Positions 1 through 64,000 of a DNA stretch of 64,000 nucleotides are shown here, one piece after another. The number at the start of each line of letters is the position of its first letter. The first letter of the stretch is position 1. Under the pieces are notes generated by a model that was given only the letters and a program-made list of their open reading frames with translations, was not told the origin of the DNA and did no database searches. The stretch spans positions 30,758,437-30,822,436 of the forward strand of contig NC_092672.1 in the NCBI RefSeq assembly GCF_964355755.1, in the 5' to 3' direction. Both the position numbers and the translations under genes were made by a program. Source of the stretch: Antedon mediterranea (taxonomy: Eukaryota; Animalia; Echinodermata).

Positions 1-1188
1 TTAAATTGAGTTAGATAATTAGTTATTGACGATTAAAACGAATTTAGGTTCAACGATTTGCCCAAAATAGGGGTGTTTACCGATCGTGGTATACACTGTC
101 TAATGGATGTCCAACTTGAAAAATACCCGCACACAATAATACGAGGACGCTTCGCATTTTCCTATCTCCTCCTACGATAATTGGTTTTAATAGCTGAAAA
201 CTGGTTGAACTGCTCGAGTACAGCATCATAATGTTGAAGACAGGCCGATTTTCTTTAAAAAATACTATTTTGATAGATTTAATTTACGTTTTTACAAATG
301 TATTGATTTGCGATGAATGGAACATTCCAATCTCTCAGTCTGCCAGTTTGGTTTAACACAAGTAGGTAAATTTATGAGCCCTTGGAGAATAAACTTGCAA
401 TACTTTGACAATACAGTACTGCAAATACCTATTAACCATTTTTGGTCGTCATTTGAATCGAACATTTCTTACTGTGAATACTGTTAGATGTAAAAAAATA
501 TATACAAACATTTCTTACTGTGAATACTGTTAGATGTAAAAAAATATATACAAATAAACTTTATTACTGTGATTATAGGTAGGCTCTACTGTTAGATATA
601 TAAACACGTAATATACAAATAAACTTTATTACTGACAGTTGCTTCTCAACGTTTGCATTAATTAATAATTACAAAAAATATAAACGTCGTAGTGGTGTAT
701 TATCGTTACATGTACTTTACTATTTCAATCGACTATGACAGTGGCAGTTTTAACAAAGTATTAAATCGCAAATGTTTTACTATATTTAGTCACCGTTAGT
801 GGTATATTATTTATAGGCCTATAAAAAATGAAAACAATATTTCGTTACTGACGTGGATAAAGAATATATTTAAAAATTGTTCCTCTTTGTACCTATCCTC
901 TTTCCCATCCCTCAACCCTAATTGGGTTTCTTTAAATGAATAAACAATTTGGACTCATTTTGTGGTAAGTTTCTCTTTCGGAAGTAATTCCCAGGGTGCT
1001 AATTTTGGTTGACTACATAAATCATTGTGTCTACTTATTCGTTTCTGTTGTAAACGACAATGTATTATAGTCCTGCGGTACGTGCATTTAAAATCGCCAG
1101 CTTTTTTACCCTGAAATTACTGTGTATTCGAGAATCATCTGTGGGCACGACCTAGATGGTACGCTCGCTTCGCTCGCGTACCATCTAG
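1..1188 (+). mobile_element. Non-autonomous Helitron (5' end outside window)
   Basis: Ends in hairpin CTAGATGGTACGC-loop-GCGTACCATCTAG followed by T. It is the reverse complement of 35670-36706 plus 44381-44525. The paralogous empty site near 18688 reads tca|ttgtcta (A|T target, no TSD). Confidence 0.8.
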
Positions 1189-1477
1189 TTGTCTACAATT
1201 TACAGAGAAAGAGGACGCGGTAGTTAATGGCGTGGGTTGATTGTCCGATACGTATGAGAAGATTATAACAATAAAGTATGTTAATAGCCTGGTGTATAAT
1301 AAGCAACACATCCAGGTATTATAAAATCATTTTTTAAATGTTAAATCCGTCTAAGAATCAACAAATTGATCTGGGCTGAGAAGAATCTAACATTTAGCAT
1401 CGAACATTCATTCACATTTTTTAGACGTATTGTAGGCCAAGTTCTAAGCACCTCATGGTATTATCATGGGTGTCAGA

Positions 1478-1609
1478 TGAAATCGGTCGCGCTTGAAATC
1501 GGTCGCGTTTGAAATCGGTCGCGATAAAATCAACTTCCAGTATTTTGTATGGCGCGCCGCTAGAGCTATACTTTTGATGATATCGGTCGCGTTTGAAATC
1601 GGTCGCGCT
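1478..1609. repeat. Five copies of 16-bp TGAAATCGGTCGCGNT, probably the subterminal repeats of a MITE-like insertion starting near 1468
   Basis: Units at 1478, 1494, 1510, ~1578 and ~1594. Homology with the paralogous flank (18690-18985) breaks at ~1468. Confidence 0.55.
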
Positions 1610-4600
1610 ATTTTGTATGGATCGAGCGGGATGCATGCTAGAGCGGGATATACATGTTTCGTTTATATAGCCTAGATTTAATTGATATTTTTTAGGAACT
1701 AGATTATTTATGTGGATATTGTTTACTTAGTTAATAAATATTTATTAAATCATTAAATAATTTTTTTTTTGTATTTCACAGGTCTCGGAGAAGGACTCTG
1801 TCTTTTCAAAATGGCCATTTCTAAAACACGTTTAAATATCATATTAATTACTTATTAGGCATAATGTTATATTAGGCATATAATAATTCCTCTATTTATA
1901 TGTACTGTAATTAATATATTATATAGAGAATATACGTATGTCGTGTCTTTTATTATGCAAACAATTACGTAAAACAGGACAATTTATTTAGTTGTACAAA
2001 AAATGATAAAAATATTGCTCAACTGGAACGATGTTATATCGGCGTCTAATCAAACTATATGCATAGCACATATACAGCATCATGCTTTATGTTATTAATT
2101 CTGTTAAATATAAAAGTGTTGAGGCTTTAATATTTCCCTTTGTAGGTTTAACGATGCTTCTATACCAGCCTTTCTTCGACCAGGGCTGGTTTAATAATAC
2201 TAGTTTAAAAAAAACAACAACGAATAGAATCAAAATCATGTGAAGTTGAAACATCTGAGAACAATTTTAACTACACACACTTTTTTTAAGTAGATAATCA
2301 TGTGATCAATAATGTGTCAAACATGAGTTAGTGCGATTGTATTTTTGATGAATTAAAATAAAGGGCTATGGACATCTCTGAGTGAAGACATACACTTGCT
2401 CTGTATAATATTTAATTCCCAACAGTTGATCATTCTGCAAAAGAAATGTAAGTTTTAAAACGAGCTATGCAATATTTACATAAAGCTATTTACTTAAAGC
2501 AAGGAGTGACGCGTTAGATGTGAGAGGTTATCGCGTTTGGTAATCACCTTATCACGTATGATGTCAGCTAGTAGCTATTATTGTTAGCTATGTCATTTTT
2601 TTTTTATAAATATCTATTTACTCAAAGCAGGGAAAAGAGGCACGCATTAGCTATTCGAGAGGTTATGGCGTTGGTTGATAACAACGTATGATTAGTTTTT
2701 AACAATGAACTACCGCATTATTAAAGGTGTATACTGAATATGTAACTTCCGATAGACTTGTTTAACAAATGCATTGAATGTGCACGTTGAAAATAAGGTA
2801 TCGATAGCGAATGCATCATATCAGACTGTTCTTTTAATATTTGTATTAATGATTTTTATAATTGTTAAAATATTGTAAGAATGATGTCGACTCAAACACT
2901 TGTTACTTGCAGAGACTGTGCTCATTTTAATAAAAATGTAATCATATAATAATATTTAGTATGGGTTCCAGACGAAGTTTTGACCTGATATTAGTAAAAA
3001 GATATATAATTTAGCGTATACTACTTGAGCTTTTAAACATCGAAACTCGAAATAACTACAGACTTGAGGCAAATCTAATAATATTATGAGAAAGAATTCG
3101 TTTTCATAGGAGTATTTTGCCCTAGCTATTGGCGTGTCCTCTAAGTGTTCCTGTGTGGTGATAATCATGGGTGTAATTTTCCTGAGAATTTATTTATTCG
3201 TTTTTTTCTTAGAAAATGGAAAGACTTTGAATAGGTCCGTTTGCTTTGCTGCTTTTTTGCCTTAGTCATACACAACACTAAGCACATTTTTTCATCTCGT
3301 TGTATACGGTACAGAGAGGCCCTGTGATTATTGTTATATTAAATAAATTGAATGCATGTTGTATGGAACCTAAATATTACTATTTTATAGTAATATTACA
3401 ATTATAAATAGAAAATAAAAGTGTATCTAAAAAAATAATACACTTGTTGTATGCGCAACATAATAACCGTAAAATCGGCAAAACTGAATACCCAGAACGA
3501 AACAAGAAAATAGCCGCAAACGAAGTACTGTACAAAATAAAAGACACTAGCCGACAATGTTTTGTTAAGTAGCCTAACCGTATCTGGTTATACATTTCTA
3601 ACTATATTTCCGTGACAGATTAGTAAGATTTAGTTAGGCAATTGTATTTACGGGACCTGAGTAATTATTATAGGGTATTTTGTAAACATTCATTATGTAG
3701 CCTAAGTTGATGATTATCCTAAGAGAGTCTAAATTACTGTTATGTACAGTATAACAGAGAGTTTGTACGAGTGTTTGCTTTGCTATAATACTACGCTATT
3801 GAGTATCAACATGACCGTACTAAAAGGTTTTAAACTATGAAAAATAAGCTCCCAAGATGAAGATTGGGTTGGGACGGGGACTTAATGTGATGTGGGGTAT
3901 CAATATGACCACAATTGTTCTACTGGGAAGGTTTTAAACTACATTTGAAACCTCAACTAACTAAATCCCTGAGCAAAAAAAAAAAAACAATGATAAAGAC
4001 AAGATAGATTGTATTGTATATGTAGAACTGGCCATTTTTATATATCGACGCCTTGGCTAAATTGCGATTCGCTTTACTGACAACAAGCATCCTGTAGGCC
4101 TATTCTACTGTCCCGAATCAGATATTAATAGGTAAGGTATTATTATTATTATTAAATCTACCATTATTTTGCTCATTTAAATTACAGATATGGGTTAAGA
4201 TAGATGAATGTACAATATGCATTCTGGAAAGTCAAAAGAAATATATCCAACTGACGTTTAAAATAAAGCTGATATATTATAGCGATATTTTTGCTTTTTG
4301 ACAATCCGCCAGGATAGTGTCTTGCGTTTTTCTATGCTTGTTTTTGTTTTATGTAATTTATGCTTTTTGTATTATTGTTTTTACTTTTCTGGATAATAAA
4401 TGAATATGAATATAGCTACTGTCTAAATTTACTGAGAAAGAAGGATGCGGTAGTTTATGGCGTGGGTTGATTGTTCGATACGTATGAGAAGATTATAACA
4501 ATAAAGTATGTTAATATAGACTAGATGTATATACTGTATTACTAAGCAACACAACCATAATTCAAATAAACGGTATTACTTTCGGTAGGCCTTTTATTAA

Positions 4601-5347
4601 CCTTTGGACACACAAGTAGTATAACTATCTAGAATATGATTGGTACATCTGTAATCATCACGATTTCATTGTTTATTGTTCGAATGTTTTGTGTTAAAGG
4701 CACACAGAATCCCAGGTCACGTTCAGCTTACAACAAAAATTGCAGGGAACATAACATGACGATAAACAAGATATAAAATAATAGAAAAGGCACTAAAAGA
4801 TGGACTAATTAGAATATTAAATCTGTCTAAGATTACAACTTAATTGATCTGGTCTTTAAAATTGAGAAGAATTTAACATTTTAATTAGCAATAAAGATTT
4901 CACCATTGAAAACTGTCATGGCAGAAAAAGTACATAATACATATTATAATTATGATTTTTGCCTTGCCTCACAGAATAAAAAATGTCAAAATTAGTATTA
5001 CGCAATGAAAGGAGATAACGCAAAAAAATGAAAGTGTGAAATAAAAAAATAAAAAAAAATTGCAAAAACCAAACCAACCAAATGAAAAGCAGTACGGTAG
5101 TACGATAGTTCATTGCTTGGCCGTACTCTAAGTAAGTATAGGCCAACATTTAGTGGGTAGTGGTCACCTCGTACCCAAACCAACTCGTACCCATTACATT
5201 TGTTGTGAAGCTGGTAAAGTAAATGTGCGAGCCCGTTTAAAGTAGTTTCGGAGCATTTTAATAGTGCGAACCCCTCTAATTGGTTGCGGAGCTCTTTAAT
5301 TGTGCAACCCTTTTGAACTTCGGGCTCTTTGGGGTTTTTTTTTCTTC

Positions 5348-6061
5348 TTTTGAGTCGCGTGGACGCGACTCTATAGTTCACTATGTCGGTCGGTCGGTCG
5401 GTCTGTCTGTCGGTCCGGTATCACTATGCGTTTTATCGCTTTCTGACCTTATCATCAGTTTAATCTAGCTAAGTCAATTTTTCACAGTATATTCCTTATG
5501 GCCAGGAATCGATGTGGTTATGTTTTCACGGTGCGCAATAAAAAATGACGCGGTCTACGCACGATTTAACGAAATCACGTTTGTAATCATATCTTCACAA
5601 CCATGAATCACAATTAAATAAAATTTGGTACTCATAAATTTCAGGGCATAAATCATCATATGGCAATACAATTACGTGCGTAGCGCATGTAACGCATGCT
5701 TACGCGCGCTTAACATTTTCAAAAATTTGTTTTCGATGAAATAAGAGTACGTTTCAGTCAATTTTAAGCGTTTACAGAATTGCCAGGAGAGCGCAGATTT
5801 TGCGCGCACACTGCGCGTTAAATTTTATTGCGCACTCTTATTGCCCGATTTCTGTTTTCTTGACTTACTTTTCATCAACTCGAAATTACGTTATATGAGC
5901 ACGTCAAAAGTGACAGGCTACGCACGTGTAAATTAAAAAAATGTTTTTAAACATTTCAACATTTTTAAACATGTTCAGTAATTTCGGTCAGTTGGTAGGT
6001 TGGTCGGTCGGTCGGTAAACACTAATAAGCACGCGACTGCAGCCATCTATATGGGCTTGTT
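5348..6061 (+). mobile_element. Helentron-associated non-autonomous element (HINE/DINE-1-like)
   Basis: Subterminal inverted repeats AGTCGCGTG...CACGCGACT, a (GTCG/GTCT)n microsatellite, a short 3' hairpin and a T-rich target. Absent from the duplicated block (~26070). Near-identical copy at 60073-60890. Confidence 0.75.
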
Positions 6062-7020
6062 TCTTCTCGTTTATATCCTGCTTTACAGTTACGAGTCACT
6101 ACAACATCATAAGCCAGGTGCCTCTAAAAAATACTTGTTTTGTTATTTAATATTTGGTGTTACGAGAGATTATATTATGACAGTAGCAAATGGAAGCAAA
6201 AAGAAAGACAAAAAAAATGCAACAAAGCCTATATGTATTACTATATTTTATTAATAATAATTATTAAGTAATACAAATATAGACTAATCTACTTCAAAAT
6301 AATATGGTGTCACAGGTCTACATGGAAAACGTTTAACTTTAAGTTAATATAATTGAATAAAAACATAACGCTGCAAAAAATTAGGCCCTAAATGAAACTG
6401 CTAATAATAAAAAAGAAACAAAGTCTGTTTCTATATTTATAAAATCTAGTATAGATCAAAACAGAATATACTGTATAGAATATGACACTATTTAGCAATA
6501 ATACGTTTAATAAACTTAGAAGAAACTTTAAACAAATAGCTTAATCCACATCGTACCAGTACACCTTGCCAACAAACAATTATTGTAATTAACTTAATAT
6601 ACAATGCAAGTACACCAAACTCAATCTACTATCAAAATCACAAGTTGCAATTATCTAAGCATACTTAGACACTAATTGTTTTACGTATAAAAAAAATACA
6701 AATTTTTCAAATTTAATTTTAGAATTTACATTATATTCAAACTATTAAAATTGAGGTATAGTTTAAAAACCAACTGTACGATCGATTTATCGGCAATAAG
6801 GTAATAATATGGTTTCTTTGGTCTGTATTCCAATGATTGGTTGAAATCAATTGGTTCTTTCAATGTTGTTATTGTACTAAATTTATACCTTAAATATGTG
6901 TAATATATCTACCAGTTTGAGCAGCAGTTTTAACGTTTTCTAACATTTCTTGAAATTACCATATTTGTCAAAAGTTAGCTTTGTAGGCATTGAAAATGGT
7001 TTCATTAGTTTTGTACATAA

Positions 7021-7839
7021 TTAAGTCACATTTGATGCCTGCATGTATGTCTATCATTGCATTAAGTCACATTTGATGCCTGCATGTATGTCTATCATTG
7101 CATTAAGTCACATTTGATGCCTGCATGTATGTCTATCATTGCATTAAGTCACATTGGATGCCTGCATGTATGTCTATCATTGCATTAAGTCACATTTGAT
7201 GCCTGCATGTATGTCTATCATTGCATTAAGTCACATTTGATGCATGCATGTATGTCTATCATTGCATTAAGTCACATTGGATGCCTGCATGTATGTCTAT
7301 CATTGCATTAAGTCACATTTGATGCCTGCATGTATGTCTATCATTGCATTAAGTCACATTTGATGCCTGCATGTATGTCTATCATTGCATTAAGTCACAT
7401 TGGATGCCTGCATGTATGTCTATCATTGCATTAAGTCACATTTGATGCCTGCATGTATGTCTATCATTGCATTAAGTCACATTTGATGCCTGCATGTATG
7501 TCTATCATTGCATTAAGTCACATTGGATGCCTGCATGTATGTCTATCATTGCATTAAGTCACATTTGATGCCTGCATGTATGTCTATCATTGCATTAAGT
7601 CACATTGGATGCCTGCATGTATGTCTATCATTGCATTAAGTCACATTTGATGCCTGCATGTATGTCTATCATTGCATTAAGTCACATTTGATGCCTGCAT
7701 GTATGTCTATCATTGCATTAAGTCACATTGGATGCCTGCATGTATGTCTATCATTGCATTAAGTCACATTTGATGCCTGCATGTATGTCTATCATTGCAT
7801 TAAGTCACATTGGATGCCTGCATGTATGTCTATCATTGC
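7021..7839. repeat. Minisatellite, 20 x 41 bp (TTAAGTCACATT[T/G]GATGCCTGCATGTATGTCTATCATTGCA), in the 3' UTR of gene A
   Basis: Exact 41-bp period from 7021 to the last unit at 7800; no spacers. Confidence 0.97.
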
Positions 7840-7864
7840 TGATTGTCGGTATCAACCTGGAGCG

Positions 7865-10800
7865 TCACACTTGATTCTGAAAAAGAGAAAAACCGAGAAT
7901 ATATACTTGTATCCATAAATTTATATACTATAGGCTACAATGAATCTAAAATATATCTGTATTATATCTATTTTTTTTAATATCGTCATTGTAAACATTG
8001 TCAATATCATGAAAATGAGAACCAAGTAAAATTTAATAGAGAAAACGAAAAATGATATATGATATAATAAAACTAATAAATTACAAATTGGTTACCAGTT
8101 ATAAACTAATGGTATCTCTTTTTTTTTTACACACAACACAATGTCAGCAGCACCAGTAAAGCATGCATTGTTATTGTTCTTTATTACAAAACATGACATG
8201 TACATTTCCTATTAAATGTAGTAATGCTAAGATAATTTAATAAACCAAATAAAATTACTCCTTACATTTTCCAGCTCTTCAATATTCCTAATCAAGGTGT
8301 TGATATTTTCCTCATATTTTAATGTTTTTAAAAAATCAATATAAAATCTACCAGCAATCAATTGCTGGATTAGTGAATCCCTTTTCGTTTCATATGACTC
8401 CATTTTCAAAGGAATGAACGTTTTGCCGTGCTCCAAAATTCTGTCACATTCTGAATTGTCAAAAAAAAAAGATTTGATAAACAAATTAACATGAAAAATT
8501 GATGATAGTCATTTCTATGAATTTTCTTTATCTTTCTTTTCATTGAAACCCCATTTTTTTCAGTCATCATAGAAAAGAAAATTAAAATGTCTGTATTAGA
8601 GAATGTGTTTGTTACTCTGCTACCTGTAATAAGTTTGTATTTACCGAATTCCCAGTATTCGCTTTCTTCGTAGGCTTTCGATGTACACAATAGAACTATG
8701 CTTGAGTCGCATATAGCTTTATCTAGAGATTGAGACATACGTCCAGACATGGTTCTTTTATCAATACAGATTTTATGTGTATCTTTCAACCTCTTCTTTA
8801 AGCTATTATCAATTAATCCGACAGTCCTAAAAGTGGAAACTTCCGTTAAATATTTATTGTCCCCCAAAAACATGATAATTTGACTTTCAATAGGCCAAAG
8901 TTAATCACTTAAATAAATAAAAACAAAATAAAAAATGTTTTCACTTAAATAATGACAAAACAAACGGTTAAATTTAACCAAAAACCCATTGTCTGACAGA
9001 CAATTAATTTATCTATTTTTGGCTTTAAATTACATTTTTTTCCTTCAGGTAAATCGTTTTTTTTTTTTTTTGTTGGCGTTTCAATTTTTGGTCACAAAGT
9101 GAATAACTATTATTTAACATTAAAATAGCATATTAAAAAAAAAAATGTAAGAAAATGTATTTTTGATAGGGACAGTATATCTTTAAGAATATCTGGAGCA
9201 ATAATTGTGGAATTAAAAAAATATGGAGTTTGAAGGATGGTATTTTCCTAAATTTTTTTGGTATTAGAAAAAAAATGTCAATAAATTCAGTCAAATAAAG
9301 TAAAAAACGATCAACAGTTATTCTCTTACATCTGCTACAAATAATATTATATGTTTTGACAATTACAAAATTAATACAAAAATGCACTTGCCCACTCTGG
9401 TTGTGACTGTAGCTAATCAATATTTGCTTCTGAAAGCAATGAAACAACTCGAATTATGAAACTTGTAATTTAAATAATATTAATATACGATTATTACAAA
9501 TTACAAAAAAATATTGTACGTATATTTCTACCTTTTGTTTTGTTTTCAACATTTCAGGCTGTTCTTTGCTTGTACTCACTGAAATAAAATTTTTTTTTTT
9601 TAAACTGCATTCCACTAGAGCACAGATGCAAAAACGAAAAAGTGCATGGGTGTGAAATATTCTACGTATACTTTACAGTTCTAATTTCTTTTCTTTCTAT
9701 ATCATTAATATATTTACCTCGTGTTCTTTTCTGTTTTGAAGTAGATTGTCCAGAGTCTTAAAATAATATAATAAAATATAGTAATAATATTATTATATAA
9801 ATTTATAATATTATTATATTATAGCGTCATTCCAACGATCATTGCTCATAGCGCTGTGGACTTTGATGTTACAATTTTCAAAAAAATACTTCTCCACGTC
9901 ATGTCAGTGCTGCCAATTCTAGCGTCCATTCGTCTTATCTGTCCACGACAGTGAATGTGTGAGCTAGTACACCGGGGCAACGCTCTACTCGTCTCGAAAG
10001 ACGTACTAGGTCATTTAAAGTGCACACGAGCATTTTGTGTACTCTGGACCTACGATTTATAGTATTTATCGGAGACGACGTAAACATTATTAATTTAATT
10101 TTTTTAATTAAAAAAATTATTATCCGAGAAGACAAGATAAATGAATACTTAACATGATTAATACATTTTTCAGTAATAGTAAGCCTTTAGCAAACTAATA
10201 GAGTATTTTTGTTTACATTTTCAATTTTAAAATTTGAAGAATAAATATTTTCAACCTGAGTTACCATCGTTGTCTGAGGTCGTTAACCTCTGTCTTTTCC
10301 GGGTTCCTTTTGATGCAGATGCTATAATAAAAAAAAGTATATATTTCTTTTTATACAGTATGGTTGTACATTATAAGAGCCTACAAAAACATATTAAAGC
10401 TACATTTTGTTTATAATTAATAATAGTTTTGTCCAAAAAATAAAAATTTAGAGATTTGACTGTTCATTTCTATCAAATCAGTAACAAGCATTAAATGTTT
10501 TATAATTTTTGTAACAATTTTACAGGCTTTCAGTTACTTATATTATCTTCTACAATAATTAACTCTTTCTTTTTCGAGCTCCTGTTAGAGTAGAAACTTG
10601 ATTAGTAATATAATTAAAATAATAATAAATGAGTAAATAGTATATAAATAATGAATGTTTATGAGTGTAATGTTACAACTAATGAGGTGAATGATGAAAT
10701 GTTATATTAATATATAACCTTAATATTGCACGACATGTACCCACAATCGTTCTATGAAATGACAGGAATTTCTTTAGGTGTTATATAATACAGTTTATAC

Positions 10801-11937
10801 ACGTTTACACTTATTGTAAGGTCTTACAACAATATATATTATGCAATGTATATATTATCATATAGGTTGACATAAATAGTACGATAATTAATTACGGGTA
10901 AAGTTTTAATTTCTCAATGTTAAATTTTAATTTGTTTTATTTTTAAATAACATGTTAACCTTTAGAAACAAATTTCATATTTTTTAAACATGTTAACGTA
11001 ATATGCCGAAATAAATAAATAAATCTGAGTCTTAATATGAAAAGCTGTGTGTGAATACAAAGTTAAAAAAGTTAATTACAAAAAAAAAAGAGTTGACATA
11101 TATCTAGTATACATATTTTTTTTTTTAATATATAATAGTTCAAGTTTAATTGCAATGAACTTTGGATGTGAAAACAGAATCAGTGTGTTTTCATGAAATA
11201 TTGGAGACCAAGATACACATAATCAGAAACTTTGAGGGTATGGTATGGGATATTTCCATCTTGACTTTATCATGCCTTTTTTTACTGTCCGTCTAATCTG
11301 TTTTACATGTTTGTATACAATGTATTTAAATTAGAAATGCAATTGTTTTATTTACAATGTTATTATAAAGACATACCGTTTGTGTTTGCAAAAAAATCTC
11401 TTTTGCATCTTCGTCAAGAATCTTTGCAAAATGCTTCATTTTCTCTATGTCACCCTCTTCTACATCGTTATTACCTTCCAGCATAAATACCAAATCCCAC
11501 TTATTTTTAAAATCAGCAGGATTTAAACCATAGTGACCGGGCATCGTTGCTAATAAATCAGTCGTATTTGAGCGTAAAGCTTTGAAGAGATTTTTTCGAT
11601 ATTCTGATATTGGTTTACCTCTTGTAAAATTGTAGTTTTTGTTGTTGTTTTTATGTTTTTGTTTGAACTTCTGTATAATCTGTAAAGCGCGCGTCTCTTT
11701 TGTTACTTCTGCAATGTCTACTAATATTTCTACATCTGTACAGGATGCATCATTAGGCTCGTACGAAATATAACCCATGTCTGTGAGTTGATTAAATAAA
11801 TCGTGTCCTGTGACAATTCGTCTGCTTAACAGTTCTCCAGTACAGTGATCGTATAGTAGAAGTCTTAGCCAAAACAATTTTTCACCTGTATATATTTTAC
11901 TTATATCTGCAAGTAATCCTGGAAATTCGAATGACAT
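7865..11937 (-). CDS. Gene A: tandem-DED / basic-acidic linker / TIR protein (multi-exon, with a 1-nt phase break after the DED exon)
   Basis: Exons: 11937-11377 (tDED: FPGLLADIS..., ISEYRKNLF), possible microexon 10581-10564, 10321-10256 (SKGTRKRQR), 9756-9718, 9578-9532, 9429-9392 (KQILISYSH, GC donor), 8826-8645, 8450-8266 (ECDRIL..FIPLKME..RFYIDF), 7876-7865 (NQV*). Phases are consistent from 10321 onward, but the DED exon ends in phase 0 while the next exon needs phase 1. Confidence 0.75.
9785..10082 (-). mobile_element. 5'-truncated Nin/Deu-domain SINE with L2-like tail (intronic)
   Basis: Minus strand reads GATAAATACTATAAATCGTAGGTCC...GTGCACTTTAAATGACC...TCGAGACGAGTAGAGCGTTGCCCCGGTGT, resembling the Deu/Nin core as I recall it, and ends AGCGCTATGAG...GACGCTATAAT(AAT)n. 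Confidence 0.6.
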
Positions 11938-12719
11938 TTTCTAGAATAACGAAAACAAATTGAAAACAATATTTTACTTCAATTAATAACACGGGGCTTA
12001 TGTGTATTATTTTTCCAATGACATTAAAATGCTAACTTGTATTGGTATGTTCGAACAATAAATTTATGATTTGTTTGTTACCAGTTATCGTTAATTATAA
12101 GTTCCTGGTAAATTCATTTTCTCAAAGCATTAAATTTTTATTATTACTGCATTATTTCTATTGCTAGTATTGTTATTATTATCGTTACAATTATTATGAT
12201 ACATTTTACTGATTTTATTTGTTTATTTATTTACTTTTTTATTTCAAATTTATTCATTTAAAGGGGCTTTGTGTCTAAAGCTTTTGCTTATAGGTTATTC
12301 TATTCAAAACTTCAAATAATTTTGTATTTATTTTGTATTTAATAATATTCAAAAATATAATTATTATATAATTATGTATAATATGAGATTGTGAATAAAG
12401 TAATATATTATAATATATTATATAGAACTATCATAAAAATAGAACGCATCCCATCTGCCCTACTGCTTCTAAAATTTTACCTAAGTTGTAAACATGTTAT
12501 AATAATAATTCAGGTATATTTATTGTCCAAAAACGATCAATGATACAAATAGCCAAAAGGCTGAAACCGTAACATTTTACATTAAAAAGGTTAAAATGTA
12601 TAAGAAAATGTATATATGTAAAAATATATAAAATTAAATATAAAAACAGTAAACGACATTCATATAATTTAACTGAGTTAAAATAAAATCTAATCATTAA
12701 GGAGTCTGATTAGGGCTGG

Positions 12720-13370
12720 AATAGCTGACTTGCGGCGTCTCTCAGTACGACAAAATATATGTGGTATAAACACATACCAAGTCATCTAAAGGAGCATTGC
12801 ATTTACGTAAAATATACAAAATGAAAATGTTACGGGAGGCCCTAGATATAATATCAGCAACATGGGAATCACATTTCAAGTCGCTCTGCAAAGTTACGCC
12901 CATTACCCAAATCGGACCTAGGAACAGTAACATAGCTAACATGCAAGAAGTGAACAACCATAACCATTTCGATGGTATCGGAAGCATGATTATTAGTGCA
13001 CCGGAGTTCAAACTCACTAAGTATACATTGCATAGAGCTGAATAACTACCTTTTTTAACAATCCAATGGTAAGGTCGTCAACATATTTCCATCGCCTGCT
13101 GTTTCCCTCACAAGCATCAATGAGGGTGAGAAAGAGCACAGGCTCCCCAACCTCGTACATTGCGGTACCCCACAAGTAATTTGACGTGTAGATGATATAT
13201 TAGTGCCAATTTTGGAATTAATAACTCTATTAGAAAGGAAAATGCAGACAATGGGTGTGATTGACGGTTTAGACACCAATGGAAATCATCTTATAAATCA
13301 AAACAGTGTGGCCAACGCTTTGGCGAAATATATAGCACAAACATTGACGTTATATATTATTGAAAAGTTA
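12720..13370 (-). mobile_element. Degenerate non-LTR retrotransposon RT fragment
   Basis: Frameshifted ORFs 13055-13279 (ITCGVPQCTRLG) and 12742-13017 (GVTLQSDLK..HV..II.RAS....YILR). Confidence 0.8.
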
Positions 13371-13669
13371 TAATGTGTATGCATTGTAGTCCCTTCGACG
13401 AATAAACAATAATTTTTTCTAAAAGTTTAATCCCATGCATTGGTTTATATTATATTACTGCAAATTGTGTTTTAATAACCGTATGATACACGTTAGGCCT
13501 AAATGTTTAGACGTCCATACGCCTAAGTTCTAAGCGTCCGTAGTAAAATAAATATTAGGTTGGATATAACCGCATGTAGTTAGACTGGATTTCAGATTTT
13601 ATTACACAAAGGTCAAAATATAGATGGGCCTAATATAGAATTAATAATTTAAAGGTTTACACACAATGC

Positions 13670-13910
13670 TTACGGTAAATTTAATACTGTCTCACAATCT
13701 CAATCCACCGACTTTGTTCAGGATACAGACTTAAACCATACAGTATCGTGTTTTTTGTTGTAAAATGGCGTGTCTACCCAGAATCCTCATGAATATGTAA
13801 TAGAATAAATGATGTATTGTCATGACCCACTTCCGTTTAATTCAATTGGAAATTCCAATATGACAAATATAGGCAACTGCTTTGGACAAAAGACTACTAC
13901 TACTACTATC
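13670..13910 (-). promoter_or_regulatory. Putative promoter and non-coding first exon of gene A
   Basis: GTAAG donor at ~13673 (minus), YY1-like AAAATGGCG 13762, ETS-like ACTTCCG 13829 and kB-like GGAAATTCC 13848. The three motifs are conserved in the paralogous copy at ~24150-24330. Confidence 0.4.
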
Positions 13911-14915
13911 TTTATCTCGTTTTATACGGTACAGAGATAAAGCAAAGCGGCCGATTGAGTGAAACCAAAGCGACTTAGGTAAACAGTAGCTTCAGCGGCA
14001 TGGAAATGGAAATTATATTGCGCTCCTTTTGTCCTCGTTATACATAATCATACAATGCTCCTAAAATAGTGCGCCCTCGCGCTGAGAAAGTGTTTGGGAA
14101 ATCGTGCAAGCGATTGATTTTGACCTGGCAATGTGAGTCTGGAGTCTCATAGATATAGGTTTATTCACTAATAATTTAATTTGTTGAATTAATTACTTGT
14201 ATAATATTAATATACAATTGATAATTTTCGCTTTAGATGAAAAAAAAAGTGGGATGAGGGGGGTGGGGGGGAGGGTTATAAGCTCATTAGTGTTCCCGCT
14301 TTGTTTTTCAGCTTTACCTGATTTTTTAAATTCTGTCTCCCATGTTCATTAACCTTATTGATATCATTATTGTTCCCAATTGAATATACTGTACAATAAA
14401 TACAAAGACAAGAAGTACAACTCATTGAAACTTAAATAAAAATGTTTATTGTAAAAATTCTTATTCCTTGCACTCATTTCAAAATGTAAACTATAAAATA
14501 AATTGTCTATAGGCGTTAAGTAAATCTAAAATCTAAAAAAATCACAGTTATAGTACAATAGTAAAAATCCCTTGATTACAGTATGCTCTATTCTATTATT
14601 TTGAAGAAACTTTGTTGAATGATCGTTTTTGTTGAATGTTCGGAAAATAGGTTCAAACTCCAAATAATTTATTTTCTATGAAGATTAGGTCAACTATAGA
14701 ATAGTATACTGTTTTGTTATATGGCCATAGCGTGAGGTAATGAAACAAAATATAAGGATAATTTTCTTACAATCTGAGTCTCATGGTGGGATGATCTTTC
14801 TCTTAATAACCTCTGAGTAGTGAGACTCTTTCTTGGTGGATAATTTAAAATACCATTCATTTTAAAAATGTAATTCTGTCCTTCATTCCGACATCTAAAT
14901 TCTACCTGATCTAGT

Positions 14916-17900
14916 TTACTTTTGTTCTTTTTTAATACATTTAATCAATTTCTTTACATTATCATTAAACTCCATGTTGTTTGTAAAGTCGATATAAAGC
15001 CTGCTCTTTCCTTTCACTAGTTGTTGAACTTTAGAGTTTTTTTCAGGTATATATTTCTCCATTTTCAATGGAATAAACGGCCTCTTGTGTTTTTGAATTT
15101 TTCTGCACTCTACAAACAAAAATGTGAAACTTATAAATTCACTTATCTTTTCTATTAAGTGTAGACTTACATTTTCGTTGTATTTAATTGCGCATAATTT
15201 ACCTCTCTTTTACTTAATATAATACATACCAAATTTGCAGTTGTCACTTTTTTCATAGTCTTCGGATAAACAGATTAGAACTATATTTGATTGTTTTATT
15301 CCCTTTTCAATATCGTCTGGCATAAAGCCGGTAATTTCAACAAAATCAATCCAGATTTTATGTGATTTCAGTTTCTTTTTTAGTTCATCATAAATGTGTC
15401 TGACAGTTCTAGAAAAGGAAAAGCGATTATTGCGTTGGAATAATTGGTGTATTTTTAATTTATATATAATAATATGATTTAACATTGCGATAAATGAATG
15501 ACTATATATTTATACACTACCACCATAGTAAATTACACTCTGTAGATTTTTAAAGTGGTGCGGTGTTTCTATTTTAAATGTTTTACATACTGTAGGTATT
15601 TATACTTACACGTCGTGAGTGTGATTGTAACTTATCATTATTTGCTTCTGCAAACAAGAATAAATAAAATTGATCACAGAGTTACATAATTTAATGTAAT
15701 TACTGTATAAGATAATACTAGAAGAAATTATAATATTTTTATATATAAAACCGATATAATAGTTTGATACACGGTTTATAACATACCAAATTACAACATA
15801 GAAATTACCTTTCCATCCTTTGATTTCTTTCCAGGTTTCAGTTTTCTACTTGCACCTGTAATTAATATTACGTATAGATAAAAATTAACATGTCTTACAA
15901 TTGATTTGAACCTCAACCGACTATAGCTACATATTGCACTAAAACTAAAATTCTCATCTTAAAATTGTCAAAAGATCTTAATAATTGCTCTATTTTTGTA
16001 GTTGTTATATTCAACTTATATTGACAGTTTAAATTTTTAAATGTACACACACATTTTTAGCAGACTGCTTATAAGTGTAAAACATCGATACCTTTTTTTC
16101 TCTTGAATTTTGAAGTAGAAGGTCGGTTGTCACAATCAGAGTACCCTGCATACAAAATATAATTAACATAATACATACTGTAGCTTTAATGTAGTTTAAC
16201 AGAAATCGTTTAAAAAAAGAAAATACATGCATCTCAGATATAAATTAATAAGGAATTGTTATAATCATTACTAGATTGATATGGGGGTTTCTACATTTTT
16301 AAAGTTATTTTAAATTTCAAAGATAAATTTAAATGTCTAATAAAGATTTCAACCTGAGTTCTCCTCTTCATCTGACTCTTCTGAGGTCGTTGACTTCTTT
16401 CTTTTGCGAGTTATTTTTGAAGAAGACACTATAATAATGAAAATAATCCACAATGCAATCCTGATATTCGCCACCGACCCCATACGTTTTTTACAAAAAA
16501 AAAAAGCTACTTGGTAGTTAAAACTTACACTTTAGTTACCGTAAATCAGTTAATTAATGTTATTTCATTTGTTTTAATTAAAAATTGTTAATTCTTGTAT
16601 TTTTAGTTCATTATGTCGGTCGGTTGGTTGGTCGGTCGGTTGGTCGGTAAACACTAACTTGAGCACGCGACTGCAGCCATGTATATGGCCTTGTTTAATT
16701 AGATGGCGATAAGCTTTGAAGCTAAATTTGCTAAACCTTATCCATTATTATTTTGCTGATAATAACGATTTGAATACAATTAAAGATATCTGTGGTCAAT
16801 TTGATTAAAAAAAAAAATACTACCCAATTAGTTTTGTATTTTAACCTCGAAAAATATTCCAAAGATTATTATGCTATTAATTGTTTCCGTTCCATACCTG
16901 ATTTTTTCTTCGTTTTACGAGTTGAAGTAGATTGTTTGTTATCGCTATCGGCATCATCACTATCAGACTTTTTTGATATTGTACTAGTTTTTTTCGAAGT
17001 AGAAGCTAAAACAAAACAATAATAATAATATGATAAGCAATGTTAGCAAGTGTATACAAGGTAAACATTTGTGTATTAAAGTAAAATACACATAATAAAT
17101 ACAATTCTTAAATTAATATTTAGGCCTATATCATACATTCCTCTAAATTATAGGCCTACAGTCTTGTTACCTGATGTTTCTGTGATATAATCGATTCCAA
17201 TTTCCTTTAATTCTTCTATAAATTTGTTCGATTTTCTCTTTTTGATTTTCTGTCTGCTTTCCAAATCAACTATCATACTCCAGCGATTTGAATATTGTTT
17301 TTTGACAGGATTATTAAAGTATTGGTCAATGTCACCCCGGTCACTCTCTTGTAATTGAAAAGTGATCGCCACTATTCGTTGTCTGTGTGGCGACAACAAT
17401 GGTGATACAGTTTCGTCATTTGGAAAGGATGGCAGAATTTCACTTAGTTTCTTCCTCAGTGCAGCTTGGTTTGTAACAATAATCGTATCATTCAAAAGTG
17501 TTATATTGTTGGGACCCAAATACCCGGCACCATGCAATGCCTGTAGCAGATCCATCCCTGTTTTAGCCCCTGACAGAATATCCATTGTCAATAGATCCTT
17601 GAACACACATTTCAGCATATCTAACCACCTGCGGTCGCCGTACCATTTCGAGAATACTACCATGATCGTATTATACTTCCCCTTTGCCGCAGCAGCAGCT
17701 GCTATAAAACAAAACGTATATAAAGTGAATGCTTAAAACAAACAATGTGATCAGTGCTGAGACAACCATTAATTTGTCTCAGGTCAATGTAAAATTTGAT
17801 TTAATTTGTAGTGTGACTTATTCCATTTCTTTAATACGAATAACAAACAAATTATTTATCTATTTAAATAGATAACAACTGGGCCCTCTTGGAGACCACC

Positions 17901-18079
17901 CTTTGACTGAAGAGGTTGTCCAGTATAAAGAAAATATTTCAATTCAATTCAGGTAGAAAATGTTATTATAGAAATTGTGCCAAAAATTATATAATATTAA
18001 GAATATTAAGATATATAATAACTATTACACAATGTCTTATGTAAAACTACAATTTAAGCCTACCTTCTTTGCTGGCCAT
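14916..18079 (-). CDS. Gene B: intact tandem-DED / basic-acidic linker / TIR protein, 9 coding exons, 413 aa
   Basis: Exons 18079-18064 (MASKE), 17701-17171 (tDED), 17005-16898, 16428-16354 (ITRKRKK..SDEEE), 16145-16092, 15855-15809, 15647-15610 (KQIMISYNH), 15408-15230 (IWID..IVLICLSEDYEKSDNCKF), 15109-14916 (ECRK..FIPLKME..LYIDF*). All junctions are GT-AG and phase-compatible, total 1242 nt. AATAAA on minus at ~14445-14450. Confidence 0.88.
16602..16696 (+). mobile_element. Short deleted HINE copy (intron of gene B)
   Basis: (GTCG)n plus GCACGCGACTGCAGCCAT..ATGGCCTTGTTT 3' end, as in 5348-6061. Confidence 0.65.
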
Positions 18080-19118
18080 CTTTCGTGCTCTACAAACACA
18101 AAAAAAACACATGTACTGTATATAATGTTTTGTTAAGTAGCCTAACCGTATCTGGTTATACATTTCAAACAATATTACCGTGATAGATTAATAAGATTTA
18201 ATCAGGCAATTTTTACGGGACCTGGGTAATTAATATAGTATATTTTGTATACATCCATTATGTTATGTGAGATGGGTATCAATATGACCACAATTGTCCT
18301 ACTGGGAAGGTTTAAACTACATTTGAAACTTCAACTAAATCTCCTAACAAAAAAGAAAAAAATGATAAAAACAAGATGGATTGTAAATAAGTTGAATTAT
18401 AGTCGTATTCTTGGCCTTAGCACTATTGTAGATATCGACCTGACCATAATTATATATCGACGCCTAAGCTAAAATTGCTATTCGCTTTATTGACAACAAG
18501 CATCCTGTATTCTACTGTCCCGAATCAGACAATAATAGGTAAGTTACTATTATTAAATCTACCTAATTTTCCTCTTTTAAATTACAGATATGAGTTAAGA
18601 TAGATGAATGTGCAATTTCCATTCTGGAAAATTCAATAGAAATTATGTAACTTACTTTAAATATAAAGCTGATACAGCTACGTCGTCATTGTCTAAATTT
18701 ACTGAGAAAGAAGGACGCGGTAGTTTATGGCGTGGGTTGATTGCCCGATACGTATGAGAAGATTATAACAATAAAGTATGTTAATAGCCTGGTGTATAAT
18801 AAGCAACACAACCAGGTCTCTATATAAAATCATTTAATGTTAGATCCGTATAAGAATAAAATTGATATGGACTTTGAAATTGAGAAGAATCTAACATTTA
18901 GCTGCAAAGATTTCACCATCGAACATTCATTCACGTTTTTAGACGTATTGTAGGCCAAGTTCTAAGCGCCTCATGGTATTATCATGTTGGCAACACATGA
19001 TCACATCTTTTAGATTTAGACTGTTTTTTAAATTGATTTTTACACAAAACTCAGAAAGCAAATAACATACCTAATATAGAATAATTAATTTAAAAATTGT
19101 ATAGACAATGTTCACTGT

Positions 19119-20409
19119 CTACTGTGCCACAAGGGAACATCCTGGGACCACTCCTGTTCCTCATCTACGTGAATGATATGCCTATGTCCGTCTCATCATT
19201 GTTAATGCAATATGCTGACGATAGTGCAATTGTCAATGCTCATCATGATCCTGATATCATCAGTAAAAATCTTGCTAGGGATCTGTCTAATTGTAATAAA
19301 TGGTTAATTGACAATAATTTATCACTTCACATGGGAAAAACTGAACTAATGTTGTTTGGTCCCAGGATGTCTCTCAAGAACTACACAAATTTTAGCGTCC
19401 TTTACAATGGCTATACAATTTCTTTGAATAGCTCTATAAAATACCTTGGTATCGAACTAAGCAATAGGCTTAATAGTGAATTAATTGTCTCAACAGTTAT
19501 TAAGAAAGTTAATGGTCGTATTAAATTTGCGTATAGGAATTGTCGTAACTTTGATCGCTGTATTCGTAAACTCATAATGGAAGCCCTGGCTCTAAGCCAT
19601 ATAAATTATGCTATATCATCCTGGTACTGGGGTACAACCGCGGATTCCCGTACTAAACTTCAAAGAACACAAAATAAAGTAATTAGATTCATCTTAGGGA
19701 AACATAGTAGATACCATATAACCAAAGACGATTATACTTTTCTTGGTTTATTAGATGTTAAAACCAGGGCCGAACAAATGACACTACAACACGTACAGAC
19801 AATATATACAAAAAGTTGTCCAGACTTTATGTTAAATAATTTTAATAGGATAAATCATAACCATGGTACTAGAGGTAAAGATTGTAATTTTATTGTTCCA
19901 ATGAATAACTATACTGTTAGTAAGACCTTTTTTTTTAATGCAATCACACTGTGGAACAAATTACCAATAGAAATAAAAAATATTTTTACACACAATAGTT
20001 TTAAAAGGACTCTTAAGAAATTTTTATTAACAAATATGCAAATTATATAGACCTAAAATTATGATTGACTTTTCTTGTAAATAATGGTAGATATTTTTGT
20101 AATAATAATGATTATCAGAATTCAGCATAAATCTAACATGTAATTAAATTAATTTGTAATACTGTATAAAATAATAATAGATTCATATTTTTGTATAATT
20201 ATTGTAATATTATTTTATTATGTTGGGGACCCCTTTGGAAACAAGCCTCTGGGCTTAAAGGGCCATCCCCTGCTTTCCATGCTTATTTTCTTGTCTAGTC
20301 TTGTATTTTTATATTTAATTGTTTCTCTTTTTATTTCATTTACATTATACTGTTTTATTTATTTGTACTGTATTTGGAAAGCAATAAATATTACTTACTT
20401 ACTTACTGT
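19119..20409 (+). mobile_element. 5'-truncated CR1/L2-group LINE (RT C-terminal part, ORF 19097-20050)
   Basis: VPQGNILGPLLFLIYVND, YADD and IKYLG motifs; AATAAA plus (TTAC)n tail; probable ACTGT TSD. Confidence 0.9.
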
Positions 20410-20465
20410 AAGTTTAATCCTGTCTGTTTATTCACAACCTCAATCCAACAATTTCTTTTAGAGAT

Positions 20466-20937
20466 TGTCACGAACTCCTCTTACGTATGTTTCCGAGCGG
20501 TTGAAAATACTTTAGGAACTCCCTTGTGACATAAAAGTATACACACAAAATCCACAAAGTTGTAAGATAACTCAAAAACAAAGCTTTAATTTCAATCAAC
20601 TTCAACTTTCAACAATCCAGTAAGCACTTTAAACAACAGCTTCACAATGACTTTACAATATAACATCCAACCTCTAATCCAACCTCTAATCCAACCTCTA
20701 ATCCAACAACCTTACAATAGTTTACATCCCTTTATATACAAGATGCTCCTATCCTTCTAGATCATTCTTTATACTTCTCATTATTACATGATTACAGTTT
20801 CTATTAATAGCACTTCTGGAATGTTCTTGATTGTTCTTATTAATTATACATGGTTTATTAAATCAAAACATCTTATTCTAGAATGTTCATGTAAATACTA
20901 TGTTACTCTATATGTTAGGGAATGGTAATTTATTACA
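20466..20937 (-). repeat. 3' LTR
   Basis: Direct repeat of 23662-24133, preceded on the minus strand by a PPT. Confidence 0.95.
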
Positions 20938-21010
20938 CTCCCCCCTCTTTCTGAGCTCAAAACTCTTTCTTGGAGTTTTGAGGGGCAAGTATACACGGAC
21001 GTGGCAAAAG

Positions 21011-23272
21011 TTAACCCACTCCTATTCTATAAAACTTAAATACGCCATAATAACATACAACATAATCATTAATAATTACTAATAATGAACCAACAATATT
21101 CATGTAAATTTGTCGGAATGGTTCACTAACAATTACTGACATAGGAATCACCGGGGCCTTCAATTTGGTTTTATACTTTGAAGTTTTCTGGCAATTTTCA
21201 CAAGTGTTGCAATATTCGGTCACATCCTTTCTAATACCAGGCCAAAAGAATCTCTGCTTTATCCTATCTAATGTCTTTTTCCTACCTAAATGACCTGCCA
21301 AAGGAATATCATGTGAGACTTTCAATACACTATTACGGCAAGGGTATGGAACCACTAATTGCTCTATTGGTTCTATCTGGTGTTTAGTGAAAACCAGCCT
21401 AAATAAAATTCCATCCTTACAGACTATCTTTATAGTGTCATCATCCTTCTGTACTAACATCTGTTCTCGAAGTGAAATTAAAGTTCTATCCTTAACCTGA
21501 TAATCCTTAAATTTATCTCTGCCAATATCTAAAATGTCTAATTCACTATCTTGGCTAGATTGAGCTTCCTTTGTTTTTGCAAACTCTTTCCTAACTTTTC
21601 GTTTCTCACTTCTGGTTTTATGAACTTTTTCCTTGGGAGGGTTGTCACTGAGTATTTGGCCATCTAAATGTCCAAATTCTTCTTGAAAATTAACCACATC
21701 ATCTAACTGATGTGAAATAACCCCAGAAGCTTTTTCCGACTTTAATTCGTTTTCCTCTCTTAGTTTTTCTTTTCTAGCATGATCTCTAGTGGCAACAAAA
21801 CTATGCCTATCATGATTCTTATCCCCCTTCCCTAATAAGTCTCTAAATTTAGGAAAGTCCCTACCAAGAATTACATCTCTTGGTAAATCGCTGCAAACGC
21901 CAACCAACAAATTATGGTCTTCGTTATTAACCTTAATATTGACGAATGCAGTAGGATAGGCTTGGACATGGTCATGGACGCACCTGCATGTAATTTTAGC
22001 TTGCTCCGCGCGATTAATTTTCTTAGCCGCTACTAAATCAGAATGAACAAGTGTCATATCACATCCAGAGTCTATCAAAATTTCACAATCACATCCTTCA
22101 ACTAGGCCTCTACAAATGTAAGGTGTACATGGTTTTGAAACAGTATCTGTTTTTGTCGACAAAAAGCCATCCTTACTTCGACAAAATCGTTCTATGTGGC
22201 CTACTTTTTTGCACCGTCTACAAACGAGAGGTTGTCTAGCGTCAGATTGTGATTTATGAAAGTTATCAGGGGGATTATTATTACCCTTACTGTCAACTTC
22301 AGGAGTGCCTTTCACTGTTTTCTCCTGGTTGTTTCTATTTTCGTGTTTTCTATTTTGAAACTTTTTCTCAAAATCGATACCTTTTCTAGCTTGAAAATAA
22401 TTATCTGCTAATTCCGCAGCATTTAATCCCGAATCTGGTTTATGTTCTTTAACCCAAATTTGTACCCCTGTGGGCATAATATCTATCAATTGCTCTAAAA
22501 TAACAATTTCAGCTAAATCATCTTTGCTTTTATCAGCAGGCCTAGCCCACTTAGTAAATAAATCTTTTAACCTAACATACATTTCTCTATAACTTTCTTC
22601 ACTTTTCTTTTTAATTGACCTAAACCTTTGCCTATATGTCTCTTCAGTTATGTCATACCTTTGTAATATTGCTTTCTTCACTATGTCGTACTGGTTACTT
22701 TCTGTCACTGGTAGTGATGCATAGGCTGCTCTTGCTTTGCCTGTCAAATGAGGTATTAGTTTTACTACCCAGTGTTCTTTTCGCCACTCATAGGTGTTAG
22801 CAATACGTTCAAACGTAGTGAGATAATTTTCAATATCATCACTATCAGAAAGCTTTGCAATCTGAACTTCCTTCAATCTCATTATGTCTTTTAATCGTTT
22901 CTCCTCACTGTCCTTTTGCTTGTCCATTAACGCCATTACTAATGCTTGCTGTTTCTCCATATCTTCCCTACGTAAACGTTCTTGTCTTTCCATATCTTCC
23001 CGACGTCTTTCATTATCTTCTTGACGTGAACGTTCTTGTTGTTTCATCATCTGCTGCATCATAATATTCTGCTGTTGCATTTGCTGCTGCATCAACAACA
23101 AAAAATCTTTTGAAAATGAGTCAGCCCCTGTAGGGTTATGTCCACTGGTTGGTCCAGACTCTTCTGCCTGTTGTTCAGGTTGAATTGATTGAACTGATTC
23201 TACATCCGAATCAGTTTCATCGCCGCCGCTGTATTCTCTACCGGATCTTGTTGTTGATTGTTTATCAGCCAT
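21011..23272 (-). CDS. Gag (SCAN-like capsid, CCHC knuckle) - aspartic protease - truncated integrase polyprotein, 753 aa
   Basis: DDIENYLTTFERIA..W, ETYRQRFR, CRRCKKVGHIERFC, LIDSGCDMTLV, then the integrase Zn-binding region (H..LAGHLG..KT..RFFWP..C.TC..CQ) directly after the protease. No RT or RNase H. Confidence 0.92.
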   Translation of the reverse strand: MADKQSTTRSGREYSGGDETDSDVESVQSIQPEQQAEESGPTSGHNPTGADSFSKDFLLLMQQQMQQQNIMMQQMMKQQERSRQEDNERRREDMERQERLRREDMEKQQALVMALMDKQKDSEEKRLKDIMRLKEVQIAKLSDSDDIENYLTTFERIANTYEWRKEHWVVKLIPHLTGKARAAYASLPVTESNQYDIVKKAILQRYDITEETYRQRFRSIKKKSEESYREMYVRLKDLFTKWARPADKSKDDLAEIVILEQLIDIMPTGVQIWVKEHKPDSGLNAAELADNYFQARKGIDFEKKFQNRKHENRNNQEKTVKGTPEVDSKGNNNPPDNFHKSQSDARQPLVCRRCKKVGHIERFCRSKDGFLSTKTDTVSKPCTPYICRGLVEGCDCEILIDSGCDMTLVHSDLVAAKKINRAEQAKITCRCVHDHVQAYPTAFVNIKVNNEDHNLLVGVCSDLPRDVILGRDFPKFRDLLGKGDKNHDRHSFVATRDHARKEKLREENELKSEKASGVISHQLDDVVNFQEEFGHLDGQILSDNPPKEKVHKTRSEKRKVRKEFAKTKEAQSSQDSELDILDIGRDKFKDYQVKDRTLISLREQMLVQKDDDTIKIVCKDGILFRLVFTKHQIEPIEQLVVPYPCRNSVLKVSHDIPLAGHLGRKKTLDRIKQRFFWPGIRKDVTEYCNTCENCQKTSKYKTKLKAPVIPMSVIVSEPFRQIYMNIVGSLLVIINDYVVCYYGVFKFYRIGVG

Positions 23273-23591
23273 TTTTTAAATCTGGATGAGGGTCTTGTTA
23301 CTAGTTAATCGTAGTTACCGAGACGTTCACAAGTCTACTGTTCCAAATAAATAATGTACTGTTCTTAAAACAATGTTTGTGTACTTACGATTAAACAAAA
23401 CGTAGCACCACGGCTTCCGTAAAATATCTCAGTATCGTAAGTACCACTTCCTCAAAATATCAATAAAAGTACAGTTGATCCTAAACAGCCACCAATCTAT
23501 GGCAAAATACAGTAGATCAAACTGCTACCACAAAATCTCACAACAGTACTGTAGATAAATACACAGTTAAGTCGAACAGTAGATCGAAATA

Positions 23592-23661
23592 ACCGCTGCC
23601 ACCAAATTAGGCTGAACACCGCTGCCACCAAATTAGGCTGAACACCGCTGCCACCAAATTA
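23592..23661 (-). repeat. Triplicated primer-binding site (26-bp period), tRNA-Leu-like
   Basis: ACCGCTGCCACCAAATTA at 23592, 23618 and 23644, matching a tRNA 3' end ...ACCGCTGCCA-CCA. Confidence 0.85.
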
Positions 23662-24133
23662 TGTCACGAACTCCTCTTACGTATGTTTCCGAGCGGTTGA
23701 AAATACTTTAGGAACTCCCTTGTGACATAAAAGTATACACACAAAATCCACAAAGTTGTAAGATAACTCAAAAACAAAGCTTTAATTTCAATCAACTTCA
23801 ACTTTCAACAATCCAGTAAGCACTTTAAACAACAGCTTCACAATGACTTTACAATATAACATCCAACCTCTAATCCAACCTCTAATCCAACCTCTAATCC
23901 AACAACCTTACAATAGTTTACATCCCTTTATATACAAGATGCTCCTATCCTTCTAGATCATTCTTTATACTTCTCATTATTACATGATTACAGTTTCTAT
24001 TAATAGCACTTCTGGAATGTTCTTGATTGTTCTTATTAATTATACATGGTTTATTAAATCAAAACATCTTATTCTAGAATGTTCATGTAAATACTATGTT
24101 ACTCTATATGTTAGGGAATGGTAATTTATTACA
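23662..24133 (-). repeat. 5' LTR
   Basis: Direct repeat of 20466-20937, adjacent to the PBS. Confidence 0.95.
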
Positions 24134-24334
24134 GAGATAGGCCTACAGTTACATAAACCATACAGTATCGTTTTTTATTTAAAATGGCGTATCTACCCAG
24201 AATCCTCATGAAATGAAAATAGAATAACATTTGATGTATTGTCATGACCCACTTCCGTTTAATTCAAATGGAAATTCCAATATGACAAATATATATAGGC
24301 AACTGCTTCGGACAAAAGACTACTACTATAATAG

Positions 24335-25063
24335 TTGTACACAAAATGATAGGAATATTCCTCAACTGGAACGATGTTATATCGCAGGCGTCGTAAACTA
24401 AACACCAAAATAGTTACTAATCAAACGTTATTCTTAGCACATATACAGCATCATGCTTTATGTTATTAATTCTGTTAAATATAAAAATGTTGAGGCTCTA
24501 ATCTTTCCTTCTGTACGTTTAGCGACGCTTCTATACCAGTCTTTCTTCGAAGTGCAGGCTAGTTTAATAATACTAGTCTTTTAACTTTTAAACTTTTTTA
24601 AGTGATCAATAATATGTCAAACATAAGTTTGTGCGATTGTATTTTTAATAAACTAATGTAAAAGATAGTGTCAAAAGAAATGTACGTTTTAAAACGATTA
24701 GATATGCAATATTTACATAAACTATTTACTTAAAGCAAAGAGGGACGCGTTAGATGTGAGAGGTTATCGCGTTTGTTAATCACCTAATCACGTATGATGT
24801 CAGCTAGTAGCTATTATTGTTAGCTATGTCATTTTTTTTTATAAATATCTATTTACTCAAAGCAGGGAAAAGAGGGACGTATAAGCTATAAGAGGTTATG
24901 GCGTTGGTTGATAACAACGTATGATTAGTTTTTAACAATAAACTACCGCATTATTAAAGGTGTATACTGAATATGTAACTTCCGATAAACTTGTTTAACA
25001 ACGTAAACATTGAATGTGCACGTTGAAATAGATAGCGAATGCTGATCAGACAATAATAGGTAA

Positions 25064-25095
<32 letters not shown>

Positions 25096-28000
25096 ATCTA
25101 CCTAATTTTGCTTTTTTAAATTACAGATATGCGTTAAGATAGATGAATGTGCAATATGCATTCTGGAAAGTCTGAATAAATATATCTAACTTACGTTTAA
25201 ATATAAAGCTGATATAGCTACGTCGTTATTGTCTAAATTTACTGAGAAGAAGATCGCTGTAGTTTGGCGTGGGTTGATTGTCCCGATACGTTATGAGAAG
25301 ATAAACAACAGTCAAGTATGTTAATAGACTAGATGTATATATTACTAAGCAACACCACCATAATTCAAATAAACGGTATTACTTTCGGTAGGCCTTTTAT
25401 TACCTTTTGGACACAACACAAGTAGTATAACTATCTAGAATATGATTGCTACATCTGTAATCATCACGATTTCATTGTTTATTGTTCGAATGTTTTGTGT
25501 TAAAGGCACACGGAATCTCAGGTCACGTTCAGCTTACAACAACAATTGCAGGGAACATGACGATAAACAAGACTTTAAAATTGAGAAGAATTGAACATTT
25601 TAATTAGCAACAAAGATTTCACCATTGAAAACTGTCATGGCAGAAAAAGTACATAATAATTATTATAATTATGATTTATGCCTTGCCTCACAAAAGAAAA
25701 AAATATAAAAGATAGTATTACGCAATGAAAGAAGATATCGCAAAAAATGAAAATATGAAATAAAAAAAAAAAATTACACAATTAAATGAACTTGGCAACC
25801 AAATTAAAAGCCGTACGGTAGTACGATAGTTCATTGCTTGGCCGTACTCTAAGTAAGTCTAGGCCAACATGTAGTGGGTAATATAGTCACCTTGTACCCA
25901 AACCAACTCGTACCCATTACATTTGTTGTGAAGATGGTAAAGTAAATGTGCGAGCCTGTTTAAATTTGTTTCGGAGCTCTTTAATAGTGCGAACCCTTCT
26001 AATTGGTGAGCTCTTTAATTGTGCAACGAACCCTTTTGAATTTTGGGCTCTTTGAGGTTTTTATTTTTATTTTTTCTTCTCATTAATGATGCTTTACAGT
26101 TACGAGCCACTATAACATCATAAGCCAGGTGCCTCTAAAAAATACTTGTTTTGTTATTTAATATTTGGTGTTACGAGAGATTATATTTATGACAGTAGCA
26201 AATGGAAGCAGATAATAAGACAAAACAAATAAAAATGTAACAAAGCCTATATATAATTATTACTATATTTTAATTTAAAAGAAAACCCTTAACAAATTAA
26301 TGAGTATACAAAGACTAATCTACTTCAAAATAATATGGTGTAGGTTTACATGGCAAACGTTTAACTTTAAGCTAATCTACTTGAATAAAAACAAAACGCT
26401 GAAAAATATTAGGCCCTAAATGAAACTGCTAATAATAAAAAAGAAACAAAGTCTGTTTCTATATTTATAAAATCTAGTATAGATCAAAACAGAATATACT
26501 GTATAGAATATGACACTATTTAGCTTCCTTTAGCTATAATACGTTTAATAAACTTAGGAGAAACTTTAAACAAATAGTAATAATCTACATCGTTGCCAAC
26601 AATCAACTTTTGTACTAAACTTAATCAAGTGCACCGAACTCAATCTACTATCAAAATCACAATGGTATTACATATAAAAAAAACACACATTTTTCAAATA
26701 TAATTTAAAACAATTTACATTATATTCAAACTGTTAAAATTGAGGTATAGTTTAATAACCAACTTTACGATCGATTTATCGGCAATAAGGTAATAATATG
26801 GTTTCTTTGATCTGTATTTCAATGATTGGTTGAAATCAATTGGTACTTTCAATTTTATTATTGTAGGTACTAAATTGATACCTTAAATATTTGTAATATA
26901 TCTACCAGTTTGAGCAGCAGTGTTAACGTTTTCTAACTTTTCCTGAAATTACCCATTTGTTAGTTTGCTTTGTAGGCATTGGATGCATGCATGTATGTTT
27001 ATCATAGCTGATCGTCGGTACCAACCCAGACCATCACATTTGATCCTGAAAAAAAAAAAACGGAGAATATACACTTTTATCCATATATATTACTATACAA
27101 TGGGTCTTTAAATAAATTTTTTAGATTGTTTTTGTTTGCATCCAAAAGGACAAAAAAACATGTAATTTATTTATTTAAAAAAGCAATATAAGATTTACTA
27201 AACAATAAATTATTTTATTTGTTTAAATATCGTCATTGTTAACGTTGTCATTATCATGAAAGTGAGAACCAAGTAAAAATGATAAATGATATGAAATTGT
27301 TGGTAACTGGTATATAAACTAGTATCTCTTTATTCTTTACTTAGGTGCTACACATTTCCATCAGCAGCAGTAAATCATGCATTGTTATTGTTCTTTATTA
27401 CAAAACATGACATGTACATTTCCTATTAAATGTAGTAATACTAAGATAATTTAATAAACCAAATAAAATTACTCCTTACTTTTTCCAGCTCTTCAATATT
27501 CCTAATCAAGGTGTTGATATTTTCCTCATACCTTATTGTTTTTGAAAAATCAATATAAAATCTACCCGCAATCACTTGCTGAATTTGTGAATCTTTTTTC
27601 GGTTTATATGACTCCATTTTCAAAGGAATTAACTTTTTGTCGTACTCCAAAACTTTGTCACATTCTGAAAATAAAAATGATAAACACATCAACATGAAAT
27701 ACATTGACAATTGTTATTTCTATGAATTTTCTTTATCTTTCAATTCATTGAAAACCCTATTTTTAGTCAGTTATACAAACAATTAAAATGTCTGTAGTAG
27801 AGAACGTGTGTATTACTCTGCTACCTGTAATAAGTGCGTATTTACCGAATTTGCAGTATTCGCTTTCTTCGTAGGCTTTCGAAGTACACAATAGAACTAT
27901 GCTTGAGTCGCATATAGCTTTATCTAGAGTTGTAGACATACGTCCAAACATTTTCCTTTTATCAATCCAGATTGTATGTGAATCTTCCAACCTCTTCTTT

Positions 28001-29290
28001 AAGCTATTAACAATTAATCCGACAGTCCTAAAAGTGAAAATTTCCGTTAAAGATGTATTATTCCTCAAAAACATGAAAAACGAAGATTAATAAAACCACA
28101 CTTTGAATAGGCCATGTTGTAGTTTTAACAAAGTTAATCATTTTCATAGAAAAAAAATAATGTTTTCACTTATAAAATCATAAAACAAAACGCTTAAATA
28201 TAATCAAAAACCCATTGTCTGGAATACCGTACACATGGCGATCCAATTTTTGGTCAAAGTGAATAAGTATATGTGAAATTAAAATGGAATATTCAACAAA
28301 CAAATTTTAAAATATTATATTTTCAGGGAAAAATATATCTTTAAGTTTATCTGTAGCAATTAATCATGGAATAAAAAACATAGGGAGTTTAAAGGTATGG
28401 TATTTTCCTCAAACATCTTATTTTTATAGATTGAAAGTGCTAGAATTATTATCTATTGATTGTTTAAATTACATATACTTTTAATAGGATTTAAGGCATT
28501 GAAAGGTTACTGCCCTCATTCTTTCAATGAGTATTTTAAACTAGTGAAAGTTAGCTTTTACGTTGGAATTCAAAAGGCAATACTTTTCATAATTCTGTAT
28601 TATTATTATTATGAATTATTAAAGTTTCACAAACAATTTAAATATTTAAGGCTGCTCTAACGAAACACTATTTATTTCATGTTGTGTATTTATTTGTATT
28701 ACAATTGTTTAATTTTCTTGTATACGGTTTTATCTTAAATGATTGTACAATATAGAGTGAGTGCATAATCTGTTTGAGCTTTTCTCACTCATGGTTATTT
28801 TTTCATTGGCGACTGAATAAATATTATTATCATTATTATTATCGTCATCGTCATCATCATCATTATTATTATTATTAAATGTGTTGGAATATTAGAAAAG
28901 AAATGTCGATAAATTCAGTGGCTTATTTAAAAACAATCAGCAGTATCAACTGCTAATAATAATTGTATGTTTGGACAATTATAATTTTAATTATATTAAC
29001 CAAATGCACTTGCCCCCTCTGTTTCTGACTGTAGCTAATCATTATTTGGTTCTGAAACAAAAAAAAACTCGTATTATGAAACTTGTAATTTCAATAATAT
29101 TAATACATTTTTTGTTATAAAATATTATCTATTTATACCTTTTGTTTTGTTTCCAACTTCTCAGGCTGTTTGTTGTTTTTATTTTCTGAAATCAAAAATA
29201 TTTGCATAAATGCATTCCATTAAACCACCAGATGCAAACAAAAAACTGCATTCTAACCATAGATGTGAAATATTCTACGTATACTTTAAT
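24335..29290. repeat. Segmental duplication block, paralogous to ~1985-9670
   Basis: Colinear similarity including the TIR exons and 3' flank; lacks the HINE and the 41-bp array. Confidence 0.9.
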
Positions 29291-32200
29291 GCCTTATTTG
29301 GCATAATTGAAGTTTTATAATGGTTGTATTGTTTGTTCTTGCAAAGCAAAAAATAGTCACATTGTTAATAGGCAAAATATCGTACCTTTGCTTTTGCAAT
29401 TAATAGCAATATAATAATAATAACTATAATAGGCAGTCAAAATCTCGAAGCCCTTGAAGTCATCATACGATTTAAGAGCACAGTAGGCCTAAGCTGAATA
29501 GTGTTTTTAGTTTTACTCCCATAATAAGTGCATATCTGTAAACCATGTATTAGTTGATATCTTCAATAAAAGAATGTGCACTATGCACTTAAATAAGAAA
29601 ATATAGCCTACCTCAGTAGGCTATAAAGGTAAAATACCTTCTTTAGATGTTATAAAGACAATAGGTATCCTAGCCTAGGCCTACTGTGTCTTTTCAAACA
29701 TGTAGGCCTTTCAATCTGAATAAAATGAAAAGAATCTACTACTAGATGTATTTATAACATAAATAATGAATGTTTTTATATTCTTGTGATTGTACAAATA
29801 ATTTAATGAGGTGAAATATCAAATTCTTTTTTTCACTTGGGCTTTTCCTCATGAAAATAGAATGTCGTATTTCACCTCATGAATTTATTTGTACCATCAC
29901 ACTCATAAACATTCATTATTTGAATAATAACCTGCGTTCTCTCCTTCATCAGATTCTTCTGAATTGTCTGCCATCTTTCTTTTACGAGTTCCTTTTGAGG
30001 TGAGTGCTATAAGAAAGAAATTTAACAGTGGTAATAGCCTATCAAATGTATAGTCTACCAGGGTTTTGTTTAATGTATCGTTATGGTATAGTAATATTAA
30101 TTTATGGAATACCAATATTTACCTCTTTTCCCCTTCATTTTTGGAGTATAAACTTCGTTGCTATCGTCAGAGTACCCTGATGCAAATAAGATCACAATTT
30201 AACAGTAATTAAAAGGTAATTTCATTAACCTAATGTGTTATTTAAATGTTTGATATTTAAAACTGAAACCAAAAACAGACTTGATAATAAATTTAATAGC
30301 AAAACTGTTTTTGTGTTCCTGTAGTAACACAATAATATTATTAATAATAATAATAATTAAAGTAGACGTTTTATTTTCGTTAAAGTTTTAACCTGAGTTC
30401 TCTTCTTCGTCATATTCTACTGATGTAAGTGTTGCCTTCCCTCTTTTAGAGGATTTTGAAGCAGGTGCTATAATAAAGACAATGTAATAATGCAATAAAA
30501 TCAAATATGGGGTCAGTAGGCTATGATTTATTTTTACTGTAGGTATACGTTAGTATAAAACAGAAATACTCAATTTTTTGCATAAATTTCATTATTATTA
30601 AATATTATCTGTTCAATTCCCAATAAAGTATAAAGACAATAGGTATCCTAGCCTAGGCCTACTGTGTCCTTTTAAACATGTAGGCCTTTCAATCTGAATA
30701 AAATGAAAAGAATCTACTACTAGATGTATTTATAACATAAATAATGAATGTTTTTATATTCTTGTGATTGTACAAATAATTTAATGAGGTGAAATATCAA
30801 TTTTTTTTTTCACTTGGGCTTTTCCTCATGAAAATAGAATGTCATCTTTCACCTCATGAATTTATTTGTACCATCACACTCATAAACATTCATTATTTGT
30901 ATAATAACCTGCGTTCTCTCCTTCATCAGATTCTTCTGAATTGTCTGCCATCTTTCTTTTACGAGTTCCTTTTGAGGTGAGTGCTATAAGAAAGAAATGT
31001 AACAGTGGTAATAGCCTATCAAATGTATAGTCTACCAGGGTTTTGTTTAATGTATCGTTATGGTGTAGTAATATTAATTTATGGAATACCAATATTTACC
31101 TCTTTTCCCCTTCATTTTTGGAGTATAAACTTCGTTGCTATCGTCAGAGTACCCTGATGCAAATAAGATCACAATTTAACAGTAATTAAAAGGTAATTTC
31201 ATTAACCTAATGTGTTATTTAAATGTTTGATATTTAAAACTGAAACCAAAAACAGACTTGATAATAAATTTAATAGCAAAAACTGTGTTTGTGTTCCTGT
31301 AGTAACACAATAATATTATTAATAATAATAATAATTAAAGTAGACGTTTTATTTTCGTTAAAGTTTTAACCTGAGTTCTCTTCTTCGTCAGATTCTACTG
31401 ATGTAAGTGTTGCCTTCCCTCTTGTAGAGGATTTTGAAGCAGGTGCTATAATAAAGACAATGTAATAATGCAATAAAATCAAATATGCGGTCAGTAGGCT
31501 ATAAAGGTAAAATACTTTCTTTAGATGTTATAAAGACAATAAGTATCCTAGCCTAGGCCTACTGTGTCTTTTCAAACATGTAGGCGCTATGATATATTTT
31601 TACTGTAGGTATACGTTAGTATAAAACAGAAATACTCAAATTGCATAAATTTCATTATTATTAAATATTATCTGTTCAATTCCCAATAAAGTATACGTTG
31701 TAAATACAGAAATAAAAAGACATCGAATTTGAATTATTGACAATACTTGAGTTATTAAAATGGCAAAACATACCTTTAAGACCACTTTCCTTCAGCTCTT
31801 CAATAATTTCGTCAAAGTTGTCTTCATCTATTTTACCTCTGCATTTTTCAAGATCAAATAGCATATCCCAGCGGTCCGAATATGGTTTCGTAGGATAATT
31901 AAATAGTCCGTTGATTTTATGAACGTCCTCGTCCGATAGGGTAGAGAAAAATTTCAGTACTCTTTGTCGGTGCTGTGTAAACGATGAAACCTCTGCATTT
32001 GAAAACGATGGCAGCAGGTTTCCAAGCTCTCCTCTCAGTCCATCTTGATCGGTGGTGGTAATCGTGTCGTGCAGAATTATAAGATTATTCCGACTTAGTT
32101 TTCCAGCATCATGTAATGCATTTAACAGAACTATTGTTCTTTTTTCTTTATTATTACTGAACGTTGCGTTATCCAATAAGTCAATGCACGTACATTTGAG

Positions 32201-35038
32201 TCTATTGAATAATCCCTCGTGACGGCGCTTGTCATACCAGGCTGAAAATTTTACTTTTAACTTGCTATACTCGCCCTCTGATACACCTTATAAAACAAAC
32301 AAATATAGAGTAGAAACTATTGTTACATTGATGGTGGTTGAATTCCATAGAAAACCTTAGTTTTAAACAAATCATACAATGATCAATATTAACAAATCTA
32401 ATAATTTTTTTGATAAATATTACCCTTGTAACACCTAATTTAATTGTAGTTCTTACCCTGTAATTTTATCGCCAAATGAGGGAAAAAAGGTCTTATAAAA
32501 TAATTGCTATTGATGTAGTCCTAGTAGGGCCTATAAATGGGCCTTTAGATTTAAAAAGCGTATTTAAACTGACCATGGTTTATCATTCAGATAGGCTGGT
32601 GATAAAAATCATCACGTCGTTTTAATGATTTAAGTAATATACAACGTAGGCCTACTTTTAATAAGTTTAGAATTTTAGAAATATGAAATTGATTCCCTTA
32701 TTTTTAAATACTCAAGTATTCTATTTATTTTATTATCAATTATTTAGGTCTGCATTTTGAAAAAAAAAATAGATCAATAAAATTACACAACATGCTTTAA
32801 AGTACCGCAAAAGCATTCTTACAATAAAAGAATTGGTTACTAATTTCTCTATCAATTCTAAACTACGGTGTTATTGACCCCCTTAACAACAACAAGTGTT
32901 CTATGTTGAGTGACGATGAAATAACTAAATTACATGATGATGCAGACTAAAAAAAACAACAACAAAATAAAAATGGTAATACGACTAGTTTATGTTTTAC
33001 ATGTGTTACCTGTTTTCTTTTTTTTGTTACGTATTCTTTTTGTAGTTGAGGCTATATTAAAAAAACAATAACATTTTTAAAAATGTAATAATGCAGAACG
33101 GACAGCGTGAGAGCGCGGTGAATTACTATTTTATCGGTGAAAGACCGTAACTAAGCAAACGAGACCCCCTTAACAACAAGTGTTCTATGTTGAGTGACGA
33201 TGAAATAACTAAATTACATGATGATGCAGACTAAAAAAAACAACAACAAAATCAAATATGCGGTCAGTAGGCTATAAAGGTAAAATACCTTCTTTAGATG
33301 TTATAAAGACAATAGGTATCCTAGCCTAGGCCTACTGTGTCGATTCAAACATGTAGGCCTTTCAATCTGAATAAAATGAAAAGAATCTACTACTAGATGT
33401 ATTTATAACATAAATAATGAATGTTTTTATTTTCTTGTGATTGTATAAATAATTTCATGAGGTGAAATATCAAATTCTTTTTTCTTTCGGCTTTTAATTA
33501 GCACTACTTATATGTGTTTATGGTGCATGGTGCCAACATCAATTCTGGCTCAATGAAATGTAGGGCTAGTTTTTGCAAAGTATTTTATAGGCATCTGTAT
33601 GGTCACTTTAGATATATTGTACCTTGTGGATTGACTGGCAGTAATTCGGAAGTCTCTGTAAGCCTACCATCTGACAAATCTGTAAAAAGAGAAAAATAAA
33701 TAATAGTACCTTATAGCTACATATAGTAGATAGTTCATATTATACAACGCCAATGGAACAACTCACTTCCCTTATTACTTGGAATAACGAATGTTTAGAA
33801 AGATATCAATCTAATCCATTGGACTTGTTTAGTAAACAGCGACGTTTACATACTAAACTGAATACTACCTGGATGAATGAGAATATTCATATCCGTAATG
33901 TATGTATAGAAACCCATTGTTTTGTTAATCTGTCTGATAAAATACATCTTATATGATACAGCTACTAAAGATTAAAATTGTAACATCGATAAATAACTGA
34001 TTACTAGTTTCAAACAAGACACTAATTTTGCCGCAAAAAGCTCAGGTAAAATCCGTTATTCACTGAAATGGAAATTTGAAGAAAGACAGTTTTACAAAAT
34101 GGCAGACCATTCAAAAACGAAGTAAAAACTTGATTGAGGTGTAAGATTACTTGAAAAGAGAGAAAGAAAAAAAAAATTAATAATATTAATTATAAATAAA
34201 TTAGAGAGCCAGTTTCTCTCTGTAAAAGAATAATTTAATAGAATAATACCACACAACCAAATACTGTAGAGCTAGCAAAACAGTTGTTGGAGGAGCATGG
34301 TCTTAACATCTGAAGTTGGCTCCAAATACGAAGAGGGAAGAAGTAACAAATATAATATAATAATTTTAATAATATGACTCAAATTAGAAGGAACAACAAA
34401 TAATTTCATTTATGATACAAAACAATCAAGTAATCACAAGCCGATTTTTCATTTACATACAGATCGTATACCAAAAAGAACACAAATATTGCTCTAATTT
34501 AAAGTTTCTTTGCCGTTTTTGTTTTGTGTATTGTTCTATATAAACATCTATTTGAACACAGATATTCAAAATTATAAAAAAAGGTCTTCTTCAGCATTAA
34601 GATAATTTTTTTTATTTGTTTGACAAGTCATTCCAATTTTAATTTATTTATTCAAATAAACATTATTACTGATACAGGTCTAAGTTCTACATCTACACAT
34701 TTCTACGTAAATAATTACAAGGTTCTTGGACACTTTGTTTTCAGTTTTGTCACGAGAGGATGTTAATCATTAATATAAAATGTACTTGTTCAAGACCTAT
34801 ACATCTTTAATTTGGTAATCACTCACTTCAATCATGAATTTCCAACATAAAACTCCACTCAAAAAGCCCTTTCAATAACTTTCGTTAGATATTGTTTTTG
34901 TTAAATATAAGTGGCATTACATACCTGGTATTGAACTATGCAGTTCTCCTAAATCTTCTGTTGATGAAATTCTCGACGGTCGGTTAATTTCATGTATTTG
35001 TTGTGGAACAAATGTAGGCGTAACATGTCCTACAGGGG
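27034..35038 (-). CDS. Gene C: tandem-DED / expanded basic-acidic linker / TIR protein (5' end unresolved, may extend to at least 52574)
   Basis: Phase-compatible exons 35038-34925, 33679-33623, 32286-31774 (tDED), 31445-31371, 31153-31100, 30983-30909, 30467-30393, 30176-30123, 30006-29932, 29185-29139, 29051-29014 (NQIMISYSQ, GC donor), 28027-27846, 27664-27480, 27045-27034 (DQM*). No internal stops. Confidence 0.82.
29655..31680. repeat. ~977-bp tandem duplication of a three-exon linker module within gene C
   Basis: ORFs 29903-30115 and 30880-31092 are near-identical; exons are offset by 977-978 bp. Confidence 0.92.
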
Positions 35039-38000
35039 CTAGAATTACAACAAAAACTAGTTAGATATTTAGATTTACCAATGAACATAAACCCTATTTG
35101 TTGTATCTACGAAATTTAAATAACACGGTAAAGAAATACATATTGCATAATAATAAATAATATTAATATTAAACAAAACATTTAGTTCAAATAAAGAAAA
35201 ACATTTTCAACAACATTGTGTTACAATTAATGCGGGAGGTACATGACTAGCAATTATTTTGGGTTTTTTTATGTTGGATTTTTTTTCGTCAAGTCAACTC
35301 TACACATTTTTTTAAAAGAAATATTATGAATATATGTATTAATACCTTTTTAGTAACATGCATGGATCACTTGGTTTTATTAACTTGAGTGAATATCATT
35401 TTTTGGGAATACATTTTTTAGAGTAATGAATTGAATCACATAAAATATTTGTGTTTTTGTACACCTTTTAAAAACGTTTTATTAGCTATTTTAGAAGCTT
35501 TTGTCTAAGTACCCCGAGAACTGATCAAATGCGTATAATTCATAAATGACATCAATCGAAATTGAACATTTTAAAATTATACTGTCTGAACTATAATCAA
35601 AATAAAGCGATGTTGTAAAATAGTCGTCCATTTAACGAACATACAATTGATTTCCAGGAATTATTTAAACTAGATGGTACGCTCGCTTCGCTCGCGTAAC
35701 ATCTAGTTCGTGCCCACAGATGGTTCTCGAATATACAGTAAATTAAGCGTAACAAAACAGGTGATTTCAAATGTACGTACCGCAGGACTACAATATATTG
35801 TCGTTTACAGAAACGAATAAATAGACACGATGATTTATGTAGTCCACTAAAATTAGCACCCTGAGAATTACTTTCGAAGGAGAAACTTATCACAAAATGA
35901 GCCTATTTTTGATGTGTACTCATTTAAAGAAACCCAATTTGTGTTTTGTATGCAACATTAAGGGTTGAGGGATGGGAAAGCGGATAGGTACAAAGAGGAA
36001 CAATTTTTAAATATATTCTTTATCCACTCAGTAACGAAATATTTTGTTCATGTTTTATAGGCCTATAAAAAATCTAAATACAGTAAAACATTTGCGATTT
36101 AATACTTTGTTAAAACTGTCACTGTCATAATCGATTGAAATATTAAAGTACATGTCACGATACACCACTACGACGTTTATATTATTGGTAATTAATAATT
36201 AATACAAACGTTGAGAGGGAACTGTCAGTATAAAGTGTATTTGTATATAATAATGTGTTTATATATCTAACAGTGAAGGCTAACCACAATCTCAGTAATA
36301 AAGTTTATTTTTATATATTTTTATATTACATCTAACAGTACGAACATTCACAGTAAGAAATGTTCGATTCAAATGAGGACCAAAAATAGTTAATAGATAT
36401 TTACAGTATTGTCAAAGTATTGCAAGTTTATTCTCAAAGGGCCCATATATTTACCTACCGTGTGTGTTAAACCAAGGGCTCATAAATTTACCTACTTGTG
36501 TTAAACCAAACTCTGGCAGACTGAGAGATTGGGATGTTCCATTCATCGCAAATCAATACATTTGTATAATCGTATATTAAATCTATCTAGTATTTTTTAA
36601 AGAAAATCGGCCTGTCTTCAACATTACGATGCTGTACTCTAGCTGTTCAACTGGTTTTCAGCTATTAAAAACAATTATCGTAGGAGGAAATAGGAAAATG
36701 CGAAGCCTCTTTGATAGAGGGCCAAAGGTGTGTGTAGACGTAGTTAATTTTCCCTCTACACTGATTGTCTTTTAAAATGCATTTTCTTGATTTTTGGATA
36801 TACCAACAGTTAAATAACTGACATATCGATACAGCAACAAATATTGATTGAAGAAAACTGTTTTAATTTACAAGCTGTGAGTTAGGATTATATCATTTTC
36901 TTCACTTTGATCAGCTAGGCCTTTCGCGCCTTTTAATACGTTTGTTGCTAACGCCGGTAACCAGGGACGCCAAGCATTGTGCTTACCACCATACGGTACG
37001 TTACGTTTAGTCTTTTGACTAGGCCTAGGTTCACTCTCCTCATCTAAATCATTGGCTGTTTGGATATTTTTTTTTAAAAACAAACTAGTGCGGATTATCA
37101 CAACAATAATATTTACAGTTACTGTTGGTCGTACTGTAATTTTGTTTTTTGTATCGTGACAACCGATGAAACGCTTGTCTTTGAATGCTTACATTTTTAA
37201 CATAAAACGTCGTATTTCCTACTTTTGCTCATCATCATGCAGTATAAAGTACAATTTAGAACATTATTCATCCATTTACTATGTATCATAGTAAGAATAT
37301 GCACCCTAAGTCAACCGTCTTTAGACTTCACTGGAGTCGGACCTGACATCGCAAGCAACTGGTCAGCACCTACCCAAATTAAGCAGGATAACTTGGATTT
37401 GAGATTACCACTCTGGCAAATGTACGGTGCAAGCTTTTCGAGATATCCTGTAAAACGTATATTAAGAAAACATCACGTTACTTGATCATTATTGCTGGGG
37501 ATGTCTCCCTAAATCATGGACCTCAACAAAAGTCATATTGTGACGTATGCAGTAGAGGATTTAACAAGCGAAGTAAAATCATCAGATGCAATGCATGCGA
37601 CATTAAAACAATACATACAAAGTGCGCCGGTAAGTCATCCTCTGATATTTGCGATATATGCTCCTGGAACTCGCTCTCATGGTATGATGCAGACTTTCAT
37701 GAAAATCAGAACCAAGATGTATCTGACGCTAATCAGATTGATCACCTAGACGATGACATGGACGACATCGCAAAAACAATTAACAAACAAGGAATGCATT
37801 TTCTTCAACTTAATGTACGATCGCTGATTCCCAAAATATCTGAAATAAGGGAAATCGCATTAAAATCAAAGGCAATGATAGATCTTCTCGTAGAGGAGGT
37901 GGAGTATGTATGTATGTGCGTACGGACAAAGCGTTTACCAAGAGAGAAGATTTAATGGACAAAAATGTTGAATCAGTATGGATTGAACTCAACTTCCCGG

Positions 38001-39570
38001 ATACAAAACCAATCGTTGTTGGAACATATTACCGTCCTCCTGAACAGAATGTCAACAATTTTCTAAACTTTTTCGAAGACACTGTAAATAAAATTAAAAA
38101 CCTTGAAACCATCATAAATGATGATTTTAACATAAATACTAACAGAGACTGTACTCAATCTACGAATTATAAAAACGTTCTCGAATTACTAGGATTCTCT
38201 AATTTGATAAGTGAAGACACTCGTTTTGACAGGAATTCATCCTCATGTTTAGACCATATCCTATGTAATTCTCAAGACAAAATTTCTAATTCCGGTGTTA
38301 TAAACAAAGGCCTAAGTGATCATATATGCTGATATTTTGCACACGCAAATCTTGTAAAGCAAAATACTCATCGCATAAGACCATTTACTCAAGATCATTT
38401 AAACAGTACAACAAAGAGGAATTCCTGTCAAAACTGTCCGAAATAGATTGGACAAACGTTACATCTAAAGTTAATGTTAACGACGCATGGTCGTCATTTA
38501 AGGAAGCTCTTAGCTCCGTCATAAATTGTGTGGCACCCCTTAGAAAGATGAGGGTGAAACAAAGGTCAGATCCATGGTTTAACACAGATATTCTAAATGA
38601 TATACGAACTCGTGATCAATATTTTTATAAATTTAAAAAGAGTAAAATCAAAGAAGATCATGATATGTATTGTAAATTAAGAAACAAGGTCAAGCGCAAT
38701 GTTAAAAAAGCTAAATCAACGTATTTTCGAAATAAAATAATTGAAAATAAAAACAATCCTAAGAAATTATGGCAAAATCTTAAGGAATTAGGATAGTGAA
38801 AAGACGTCTGAACAAGCTAAAGTTGTTTTGGAAATAAATGAATCAAAAATTCACAATCCACAAGAGGTTGCTACACATTTTAATAATCATTTTACCAATG
38901 TAGCAAGATATCTTGTTGATAAACTTCCACCTATGAGTAACATGTTTAACTATGGTTCCAAAATTGTAAAAGACTTTTATTCTTCAAAAGTTACAACTCT
39001 TTTTAGCCTTAAACCTGTGTCAGAAGAATTCATTCTTAAACAACTTGAAAGTCTTGACCCTACGAAAAGTACAGGTCTCGATGGGCTACCAGCTAAATTC
39101 CTTAAAGATGGCGCCGGTGTACTGGCTTCCCCTTTAACGTATTTTATCAATTTGTCAATTAATGTATAAAAAAAAAATGTCGTAAAAATCCAGAAAACTA
39201 TAGACCCATCAGCGTCTTAAGTGTTGTCTCAAAAATTCTCGAAAGGTCGGTTTATGTTCAGTTAGAACAGTACCTTGTGGAAAATGATCTTATTTATCAA
39301 TATCAGTCAGGTTTTCGGCAATTTCATTCTACCGAAAGTTCTTTAATTAATCTTTTAGACACAATTAAATTAAATAACTCCGAAGGTACACATACTGGTA
39401 TGGTACTTATAGATTTATGTAAGGCATTCGACACTGTCGATCATGATATATTGTGTGAAAAGCTTTTGTTAATGGGCATCACCTCATTAGATTGGTTTCG
39501 TTCATATTTGTCAAACAGAAGCCAAATTGTTAAAATCGAAGACTCCTTATCCGTTCCCATGGATATTTCA

Positions 39571-42500
39571 TAATAATAATAATAATAATAAATGAAAACT
39601 TATATAGCGCCGGTATCCTCCACCCATGTGGCGCTCATGGCGCTTTGTGCATTAACAACGTGCGAGAACATCAGCAAATAGCGACGTCTTTAGGTTGGTC
39701 TTGAAACTGTTTAGACTAGTTGAGCATTTAACTGTTGCTGGTAAGCTGTTCCATACACTTGCGGCCGCAACGTAAAAAGATCTCTGACCCCACTGATTTT
39801 TCGCTCTACGCTCTTGAAGAAGGTTTTGTGACAATGATCGTAGGCCTCTGCGGGATGATTCGTAACGATCCACAAGGTCAGATAAATAAGCAGGAGCACT
39901 GTCATTTAGGATCTTGAATACAAACAACGCAAGTTTGTACTTAATACGTTGTTGAACAGGCAACCAATGCAAATCCATCAGGACAGGAGTTATGTGAGCG
40001 TTTGATTTTGTATAAGTTACAATTCTAGCTGCCATATTTTGCAAGCGCTGCAAACGTTGTATTTGAGATTTTGGTATGCCAAACAACAAGGCATTACCAA
40101 TGTCAATTTTAGAAGTGACAAATGAGTGTACAATCAATTCAGCTGTTTTCTTGTTAAGATTACCGCGAATACGACCAAGGTTCCTAATCGATATGCATGC
40201 TGCTTTAGATACAGTTGTTATTGGCGCTTCCATAGTGAGATTACTATCCAGCATGATTCCCAGATTCCGGACCACCGATGAGGGAGCGATGTTAGAGTTT
40301 CCGATTCTGATATGTGTGATGTTGATTTTGGAGATGTTACATTTAGACCCGATGATAATAAACTCTGTCTTTCCATCATTCAACTTTAGGTAATTTGTTG
40401 TCATCCAATTGCGAACATCTTCTATACAGGCTTCCATCTTACTGATTGCTGCAGCAACATCCCTTTGCACTGGATTTACTGACACATAAATCTGTGTATC
40501 ATCTGCATAGAAATGGAAATGTAGACTGTGTTTGCGAATAATGTCACCAATGGGAAGCGTATAAATGGAAAACTGGCCAGGCCCAATTACTGACCCCTGT
40601 GGTACACCATATTCCAGGCAAGCTTCATCTGAGAATGCATCATTGATACAGACTAGCTGACGTCTTCCTGTAAGATATGACTGGAACCAGTTAAGAGCAA
40701 CACCATTTATGCCAATGCGATTTCTCAGACGGGTTATCAGTCTTTGGTGATCAACTGTATCAAACGCTGCTGACAAATCCAACAACACCAATAGCGTTAT
40801 TTTCCCATCATTCATTCCTTGTAACAAATCATTCTGTACCTTTAAAAGGGAACTCTCCGTGCTATGACATGCACGATATGCCGACTGGTAATTCTCATTT
40901 AAATTATGCTTTTGAAGATATGGAGTAATGCGTGATGTCACTACACGCTCCAGAGTCTTTCCAAGAAAAGAAAGATTCGACACCGGGCGGTAATTTTTCA
41001 GCGTGTTATGATCCAAGTTTTGCTTTTTTATTAAATGACGAACGTGAGCAATTTTCAGTTCATCTGGCACTATGCCGGTATTAAGAGAATGGTTAATGAT
41101 TTCCGTTATTATTGGAACGACTGCGTCTATACACTTCTTCAGTATAGAAGTAGGAACTGGATCTAACCTGCATGATTTTGTTGGTGATTTCATCAGAATG
41201 TTGCGGATCTCATCTTGAGATGCTGGTGTAAATGTTGTGAGATGCTGATGAACAGCTGTCACAGGCTCATTAAATGACATGTCATCAATCTTGAAGTCGT
41301 CTCTGATGATCTTGATCTTGTCTGTGAAAAACTGACAGAACCTGTTCGCAAGATCTAAGTCAGAAAGACTATCTGGGAGAGGTGATACCTGGCGATGATG
41401 AAGGAGTTGGTTAACAATTTTAAAAAGTCCTTTCTGATCTGCTGCATGTTCTTCACACAAGCCAATGTAGTAGTTGGCCTTTGCCTTTCTTACCATGGAA
41501 TTTACATTCCTCTTCTGTGCAATGTAAGCTTGACGATCTATTTCCAGATGAGAGATTCTCCATTTCTTTTCAAGCTTACGCTTTGTTCTTTTCTCAGCAT
41601 AGAGGTCACTGTTATACCAACTAGTGTTTGGTCGGACCTTTACTGTTCTCTTTTTCGGTGGTGCGTGTTTGTCAAGAAGTTCACTCAAAGTGGTGACATA
41701 TAGTCGTACTTTACTTGATAAATCAAGATTTGAGAGCGAAGTTCCGAGATCAGACTGTGTGATATCTTTACATAATGTCTCAAAATTTATAGCATTCCAA
41801 TGACGAGTTTCGATGGATTTAGTGATTACGGATGGCTTCTTGATAAGGAGATTACATGTGATTGCATAGTGATCTGATATACCATCAATGACATTAAGGT
41901 TTGAGAAAACAGGAGGATCAGATGAACGAGTGATCAGCAAGTCTAATGTATGACCATGTCGGTGTGTAGGTGTAGACACATGCTGTTGAAGACTGCTTGC
42001 TACAAGTAGATTCCGAAAATGAATTGCATCTGCATCATTTGGCATATCCACATGGATGTTAAAGTCTCCAACGAATAGTATGGGAGCCGGCTTCAATACA
42101 TAGTGATCAACCAAAGTTGAGAATTCTTCAGTGAAAACATTTAGACTGCAACCCGTTGATTTGCTTTGAGGACGATATACTGCTACGAGGAAAACTGAGG
42201 ATGCATTGCTGACTATTTCCACATTTAGCAGTTCAAATGATTTTGGTAATAATCCCGTGTCATAACATTTAACCGCTATGCTTTCCTTGTAAAGAAGTGC
42301 AACTCCACAACCTCTTTTAGTACCAGCACGGGGAGCATGTTTGAGAGAGTATCCGTTGGGTGTAATATTTCCTATAACTGATGTGTCTTCTGGTTTAAGC
42401 CACGTTTCCGAAAGGGCAACAACATCCAGATTATGTTCGATAACGAAATCCACAAATTCTGTTGTTTTGTTCCGAACGGATCTTGTATTAATACTGCAAA

Positions 42501-43149
42501 ATTTAATATTGTTTTTAGATAAGAGAGAGTTTGATGATAAGTCCAGAAATGATAGATTGTTTTTAGTGTGTTTGTCACGCCCAGCTCTTGTACCACGCCT
42601 GGTTTTTCTTTTTGGCCTCCTTGGTAATAGGTGGATACTACAGCTACTGGAGTTCAACTTAAAAGATTGTATAATTAAGCAGGATTCTTCAAGAAGTTCA
42701 CAACTGTTATTGTTGTTGGTTACACAGCCCTGTAAACCATGAAGAAACTCAGAGCTATAGCTAATTAGCATGACAACAGCAGATCTTCAAGCATGAGGTG
42801 TACAAGGTCATTTACATAACAATATGCACAGTCAGATTGAAAGTACAGGGCTAGCTTCCCACTGATGCTAGTAGACCATTGTTCTTGGGCAGTGATGAGT
42901 TTGAATTAAAACAATAAAGGCACAAGCAGGGCCTAGCTGAACTTCAGGAAACAACAAGAAAAACAACTGCGATTTACTCCAAGATACGATTATTTCCACA
43001 TAAGAAATTTGTGAATATATGGTGCTCAATTTGCTATTCCAGCATCCAGTAAAACTTATTTGATGAAAAAAAACCATCTGCAAACAGATACGAAGTTGTT
43101 ATGCACAGAGCAATATAGAGCCGCCACATGGGCGCTGCAACATTCCTCA
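39571..43149 (-). mobile_element. L2-like single-ORF LINE, apparently complete, inserted in the RT of the host LINE
   Basis: GCGCTATATAAG..(ATT)n tail at 39571-39610 and a TTCA TSD; host RT reads MDIS|CGVPQG across the insertion. Confidence 0.9.
39652..42771 (-). CDS. LINE ORF2: APE endonuclease + reverse transcriptase, 1039 aa, uninterrupted
   Basis: RRGTRAG, INTRSV, LSETWL, VYRP, GDFNIH, TLDLLI, ISDH, NYRPVSNL, LDLSAAFDTVDH, GVPQGSVIGP, YADD, VRNLG. Confidence 0.96.
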   Translation of the reverse strand: MLISYSSEFLHGLQGCVTNNNNSCELLEESCLIIQSFKLNSSSCSIHLLPRRPKRKTRRGTRAGRDKHTKNNLSFLDLSSNSLLSKNNIKFCSINTRSVRNKTTEFVDFVIEHNLDVVALSETWLKPEDTSVIGNITPNGYSLKHAPRAGTKRGCGVALLYKESIAVKCYDTGLLPKSFELLNVEIVSNASSVFLVAVYRPQSKSTGCSLNVFTEEFSTLVDHYVLKPAPILFVGDFNIHVDMPNDADAIHFRNLLVASSLQQHVSTPTHRHGHTLDLLITRSSDPPVFSNLNVIDGISDHYAITCNLLIKKPSVITKSIETRHWNAINFETLCKDITQSDLGTSLSNLDLSSKVRLYVTTLSELLDKHAPPKKRTVKVRPNTSWYNSDLYAEKRTKRKLEKKWRISHLEIDRQAYIAQKRNVNSMVRKAKANYYIGLCEEHAADQKGLFKIVNQLLHHRQVSPLPDSLSDLDLANRFCQFFTDKIKIIRDDFKIDDMSFNEPVTAVHQHLTTFTPASQDEIRNILMKSPTKSCRLDPVPTSILKKCIDAVVPIITEIINHSLNTGIVPDELKIAHVRHLIKKQNLDHNTLKNYRPVSNLSFLGKTLERVVTSRITPYLQKHNLNENYQSAYRACHSTESSLLKVQNDLLQGMNDGKITLLVLLDLSAAFDTVDHQRLITRLRNRIGINGVALNWFQSYLTGRRQLVCINDAFSDEACLEYGVPQGSVIGPGQFSIYTLPIGDIIRKHSLHFHFYADDTQIYVSVNPVQRDVAAAISKMEACIEDVRNWMTTNYLKLNDGKTEFIIIGSKCNISKINITHIRIGNSNIAPSSVVRNLGIMLDSNLTMEAPITTVSKAACISIRNLGRIRGNLNKKTAELIVHSFVTSKIDIGNALLFGIPKSQIQRLQRLQNMAARIVTYTKSNAHITPVLMDLHWLPVQQRIKYKLALFVFKILNDSAPAYLSDLVDRYESSRRGLRSLSQNLLQERRAKNQWGQRSFYVAAASVWNSLPATVKCSTSLNSFKTNLKTSLFADVLARC

Positions 43150-44780
43150 TTCATGTGGAGTTCCACAGGGTAGCATACTGGATCCTTTGCTTTTTTTATG
43201 TTTCATAAACGATATGGTTGTAAGTATCGACCCCTGAATGCAAATTGCTGTTATATGCTGATGACAGTGCAATTGTTTTCTGGCACAAAGATCCGACTGT
43301 CGTCGCTGATAAACTTAGTAAAGCTCTTGATTCATGTAGAGTATGGCTTGTCGATAACAAACTATCTATCAATATCAGTAAAACTGAATCTATCATCTTT
43401 TGTACCCAAAAAAGACTTCAACGTTTACGATCTTTTAATATTATTTCGCATGGCCTCACTTTAACGGGTTCTAAGTCAGTAAAATATTTAGGTATAGAAC
43501 TTGATAGTTCTGCCTCTTGTAACAACATCGCCAAAAGTGTTATAAAAAAGGCGAATAGTAGATTAAGGTATTTATATCGTCAGGCTAGTTGCTTGGACAA
43601 AAATACGAAAAAATGTTATGCTCTGCCTTAATTCAATGCTTGTTTGATTATTGTGCTTCGACTTGGTATGAAGGTATTGACAAAGTTTTGAAGCAAAAAC
43701 TACAGACCACTCAGAACAAATTTTATTTACGGTTTCGGACCACGATCTCATATTGGTCAGAAGGAGTTATCAGACATTGGCATGCTTAAGGTGGAAAGTA
43801 GAGTAAAATTTCTCGGGCTTTGTAATGGTCATAAAATTGTCAATAACAATGCAGCTCCATATCTATCTGAACATTTCTCACGGACATCCACAATCCACAC
43901 ACATAACACACGCCAACGTAATGTTAATCTGGTTTTACCTCTACTTAAAGGAAATAAACAGTCTCATTCTACTTTTTTCTTCTCTGCTATCAAAGACTGG
44001 AACGCTCTTCCATCAAACTTAAAATTAATTTCCAACTTAACTACCTTCAAATCTCATATTAAAAAACATTTTGAACGCAATATTTTATATTTAGAATAAT
44101 TTTGATAACTATAATGGTCTTGATAACGTGCAATTTTTCTCATTACTTGTTTGCTTTCTCTTTTAATTTTTCTGTTTTACTGGGCTTTATTTTAATGTAT
44201 ATTTATATATTTATAGTTTTATAAATGTTGTATTTTCTCTTGTTTGTTATGTGGAATTTGGACCCCATTGGAAATGGGCTGGTTTTTCCGGCCTAATGGG
44301 TGTTCCTGATGCTCGTTATTTTGTCTTTTGTCTGTTTGTTATTTTAATGTTGAGCATCAAATAAATTCAATCAAAAAAAAACTCCTCGCATTTTTGTGGC
44401 GGGTATTTTTCAAGATGGACATCCATTAGACAGTGTATACCATGATCGGAAAACACTCCTATTTCGGGCAAATCGTTGAACCTAAATTCATTTTAATCGT
44501 CAATAACTAATTATCTAACATAATTTAATTAGTAAACAGGGTTACATCAGGTGTTTAAAATCAGTACCGAAAATACGAACCAACTTTATATACCATCGAG
44601 TAAAAATTCTAGAAGTAAGGCTTGATTTACCGAATTTTGCCCTTACGTACATTTATATATAGATAAATCGGTACATGGCTGGATCATCCGCTATAGTTAA
44701 ATGATGGAATGTCGATTTTTTTTAGAAATACAGGTTTATTTATTAATTGTTTCACATATCTTAAAATGAATTATATTTAC

Positions 44781-45110
44781 CCGTTGTATTGAGTTTTAAA
44801 TTGTGAACATCAGTTGAAATACTGTCACATAAGAGGTCCGTTTCATTAAAAAGTTTACATTTAGAAAGCTTCCATAATTTCTGACGATCCGGTAACGCCT
44901 TACTGTCTTTAATAGGAACTGGTGTCAAATAGCTTTCACTGAGAGTGCAAACTTTCACTACATCTTTATCATTATCCCACGAGTATTTACAAATCACAAA
45001 ATCACAGAATTCTTTTCCTTTCTCGTAACAGCTGTAATTTCTTTTCTTAAGTTTTTCGTATACATCCTTCTGCCAAGAAAGATCTTCAGTGAGTACAAAA
45101 ACATCACAAA
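44781..45110 (-). CDS. 330-nt phase-1 exon, compact TIR-like domain (copy 1); 42-nt linker exon at 45273-45314
   Basis: cag|TTTGTGAT...ACAACGG|gtaaat encodes VCDVFVLTEDLSWQKDVYEKLKKRNYSCY..CDFVICKY..LTPVPI..LPDRQKLWKL..DLLCDSI; the linker encodes ELTSKRKSNIEENK. Confidence 0.75.
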
Positions 45111-45869
45111 CTGCAACAAAAAAAAAAAATGTTTTTGTTTTATAAAAATGTAATATTAATAAGGTTGATGATAATTTGAATTGCTTACTATCGTTGATTA
45201 AAAAATGAACAAAAATGAATAATTATTACTCATCAGATAGATACAGTATTAAAATAAATTATCCTGTTTTACCTTTGTTCTCCTCAATGTTGGATTTTCT
45301 TTTCGAAGTCAATTCTACACATACATGTTTTAAAAAAAATATTATGAATTTATGTGTTAATACCTTTTAGTAACATAGCTTACTTTATAATTCTGAATGT
45401 AGCTTAAACTTTAAAGTTTAAGAGTAATGAATTGCATCACATGCCTAATAAAATATTTGTGTTTTTTGTTTCAATTTTTAAAAACGTGCTTAAAAAAACA
45501 GTTAATATTAATTGCTCTGTTTGACTCCAGGGACGCCCTAACAGGCGAATAATGCATGCTTCTAGGCAGAAAAATATTTTAGAAGCTATTGTCTAAGAGA
45601 CCTAATCAAATGCGTATCATTCATTTAATGAAATCAATCGAAATTGAACATTTTAGAATTATATTGTCTGAACTATAATCAAAATAAAGCGATGTTGTAA
45701 TATAGGCGTCCATTTAACGAAAATACAATTGATTTCCAGGAATAATTTAAATAAATCGGTACATGGCTGGATCATCCGCTGTAAAATTAAATTGAATGAA
45801 CGTCGATTTTCTTTAGAAATACAGGTTTATTTAAATTGTTTCACATCTCTTAAAATGAATTATATTTAC

Positions 45870-46199
45870 CCGTTGTATTGAGTTTTAAATTGTGAACATC
45901 AGTTGAAATACTGTCACATAAGAGGTCCGTTTCATAGACAACTTTACATTTAGAAAGCTTCCATACTTTCTGACGATCCGGTAACGCCTTACTGTCTTTA
46001 ATAGGAACTGGTGTCAAATAGCTTTCACTGAGAGTGCAAACTTTCACTACATCTTTATCATTATCCCACGAGTATTTACAAATCACAAAATCACAATATT
46101 CTTTTCCTTTCTCGTAACAGCTGTAATTTCTTTTCTTAAGTTTTTCGTATACATCCTTCTGCCAAGAAAGATCTTCAGTGAGTACAAAAACATCACAAA
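45870..46199 (-). CDS. TIR-like exon copy 2; linker exon 46365-46406
   Basis: Same splice sites and open frame as copy 1. Confidence 0.75.
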
Positions 46200-46971
46200 C
46201 TGCAAAAAAAAAACAAGTGTTTTTGTTTTATAAAAATGTAATATTAATAAGGTTGATGATAATTTGAATTGCTTACTATCGATCGTCGATCAATAAATGA
46301 ACAAAAATGAATAATTATTGCTCATCAGATAGATACAGTATTAAAATAAATTATCCTGTTTTACCTTTGTTCTCCTCAATGTTGGATTTTCTTTTCGAAG
46401 TCAATTCTACACATACATGTTTTTAAAAAAAATATTATGAATTTATGTGTTAATACCTTTTAGTAACATAGCTTACTTTATAATTCTGAATGTAGCTTAA
46501 ACTTTAAAGTTTAAGAGTAATGAATTGCATCACATGCCTAATAAAATATTTGTGTTTTTTTTTTTTCAATTTTTAAAAACCTGCTTAAAAAAACAGTTAA
46601 TATTAATTGCTCTGTTTGACTCCAGGGACGCCCTAACAGGCGAATAATACATGCTTCTAGGCAGAAAAATATTTTAAAAGCTATTGTCTAAGTACCCCGA
46701 GACCTAATCAAATGCGTATCATTCATTTAATGAAATCAATCGAAATTGAACATTTTAGAATTATGTTGTCTGAACCAAAATCAAAATAAAGCGATGTTGT
46801 AAAATAGGCGTCCATTTAACGAACATACAATTGATTTCCAGGAATAATTTAAATAAATCGGTACATCGCTGGATCATCCGCTGTAAAATTAAATTGAATG
46901 AACGTCGATTTTTTTTAGAAATACAGGTTTATTTAAATTGTTTCACATCTCTTAAAATGAATTATATTTAC

Positions 46972-47301
46972 CCGTTGTATTGAGTTTTAAATTGTGAACA
47001 TCAGTTGAAATACTGTCACATAAGAGGTCCGTTTCATAGACAACTTTACATTTAGAAAGCTTCCATACTTTCTGACGATCCGGTAACGCCTTACTGTCTT
47101 TAATAGGAACTGGTGTCAAATAGCTTTCAATGAGAGTGCAGACTTTCACTACATCTTTATCTCTATCCCACGAGTATTTACAAATCACAAAATCACAATA
47201 TTCTTTTCCTTTCTCGTAACAGCTGTAATTTCTTTTCTTAAGTTTTTCGTATACATCCTTCTGCCAAGAAAGATCTTCAGTGAGTACAAAAACATCACAA
47301 A
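46972..47301 (-). CDS. TIR-like exon copy 3; linker exon 47465-47506
   Basis: Same splice sites and open frame as copy 1. Confidence 0.75.
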
Positions 47302-48070
47302 CTGCAAAAAAAACAAATGTTTTTGTTTTATAAAAATGTAATATTAATAAGGTTGATGATAATTTGAATTGCTCACTATTGATCGTCGATCAATAAATGA
47401 ACAAAAATGAATAATTATTGCTCATCAGATAGATACAGTATTAAAATAAATTATCCTGTTTTACCTTTGTTCTCCTCAATGTTGGATTTTCTTTTCGAAG
47501 TCAATTCTACACATACATGTTTTTAAAAAAAATATTATGAATTTATGTGTTAATACCTTTTAGTAACATAGCTTTTTTTATAATTCTGAATGTAGCTTAA
47601 ACTTTAAAGTTTAAGAGTAATGAATTGCATCACAAGCCTAATAAAATATTTGTGGGTTTTTTTTTCAATTTTTAAAAACGTGCTAAAAAAACAGTTAATA
47701 TTAATTGCTCTGTTTGACTCCAGGGACGCCCTAACAGGCGAATAATGCATGCTTCTAGGCATAAAAATATTTTAAAAGCTATTGTCTAAGTACACTGAGA
47801 CCTAATCAAATGCGTATCATTCATTTAATGAAATCAATCGAAATTGAACATTTTAGAATTATATTTTCTGAACTATAATCAAAATAAAGCGATGTTGTAA
47901 AATAGGCGTCCATTTAACGAACATACAATTGATTTCCAGGAATAATTTAAATAAATCAGTACATGGCTGGATCATCCGCTGTAAAATTAAATTGAATGAA
48001 CGTCGATTTTTTTTTAGAAATACAGGTTTATTTAAATTGTTTCACATCTCTTAAAATGAATTATATTTAC

Positions 48071-48400
48071 CCGTTGTATTGAGTTTTAAATTGTGAACAT
48101 CAGTTGAAATACTGTCACATAAGAGGTCCGTTTCATAGACAACTTTACATTTAGAAAGCTTCCATACTTTCTGACGATCCGGTAACGCCTTACTGTCTTT
48201 AATAGGAACTGGTGTCAAATAGCTTTCACTGAGAGTGCAAACTTTCACTACATCTTTTTCATTATCCCACGAGTATTTACAAATCACAAAATCACAATAT
48301 TCTTTTCCTTTCTCGTAACAGCTGTAATTTCTTTTCTTAAGTTTTTCGTATACATCCTTCTGCCAAGAAAGATCTTCAGTGAGTACAAAAACATCACAAA
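48071..48400 (-). CDS. TIR-like exon copy 4; linker exon 48561-48602
   Basis: Same splice sites and open frame as copy 1. Confidence 0.75.
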
Positions 48401-48665
48401 CTGCAAAAAAAAACAAATGTTTTTGTTTTATAAAAATGAAATATTAATAAGGTTGATGATAACTTGAATTGCTCACTATCGTCAATCAATAAATGAACAA
48501 AAATGAATAATTATTGCTCATCAGATAGATACAGTATTAAAATAAATTATCCTGTTTTACCTTTGTTCTCCTCAATGTTGGATTTTCTTTTCGAAGTCAA
48601 TTCTACACATACATGTTTTAAAAAAAATATTATGAATTTATGTGTTAATACCTTTTAGTAACATA

Positions 48666-51600
48666 TAGTACAGTCACATATGTAAGAAAAACTAGCTCCA
48701 GCTCGATATTTGTGCCAAAATAGATTTTATTGGCTAACTTTGTTATTTTTGAGTTGCTGAATTCAAAACAGTTAGGTGCCATTTTTTTCGACCACTCCTT
48801 CAGCCGCCATTTGTATTTCAAAATGGCCGACATTCTACACTGAACTTTGTCATCCATGGTATCATCGGAAAGGGAATGTAAAACTGATCATTTTATCCCA
48901 TTATATTCATATCAAAAAATACATAGTTACATAGTTATTTAACAATAAACAAGTCACGTGACCAAAAAGGTCAAAAGGTCAACATTTTAATTTTCTCAAA
49001 TACTTTACTGTTTGGTATCGTAGGATAGCTTTTTTTATTCTGAATACAGTTTTACTAATATCTATTCGATTTTCGTTTGTTTATTGTCATAATTTTCCAA
49101 TTGTTTCCATTGTTTTTAAATGTACAATAAAAAAGGTCTCCTTCGTATTAAGATAAATACGGTTTTTCTTATTGGTTAAATTACCGTAATTCATTCAAAA
49201 GTTGGTAACATTTATCTGGTTATAATAATAATTTCAGTGTGAAAATACTTTAGTAGTCGTTTAACTATCAAGATCCTCGATATGCCCGGTTTTCGCATTG
49301 CAAGTACAGTAAACAAGGCCAACAGCCATTAGTCGCGTGCTGAAACGCATAGTGATACTGGACCGACAGACAGACCGACCGACCGACCGACATAGTGAAC
49401 TATGGAGTCCCGTCCACGCAACTAAAAACAAGATCAAATAAACATTGCTTTGCCGGTTGCGACGCAAACATAATCTTGGAGGTAATGTAATTGATTTTGG
49501 TACCTTTTATTTGAGCAAGTTCATGCTACAGCAGAAACGTAACTTTGAAAAGGAATTTATATTTCTCTTAATTCTGCTAGTTAATGCAGTTTTATTTATA
49601 ACTATATACAGTGCAGTGCCGTCTATGTTGTTTTTTTCAAACATGGTGTTCTGCCAATAACATGGTTGCATGTTGTAAGCCTAGGCCTATATATATAAAG
49701 TAAATCGATAAAAAAGTTGTTGCTTATTTAAATTAATTTATGTACACATTCTTATATTATATATATTGGATATTTGTGTGACCATAAAGACAGGATAGAA
49801 AACAGCTCATCTATACTGTGTATAAGTAGTCGAATAATCTTACACCGTTCCAGATGATAACATAATTTATTGCATATACAATTAAATCGGTGGCATAAGT
49901 ATACAAATACTAACAACAAACGGATACAATGGGATCATGCCAAAGAACAATAAAATAATAATAATAACACTAATAATAATAATAATTCAAAACGCACAGA
50001 TGACTGAAAAGCCGATTCCATCCCAATCCCCTACCGGTGTGTGGTCGCACTTTACTCTTTAAAAAAACCCCACTGCATTTTTGATAAATATAACTGAGAA
50101 ATGCAGTAAAAGTAACGAAATTAAAATACAAATTTATAAAAGGGAATTCAATAACTGAAATCATTACATACGGTACATATTAATAAAGTGTCTCTGTAGT
50201 TAAAAGATTTCGTTTTTCTCAAACTAATTTGAATATTATTGCTGGAAAGCGGATTTTGTTTCCCTTCTTTCTGATAAGTTCTTAAAGTTAAGTTACCACA
50301 AACAAGTATAGTTTGATTAATTATTCTATGTGACTTTTGATAATAACAACGTATAGTTAGGATTTATATTGCAATAACCACAAACCATACGTAAAAATCA
50401 ATGGGATCTTTTAGACGTTAAAAACACCGTAATTCGTTTCTTTACAATATCAATTGGTATTTTGTAAAGGTAGTAAAGTCAGCAGTATGACACTAAATTT
50501 TCTTTATTTCGTGTAAACTTTATTTAAGGAAAACTAATTGATCTTGGTTTTTTTTACTTAATTCTTAAAATTTTTTCACTGTATAATAATATCAAATGCA
50601 AACATTCTGTTTGCTGCACTTATCTGACGTTCAAAGAGAAAAGGAAAGGCATGCCAATTAACATTGGGATTGTGCACAGATGGTTTTAAATTGTTTGGTA
50701 CCCGCTTTGAAAATACAAATGATTTTGAACGCTACGCAAATGATACCATTCCCCGTAGCATTTTTTTTGTTTACGAAAAACAGAAATGTAAACTACTAAA
50801 AATAAAATAGATTGAGAATTTAAGAAGCTATCCAACGAAAAAAACAAAGATGTGATTTGACAACAGTTTATTTCACCTTTGTTCACGGACTATAGTTATT
50901 TTGATTTTAAATTAAATAACTCGGAAAACTTGACATTGAAGTTAAGTGTAATCCTGTACCGTACGGTACTTATTCAGTATTAAGATAATATATAATATAA
51001 TATAAAACATATAAATGGACAATGACAAAGTAGAAAGAAAATCAAACAAACATATTTTGAATGAATTGTAAAACCAATAAGAAAAACCGTATTTATCTTA
51101 ATACGAAGGAGACTATTTTTTCATTGTTAAAATGAGTATAGCGAGGCATTTAATGAATAGGCAAACTGCCAATTAAAATGTGACATGTTTCGAGAAACTA
51201 TTCTCGTCATCAGAAGAACAAAAAACAACGCCTAAAGTATACTTATATTCCAATAGTACAGGTTGTATGTAAATAAGAAACTAATTAGCATGCTAAAACA
51301 ACAAGGAACATTTAAAAACAATTTATATACATAATTGGAACATTATGACAATAAACAAAGTAAAATAGAATAGATATTAGTAAAACTGTATTCAGAATAA
51401 AAAAATCTATCCAACGATTCCAAAAAGTACAGTATTTTGGTAAAATTGCATTTTGACCTTTTGACATTTATTGGTCACGTGATTTGATCTATTTCGCAAT
51501 TACTATGTAACTATGCGTTTATTGATATGGGTGTAATGGAATAAAATAATCAGTAATAAATTCCCATTCCAATGATACCATGGATGACCAACTTTAGTGT

Positions 51601-51761
51601 GGAAAGTCGGCCATTTTGAAATACAAAATGGCGGCTGAAGGAGTGGTCGAAAAAAATGGCACCTAACTTTTTTGGATTCAGCATCTCAAGAATAACAAAG
51701 TTAGCTAAAAAAATCTATTTTGGTACAAATATCGAGCTGGAAGACATAATAACCCGTACTA
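48666..51761. mobile_element. Non-autonomous DNA transposon, Academ-like
   Basis: TAGTAC...GTACTA termini, 3-bp ATA TSD (empty site taac-ata-gct in sibling units), ~500-bp imperfect terminal inverted repeats (48690-49180 vs 51070-51740), no transposase ORF. Confidence 0.75.
49312..49427 (-). mobile_element. Short HINE copy nested in the Academ-like element
   Basis: Reverse complement of the HINE ends with (CCGA/CAGA)n. Confidence 0.7.
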
Positions 51762-52244
51762 ATAGCTTACTTTATAATTCTGAATGTAGCTTTTAAGTTT
51801 AAGAGTAATGAATTGCATCACATGCCTAATAAAATATTTGTGTTTTTTTTTTGTCAATTTTTAAAAACGTGCTTAAAAAAACAGTTAATATTAATTGCTC
51901 TGTTTGACTCAGGCGAATAATGCATTCTTCTAGGCATAAAAATATTTTAGAAGCTATTGTCTAAGTACCCCGAGACCTAATCAAATGCGTATCATTCATT
52001 TAATGAAATCAATCGAAATTGAACATTTTAGAATTATATTGTCTGAACTATAATCAAAATAAAGCGATGTTGTAAAATAGGCGTCCATTTAACGAACATA
52101 CAATTGATTCCCAGGAATAATTTAAATAAATCGGTACATGGCTGGATCATCTGCTGTAAAATTAAATTGAATGAACGTCGATTTTTTTTAGAAATACAGG
52201 TTTATTTAAATTGTTTCACATCTCTTAAAATGAATTATATTTAC

Positions 52245-52574
52245 CCGTTGTATTGAGTTTTAAATTGTAAACATCAGTTGAAATACTGTCACATAAAAGG
52301 TCCGTTTCATAGAAAAGTTTACATTTAGAAAGCTTCCATACTTTCTGACGATCCGGTAACGCCTTACTGTCTTTAATAGGAACTGGTGTCAAATAGCTTT
52401 CACTGAGAGTGCAGACTTTCACTATATCTTTATCATTATCCCACGAGTCTTTACAAATCACAAAATCACAATATTCTTTTCCTTTCTCGTAACAGCTGTA
52501 ATTTCTTTTCTTAAGTTTTTCGTATACATCATTGTGCCAAGAAAGATCTTCAGTGAGTACAAAAACATCACAAA
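52245..52574 (-). CDS. TIR-like exon copy 5 (most 5' copy, slightly more diverged)
   Basis: Same splice sites; WHND and CKDSW variants; open frame. Confidence 0.72.
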
Positions 52575-52836
52575 CTGCAAAAAATACAAATGTTTCTGTT
52601 TGCCTGATGTATATATGTGTATGTATATATATGTATATATATAAATAAATCAAAGAGCTGCATAGGCAGGATATATAAAAAATCAAGATCAAATAAGTTA
52701 AAACTGCCTCAATATAGATTTATTTTATATATTTTATATATGTATATATATATACACTTTTTATTTTTGTATCTCCATTGAGATCCAGCCACTGATACCC
52801 ACAGCATTGTCATTTTTTTCAGTAATTTGCCTTTGG

Positions 52837-52886
<50 letters not shown>

Positions 52887-52951
52887 GTGCCTGATTTGTT
52901 TATATATATATATATATTTAAATCAATGATGTTGCGTAGCACTGTGTAAAT

Positions 52952-53276
52952 TATATATAAATCATACTGTAAATTATAGAAACAGTGCTCATATTCGGAA
53001 CATGATCTCATAATCGCGTCGAGCATAGCTCATTGGCGAAAGTTCCGTGTTTTTTTAGTTGTATGAAAAAATGTCTCTGGCGGGATTCGAACCTGCAACC
53101 TCTCGCTTACAGGGCGAGTATCATACCACTAGACCACAGAGCCATGTATGGTATTATCACAGATTTTCACCCACCAGATACGGAACTTTCGCCAATGAGC
53201 TATGCTCGACGCGATTATGAGATCATGTTCCGAATATGAGCACTGTTTCTATAATTTACAGTATGATTTATATATA
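52952..53276. mobile_element. Foldback element: 97-bp perfect inverted repeats enclosing a tRNA-like unit, in (TA)n
   Basis: 52952-53048 is the reverse complement of 53180-53276; 131-bp spacer. Confidence 0.8.
53072..53143 (-). tRNA. tRNA-like sequence (Pro-like body, TGT anticodon, C at position 33), probably a SINE head or pseudo-tRNA
   Basis: GGCTCTG-TGGTCTAGTGG (A box)...CTCGC-CCTGTAA-GCGAG...GGTTCGAATCC (B box)...CAGAGAC, followed by a T6 terminator. Confidence 0.6.
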
Positions 53277-53404
53277 TATATTTATATATATATATATATA
53301 TTTAGGTTGAAATTTTTAGACCGTTTGGATAGAGTGCTCAATACCAAGGTAGAGCATAAATAAATAAAATAACAGCAGAAAACTTGGTTACTTCATTGTT
53401 TTAA

Positions 53405-53460
53405 TCACTACAAATTTGTTTCGTCCGACCAGCATGTAGCTGGCCGCACTCTTCAGGTGA
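53405..53460 (-). ncRNA. Type I hammerhead ribozyme (inverted pLTR copy)
   Basis: Reverse complement of 54519-54574. Confidence 0.8.
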
Positions 53461-53474
53461 AATATAAAACATAA

Positions 53475-54434
53475 GTGACACAGTTGTTCGACCTAAGGAC
53501 AGGGATCTTCCGACCTTTCACTAAGCCTAATAACAAACCAACCTACGTGCACCATGACAGCAACCATCCTCCATCTATTATCCGAAACATCCCACTTGCT
53601 ATAAATAGACGCCTTTCTGACATCTCATCAGACAAAGATACATTTCATGCATCTACATCCCTATACCAGGAAGCCCTCAAAGGAAGTGGATACAATCATC
53701 AACTTGAGTTCAATGCTGAACAGCAGAACCCCAAAAAATCACGTACCAGAAACATAATTTGGTTTAACCCACCATTCAGCAAAAACGTAGCAACCAACAT
53801 CGGCCACAAGTTTTTAGCTATAGTAGAAGATTGTTTTCCTGCCGGCAACAAGCTCAGAAAAATATTTAACAAAAATACCTTGAAACTAAGCTACAGTTGC
53901 ATGCCCAGCGTAGACAAAGTAATTAACGCACACAACAAATATGTGATACCCAAAGAAAAGTCTACTGAAACCAACGCGAAAACAAGCGGATGTAACTGCC
54001 GCAATCCCAATGAATGCCCGCTCCCAGATAACTGCCTAACAAAAGGTGTAGTTTACCAAGCTACAGTAAAGAGAGAAGATTCATCAAAAGAAGAAACATA
54101 TGTCGGACTAACTGAAAACCAGTTTAAAACCAGATACAGAAACCATACGTCTTCATTCCGGAACGCAAAACTAAGAAATGCAACGGAACTCAGTAAATAT
54201 ATATGGACGCTTAAAGACTCTAAAACAAATTACTCAATTAAATGGAAAATTATAAAGAAATGCAAACCTTACTCAAATATTAACAAAAGATGTAATTTAT
54301 GCATATATGAAAAGTATGTTATTATAATATGCCAACCAGAGCTATGCTCACTGAACCGTAAGAACGAGTTAGTCTCTACTTGTAGACATAGGAAAAAATT
54401 CTTACTAAATCGCAGATCCAAACAGTTTATCTAA
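53475..54434 (+). CDS. Partial PLE RT thumb / GIY-YIG endonuclease
   Basis: 319-aa ORF homologous to the C-terminal half of 55139-57238. Confidence 0.85.
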   Translation: MTQLFDLRTGIFRPFTKPNNKPTYVHHDSNHPPSIIRNIPLAINRRLSDISSDKDTFHASTSLYQEALKGSGYNHQLEFNAEQQNPKKSRTRNIIWFNPPFSKNVATNIGHKFLAIVEDCFPAGNKLRKIFNKNTLKLSYSCMPSVDKVINAHNKYVIPKEKSTETNAKTSGCNCRNPNECPLPDNCLTKGVVYQATVKREDSSKEETYVGLTENQFKTRYRNHTSSFRNAKLRNATELSKYIWTLKDSKTNYSIKWKIIKKCKPYSNINKRCNLCIYEKYVIIICQPELCSLNRKNELVSTCRHRKKFLLNRRSKQFI

Positions 54435-54518
54435 AACAATAGCCTATTGTATACGACTTCCTGATGACTCACTTCTATTAAGCACTATGAGACAACTGTG
54501 TCACTTATGTTTTATATT

Positions 54519-54574
54519 TCACCTGAAGAGTGCGGCCAGCTACATGCTGGTCGTACGAAACAAATTTGTAGTGA
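54519..54574 (+). ncRNA. Type I hammerhead ribozyme in PLE pLTR
   Basis: tcac-CTGAAGA-GTGCGGCCAGC/GCTGGTCGTAC-GAAA-CAAATTTG-TA-gtga. Confidence 0.85.
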
Positions 54575-54609
54575 TTAAAACAATGAAGTAACCAAGTTTT
54601 CTGCTGTTA

Positions 54610-54642
<33 letters not shown>

Positions 54643-54940
54643 AACAAATCAGGCAAAGAACATTAATTCTAAACCGCCCGGTGATATACTGAAATTTAAT
54701 TAATTAATTTGAAACGATACAGATGAAGATGAACTTATTTGATCTTGATTTATATATATATATATGTTTCTACTAAAGTATCAGTAATTTAGATAATAAG
54801 AATTTGGTTAACAATAGACTGTCCAGGAAATAGAGATGTGTTGTACTTGCTAATTAGCATACTATTGTTCACATAAACAGTTTGCCTTAAGACTTCATTA
54901 TAGCTTTTTGTATTCACTTGTGACTATCATTCAGAGCCAA

Positions 54941-54984
54941 GCACCTGAAGATTGAGTTCATACTCATGAAACAGCCTGTAGTGC
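54941..54984 (+). ncRNA. Type I hammerhead ribozyme (5' pLTR)
   Basis: gcac-CTGAAGA-TTGAGT/ACTCAT-GAAA-CAGCCTG-TA-gtgc. Confidence 0.8.
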
Positions 54985-55138
54985 AATAAAATGTTCAGTT
55001 GGTAATTTACTAGCGTCTTTCATTTATTTATATTTGGCTCTACATTTTGTATCGAGCACTTTCGCTTTCATGGTCTGCGTTAAATTCACCACGATTTATA
55101 TTTTGCTCCTATTTTTGTTGAGCACTGTTCAGATCAAC

Positions 55139-57238
55139 ATGGAACGTATCGACCTTGGTTATTCCACTAAGAACATACCGACGGCTCAACCAAATGAATA
55201 CATGAAGTTTATGATCCAGAAGGTAGAACTGTTTTTAAATCGTATGCGATGGAAGGCCTTCCATTACCTAAATCCAGTAGTATCGACATCCGCCAAAGAA
55301 ACGCTTAAATTCAAGACCTCAAGAAACCCGCCTCCAGTACAAGAACTTAGAGAATTTGAAGATAAAATGCTTAATTTAGTACAGAATATCAAGTTTGAAG
55401 ATAATAAATGCCCGTTTCAGAAAAACCTAGAGAGAGACGCGAAAAAGATAAAGCAGGACAGCAAACTAATTATACCGGCAGACAAATCAAACAACTTCTA
55501 CCGCATGGAAGCGAATGATTATAACGACTTATTGCAAAAGAATATAACGAAAACATACAAAAAAGCTCCGGCGGATTCTGTAAATAGTATAACCAAAGAC
55601 GAGATTAAGATAGCCAAAGAACTACAGCTAGATGACAGGATAGAAACAACTGGAAGACGTAATGCCTTTATAACCCTGAAAGATCATAAGGAAAATTTTG
55701 TAAACAAGCCGACTTGCAGACTAATTAACCCCTCAAAATCAGAGATAGGAAAGATAAGTAAACACATCCTAGAAAGAGTTAACAAACATATCGCACGTAA
55801 GACCAAGCTTAACCAGTGGAGGAATACTAACGACATGATAGAATGGTTTAAAGGCATCCGGGATAAGGAAAATCATCTGTTCATATGCTTTGATGTAACA
55901 GAATTTTATCCTTCGATAACTTTGGACCTTCTCAATGAAGCCCTCAACTTTGCTAAAAAATTCACCGATATTACAGAGGAAGAAAGGGAAATAGTAATCA
56001 AAGCCAAGAATACACTACTATTCAACGACGAGACAGCTTGGTGCAAAAGGAACACTACATTCGATGTTACTATGGGTAGCTACGACGGTGCTGAAACATG
56101 CGAGTTAATTGGTCTGTTTCTGCTAGCCAAACTGGAGCCCAAGTACGGTAATAACATAGGATTGTACAGGGATGACGGACTCGCGGCATTTAATGAAACT
56201 CCTCATGTTATTGAAAAAATAAAAAAAGATCTCTGCAGCACATTCAAAGAACATAATCTAAAGATAACGATCGAAGCGAATAAGAAAATTATAAACTACC
56301 TAGATGTAACGCTTAATCTCAACGATGGAAGCTATAAGCCTTATTTAAAGGAAAACAACAAACCACGCTATGTTCATTGCAAAAGTAATCATCCAGCATC
56401 AATAATTAAGAACATCCCTGAAGGCATAAACAAAAGATTAGCAAACATTTCTTCGAATGAAACTGTTTTCAATGAATCAAAGAAACCGTACCAAGAAGCC
56501 TTGTATGAAAGTGGATACGACCACAATCTGAAGTACAACCCGACCAATACCAGCGCACAAAATAATGTGAAGAAGACAAGGAAAAGAAATATCATCTGGT
56601 TCAACCCGCCTTACAGTGCCAACGTGAAAACCAAAATAGGGCACGAGTTCTTAAAGACTGTAGATGAATGTTTTCCACATAACCATGAGCTAAGAAAAAT
56701 ATTTAATAGAAACACCATTAAAATCAGCTATAGTTGTATGCCTAATATAGGGTCTGTAATATCGGCCCACAACAAAAATGTATTACGTAATGATATGCCC
56801 TGTGATAACATCAAGCAATGCAACTGTCGAAATGAATGCCCATTAGATGGGAAATGCCTAACCAGTGGTGTTGTTTATCAGGCTACAGTAACAACAAATG
56901 ATGATGATAAAGCTGAAACATATGTCGGACTAACCGAAAACACATTTAAATGCAGATATAACGCACACAATAGTTCATTCCGTAATGTTAAATACAAAAA
57001 CAGCACAACGCTTAGCCAGTACATCTGGAAGCTAAAAGATGATAACATAAAGTATAACATTAAATGGCGAATAATAAAGAAGTGTAAACCATATTCCAAT
57101 GTTAACAAACGGTGTAATCTATGCTTACAAGAGAAGTATTATATTATATGCAAGCCTGAAACCAGCTCACTTAACCATAGGAACGAATTAGTCAGTGCAT
57201 GTAGACATAGGAGAAAGTTTCTACTAAAGTATCAGTAA
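55139..57238 (+). CDS. PLE reverse transcriptase + GIY-YIG endonuclease, 699 aa from ATG 55139
   Basis: PADKSNN, CRLINPSKSEIG, FDVTEFYPSI, TMGSYDGAETCE, LYRDDGL, NYLDVTL, TYVGLTENTFKCRY. Confidence 0.93.
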   Translation: MERIDLGYSTKNIPTAQPNEYMKFMIQKVELFLNRMRWKAFHYLNPVVSTSAKETLKFKTSRNPPPVQELREFEDKMLNLVQNIKFEDNKCPFQKNLERDAKKIKQDSKLIIPADKSNNFYRMEANDYNDLLQKNITKTYKKAPADSVNSITKDEIKIAKELQLDDRIETTGRRNAFITLKDHKENFVNKPTCRLINPSKSEIGKISKHILERVNKHIARKTKLNQWRNTNDMIEWFKGIRDKENHLFICFDVTEFYPSITLDLLNEALNFAKKFTDITEEEREIVIKAKNTLLFNDETAWCKRNTTFDVTMGSYDGAETCELIGLFLLAKLEPKYGNNIGLYRDDGLAAFNETPHVIEKIKKDLCSTFKEHNLKITIEANKKIINYLDVTLNLNDGSYKPYLKENNKPRYVHCKSNHPASIIKNIPEGINKRLANISSNETVFNESKKPYQEALYESGYDHNLKYNPTNTSAQNNVKKTRKRNIIWFNPPYSANVKTKIGHEFLKTVDECFPHNHELRKIFNRNTIKISYSCMPNIGSVISAHNKNVLRNDMPCDNIKQCNCRNECPLDGKCLTSGVVYQATVTTNDDDKAETYVGLTENTFKCRYNAHNSSFRNVKYKNSTTLSQYIWKLKDDNIKYNIKWRIIKKCKPYSNVNKRCNLCLQEKYYIICKPETSSLNHRNELVSACRHRRKFLLKYQ

Positions 57239-57391
57239 TTTAGATAATAAGAATTTGGTTAACAATAGACTGTCCAGGAAATAGAGATGTGTTGTACTTG
57301 CTAATTAGCATACTATTGTTCACATAAACAGTTTGCCTTAAGACTTCATTATAGCTTTTTGTATTCACTTGTGACTATCATTCAGAGCCAA

Positions 57392-57435
57392 GCACCTGAA
57401 GATTGAGTTCATACTCATGAAACAGCCTGTAGTGC
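57392..57435 (+). ncRNA. Type I hammerhead ribozyme (3' pLTR)
   Basis: Same sequence as 54941-54984. Confidence 0.8.
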
Positions 57436-57472
57436 AATAAAATGTTCAGTTGGTAATTTACTAGCGTCTTTC

Positions 57473-57522
<50 letters not shown>

Positions 57523-57526
<4 letters not shown>

Positions 57527-58638
57527 CAAGATCAAATAAGTTAAAACTGCCTCAATATAGATTTATTTTAACGACATGTTATCCATCTGACATTACTGTG
57601 AAATCTCTAAGAAAAGTTTGCCAGTTAACGCACGAGGACACATTGCAACCTACACATAATACAAAATGCTTGTGACCGCATACCTCTAGTCCTCACGTAT
57701 CATCCTATGAATAAGAAGGTTATTAACATTGTCCGCGATAACTTTTCAATTTTGACTGAAGATAAATCCGCTACAAACGATATTTTTCAAGAACCACCCA
57801 TGATAGCTTACAGACGTGATCAAAGCATTAAAGACACTTTAGTTAAATCTAAATTACAAAACAAAGGTAATGAATCAACTGGAACATTCAAATGTAATAG
57901 AAATAGATGTTCGACATGTAATTACGTTTCATGTTCAAACCAAATAGTAGGACCTTCTGGTAATTATGTTATCACAGATCGTATTACGTGCACCACTATA
58001 AATCTAGTTTATTGTATTTCGTGTACTAAATGTAATATGCTTTATATTGGTGAAACTAAACGCAGGTTAGGTGATAGGTTTGTAGAACATTTAAGGTCTT
58101 TTAAACTAAAGACTCCCGGATTACCTGTAGCCACCCATTATTGTAATAATGAGCATTCCCTTTCGGATATTACAATTTCTGGTGTTAAAGTATGTAATGG
58201 TTCTGAGACATCTCGTAGAATTATAGAAGAAAAAATAATTGTAAATCTTGGCACTCTTGCCCCTACCGGCATAAATGTACAATTTAGATCCTTTAAACAT
58301 TAATTTTGCCAGAGACATTCACATATTAACAATTATTTACACTTGAAGCTTTTGTCTTTGTTTTAAATTTCCTGCTTTATAAGCAACCATTCATGCTTTG
58401 TACACCATAGCTTTTGGAGGCGCGCCTTTATAACTATGCCTTTTGTTTGTTAACATCTTTGATTGGCTGATTTGTTTTATTATGTAATTTTGTGACTTAT
58501 ATATGTTATCCTTTGTTACAATTCTTTTCACCTGATGATGGGCTATGCCCGAAACATGTCGTTAAAATAAATCTATATTGAGGCAGTTTTAACTTATTTG
58601 ATCTTGATTTTTTTCTATATCCTGCCTATGCAGCTCTT
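57523..58638 (+). mobile_element. 5'-truncated Neptune-like PLE with inverted 5' pLTR; ORF 57707-58303
   Basis: CNRNRCSTC Zn motif and NLVYCISCTKC..YIGETKRRLGDRFVEH GIY-YIG; 57523-57580 is an inverted copy of 58553-58610. Confidence 0.88.
58525..58567 (+). ncRNA. Type I hammerhead ribozyme
   Basis: CTGATGA-TGGGC-TAT-GCCC-GAAA-CATG-TC; palindromic stem III, GUC cleavage triplet. Confidence 0.8.
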
Positions 58639-60072
58639 CCCACAATGTGAACATTGTGGGAAGAAGGAGCCGATGCATGTAATTTAAATTACATACAAAT
58701 TCCAGGCAAAACGCCTACTAAAGCTCATTTACGAGAACTGGTCATGTTGATTTTAACCAACAACAATTTTATTTTTGGAAATGACCATTACCTTCAAATT
58801 CATGGCACAGCGATGGGCACAAAAATGGCGCCATCTTTTGCAAATTTATTTATGGGACAATTTGAGGCCAATTTTCTGTCCCTCCAACCAAATAAACCAC
58901 TTGTTTGGTTTAGATACATTGACGACATCTTCATGATCTGGACCCATGGTGAAGATAATTTGGAATCTTTTCTTCTCAATATTAATTCAGCTCACCCAAC
59001 TATCAAATTTACAGCTACCAAATTCACTAGTAGCGTTGATTTTTTGGACACTATAGTGACCATAGAAAATGGTACACTCAAAACTGACCTATTCCGTAAA
59101 CCCACGGATAAAAATATGTACCTGCTCCCTAGCAGTTGTCACCCCCGTCACTGTACCGTGACCGTACAGTCACCGTACAGTCAAGCATTACGTATCAGAC
59201 GTATCTGTTCTTCAGATTTAGATTTTCAGAATCGTACCGAAGAACTAACCGGACATCTCCGGAACAGAAATTACAAGAAGGAATACATCGAAACTGCTAT
59301 AAAGAAAGCAAAAGATATTCATCGATGTCAAACACTGACGTACAAACCACGTCAGCCAAAAAAATCGACCAGAGTGCCATTGGTCACAACCTACCACACT
59401 AGGTTGCCTCCATTACGGGCTATTATTGAGAAACATATGCCCATTCTACAGTCCACAGAACGTCTCAGGACTGTTTTTCCGGACCACCCATTATTGCATT
59501 TCGTAGACCTCCCAACCTTCGTGATATATTAGTCAGATCCAAATTTAAGAGTGAAATTAACTCTCATGACAGCCAAAATGTGGGCAGTCACCTTTGCGGC
59601 AAATCTTGCAAAACTTGTTCATTGGTTGATTCTACTGAAAAATTTGAGAGTAACCAAACTGGCCGCATTTTTCGGACAAGAAAATCAATTAATTGTCTAA
59701 CCAAAAACGTCATTTATCTCATATACTGTAATATTTGTGGCAAACAGTACGTCGGAGAAACAAAAAACACTCTCCGTATGAGAATGACACAACATAGATC
59801 AGCTATCAAAACATTAAAGCTTGATCAACCTGTAGCCGAACATTTTAATTCAGCTGGTCACTCGATTGCAAATTTCAGAGTTATTGCAATAGACCACGAT
59901 GTCAAATGGAGCGACAAAACTCGCAAAGACAAAGAAAACCACTGGGAATTACTACTTAAAACCACAAAACCTTTTGGACTTAACATTAGGAACATACTCC
60001 CAGATCGGTAAAATTATTCCATTGACTATCTACCAAAATTTAAGTTTCAATATTAACCACCATTTAAGCTGT

Positions 60073-60890
60073 TTTTAGTCGCGTGGAAGCGACTCTATAG
60101 TTCACTATGTCGGTCGGTTGGTCTGTCTGTCGGTCTGTCTGTCGGTCTGTCTGTCGGTCTGTCTGTCTGTCTGTCGGTCCGGTATCACTATGCGTTTTAT
60201 CGCTTTATGACCTTATCTTGATATCAGTTTAATCTAGCTAAGTCAATTTTTCACAGAATACTCCTCATGGCCAGGAATCGATGTGGTTATGTTTTCACGG
60301 TGCGCAATAAAAAATTACGCAGTCTACGCACGATTTAACGAAATCACGTTTGTAATCATATCTTAACAACGATGAATCACAATTAAATAAAATTTGGTAC
60401 TCATAAATTTCAGGGCATAAATCATCATATGGCAATACAATTACGTGCGTAGCGCATGTAACGCATGCGTACGCGCGCTTAAAATTTTCAAAATTTATTT
60501 TCGATGAAATAAGAGTACGTTTCAGGCAATTTTAAGCGTTTACAAAATTGCCATGAGTGCGCAGATTTTTGCGCGCGCACTGCGCGTTAAATGTTATTGC
60601 GCACTCGTTTTGCCCGATTTCTGTTTTCTTGACTTACTTTTCAACTCGAAATTACGTTATACGAGCACGTCAAAAGTGACAGGCTACGCACGTGTAAATT
60701 AAAAAAATATAATATAAATGTTTTTAAACATTTCAACATTTTTAAACATGTTCAGTAATTTCGGTCAGTATAGTTCACTATGTCGGTCGGTCCGTCTGTC
60801 TGTCGGTCTGTCTGTCTGTCGGTCTGTTTGTCTGTCGGTCCGGTATCACTATGCATTGTAGCACGCGACTTAATGGCTGTTGGCCTTGTT
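60073..60890 (+). mobile_element. Helentron-associated non-autonomous element (HINE)
   Basis: Near-identical to 5348-6061, with a second internal copy of the microsatellite module at 60769-60855. Confidence 0.78.
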
Positions 60891-61055
60891 TAGTCTCAAT
60901 CCAAAATTGTTTATATCTCTACCAAGCTACCTTCTTTGTTTTCCACTCTTATTCAGACTCCACCCTGGCTCCCTTTGTTATATTTCTTTTATTCCTGTCC
61001 ACCCAGGCAGCACTTGCCAGCTTTATACTCTGACGTTATCCAAATTCCTTCACTT

Positions 61056-61092
61056 GCACTGATGAAGGGCTAGTGTTGCCCGAAAGCTCTGC
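61056..61092 (+). ncRNA. Minimal type I hammerhead ribozyme
   Basis: gca-CTGATGA-AGGGC/GCCC-GAAA-GC-TC-tgc. Confidence 0.72.
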
Positions 61093-61216
61093 TAACTTTT
61101 CTGGCTGTTTACTTTATCGTTTTGATTTAGCTTTTCGCTTTTTATTTTTGTATCTCCATTGAGATCCAGCCACTGATACCCACAGCATTGTCATTTTTTT
61201 CAGTAATTTGCCTTTG

Positions 61217-62643
61217 GTTTAGAATTAATGTTCTGTGCCTGATTTGTTTATATATAAAAGTATCTTTTCTGAGATCCCGCCTCGTGAATAAAAATACTGA
61301 AAGATGAGGGCGTATCAATTTGATCTCTGGTGCGCGTGCGTACAACTGAGGACTAGTGCTGTTCCGCCGTACCACGCCGAGAATGTTAAAGATTCGCTAT
61401 CCAATCGAGTTTGAACAATACCATGAAAGCCCCAGTGGTCTAATGGTTAGGACATCTGCATATCAAGCAGGCGGTCCGAGTTCGAGTCTCGGTTGGGGCG
61501 ACTTTTTCTCATTCTCACAGATTTCCTCATCTTTATTGTTACAAATTAATTAATTAAATTTCAGTATATCACCGGGCGGTTTAGAATTAATGTTCTGTGC
61601 CTGATTTGTTTATATATATAAAAGTATCTCTTCTGAGATCCCGCCTCGTGAATAAAAATACTGAAAGATGAGGGCGTATCAATTTGATCTCTGGTGCGCG
61701 TGCGTACAACTGAGGACTAGTGCTGTTCCGCCGTACCACGCCGAGGATGTTAAAGAGTCGCTATTCAATCGAGTTTGAACAATACCATGAAGTGGTCTAA
61801 TGGTTAGGACATCTGCATATCAAGCAGGCGGTCCGAGTTCGAGTCTCGGTTGGGGCGACTTTTTCTCATTCTCACAGATTTCCTCATCTTTATCGTTACA
61901 AATTAATTAATTAAATTTCAGTATATCACCGGGCGGTTTAGAATTAATGTTCTGTGCCTGACAACAGGCATAGAAATAAATTCCAAATGTTCTGTGCCTG
62001 ACAACAGGCACAGAATAAATTCCAAATGTTCTGTGCCTGACAACAGGCATAGAAATAAATTCCAAACCGCCCGGTGATACACTGAAAATTATTTAATTAA
62101 TTTTTGAAACGATAAAGATGAGGAAATCTGGGAGAATGAGAAAAAGTCGCACCAACCGAGACTCGAACTCGGACCGTCTGCTTGATATGCAGTTGCCCTA
62201 ACCATTAGACCACAGGGGCTTTCATGGTATTGTTCTTTAACTCGATCGGATAACGACCCTTTAACATTCTCGGCGTGGTACGGTTGGAACACAACTAGTC
62301 CTCTGTTGTACGCACGCGCACCAGAGATCAAATTGATACGCCCTCATCTATAATTCAGTATATTTATTCACTAAGCGGGATCTCGAGAGATACTTTTATA
62401 TATATATAAACACAACAGGCATAGAAATAAATTCCAAACCACCCGGTGATACACTGAAAATTATTTAATTAATTTTTAATTAAGTCGCCCCAACCGAGAC
62501 TCAAACTCAGACCGCCTGCTTGATATGCAGATGTCCTAACCATTAGACCACTGGGGCTTTCATGGTATTGTTCGAACTCGATTGGATAGCGACTCTTTAA
62601 CATTCTCGGCGTGGTACGGCGGAACAGCACTAGTCCTCAGTTG
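61217..62643. mobile_element. Array of ~360-bp tRNA-containing elements: two tandem + copies, then two - copies
   Basis: tRNA-like cores at 61429-61500 (+), 61791-61857 (+, 5' clipped), 62148-62219 (-) and 62486-62557 (-). Units end GTGCCTGATTTGTTT(TA)n; ~40-bp hairpin repeats at the inversion point 61945-62065. Confidence 0.8.
61429..61500 (+). tRNA. tRNA-like sequence (Glu/Asp-like body, ATC anticodon), SINE-type pseudo-tRNA
   Basis: GCCCCAG-TGGTCTAATGGTTAGGAC..TCTGC-ATATCAA-GCAGG..GAGTTCGAGTCTC..TTGGGGC, followed by T5. Confidence 0.6.
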
Positions 62644-62668
62644 AATATATATATACATTCAACCGAAC

Positions 62669-62697
<29 letters not shown>

Positions 62698-62710
<13 letters not shown>

Positions 62711-62972
62711 TAACAGCAGAAAACTTGGTTACTTCATTGTTTTAATCACTACAAATTTGTTTCGTACGACCAGCATGTAGCTGGCCGCACTCTTCAGGTG
62801 AAATATAAAACATTCATCAGGAAGTTGTATACAATAGCCTATTGTTTTAGATAAACTATTTGGATCTGCAATTTAGTTGACATATAATAATATACTTTTC
62901 ATATATACATAAATTACGGTACATCTTTTGTTAATATTTGAGTAAGGTTTGCATTTCTTTATAATTTTCCAT
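62698..62972 (-). mobile_element. 3' fragment of the Naiad-like PLE family of 53358-54622, with hammerhead at 62746-62801
   Basis: Reverse complement of 54240-54622 with internal deletions. Confidence 0.85.
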
Positions 62973-63537
62973 TTAAAGTGGAGCTACACTCAGACTTTCT
63001 CAGCTTATATTATGTTTAAGTATGTTTAATTGAAAGTGATTACATAAAAAAAACCAGGAAAATACGGAAATATTTTCCAAAAACACATTTCTAAAAAATC
63101 GGTCAGAAAATAGTGTTTTTTAACAAATTACAGTTTTTCAGTAACTTAGGGGTTATTAGTTTACAATACGTCGCGAAACGCGTTACACTTAGCGACTGAC
63201 GCGTTTTAGTCGCTGGTCAACGCATTGTGGAAATGTCTTCCCTTTGGTAAATTATGTGTCGAAAAATGGGGAATAAATTTTATACACACAATTAATACGA
63301 TTTGTTTAGGCCTAAGTAATATTTCCGATAAGAATGTCAGTATAATTTACATGTAACCTCATGATTTTCACTGTACAACAACAGCATAATAATCTTATCA
63401 GATTGCTTTTAACTTTAAGCTAGGGCTAGGCCTAGCTAAGCCGTCTGCTCAGCCTAGCTAGCCTTGAATTTTTGTCTAGAGGCCTATGTATTCATAGGCA
63501 TGGTTGTTTCGCCCCATTTATCGTTCCTGGGTTTTCT

Positions 63538-64000
63538 CAGTGGCGTATCCAGTAGCGGGGCCAGGGGGCACGGCCCCCCCCCCCCCTGATTTCGTTTCCG
63601 TCGGCACATCATCGTGGCCGTCGGCAAACAAAGGTGCCGGGGAAAAAAATAAACTATTTATTCTGACAATAATTGAACTGTAAACATAATTCTTTTGAGT
63701 GTTTGTTTATTTACATATCATAATATCATCATTGATCCCTTCAGATCAACTATTTTTTATTTTCATTACATCTAACGAAACACGTAAAAAATGTGTAGCA
63801 CGTACGTACGGCCGTACGCGGTAGATTGTTTACTCAAAAGTCTTTGACCTTACCCTAAAACCTTGTTTTTGCATGCAGTTGCGCCTCTCATGACCTGGGA
63901 TTTGTATGTCTTCCTACGCTAAGAGATTATATTTCCACATGCCATGTGCTTTTTTGTCTAAGATATATTTATTATAAGTGCCAAAAACCCGGTTTTTTTT
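63538..64000. mobile_element. Possible start of a hAT-like MITE (CAGTGGCGTA terminus)
   Basis: GC-rich CAGTGGCGTATCCAG..GGGGCACGGCCCCCC motif in AT-rich DNA; the other end is not in the window. Confidence 0.3.

Follow-up and report, generated by a model that had tools for sequence, protein, structure and literature searches.

Tandem-DED and TIR exons joined in a crinoid gene cluster: candidate innate-immune effectors that would cleave NAD+ on clustering

A recent preprint (bioRxiv 10.64898/2026.04.20.719644), whose supplementary tables list 16,000 TIRs, shows that non-TLR TIRs of animals, one from an echinoderm among them, produce cADPR. In its E. coli screen, activity was seen for 12 of 61 animal TIRs with the glutamate, 49 gave no product, and most left NAD+ undepleted. 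TLR2, IL-1R9, and IL-1R10 retain this residue and lack activity. Caspases are proposed as the output of invertebrate DED-NACHT NLRs and DED-RLRs in two papers (PMC2575513, PMC8662601). In the rows seen of an amphioxus table, DED occurs alongside NACHT, not TIR. A tandem-DED-TIR protein was not found in a search of openly available article text, and a DED+TIR cluster was absent among those listed of 30 matches in the ESM Atlas (clusters of at least 50 members only).

The window analyzed here, 64,000 nucleotides of the crinoid Antedon mediterranea, contains three minus-strand loci (A, B, and C), each with a tandem-DED exon, a linker rich in Ser, Lys, Arg, and acidic residues, and a TIR. This is what the initial annotation had described from sequence, and it was confirmed with corrections to A, C, and exon details. 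The motifs quoted from the DED exons are present (ISEYRKNLF in A, LSPHRQRIV in B, FTQHRQRVL in C), and the TIRs share three introns at common positions and in common phases (0, 2, 1). A is a chimera rather than a plain paralogue, and its TIR reads ICID and YWEFE in place of the quoted IWID and C.FE. The DED exon, taken earlier as the N-terminal exon, is not the first in B or C; at least three exons precede it in C. The cluster is filled with mobile elements.

Gene B, the middle gene, is identical to RefSeq XP_071944412.1 when spliced by its coordinates. Its first coding exon (18064..18079, minus strand, as are all features given here) has its ATG at 18079 and is joined by RNA to the phase 1-1 tandem-DED exon (17171..17701; joint 18064/17701, 26 letters on the short side), where an RNA contig match ends at both splice sites. 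The linker exons (15809..17005: 17005-16898, 16428-16354, 16145-16092, 15855-15809) have RNA joints, and joint 16898/16428 is absent among those listed for B from one run. The TIR exons (14916..15647: 15647-15610, 15408-15230, 15109-14916) are joined in one 1036-nt RNA contig, and the Glu350 codon is split 15230/15109. When the B allele in the RNA is compared with that of the window, 6 of the 12 listed coding differences alter a residue, and there are two in-frame linker deletions. The splicing data come from one RNA-like run (X1), whose nature was deduced from its content: it was accepted as RNA because its joints fall at GT-AG introns and its depth is zero over a silent stretch (12738-14447). 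This run shows spliced joints for 7 of the 8 B introns and for all 6 introns tested in A, among them the one that divides the TIR glutamate codon. DED-to-linker joints (58 letters on the short side in A, 28 in B) and linker-to-TIR joints were present in both genes, and transcripts of A and B thereby join DED, linker, and TIR exons through a chain of joints. None of the RNA contigs reaches from the DED to the TIR by itself, and four joints have fewer than 31 letters on the short side.

Gene A has a tandem-DED exon of the A-type subfamily (11377..11937, ATG at 11937), followed by RNA joint 11379/10322 (2 letters between). Its linker exons (9532..10321: 10321-10256, 9756-9718, 9578-9532) keep an open frame and have RNA joints, as do its TIR exons (8266..9429: 9429-9392 with a GC donor, 8826-8645, 8450-8266; joints 9391/8825 and 8645/8450). 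The alphaC Glu codon is split 8645/8450, and the RNA contig ends at 8266. A likely last coding exon of three codons and a stop (7865..7876) is placed by acceptor and frame, beyond the RNA-covered stretch. In the window haplotype the phase-0 end of the DED exon meets an exon that requires phase 1, so the spliced product would terminate 12 residues on. The RNA contig carries one extra base here; by arithmetic, this restores phase 1 and puts the RNA individual in frame, making gene A a natural in-frame versus frameshift polymorphism. Assembly error is disfavored as the source of the frameshift, since a DNA contig, possibly from the same individual, is identical to the window over 11136-11624. The RefSeq model of gene A is a DED-only protein of 237 aa (XP_071944405.1). 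The DED pair of A is distant from that of B (22% identity) and its TIR is close to that of C (79%), which indicates a chimera. Between the A and C TIRs, dN is 0.106, dS 0.091, and dN/dS 1.16 (introns 0.07-0.18), and purifying selection was not seen.

The structure of gene C was drawn from frame and splice sites, the RNA comparison having covered A and B. No start codon occurs by 35038, and the gene reaches upstream of that position. Its pre-DED exons (33010..35038: 35038-34925, 33679-33623, 33051-33010) are all phase 1-1, with open frame and GT-AG sites, and lead to a phase 1-1 tandem-DED exon (31774..32286) with 44% identity to that of B. The open-frame linker (29139..31445) consists of a tandem-duplicated three-exon block (31445-30909 and 30467-29932), which forms an 875-bp direct repeat (98%), and 29185-29139. 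The TIR exons (27034..29051) are 29051-29014 (GC donor), 28027-27846, 27664-27480, and a likely last exon at 27045-27034, with the alphaC Glu codon split 27846/27664. Farther upstream, a phase 1-1 exon of 110 codons occurs in five copies that are 93-99% identical (44782-45108, 45871-46197, 46973-47299, 48072-48398, 52246-52572), and these may belong to gene C as its 5' part. The intron sequence that flanks them continues at 35271-35680, beyond a 9-kb insertion, and XP_071940978.1 has an A-type DED pair followed by a stretch homologous to this exon. The exon looked TIR-like by eye, but Pfam gave nothing, and HHalign found no match to alignment A2 (probability 0.6); its model was poor (pLDDT 43.7). 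Neither gene C nor the A TIR had a protein record in word-index searches, which is weak evidence of absence because these searches also missed the Anneissia protein XP_033109181.1.

Fold prediction, which among the three genes covered B, supports a death-fold pair. In the AlphaFold model (pLDDT 80.7), residues 14-183 match the caspase-8 tandem DED (4zbw) with Z 15.7 and rmsd 2.8 over 163 aligned residues, and the DED family profile matches caspase-8 over both DEDs (E 2.5e-5). With the whole B model, the top Foldseek ranks are taken by TIRs, and the caspase-8 tandem DED is at rank 43. Pfam DED scores B below its curated cut-off (E 7.5e-4, 20.1 bits versus 35.9) and the A and C exons at 13 bits, while several other family members pass. 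The caspase-8 RxDL motif is absent, RINRLDLL aligning with the family consensus kvtkqfgl. For the FL surface on helix 2, the DED1 column is V65%/L81% and that of DED2 is G36%/L42%/Y74%, in a gappy region. With RxDL missing and the DED2 surface partly matched, a caspase-8-type filament is not assured. No C-terminal caspase or pseudo-caspase domain was found in B by Pfam or in the C and A gene models.

A search with the DED-pair module returned 224 matches, and 19 of the 20 looked up belong to two crinoids, exposing a crinoid DED family of more than 200 proteins whose members Pfam often scores under the cut-off. Among 150 listed carriers, 23 have NACHT, 15 Roc/COR, 2 caspase, 2 TIR, and 1 RLR domains, so TIR fusions are rare (2 of 150); three kinases and one Rel-homology protein also carry the module, and DED-only relatives are common. 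The RLR is XP_033103796.1, and one of the caspases is XP_033126911.1. A tree of 54 of 194 modules places those of B, C, and a DED-only neighbor in one clade with both modules of the Antedon NLR XP_071941920.1 (SH-aLRT 98.8, UFBoot 100). The second crinoid, Anneissia, has a protein (XP_033109181.1) that keeps both the DED-DED-TIR architecture and the glutamate, and its module falls together with those of B and C (SH-aLRT 95, UFBoot 73). The DED pair is a shuffled crinoid module and not a caspase-8 prodomain as such. The initial description, a caspase-8 prodomain with a TIR replacing the protease, is too narrow, as the modules of B and C have their nearest relatives on an NLR rather than a caspase. 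NLR-type sensors are thus likelier partners than FADD or caspase-8, although the kinship may reflect exon donation rather than partnership. The "NLS-like" label given to the linker is a weak one: K[KR]x[KR] is more frequent than in shuffled sequence for A (p 0.03), not for B (0.22) or C (0.58), and the motif follows 29 of 84 family modules versus 15.7 expected. In B, the linker is predicted to be disordered (residues 185-265, pLDDT <50).

The TIR of B (residues 277-413) is recognized by Pfam TIR_2 (E 1.5e-18, 67.9 bits versus a cut-off of 28), and its model has the flavodoxin-like TIR fold (Z 16.7 to Hydra TRR-2, 4w8h; Z 15.9 to SARM1). By sequence it is closest to ARM-TIR and TIR-SAM proteins of TIR_2 type from invertebrates, with 32-35% identity to those of bivalves. 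As the initial annotation had proposed, the TIR has an alphaC glutamate: Glu350 of B lies in helix 345-356 and aligns with the glutamate of RPS4 WCVRE. All 7 aligned TIRs retain it, among them A, B, C, and Anneissia, and it is conserved across TIRs with just 35-46% identity. The aromatic position four residues before it, Trp in SARM1, is Tyr in A and C and Asn in B.

We tentatively regard A, B, and C as innate-immunity effectors in which a tandem DED gates, by clustering, a glutamate-bearing TIR that would cleave NAD+ to cADPR or ADPR. The initial interpretation is supported in part. Of the three findings that it had named as refuting, two were looked for and did not occur: the DED exon is predicted to fold as a death-fold pair, and spliced RNA links DED and TIR exons in A and B. 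The alphaC glutamate agrees with it as well; its caspase-8 framing is too narrow, and one of the three genes is frameshifted in the window haplotype. Because the same docking module occurs on proteins of pathogen-sensor type, the genes likely encode enzymes switched on by sensor clustering. Once activated, a DED-bearing sensor would nucleate a DED assembly that draws in the DED-TIR proteins; the simplest candidate is an NLR such as XP_071941920.1, which carries two DED pairs. The flexible linker of 50-150 residues would let TIRs pack and cleave NAD+, with signaling or cell death as the outcome. The frameshifted A allele and DED-only neighbors would be dampers or nulls. Shuffling of a phase 1-1 exon gave rise to the family, whose turnover is fast. 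The same death-fold pair on a TIR, NLRs, and an RLR offers a candidate sensor-to-enzyme link for animal TIRs in a deuterostome. An extension, which we consider unlikely, is that crinoid innate immunity has been rebuilt around one tandem-DED plug, with NLR, RLR, and ROCO sensors nucleating DED filaments that recruit caspases or TIR enzymes. Animals would then have an equivalent of the plant TIR-NLR resistosome divided between two genes, in which an inflammasome-like assembly gives cADPR or NAD+ loss as its output.

It is somewhat unlikely that these proteins are instead non-catalytic bridging adaptors like MyD88, with the TIR binding TIR proteins, the DED pair recruiting caspases, kinases, or DED-Rel proteins, and the glutamate as ancestral baggage. 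The order of domains is that of MyD88, the nearest ESM Atlas clusters are MyD88 (0.85-0.86, a lead only), the module occurs on plausible downstream effectors (the caspases, kinases, and Rel-homology protein above), and the 49 TIRs without product in the screen are in keeping with it; however, the TIR is nearest to ARM-TIR and TIR-SAM proteins, not MyD88, and the glutamate is conserved across divergent TIRs. A quite unlikely reading is that exon shuffling in a birth-and-death cluster produced decoys or near-neutral chimeras with little fixed role, possibly nuclear given the basic linker. The chimeric, frameshifted A, the A/C dN/dS, the B allele differences and deletions, and the abundance of mobile elements fit such a history, but the frames of B (9 exons) and C (14 exons) stay open and their splice sites are canonical, transcription and splicing are seen for A and B, and the architecture recurs in Anneissia. 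That annotation stitched DED-only and TIR-only genes into one is very improbable: the DED-only RefSeq model of A, the common DED-only relatives, the unlisted B joint, and the lack of a two-domain contig are outweighed by the RefSeq fusion in B, the RNA joints, and the Anneissia equivalent.

Set beside known systems, clustering-gated DED-TIR enzymes would share features with several. Caspase-8 and cFLIP prodomains (4zbw, 8ybx; PMC11874512) similarly have two rigidly linked death folds, here predicted, and the crinoid helix motif matches caspase-8 ISAYRVMLYQ. The crinoid module differs in its identity of only ~15%, its crinoid expansion, and its lack of RxDL and a caspase domain. MyD88 and invertebrate CARD-TIR or Death-TIR adaptors (PMC6321704, PMC2575513) likewise have an N-terminal death fold, a linker, a C-terminal TIR, and no membrane segment, but the crinoid genes have two DEDs, not one DD or CARD, and a TIR_2-type domain with the alphaC glutamate. 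A MyD88-type single death domain before the TIR was not found in B, where Pfam gives DED and the structure matches tandem DEDs. SARM1/TIR-1 and invertebrate ecTIR-DC ARM-TIR proteins also have a C-terminal TIR with this glutamate, whereas clustering in the crinoid genes would come from DEDs; no ARM or SAM domain was found in B by Pfam scan or structure model. In sea urchin, amphioxus, Nematostella, and Patiria (PMC2575513, PMC8662601), DED-NACHT NLRs and DED-RLRs use DEDs in the same way as N-terminal connectors on sensors. Plant TIR-NLR resistosomes (RPS4, RPP1) and animal TeTIR-STAND proteins (bioRxiv 10.64898/2026.09.21.753143) parallel the crinoid system as proposed here in having a TIR enzyme switched on by NLR-driven clustering, but the crinoid sensor and TIR would be separate genes connected by DED-DED contact.

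Three minus-strand loci of tandem death-effector-domain (DED) exon, linker and TIR, proposed in the initial annotation, were confirmed by exon joining. When the DED exon of gene B, the middle locus, was used as query, a single protein came back, XP_071944412.1 (413 aa, uncharacterised, Antedon mediterranea, 100% identity); joining nine exons at their coordinates (18079 to 14916, all introns GT-AG) rebuilt it exactly. An open frame of 540 codons runs through 14 exons of gene C, between 35038 and about 27.4 kb, and one GC donor is the only exception to its canonical splice sites; no start codon was found in the exons from 35038 down, so the gene begins further upstream. TIR intron positions and phases are common to genes A, B and C, and in all three the third TIR intron splits the codon of the alphaC glutamate. 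The TIRs of A (9391) and C (29013) contain a GC-AG intron whose counterpart in B is GT-AG; the gene A joint is present in RNA.

Splicing of A and B was examined in one run from one study (X1), aligned on its own at 96% likeness. The A-B stretch is present in five sequencing runs, none recorded as RNA, and RNA status was assumed for X1, which is unlabelled as RNA in its record. Fifteen joints were listed, plus one further. They support all six gene A introns within the examined stretch and 7 of 8 gene B introns (16898/16428 is absent from the list). The short side was at least 31 letters in 9 of 13 joints of A and B and 26-29 letters in four; it was only 28 letters at the gene B DED-to-linker joint. 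The linker-to-TIR joints of B lie on one 1036-nt contig. The proposed junctions were largely recovered for A and B; no single X1 contig over these genes reaches from DED to TIR. X1 has no depth at 12738-14447.

The proposal of three paralogues with one architecture holds for domain order and TIR introns but not for gene A, which is chimeric and out of phase in the window. Its DED exon (11937-11377, minus strand, 561 nt) ends in phase 0, while the following exon requires phase 1; the spliced product ends 12 residues on, and the RefSeq model is a DED-only protein of 237 aa. The linker-TIR tail (six exons) has an open frame. A DNA contig matches the window at the joint with no differences. The RNA contig carries one extra base, so that the exon would, by count, end in phase 1; paralogue XP_071940978.1 (78% identity) has the same reading at this point. 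Gene A is thus polymorphic at the DED-linker joint, with a window allele and an RNA allele. Its DED pair is 22% identical to that of B, its TIR is 79% identical to that of C, and its 3' region duplicates that of C; by sequence comparison, gene A is therefore a chimera, with a C-type tail put behind a different DED subfamily. A degenerate linker-exon copy with an in-frame stop (10544-10600, minus strand) is skipped by the gene A RNA joint, and a minisatellite (unit about 41 bases, 7020-7860) lies directly beyond the likely stop codon.

Pfam recognized TIR_2 in gene B (67.9 bits), whereas DED scored below cut-off (20.1 bits). The AlphaFold2 model (57-sequence alignment, mean pLDDT 80.7) predicts an all-helical region (residues 2-172), a disordered linker (185-265) and then the TIR. 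In VIA-align, modelled residues 14-183 matched the caspase-8 tandem DED (Z 15.7, rmsd 2.8, 163 aligned), and the modelled TIR matched Hydra TRR-2 (Z 16.7) and SARM1 (Z 15.9). The DED family profile matched caspase-8 across both DEDs (E 2.5e-5), so the suggested caspase-8-like death-fold pair is supported as a predicted fold. The caspase-8 RxDL motif was sought in this profile and is missing there; the crinoid family matches the FL surface of DED2 only in part. Glu350 of gene B aligns with the glutamate of the plant RPS4 WCVRE motif, and all seven aligned TIRs keep it, consistent with the predicted alphaC glutamate. Among non-crinoid TIR sequences, the closest (32-35%) belong to a bivalve ARM-TIR protein, a bivalve TIR-SAM protein and an unnamed protein.

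Its sequence relatives mark the DED pair as a module that has been shuffled among crinoid proteins, and phase 1-1 of the DED exon in B and C suits an origin by exon shuffling. A profile built from the DED exons of A, B and C (1.84 billion proteins searched, E up to 0.001) matched 224 proteins, 150 of them listed; species were looked up for 20 (12 Antedon, 7 Anneissia japonica, 1 unnamed). Pfam scans of the 150 listed carriers (cut-offs 1e-3 to 1e-7, hand tally) found 23 NACHT, 15 Roc/COR, 3 kinase, 2 caspase, 2 TIR, 1 RIG-I-like and 1 Rel partners, and 88 carriers had no further domain label. The second TIR carrier among those listed, Anneissia XP_033109181.1, is arranged as DED pair, TIR, DED pair. 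Fusions to Rel-homology, HEPN, ubiquitin, RING/B-box-NHL, USP, ENTH and fibrinogen domains also occur (P0060, P0128, P0032, P0034, P0087, P0064, P0095), some of which may be gene-model fusions. Trees were built with FastTree (194 modules) and IQ-TREE (54 of those). One clade (98.8/100, IQ-TREE) unites the modules of B and C with that of a DED-only neighbour and with the two carried by the Antedon NLR XP_071941920.1; the module of the Anneissia TIR protein is the next to join (95/73), and caspase modules are placed elsewhere. This kinship with NLR modules may reflect exon donation instead of partnership. DED-only XP_071944414.1 (P0018; 74% identity to the gene C module), whose accession adjoins that of gene B and whose contig has an equal length, is probably a neighbour located beyond the window.

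A 110-codon exon is present in five copies (44782-52572, minus strand, 93-99% identity, phase 1-1), four of which make up a 1.1-kb tandem array. In XP_071940978.1, a homologous stretch comes after an A-type DED pair, so this exon may encode another partner domain of the module, of unassigned fold. A 9-kb nested insertion (35668-44528; LINE fragments, 1044-aa endonuclease-RT frame, ends matching an element at 1-1190) interrupts the intron between these exons and gene C. Between C and B, a Gypsy-type LTR element (20466-24133) with identical 472-bp LTRs inserted very recently; its 754-aa frame has SCAN, protease and integrase zinc-binding matches and no RT match. Two further features are probably related to SINEs or MITEs: a tRNA-Thr(TGT) (53071-53144), enclosed by a perfect 97-bp inverted repeat, and an inverted repeat block (61429-62557) that contains three tRNA-Asp(ATC)-like copies. 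The plus strand (53475-60011) carries several fragments of Penelope-like RT and GIY-YIG.

The TIR enzyme of SARM1 is turned on by clustering. Clustering likewise turns on TIR enzymes of plant NLRs, and catalytic TIRs require the alphaC glutamate (bioRxiv 10.64898/2026.04.20.719644); caspase-8 tandem DEDs assemble filaments and mixed DED assemblies (PMC11874512). DED-bearing crinoid sensors could gather DED-TIR proteins into clusters, whose TIRs would then cut NAD+. We tentatively favor such enzyme effectors, at somewhat under even odds. Active animal TIRs, one from an echinoderm, mostly produce cADPR without NAD+ depletion (same preprint), so by analogy signalling would be at least as likely an output as death through NAD+ loss. 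A MyD88-like adaptor role, with DED-TIR proteins as scaffold, is a less likely reading; in its favor, only 12 of 61 Glu-bearing animal TIRs were active in that preprint. The TIRs of A and C differ with dN 0.106 and dS 0.091, and homologous non-coding stretches diverge by 0.07-0.18; of the 12 coding differences listed when the RNA allele of B is compared with the window allele, 6 replace a residue. This divergence fits quickly evolving immune genes or weak constraint, without separating the two. That DED-TIR proteins are decoys or near-neutral shuffling products is still less probable.

Death-TIR, CARD-TIR, DED-NACHT and DED-RLR proteins are known from invertebrates (PMC2575513, PMC6321704, PMC8662601), and DED-TRADD-N proteins form DED-based lineage expansions with varied effectors (PMC8195603). 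A tandem-DED-TIR protein was not found in the openly accessible literature searched, including the available parts of PMC7075850, PMC5094078, PMC11797021 and bioRxiv 10.64898/2026.09.21.753143. So far, the architecture is seen in two crinoids only (Antedon and Anneissia). The crinoid DED-TIR proteins belong to none of the MyD88, SARM1 and caspase-8 families, in agreement with the distinction from MyD88 and SARM1 drawn at the outset, and would function as a death-fold-clustered TIR.

Follow-up and report, generated by a model that had tools for sequence, protein, structure and literature searches.

The window, a 64,000-nt stretch of Antedon mediterranea DNA that we analysed as a whole, contains three genes, A, B and C, all on the minus strand and each composed of a tandem-DED (tDED) module, a linker and a TIR domain (Table 1). 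Spliced B and C are the RefSeq models for this species, and the exon borders of B coincide with the ends of contigs from run X1, a different sample from the window. LTR and LINE insertions break up the 3' flank of C. A tblastn search found no further tDED exon of the A type or the B/C type in the window, so B and C carry no second, A-like tDED here. Five tandem 330-nt exons matched no Pfam family and nothing in the Atlas; a TIR-like reading of them was dropped, as profile comparison with TIR gave a probability of 0.4 and no match, and their structure model, at pLDDT 45, was unusable. The uncertain 18-nt micro-exon of A is absent from the RefSeq models seen.

Table 1. Features of genes A, B and C, in positions of the window.
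Gene	Feature	Position	Strand	Basis or remark
A	3' flank	1189..7864	-	aligns piecewise to 18124-27104
A	TIR half	7865..9578	-	P0010
A	TIR exons	9578-9532, 9429-9392 (GC donor), 8826-8645, 8450-8266, 7876-7865	-	
A	phase-1 intron with A-side start (9675) of A/C block	9579..9717	-	
A	linker exon L2, phase 1-1 type	9718..9756	-	frame 0 also open
A	linker exon L1, phase 1-1 type	10256..10321	-	contains stop codon in the DED exon's frame
A	possible 18-nt linker micro-exon, uncertain	10564..10581	-	splice signals only
A	tDED exon, second subfamily (type II)	11377..11937	-	P0004; ATG start, phase-0 GT donor end
B	whole gene, 9 exons	14916..18079	-	spliced model is P0001 / XP_071944412.1; intact, 413 aa
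B	first exon	18079-18064	-	
B	tDED exon, type I, phase 1-1	17701-17171	-	
B	linker exons	17005-16898, 16428-16354, 16145-16092, 15855-15809	-	
B	TIR exons	15647-15610, 15408-15230, 15109-14916	-	
C	3' flank, reaching B's first exon	18124..27033	-	piecewise homologous to A 3' flank
C	TIR half, intact	27034..29185	-	P0002
C	TIR exons	29185-29139, 29051-29014 (GC donor), 28027-27846, 27664-27480, 27045-27034	-	
C	phase-1 intron with C-side start (29288) of A/C block	29186..29931	-	blastn and exon/intron alignments
C	linker, three-micro-exon unit in two 98.4%-identical copies	29932..31445	-	
C	tDED exon, type I, phase 1-1	31774..32286	-	P0002, DED tree
C	upstream phase 1-1 exons	33010..35038	-	33051-33010 and 33679-33623 within P0002
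C	candidate upstream exon	35038-34925	-	prediction, splice signals only

The tDEDs of B and C are identical at 72 of 164 positions (44%), compared with 41 of 165 for A and B and 36 of 163 for A and C. A sequence-only reading of this DNA had named four motif patterns shared by the tDEDs of B and C; all four are present in both genes and none in A. For phylogenies, we used a family set of database matches, taking the 150 best among 2145 representatives clustered at 50%, with species established for 17 proteins. The DED tree and the AU tests drew on 36 of 171 modules, and FastTree on all 171 gave the same split. In this tree A grouped with P0005 (XP_071940978.1; 78% identity), the product of a gene on another chromosome, whose contig measures 40.9 Mb against 39.0 Mb here. 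Support for this pair was 100/99, and it was nested in a subfamily of 15 rows (100/100). A separate group (100/98) comprised B, C, P0019 and P0009. Constraining A and C to a single DED clade was rejected (p-AU 2e-76), as was grouping A with B and C (p-AU 4e-6).

The two halves of A differ in their nearest relative. TIR proteins of A and C are identical at 104 of 135 positions (77%), against 60 of 134 for A and B and 61 of 134 (45%) for B and C, bearing out the description of B's TIR as distant. The TIR tree (42 rows) had the topology (B,(A,(C,D))), starred, and a TIR clade of B and C was rejected (p-AU 0.003). Separate DED and TIR trees, which had been suggested as a check, are thus incongruent: the sister of A is P0005 by DED and C/D by TIR. 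The similarity of A to C extends well beyond the TIR exons, and here too the sequence-only reading was right that exons, introns and 3' flank can be aligned. Of the 8487 bases in A 1189-9675, blastn aligned 5062 with 18124-29288 at 81-96% ungapped identity, and 3364 of these aligned bases belong to the 3' flank. Nucleotide identity is 87-92% in TIR exons and 76-87% in introns, and A and C have in common a GC donor (GC-AG intron) where B has GT. For the TIR of A and C, dS is 0.09 and dN/dS about 1.2, values based on 76 synonymous sites. Haplotype duplication was ruled out as a source of this block, as run X1 differs from the window at only 2 of 165 bases in a TIR exon of A and 10 of 531 in the DED exon of B, far below the ~10% separating A from C.

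The A/C block starts abruptly at 9675/29288, inside phase-1 introns. A switch in a phase-1 linker intron had been anticipated, and the observed start lies within ~25 bases of the lower ends of the predicted intervals (9700-10400 and 29300-29900). The introns on both sides of the switch match in phase, as expected of exon shuffling; the crossover between DED and linker is located only approximately. The linker exons of A are no nearer to C's than to B's (in global alignments L1 is 73% identical to the homologous exon of B and 62% to that of C), and the A linker is collinear with B's. Because the A linker is no closer to C's, two events, or a replacement on C's side, are possible. The P0005 linker, with its intron position deduced from the protein sequence, matches micro-exons of C and of B (0/2000 shuffles each) and, weakly, L2 of A (p 0.017). 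A match of 10638-10711 to C was discarded as a sign of shared descent, read depth marking it as a high-copy repeat.

The proposal that B and C share a DED half in a reciprocal mosaic was not supported. B and C are equally similar in both halves, with dS of 1.5 for DED and 1.3 for TIR, and the nearest DED sister of C is P0019 (73%), nearer than B; P0019 lies on the same chromosome as C and has no annotated TIR. From this equality and the sisterhood of C and P0019, we infer that B and C have had no recent exchange. The pairs A-DED/P0005, A/C TIR and C-DED/P0019 are of similar depth (78%, 77% and 73%).

Gene A has an interrupted reading frame. At 11377 the DED exon closes in phase 0, against phase 1 in the linker exons; a weak GT four bases downstream of the DED donor is in phase 1. 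Neither this phase-0 end nor the equal identity of B and C in both halves had featured in the sequence-only reading. Splicing all exons of A brings a stop at 199-205 aa, and the DED and TIR halves do not share one ORF. The P0005 protein runs on in frame where A breaks. Of the 24 possible combinations of skipped exons, four leave the tDED-TIR frame open over 325-344 aa, all of them omitting L1 and the 47-nt exon, and RefSeq isoforms X2 and X3 of A also omit the 47-nt exon. The four RefSeq isoforms (X1-X4, consecutive accessions) encode proteins with a DED module alone (237 aa) or a TIR alone (145-155 aa). Searches covering 102-328 aa and 329-2000 aa, one of which scored the best 7992 candidates, returned no fused A protein, and no DED-linker junction of A was among the joints listed (15 of 76). 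Contigs of runs X2 and X3 span 11136-11624 with 0 gaps. Runs X2-X4 are one sample, possibly the assembled one, so the frameshift, seen in this one sample, may be a single allele. TIR exon 3 of A is present in run X1, which we guess to be RNA.

The TIR of A carries the changes W33C and C71W, at positions where the other rows keep W in 37/37 and C in 39/39. It retains a Glu at what we take to be the catalytic position of TIR NADases, and the neighbouring invariant Cys is changed. Derived sites number 14 in the A tDED and 12 in P0005 (no excess), and 9 in the A TIR against 7 in C, polarised by B.

We conclude that A is probably a chimera, in which a distant subfamily's tDED is joined to a TIR and flank recently copied from the C lineage, and that B and C are related by ordinary, old paralogy. 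Among the three genes the chimera is limited to A and involved one or two events. The ancestral cluster gene would have had a type-I tDED, and as this type occurs in B, C and the Anneissia protein P0011, A would be the derived gene. Homologous linker micro-exons in both gene types may have provided the crossover substrate, and unequal recombination in a phase-1 linker intron likely joined the two halves. The join would at first have been in frame (phase 1 to phase 1), until it was broken by loss of 1 nt from a short A-run where the DED exon ends. If fully spliced, the message would now either encode a tDED-only product of 199 aa or undergo degradation. Given the out-of-frame join and the loss of two invariant TIR residues, A is probably a hybrid in decay and not a functioning new combination. 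On the same grounds, the combinatorial diversification proposed earlier finds no support at this locus; it fares better at the level of the family, in which tDEDs are partnered with many unrelated domains, among them NACHT, Roc/COR, caspase, RIG-I and kinase. The roles given in that proposal, DED for input and TIR for output, are putative.

It is unlikely that A is instead a working young chimera, making an in-frame tDED-TIR protein by exon skipping or from another allele, or retaining the frameshift for the sake of a tDED-only decoy resembling cFLIP-short. The tDED exon has no stop codon, adopts a tDED fold in its model and shows no rate excess, in-frame skipping routes are available, and the locus appears to be transcribed. 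However, no in-frame fusion was among the proteins found, the TIR has lost its two invariant residues, and several junctions follow a long way downstream of the stop, an arrangement that favours nonsense-mediated decay. Decidedly more doubtful is a large crinoid plug-in system, in which a one-exon tDED with a common set of phase-1 linker micro-exons has its outputs rewired by intronic recombination and A is a live rewiring of recent origin, splicing switching it between tDED decoy and in-frame tDED-TIR effector. The outputs named for such a system are TIR NADase, NLR, Roc/COR, caspase, RIG-I and kinase.

In a somewhat improbable history, A began as an older gene made up of type-II tDED, linker and TIR, and its TIR and flank were afterwards homogenised with those of the C lineage, in two events. 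Consistent with this are the A linker, which is collinear with that of B and resembles C's no more closely, the abrupt identity switch, the recently rearranged linker region of C, and P0019, the DED sister of C, which shares its chromosome and has no TIR annotated. However, one crossover is enough, since P0005 already has a linker exon belonging to this family, and the like depth of the three pairs fits one burst. Homogenisation could be gene conversion or unequal crossover, and C may be the recipient of the second event; A is chimeric either way. We see next to no chance that the trees are congruent and the DED of A merely fast-evolving. Low pairwise identity alone would suggest it, but the terminal DED branch of A is 0.14 against a median of 0.43, its starred sister P0005 belongs to another subfamily, and the A+C clade was rejected. 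An assembly or gene-prediction artefact at the A junction is very improbable. Such artefacts raise counts of domain shuffling in lancelets, according to the sections of PMC4967905 consulted, and among the contigs listed none strictly bridges 9675 with 31 bases on each side. Against this, contigs of run X2 cover 9117-9682, 9660-10670 and 11136-11624 with 0 differences, RefSeq isoforms chain DED to L1, L1 to L2 and L2 to TIR, and it is exons in the genomic DNA that our result depends on, with no predicted fusion involved.

Single-sequence Pfam DED scores fell below the curated cut-off. The model of the A tDED (pLDDT 91) has two packed death-effector folds, a fold that B and C are assigned by homology only. 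Its top fold match is the caspase-8 tDED (TM about 0.7), and profile matches place it with caspase-8/cFLIP tDEDs (E 8.5e-5), although it is 17% identical to them and has no caspase domain. TIR_2 exceeds the curated Pfam cut-off in B and C, and TIR profile matches include TIR-1, a SARM1 chimera, Cat1 and plant TIRs. Sharing TIR_2 and the catalytic-position Glu with SARM1/TIR-1-type NADases, the genes encode candidate NADases, but they have a tDED in place of ARM or SAM domains. By analogy, intact B and C are likely to act as adaptor or effector, with tDED oligomers clustering a SARM1/TIR-1-like TIR.

Gene A is a clean instance of known invertebrate exon shuffling, and the mechanism is not new. 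The parts of PMC4284660 consulted describe lancelet domain exons and linkers of phase 1-1, as here, with new domain pairs arising by subgenic rearrangement; neither DED nor TIR is mentioned anywhere in its main text. The present case differs in being from a crinoid, with a single event mapped to an intron and a named donor lineage. Likewise, the portions of PMC2575513 and PMC2858798 consulted report lineage-specific expansion in amphioxus with new combinations of TIR and death-fold domains, among which we did not find tDED-TIR. PMC2575513, in the same portions, contrasts amphioxus with sea urchin, which has about six TIR combinations, whereas the crinoid family represents an echinoderm with a promiscuous tDED. 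Comparable in form is the 'domain grafting' seen among RLRs from lophotrochozoans (PMC8998645, in part), where sibling paralogues near-identical in body carry different death-fold exons at the N-terminus, DED-exon gain being among the differences. The A/C pair is similarly alike in body and unlike in that exon, but the body of A is a TIR and not a helicase, and a swapped tDED subfamily is now out of frame. No crinoid tDED study was found in the literature searched, which took in few subscription papers.

Gene A offers an unusually well-resolved snapshot of immune-domain shuffling, with donor, recipient, intron phase and approximate breakpoint all visible, and it differs from the prediction artefacts that cloud the counts made in lancelets. 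Damage, the fate that shuffled products usually meet, is on view here as well, and this tempers claims of combinatorial diversity drawn from lists of architectures. The crinoid tDED family, with intact B and C, is the better target for asking whether DED oligomers can activate an animal TIR enzyme.

The window is AT-rich DNA from an animal. On its minus strand lie genes A, B and C, each with a tandem death-effector module (tDED) encoded by a single exon, a low-complexity micro-exon linker and a TIR_2 domain split across three exons. tDEDs form filaments and clustered SARM1-type TIRs cleave NAD+, which serves here as an analogy. Our spliced B model is identical letter for letter to P0001, and the C model to P0002 except in its first exon, both being named Antedon mediterranea RefSeq proteins encoded on a contig of 38.96 Mb. 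The predicted structure of the A module (pLDDT 91) matches the caspase-8 tDED (TM about 0.7), and on this model A carries a true tDED.

The sequence-only reading had proposed that A and C share the TIR half and B and C the DED half, through swaps in phase-1 linker introns. The A/C half is indeed alignable at the nucleotide level: a common block spans the TIR exons and introns and runs into the 3' flank, with 5062 of its 8487 bases alignable at an ungapped identity of 81-96%. The donor after the first TIR exon is GC in A and C and GT in B, and TIR identity is 77% for A/C (dS 0.09, dN 0.11) and 45% for both A/B and B/C. tDED identity is 44% between B and C and 22-25% between A and either, and all four DED motifs listed in that reading occur in B and C, none in A. 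Because another sample differs allelically from the window by just 1-2%, A and C are ruled out as two haplotypes.

A profile search with an E limit of 0.001 returned 2145 proteins, of which the best 150 were taken on. We extracted 174 tDED modules and 44 TIR domains from 155 proteins, dropped isoform duplicates (three rows of each) and added the truncated TIR of P0017 by hand. Two tDED trees, with 171 rows and with 36 hand-picked rows, both split into two deep subfamilies. The A tDED lies in the second, as sister to P0005 (XP_071940978.1; 78% identity), encoded on a contig of different length, and its end branch is short (0.14 versus a median of 0.43). The first subfamily contains B and C; there C is sister to P0019 (73%, same chromosome), with the NLR P0009 next out and then B. 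Constraining A with C was rejected in the tDED tree (p-AU 2e-76), and constraining B with C was borderline (p-AU 0.046). The TIR domains group as (B,(A,(C,D))), every node starred, and a B+C clade was rejected (p-AU 0.003). The trees are thus incongruent, A going with P0005 by its DED and with C/D by its TIR, and since A is not long-branched, the proposal survives the outcome named against it, congruent trees with a long-branched A DED.

The mosaic claim holds for A but not for recent DED sharing by B and C, whose DED dS (1.5) is close to their TIR dS (1.3). This equal distance in both halves is the pattern of intact old paralogues, and only A is chimeric. The Anneissia protein P0011 pairs a first-subfamily tDED adjoining the B/C group (93/93, not starred) with a related TIR, which makes it likely that the arrangement in B and C is ancestral and that of A derived. 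The P0005 linker is homologous to the 54-nt micro-exons of C and B (11 exons compared; their scores were reached in 0 of 2000 shuffles) and weakly matches A linker exon L2 (p 0.017), so that a single crossover at 9675-9717 could have delivered both the tDED and the linker from a donor like P0005. A single event is opposed by the A linker exons, which are no nearer to those of C than to those of B; this would also fit two events, an older DED graft and then a TIR exchange.

Published work already describes phase 1-1 exon shuffling (PMC4284660), amphioxus TIR/death-fold recombination (PMC2575513, PMC2858798) and the grafting of a DED onto RLRs (PMC8998645); set against these cases, A is a chimera of an already known kind. 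A literature search on crinoid tDED-TIR genes, with most subscription papers outside it, found no paper. We conclude that A is a real, well-mapped chimera, one-sided and of known kind.

A also looks damaged and is probably decaying. The donor that closes its DED exon (11377) is in phase 0 and its linker exons are phase 1-1; the DED exons of B and C end in phase 1, and the P0005 protein continues in frame where A breaks. Loss of one base in a short A-run would explain the phase break. Contigs of sequencing runs X2 and X3, from one sample and perhaps that assembled, match the window here without gaps. RefSeq isoforms X1-X4 (consecutive accessions) are three TIR-only proteins and one DED-only protein, which reads into a stop within L1; early stop codons trigger message decay. 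In the A TIR, a Trp kept in 37/37 other rows and a Cys kept in 39/39 are altered. Other observations speak against decay. A tDED-TIR fusion may still be reachable by splicing: 4 of 24 exon-skipping combinations leave an open frame, there is a weak phase-1 GT four bases beyond the donor, and RefSeq isoforms X2/X3 already omit one of the two exons whose skipping is needed. The Glu at the catalytic position is also retained, and neither half shows an uneven overall rate (9 v 7 in the TIR, 14 v 12 in the tDED). Against a working A stand the phase-0 donor, the L1 stop and the two altered invariant residues.

Other elements are tabulated below. The nearly identical C linker units, with a 220-bp intron piece (97.7%) also found upstream of the C DED exon, point to a very recent rearrangement around that exon (29613-33495). 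The Gypsy-type element is a very recent insertion, the inverted copy at the left end corresponds to the C upstream region in its state before the LINE insertions, and the piece repeated upstream of A may mark the boundary of a duplication unit. The 330-nt exons have no match in Pfam or Atlas; their product matches the region past the linker of P0005, the sister of the A tDED (17/37 residues, E 2e-9), and the partial unit suggests that they may belong to the 5' end of gene C.

Coordinates of features in the window
Feature	Position	Strand	Observation
A/C common block, start	9675 (A); 29288 (C)
A linker exons L1; L2	10256-10321; 9718-9756	-
A tDED exon	11377-11937	-
Gene B	14916-18079	-
C tDED exon	31774-32286	-
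C linker	29613-33495	-	two three-exon units, 98.4% identical
A 3' flank repeat	7020-7839		41-bp unit in about 20 tandem copies; single-copy in C flank at 26977-27008
Repeated piece	13724-13902; 24144-24328		89% identical; upstream of A and just past A/C block
Gypsy-type LTR element	20466-24133		between C and B; 472-bp LTRs 100% identical; SCAN-gag-protease ORF, pol shortened
330-nt exons	44781-52574	-	five in tandem, phase 1-1; proteins 92-98% identical; four preceded by small linker-like micro-exon
Partial 330-nt-type unit	35271-35680
Inverted copy	1-1190		79-93% to 35668-36709 joined to 44383-44528; continues beyond left end of window
Endonuclease/reverse-transcriptase frame	39652-42786	-	open, 1044 aa; presumably LINE, from motifs
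Further fragments	37392-39573; 43196-44099; 53475-60011		presumably LINE and Penelope-like, from motifs

In a Pfam scan of 97 tDED matches (61 from the top ranks, 36 hand-picked), NACHT occurs in 16 and Roc or COR in 15, with caspase, Rel homology, RIG-I helicase, kinase, UCH, OTU, NHL/B-box, TPR and ubiquitin domains in single or few matches; these counts rest largely on gene predictions, which can fake domain fusions, as PMC4967905 describes. The TIR lies before, after or between the tDEDs, and the ten matches whose species was looked up are all crinoid (6 Anneissia, 4 Antedon). P0017, P0143 and P0156 form a broken near-copy of C (95-97%) on the same chromosome outside the window, modelled in pieces only, with 32 residues missing from its TIR, among them the Glu at the catalytic position. 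The family pattern is birth-and-death with shuffling, and both the promiscuous tDED family of crinoids and the tDED-TIR genes that are intact offer more promising leads than A.

Follow-up and report, generated by a model that had tools for sequence, protein, structure and literature searches.

Lineage-specific fusions of a TIR domain with a death-fold domain are described for an invertebrate deuterostome in the available excerpt on the 'direct connector' genes of amphioxus (PMC2575513), and the mollusc Toll-2 tandem-TIR receptors are presented, in the excerpt on them, as a case in which an added TIR copy alters the output of an immune protein (PMC4929906). Tandem arrays with one module per exon, in which exon skipping or copy-number change is possible, are reported in part of a study of the brown algal ROCO genes, which are candidate immune genes (PMC11378527), and the available portion of a report on the NPHP3 TeTIR indicates that Glu-less TIR-like domains exist in animals (bioRxiv 10.64898/2026.09.21.753143). 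Here we analyse a 64,000-nt stretch of Antedon mediterranea DNA (the window; all positions below are positions in it) in which an array of duplicated exons lies upstream of gene C, where a tandem-DED-like exon is joined to a TIR domain.

The exon array and its setting

The array consists of five units alternating with four linkers (Table 1). All five unit exons and all four linker exons are open, in phase 1, multiples of three in length and bordered by AG and GT, and every coordinate, frame and splice site that the initial annotation had given for them is correct. Exons 35038-34925, 33679-33623 and 32286-31774 (the tandem-DED-like, or tDED, exon of gene C) are likewise open, in phase 1 and AG/GT-bounded, and the array exons join on paper to the tDED exon without a stop, which bears out the in-frame phase match claimed for them. 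When 28 kb of sequence was simulated 100 times with a first-order Markov model, no open phase-1 AG/GT exon of at least 330 nt arose; in the real window, the same test was passed only by the five units, three tDED exons and seven stretches in or beside mobile-element ORFs. Ranked with a matrix trained on genes A to C, the unit donors fall in the top 0.5% of all sites and the unit acceptors in the top 0.7-4.8%; the linker donor is in the top 1%, and the linker acceptor is weak (top 26%).

Table 1. Positions of the array exons, the neighbouring mobile elements and the parts of gene C in the window
Feature	Position	Strand	Remarks
Unit 1	52245..52574	-	phase-1 330-nt exon, 110 codons
DNA transposon in intron, Academ-like	48666..51761		~435-bp inverted arms (87%), TAG/CTA ends, 3-bp target duplication
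Linker exon 1	48561..48602	-	phase 1, 42 nt
Unit 2	48071..48400	-	phase-1 330-nt exon
Linker exon 2	47465..47506	-	phase 1, 42 nt
Unit 3	46972..47301	-	phase-1 330-nt exon
Linker exon 3	46365..46406	-	phase 1, 42 nt
Unit 4 (P0001; query of searches)	45870..46199	-	phase-1 330-nt exon
Linker exon 4	45273..45314	-	phase 1, 42 nt
Unit 5	44781..45110	-	phase-1 330-nt exon
Helitron-like insertion, nested LINEs	35670..44663		in intron after unit 5; TC start, CTAG end, between A and T, LINE ORFs inside
Decayed fifth linker and remainder of array intron	35258..35680	-	linker at 35299-35258: stop codon, donor gone
114-nt phase-1 exon	34925..35038	-	strong sites, no Met, absent from RefSeq model
First exon of XP_071944872.1, rival start of gene C	33854..33947	-	RefSeq; lower end approximate
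57-nt phase-1 exon, gene C	33623..33679	-	
42-nt phase-1 exon, gene C	33010..33051	-	homologous to array linkers
Tandem-DED-like exon, gene C	31774..32286	-	57% identity with C-terminus of same-species Roc-COR protein
Six low-complexity linker mini-exons, gene C	29932..31445	-	one duplication of three-exon block
TIR_2 domain, gene C, three exons	27480..29051	-	Glu in helix-C column

The unit copies show 1-12 differences per 330 nt, the module of unit plus linker is 94-99% identical between copies, and the linkers are invariant (4/4). The exons are free of indels, whereas intron sequence carries 6-7 gap events over ~500 nt and 4 over 159 nt, and substitution is lower in exons than in introns in all three comparisons. 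The array is a real, young exon-duplication array, and its five units arose by recent tandem duplication of a cassette made up of a linker exon and a domain exon; we infer that it grew through unequal crossing-over. The comparison of copies provides no evidence of selection on the amino acids of the units: among the 18 variable columns, 3 (or 4, counted differently) are synonymous versus 20% expected, which makes N/S approximately neutral, and zero nonsense changes among the 18 differences would occur by chance with a probability of 0.30. The fifth linker region shows 15% drift and 13 gap runs versus 0.4% between live copies; the units are still open while this linker has decayed, suggesting that their frame outlived a decaying sibling.

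The initial annotation had also placed a Helitron/LINE nest and an Academ-like element in the array introns, and both are confirmed in shape by their ends, inverted arms, target duplication and LINE ORFs; on such features, 35670-44663 is Helitron-like and 48666-51761 Academ-like. Transposon DNA occupies the ~11 kb upstream of the array (52.6-64 kb), where the donor filter leaves one candidate start exon, at 63387. An ATG at ~52813 was rejected, as it belongs to repeated mobile sequence and not to a start exon. The homology of unit 1 with the other copies stops ~40 nt upstream, at a TA-repeat and transposon DNA. In sequencing run X5, guessed to be RNA, introns and transposons are covered as they would be by DNA, and there is almost no cover over 45316-48635, a gap that could point to a missing segment or to variable copy number but, on contig data, does not amount to a finding.

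Gene C and its ties to the array

Gene C corresponds to RefSeq XP_071944872.1, the model of which begins at 33947 and leaves out the array and exon 35038. It is predicted to encode an intact, clear TIR_2 domain (PF13676; E 9.8e-16, 58.8 bits versus a cut-off of 28), and the helix-C Glu of this domain aligns with the Glu of bacterial TIRs. Pfam DED matched the tDED exons of gene C (E 0.07) and gene B (E 0.00033), both below the cut-off; among PDB matches to the gene C tDED, cellular or viral FLIP accounted for 8 of 13 (best E 0.19), and its predicted structure is all-helical (pLDDT 64).

The array linker and gene C exon 33051 are identical at 25 of 42 positions in a gapless alignment, a level reached by none of 3549 background 42-mers; this exon was the best of eight targets, with a shuffle p of 0.0015. 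The homology of the array introns continues past the Helitron as far as the decayed fifth linker, which lies close to exon 35038; with the Helitron subtracted, unit 5 is ~740 nt from that exon. There is no start codon in the upstream exons of gene C, whereas genes A and B each have an ATG, placed at the tDED exon or immediately in front of it, and the array path has no Met before residue 818 of 847. The initial annotation had overlooked the 42-nt exon 33051-33010, the decayed fifth linker at 35299 and the Met-less array path. The joining of the array to gene C that it proposed is favoured by linker homology, intron continuity and the start-less upstream exons of C, and opposed by the RefSeq start at 33947, the lack of a start codon in the array itself, the transposon DNA upstream of it, the near-neutral N/S of the copies and the weak linker acceptor. 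On these sequence features the joining is plausible, and we infer that the array would be spliced to gene C, with the start exon lying beyond the window.

Identity of the 110-residue unit

Scored against an 11-sequence TIR profile in six settings, the unit reached z 2.1-3.5, with 6-121 of 3000 shuffles and 0-2 of 97 real windows as good, and its score dropped to z 1.6 with 10-residue block shuffles. After a post hoc split, residues 1-44 scored z 4.7-5.6, the value of 4.7 being matched by none of 3000 shuffles and none of 577 real windows. True TIR members scored far higher (z 15-27, or z 10-22 when carrying the same deletion), and on the TIR profile one BRCT sequence out of 17 scored as high as z 3.1. 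The hhalign score of 18.6 was above all 60 shuffles, with a probability of just 3.6%. The mapping of the unit onto a TIR-like order in the initial annotation is weakly supported for βA-αA-βB, a gap of ~17 residues and βC (residues 1-44), and gains no support for βD, αD, βE and αE, with the C-terminal half (αC to αE) no better than shuffles (z -0.3). The BB loop and helix B, said to be deleted, are absent as a 16-17-residue gap in hhalign and MAFFT alignments alike. The claim of a missing catalytic Glu concerns a column that contains Asp but falls in the C-terminal half, where the alignment is statistically unsupported.

No family match came from elsewhere. Pfam returned 0 families (TIR and TIR_2 included), whether units 1, 4 and 5 were scanned at E ≤ 1 or unit 4 alone at E ≤ 10, with filters that drop weak matches, and no TIR family in Pfam, NCBIfam, PADLOC or PHROGs matched; the PADLOC match to AbiEi (E 0.013) was dismissed, having matched one of three copies. 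Proteins of 192-2000 aa in a 5.8-billion set yielded 36 candidates, none at E ≤ 1; there were no homologs at E ≤ 0.001 among 1.84 billion representatives, none in the ESM Atlas, none among PDB sequences (two matches at E 1.1, to tRNA ligase), and none in prokaryote genomes, viral contigs or plasmids. The sole metagenome match (L001) was rejected: it spans 28 residues, is attributed to chance and lies in a fragment with retroelement-like sequence. Structure prediction, suggested earlier as a check, gave no usable fold: the single-sequence AlphaFold model was uninformative (pLDDT 41.5), and the best fold-search Z was 3.5. The N-terminal similarity weakly suggests TIR ancestry, and the chances that the unit is a 'pseudo-TIR' are about even.

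Competing explanations and comparison with known systems

We tentatively favour a reading in which the array supplies coding exons at the 5' side of gene C, with the candidate order (unit)x5-spacer-tDED-linker-TIR and a unit that may be a cut-down, non-enzymatic TIR derivative; the array probably belongs to an immune adaptor built by shuffling. It is possible, though rather doubtful, that upstream transposons severed once-exonic units from their start, so that gene C starts downstream and the array drifts, intact only through youth. Such a history would fit the neutral N/S and the chance level of zero nonsense change, the end of unit 1 homology in mobile DNA, the RefSeq start of gene C, the 9-kb insertion that separates array and gene C, and the already dead fifth linker. 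However, the five exons lack indels where the introns have many, exon substitution is lower throughout, the linkers are invariant and strong donors are retained; moreover, long introns full of transposons are normal in animals.

We consider it improbable that the array ends an upstream gene (e.g., one for a Roc-COR or repeat protein) through donor read-through to a stop, unjoined to gene C. Each unit does read through to a stop six codons beyond its donor, AATAAA follows 36-38 nt past the exon in all five copies (near-identical, and hence one observation), and Roc-COR genes have modules in common with the gene C family; yet AATAAA is present anyway in 97 of 1056 local 50-nt windows, the donors are strong, gene C would be left without a convincing start, and linker homology binds the array to it. 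There is likewise only a slim chance that the exons are spliced as proposed and the unit is not TIR-derived, but BRCT-like, TRADD-N-like or a fast-evolving module without a known relative. The strand-helix-strand-strand order of BRCT requires no deletion, no family or homolog was found for the unit, its C-terminal half is unlike TIR, and expansions of DED plus TRADD-N are known in echinoderms from the available excerpt of PMC8195603. The C-terminal part reached z 2.7 on a BRCT profile, a value equalled by 48 of 3000 shuffles but also by 24 of 458 real windows. Against a ligase-type BRCT profile (17 sequences), the whole unit was not above chance (z 0.4-1.1; hhalign 0.24%), and the TIR profile outscored it in every setting; the ligase-type profile does not bear out a BRCT identity, and the Pfam scan, which covered the eukaryotic tandem types, gave no match to eukaryotic BRCT or TRADD-N.

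If the array is the upstream part of gene C, a mechanism can be proposed from the role of the BB loop in TIR self-association, as given in the accessible part of PMC11156904. Without a BB loop, the units could receive a head-to-tail TIR contact but not relay one; acting in cis, they would hold back or terminate assembly of the gene C TIR for as long as the protein is not clustered by its DEDs, and unit copy number would set the threshold. The scaffold, decoy and autoinhibitory roles put forward in the initial annotation are likewise hypothetical. It seems to us unlikely that the unit is a new minimal BB-loop-less TIR derivative acting as a built-in filament cap, five cis copies of which tune the threshold of a DED-TIR cell-death/NADase adaptor, with a dose that depends on how many unit exons there are and which are skipped, and that varies between individuals. 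If expressed, the array would capture an early stage of domain shuffling in an echinoderm immune gene, with an unannotated module that has no database relative present in five in-frame copies on a DED-TIR adaptor, and a naturally BB-loop-less TIR could be used directly to test whether TIR filaments undergo chain termination; a dead array would be no more than an ordinary tandem duplication of recent date.

The literature searched contained no papers on DED-TIR or TIR-DED proteins, which is weak evidence. In the excerpt available on the amphioxus 'direct connector' genes, neither a DED-TIR protein nor an array of degenerate TIR-like units is named (PMC2575513). Mollusc Toll-2, in the part of the source concerned, is a membrane receptor with two recognisable TIRs in which signalling is raised (PMC4929906), whereas the Antedon units are five, short, without a BB loop and N-terminal to a cytosolic tDED-TIR. 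In the brown algal ROCO genes, the exons are described, in the excerpt, as encoding LRRs under diversifying selection (PMC11378527), in contrast to the 110-codon module plus linker in Antedon, and TeTIRs are characterised in the portion available by a lengthened BB loop (bioRxiv 10.64898/2026.09.21.753143), which the Antedon unit would delete. The TIR of gene C is like TIR_2 (PF13676) and SARM1-type NADase TIRs in being a clear TIR_2 with a helix-C Glu; the unit has no such family-model match, and its length falls ~20 residues short of that of the TIRs in the alignment. The same-species Roc-COR-tDED protein XP_071945876 is without a TIR, and no match to the unit was reported for it, but its tDED is 57% identical to that of gene C over the whole exon, which suggests that the tDED module may move between genes.

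Structure of the array and its predicted joining to gene C

The initial annotation described an array of five 330-nt exons, each encoding a 110-aa module (the unit), alternating with four 42-nt linker exons. This description is confirmed: every exon is open, in phase 1 and flanked by AG/GT, and the same holds for the two further exons and the tDED exon of gene C (XP_071944872.1) claimed to match them; its interpretation is partly supported. Comparably long exons appeared in 0/100 runs of simulated background. The splice sites of the units are strong and the linker acceptor is weak, and the frame would survive linker skipping. The two intronic insertions, putatively a Helitron and an Academ element, have the termini that the annotation implied. 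It overlooked a 42-nt exon of gene C, a dead fifth linker and the absence of a start codon.

Regarding the proposed splicing of the array onto gene C, the array linker matches the 42-nt exon of gene C at 25/42 positions without gaps, a level reached by 0/3549 background 42-mers preceding GT (p 0.0015 by shuffling, taking the best of 8 targets); thus, "linker then domain exon" would be the same cassette as precedes the tDED exon. The intron downstream of unit 5 resumes past the Helitron and ends near the exon at 35038, and the upstream exons of gene C lack Met; genes A and B, its paralogs, start at the tDED exon or just before. Linker homology, intron continuity and Met-less upstream exons argue for joining. 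Against it, the RefSeq model of gene C begins at 33947 and omits the array, read-through from each unit can terminate at a nearby stop, Met first occurs at codon 818 of the 847-codon spliced path, and the DNA from 52.6 to 64 kb resembles transposon DNA throughout; from the latter two, the start must lie beyond the window or have been lost. On balance, the sequence leans modestly toward the predicted joining.

Features of the locus (window coordinates)
Feature	Position	Strand	Remarks
Array, units 1-5	52574-44781	minus
Phase-1 exons	35038-34925; 33679-33623
Dead fifth linker	35299
Gene C 42-nt exon	33051-33010
Gene C tDED exon	32286-31774	minus
Helitron-like insertion	35670-44663
Academ-like insertion	48666-51761
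tRNA-Thr-like sequence	53071-53144		within 52952-53276, between 97-bp inverted repeats that match perfectly; perhaps a small tRNA-carrying transposon
Penelope-like elements	53475-60008; 61400-62600		three (RT + GIY-YIG), stacked at TA repeats; nearby repeats hold three tRNA-like units, called Asp(ATC)
LTR retroelement	~20478-24133		upstream of gene B; SCAN, protease and integrase zinc-binding matches; RT absent among domain matches
First TIR exon, genes C and A	29051-29014; 9429-9393	minus	GC donor apparently used; gene B has GT at this site
Gene C linker-exon block	29932-31445		three linker exons doubled as a 977-bp block, 98-99% identity
TIR half, genes A and C	8200-10600; 27400-29200		~80% identity
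Minisatellite	7020-7839		41-bp period, 20 copies, in gene A's 3' region; gene C is followed by a single similar unit
Duplicated stretch 3' of genes C and A	26079-25800; 5370-5080	minus
Open frame in duplicated stretch	5420-5001	minus	~140 codons, without Pfam match

Gene C and its paralogs

The window has the composition of AT-rich animal DNA and contains three paralogs (A, B and C), all on the minus strand, each combining a DED-like exon with a TIR split over three exons, together with low-complexity linker mini-exons. Part of XP_071944872.1, from the crinoid Antedon mediterranea, is identical to the tDED exon of gene C. The TIR_2 match of gene C is above the Pfam cut-off and retains the helix-C Glu. 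Its DED match is sub-cut-off (Pfam E 0.07); the top PDB matches of this region are FLIP chains and the predicted model is all-helical, and the exon is likely a DED. The 57% identity of the tDED exon to the tail of a same-species Roc-COR protein suggests a mobile phase-1 module. The doubled linker exons constitute a second recent exon duplication within gene C. The halves of gene A appear to have differing histories, since its tDED shares only 19% identity with that of gene C, against ~80% for the TIR.

Identity and evolution of the unit

The unit, previously read as a pseudo-TIR, was recognised by no family library or sequence database searched, and the proposed AlphaFold check, run without relatives, gave no usable model. 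We therefore built two profiles from retrieved sequences, one of TIRs (9 bacterial, with genes B and C added) and one of ligase-type BRCT domains (17 sequences); the unit was scored on both, with long gaps penalised lightly, and compared with shuffles. The unit reached z 2.1-3.5 on the TIR profile in 6/6 settings (bacterial TIRs only, 0.8-2.9; genes B and C only, 1.5-2.7) and 0.4-1.1 on BRCT; hhalign gave 3.6% for TIR (E 0.012, exceeding 60/60 shuffles) and 0.24% for BRCT. The TIR signal is confined to residues 1-44 (z 4.7-5.6, 0/577 real windows, with the split picked post hoc), where the alignment has a 16-17-residue gap at the expected BB loop and helix B; residues 45-109 carry no such signal in this scoring (z -0.3). 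Genuine TIRs reach z 15-27, the unit's signal drops to z 1.6 under block shuffles, and 1/17 BRCT controls reached z 3.1 on the TIR profile; TIR ancestry is therefore the best guess for the first half only, with chances about evenly balanced.

Array exons contain no indels. Intron A has 6-7 gap events and intron B has 4, but many of these fall within homopolymer runs, so the contrast is weakened. Exons are less variable than introns in 3/3 comparisons (variable columns 5/330 vs 19/554, 13/330 vs 23/470, and 12/330 vs 10/159), and 4/4 linkers are invariant. Of 18 variable columns, 3 are synonymous (alternative count 4) vs 20% expected, and nonsense changes are absent (chance probability 0.30); amino-acid changes between copies look neutral, and the evidence for selection is mixed. 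The terminal linker region shows 15% divergence and 13 gap runs, whereas live copies differ by 0.4%; we infer that the cassette predates homogenisation of the array and that the unit frame outlasted the death of this linker. Given the equal spacing and mosaic differences among copies, unequal crossing-over most likely multiplied a 1.1-kb cassette within the 5' coding portion of gene C.

If TIR-derived, the unit would be non-enzymatic; TIR NADase activity depends on the catalytic Glu (bioRxiv 10.64898/2026.09.21.753143). In TIR filaments, the BB loop of one domain contacts bD, bE and aE of the next (PMC11156904). A loop-less unit could receive but not give this contact and would serve as a cap, a speculative role because the accepting face falls in the half without TIR signal.

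Comparison with published systems

Among the literature covered, mostly at title level, neither this locus nor BB-loop-less TIR arrays figured in any title; supplementary domain tables (e.g., of PMC2575513) could list DED-TIR entries. Published work documents TIR and death-fold shuffling in amphioxus (PMC2575513), additional TIRs in mollusc Tolls (PMC4929906), repeat arrays built exon by exon in algal ROCOs (PMC11378527), echinoderm expansions of DED-TRADD-N (PMC8195603), and TIR_2 and DED genes that vary in presence or absence among lancelets (PMC12373286).
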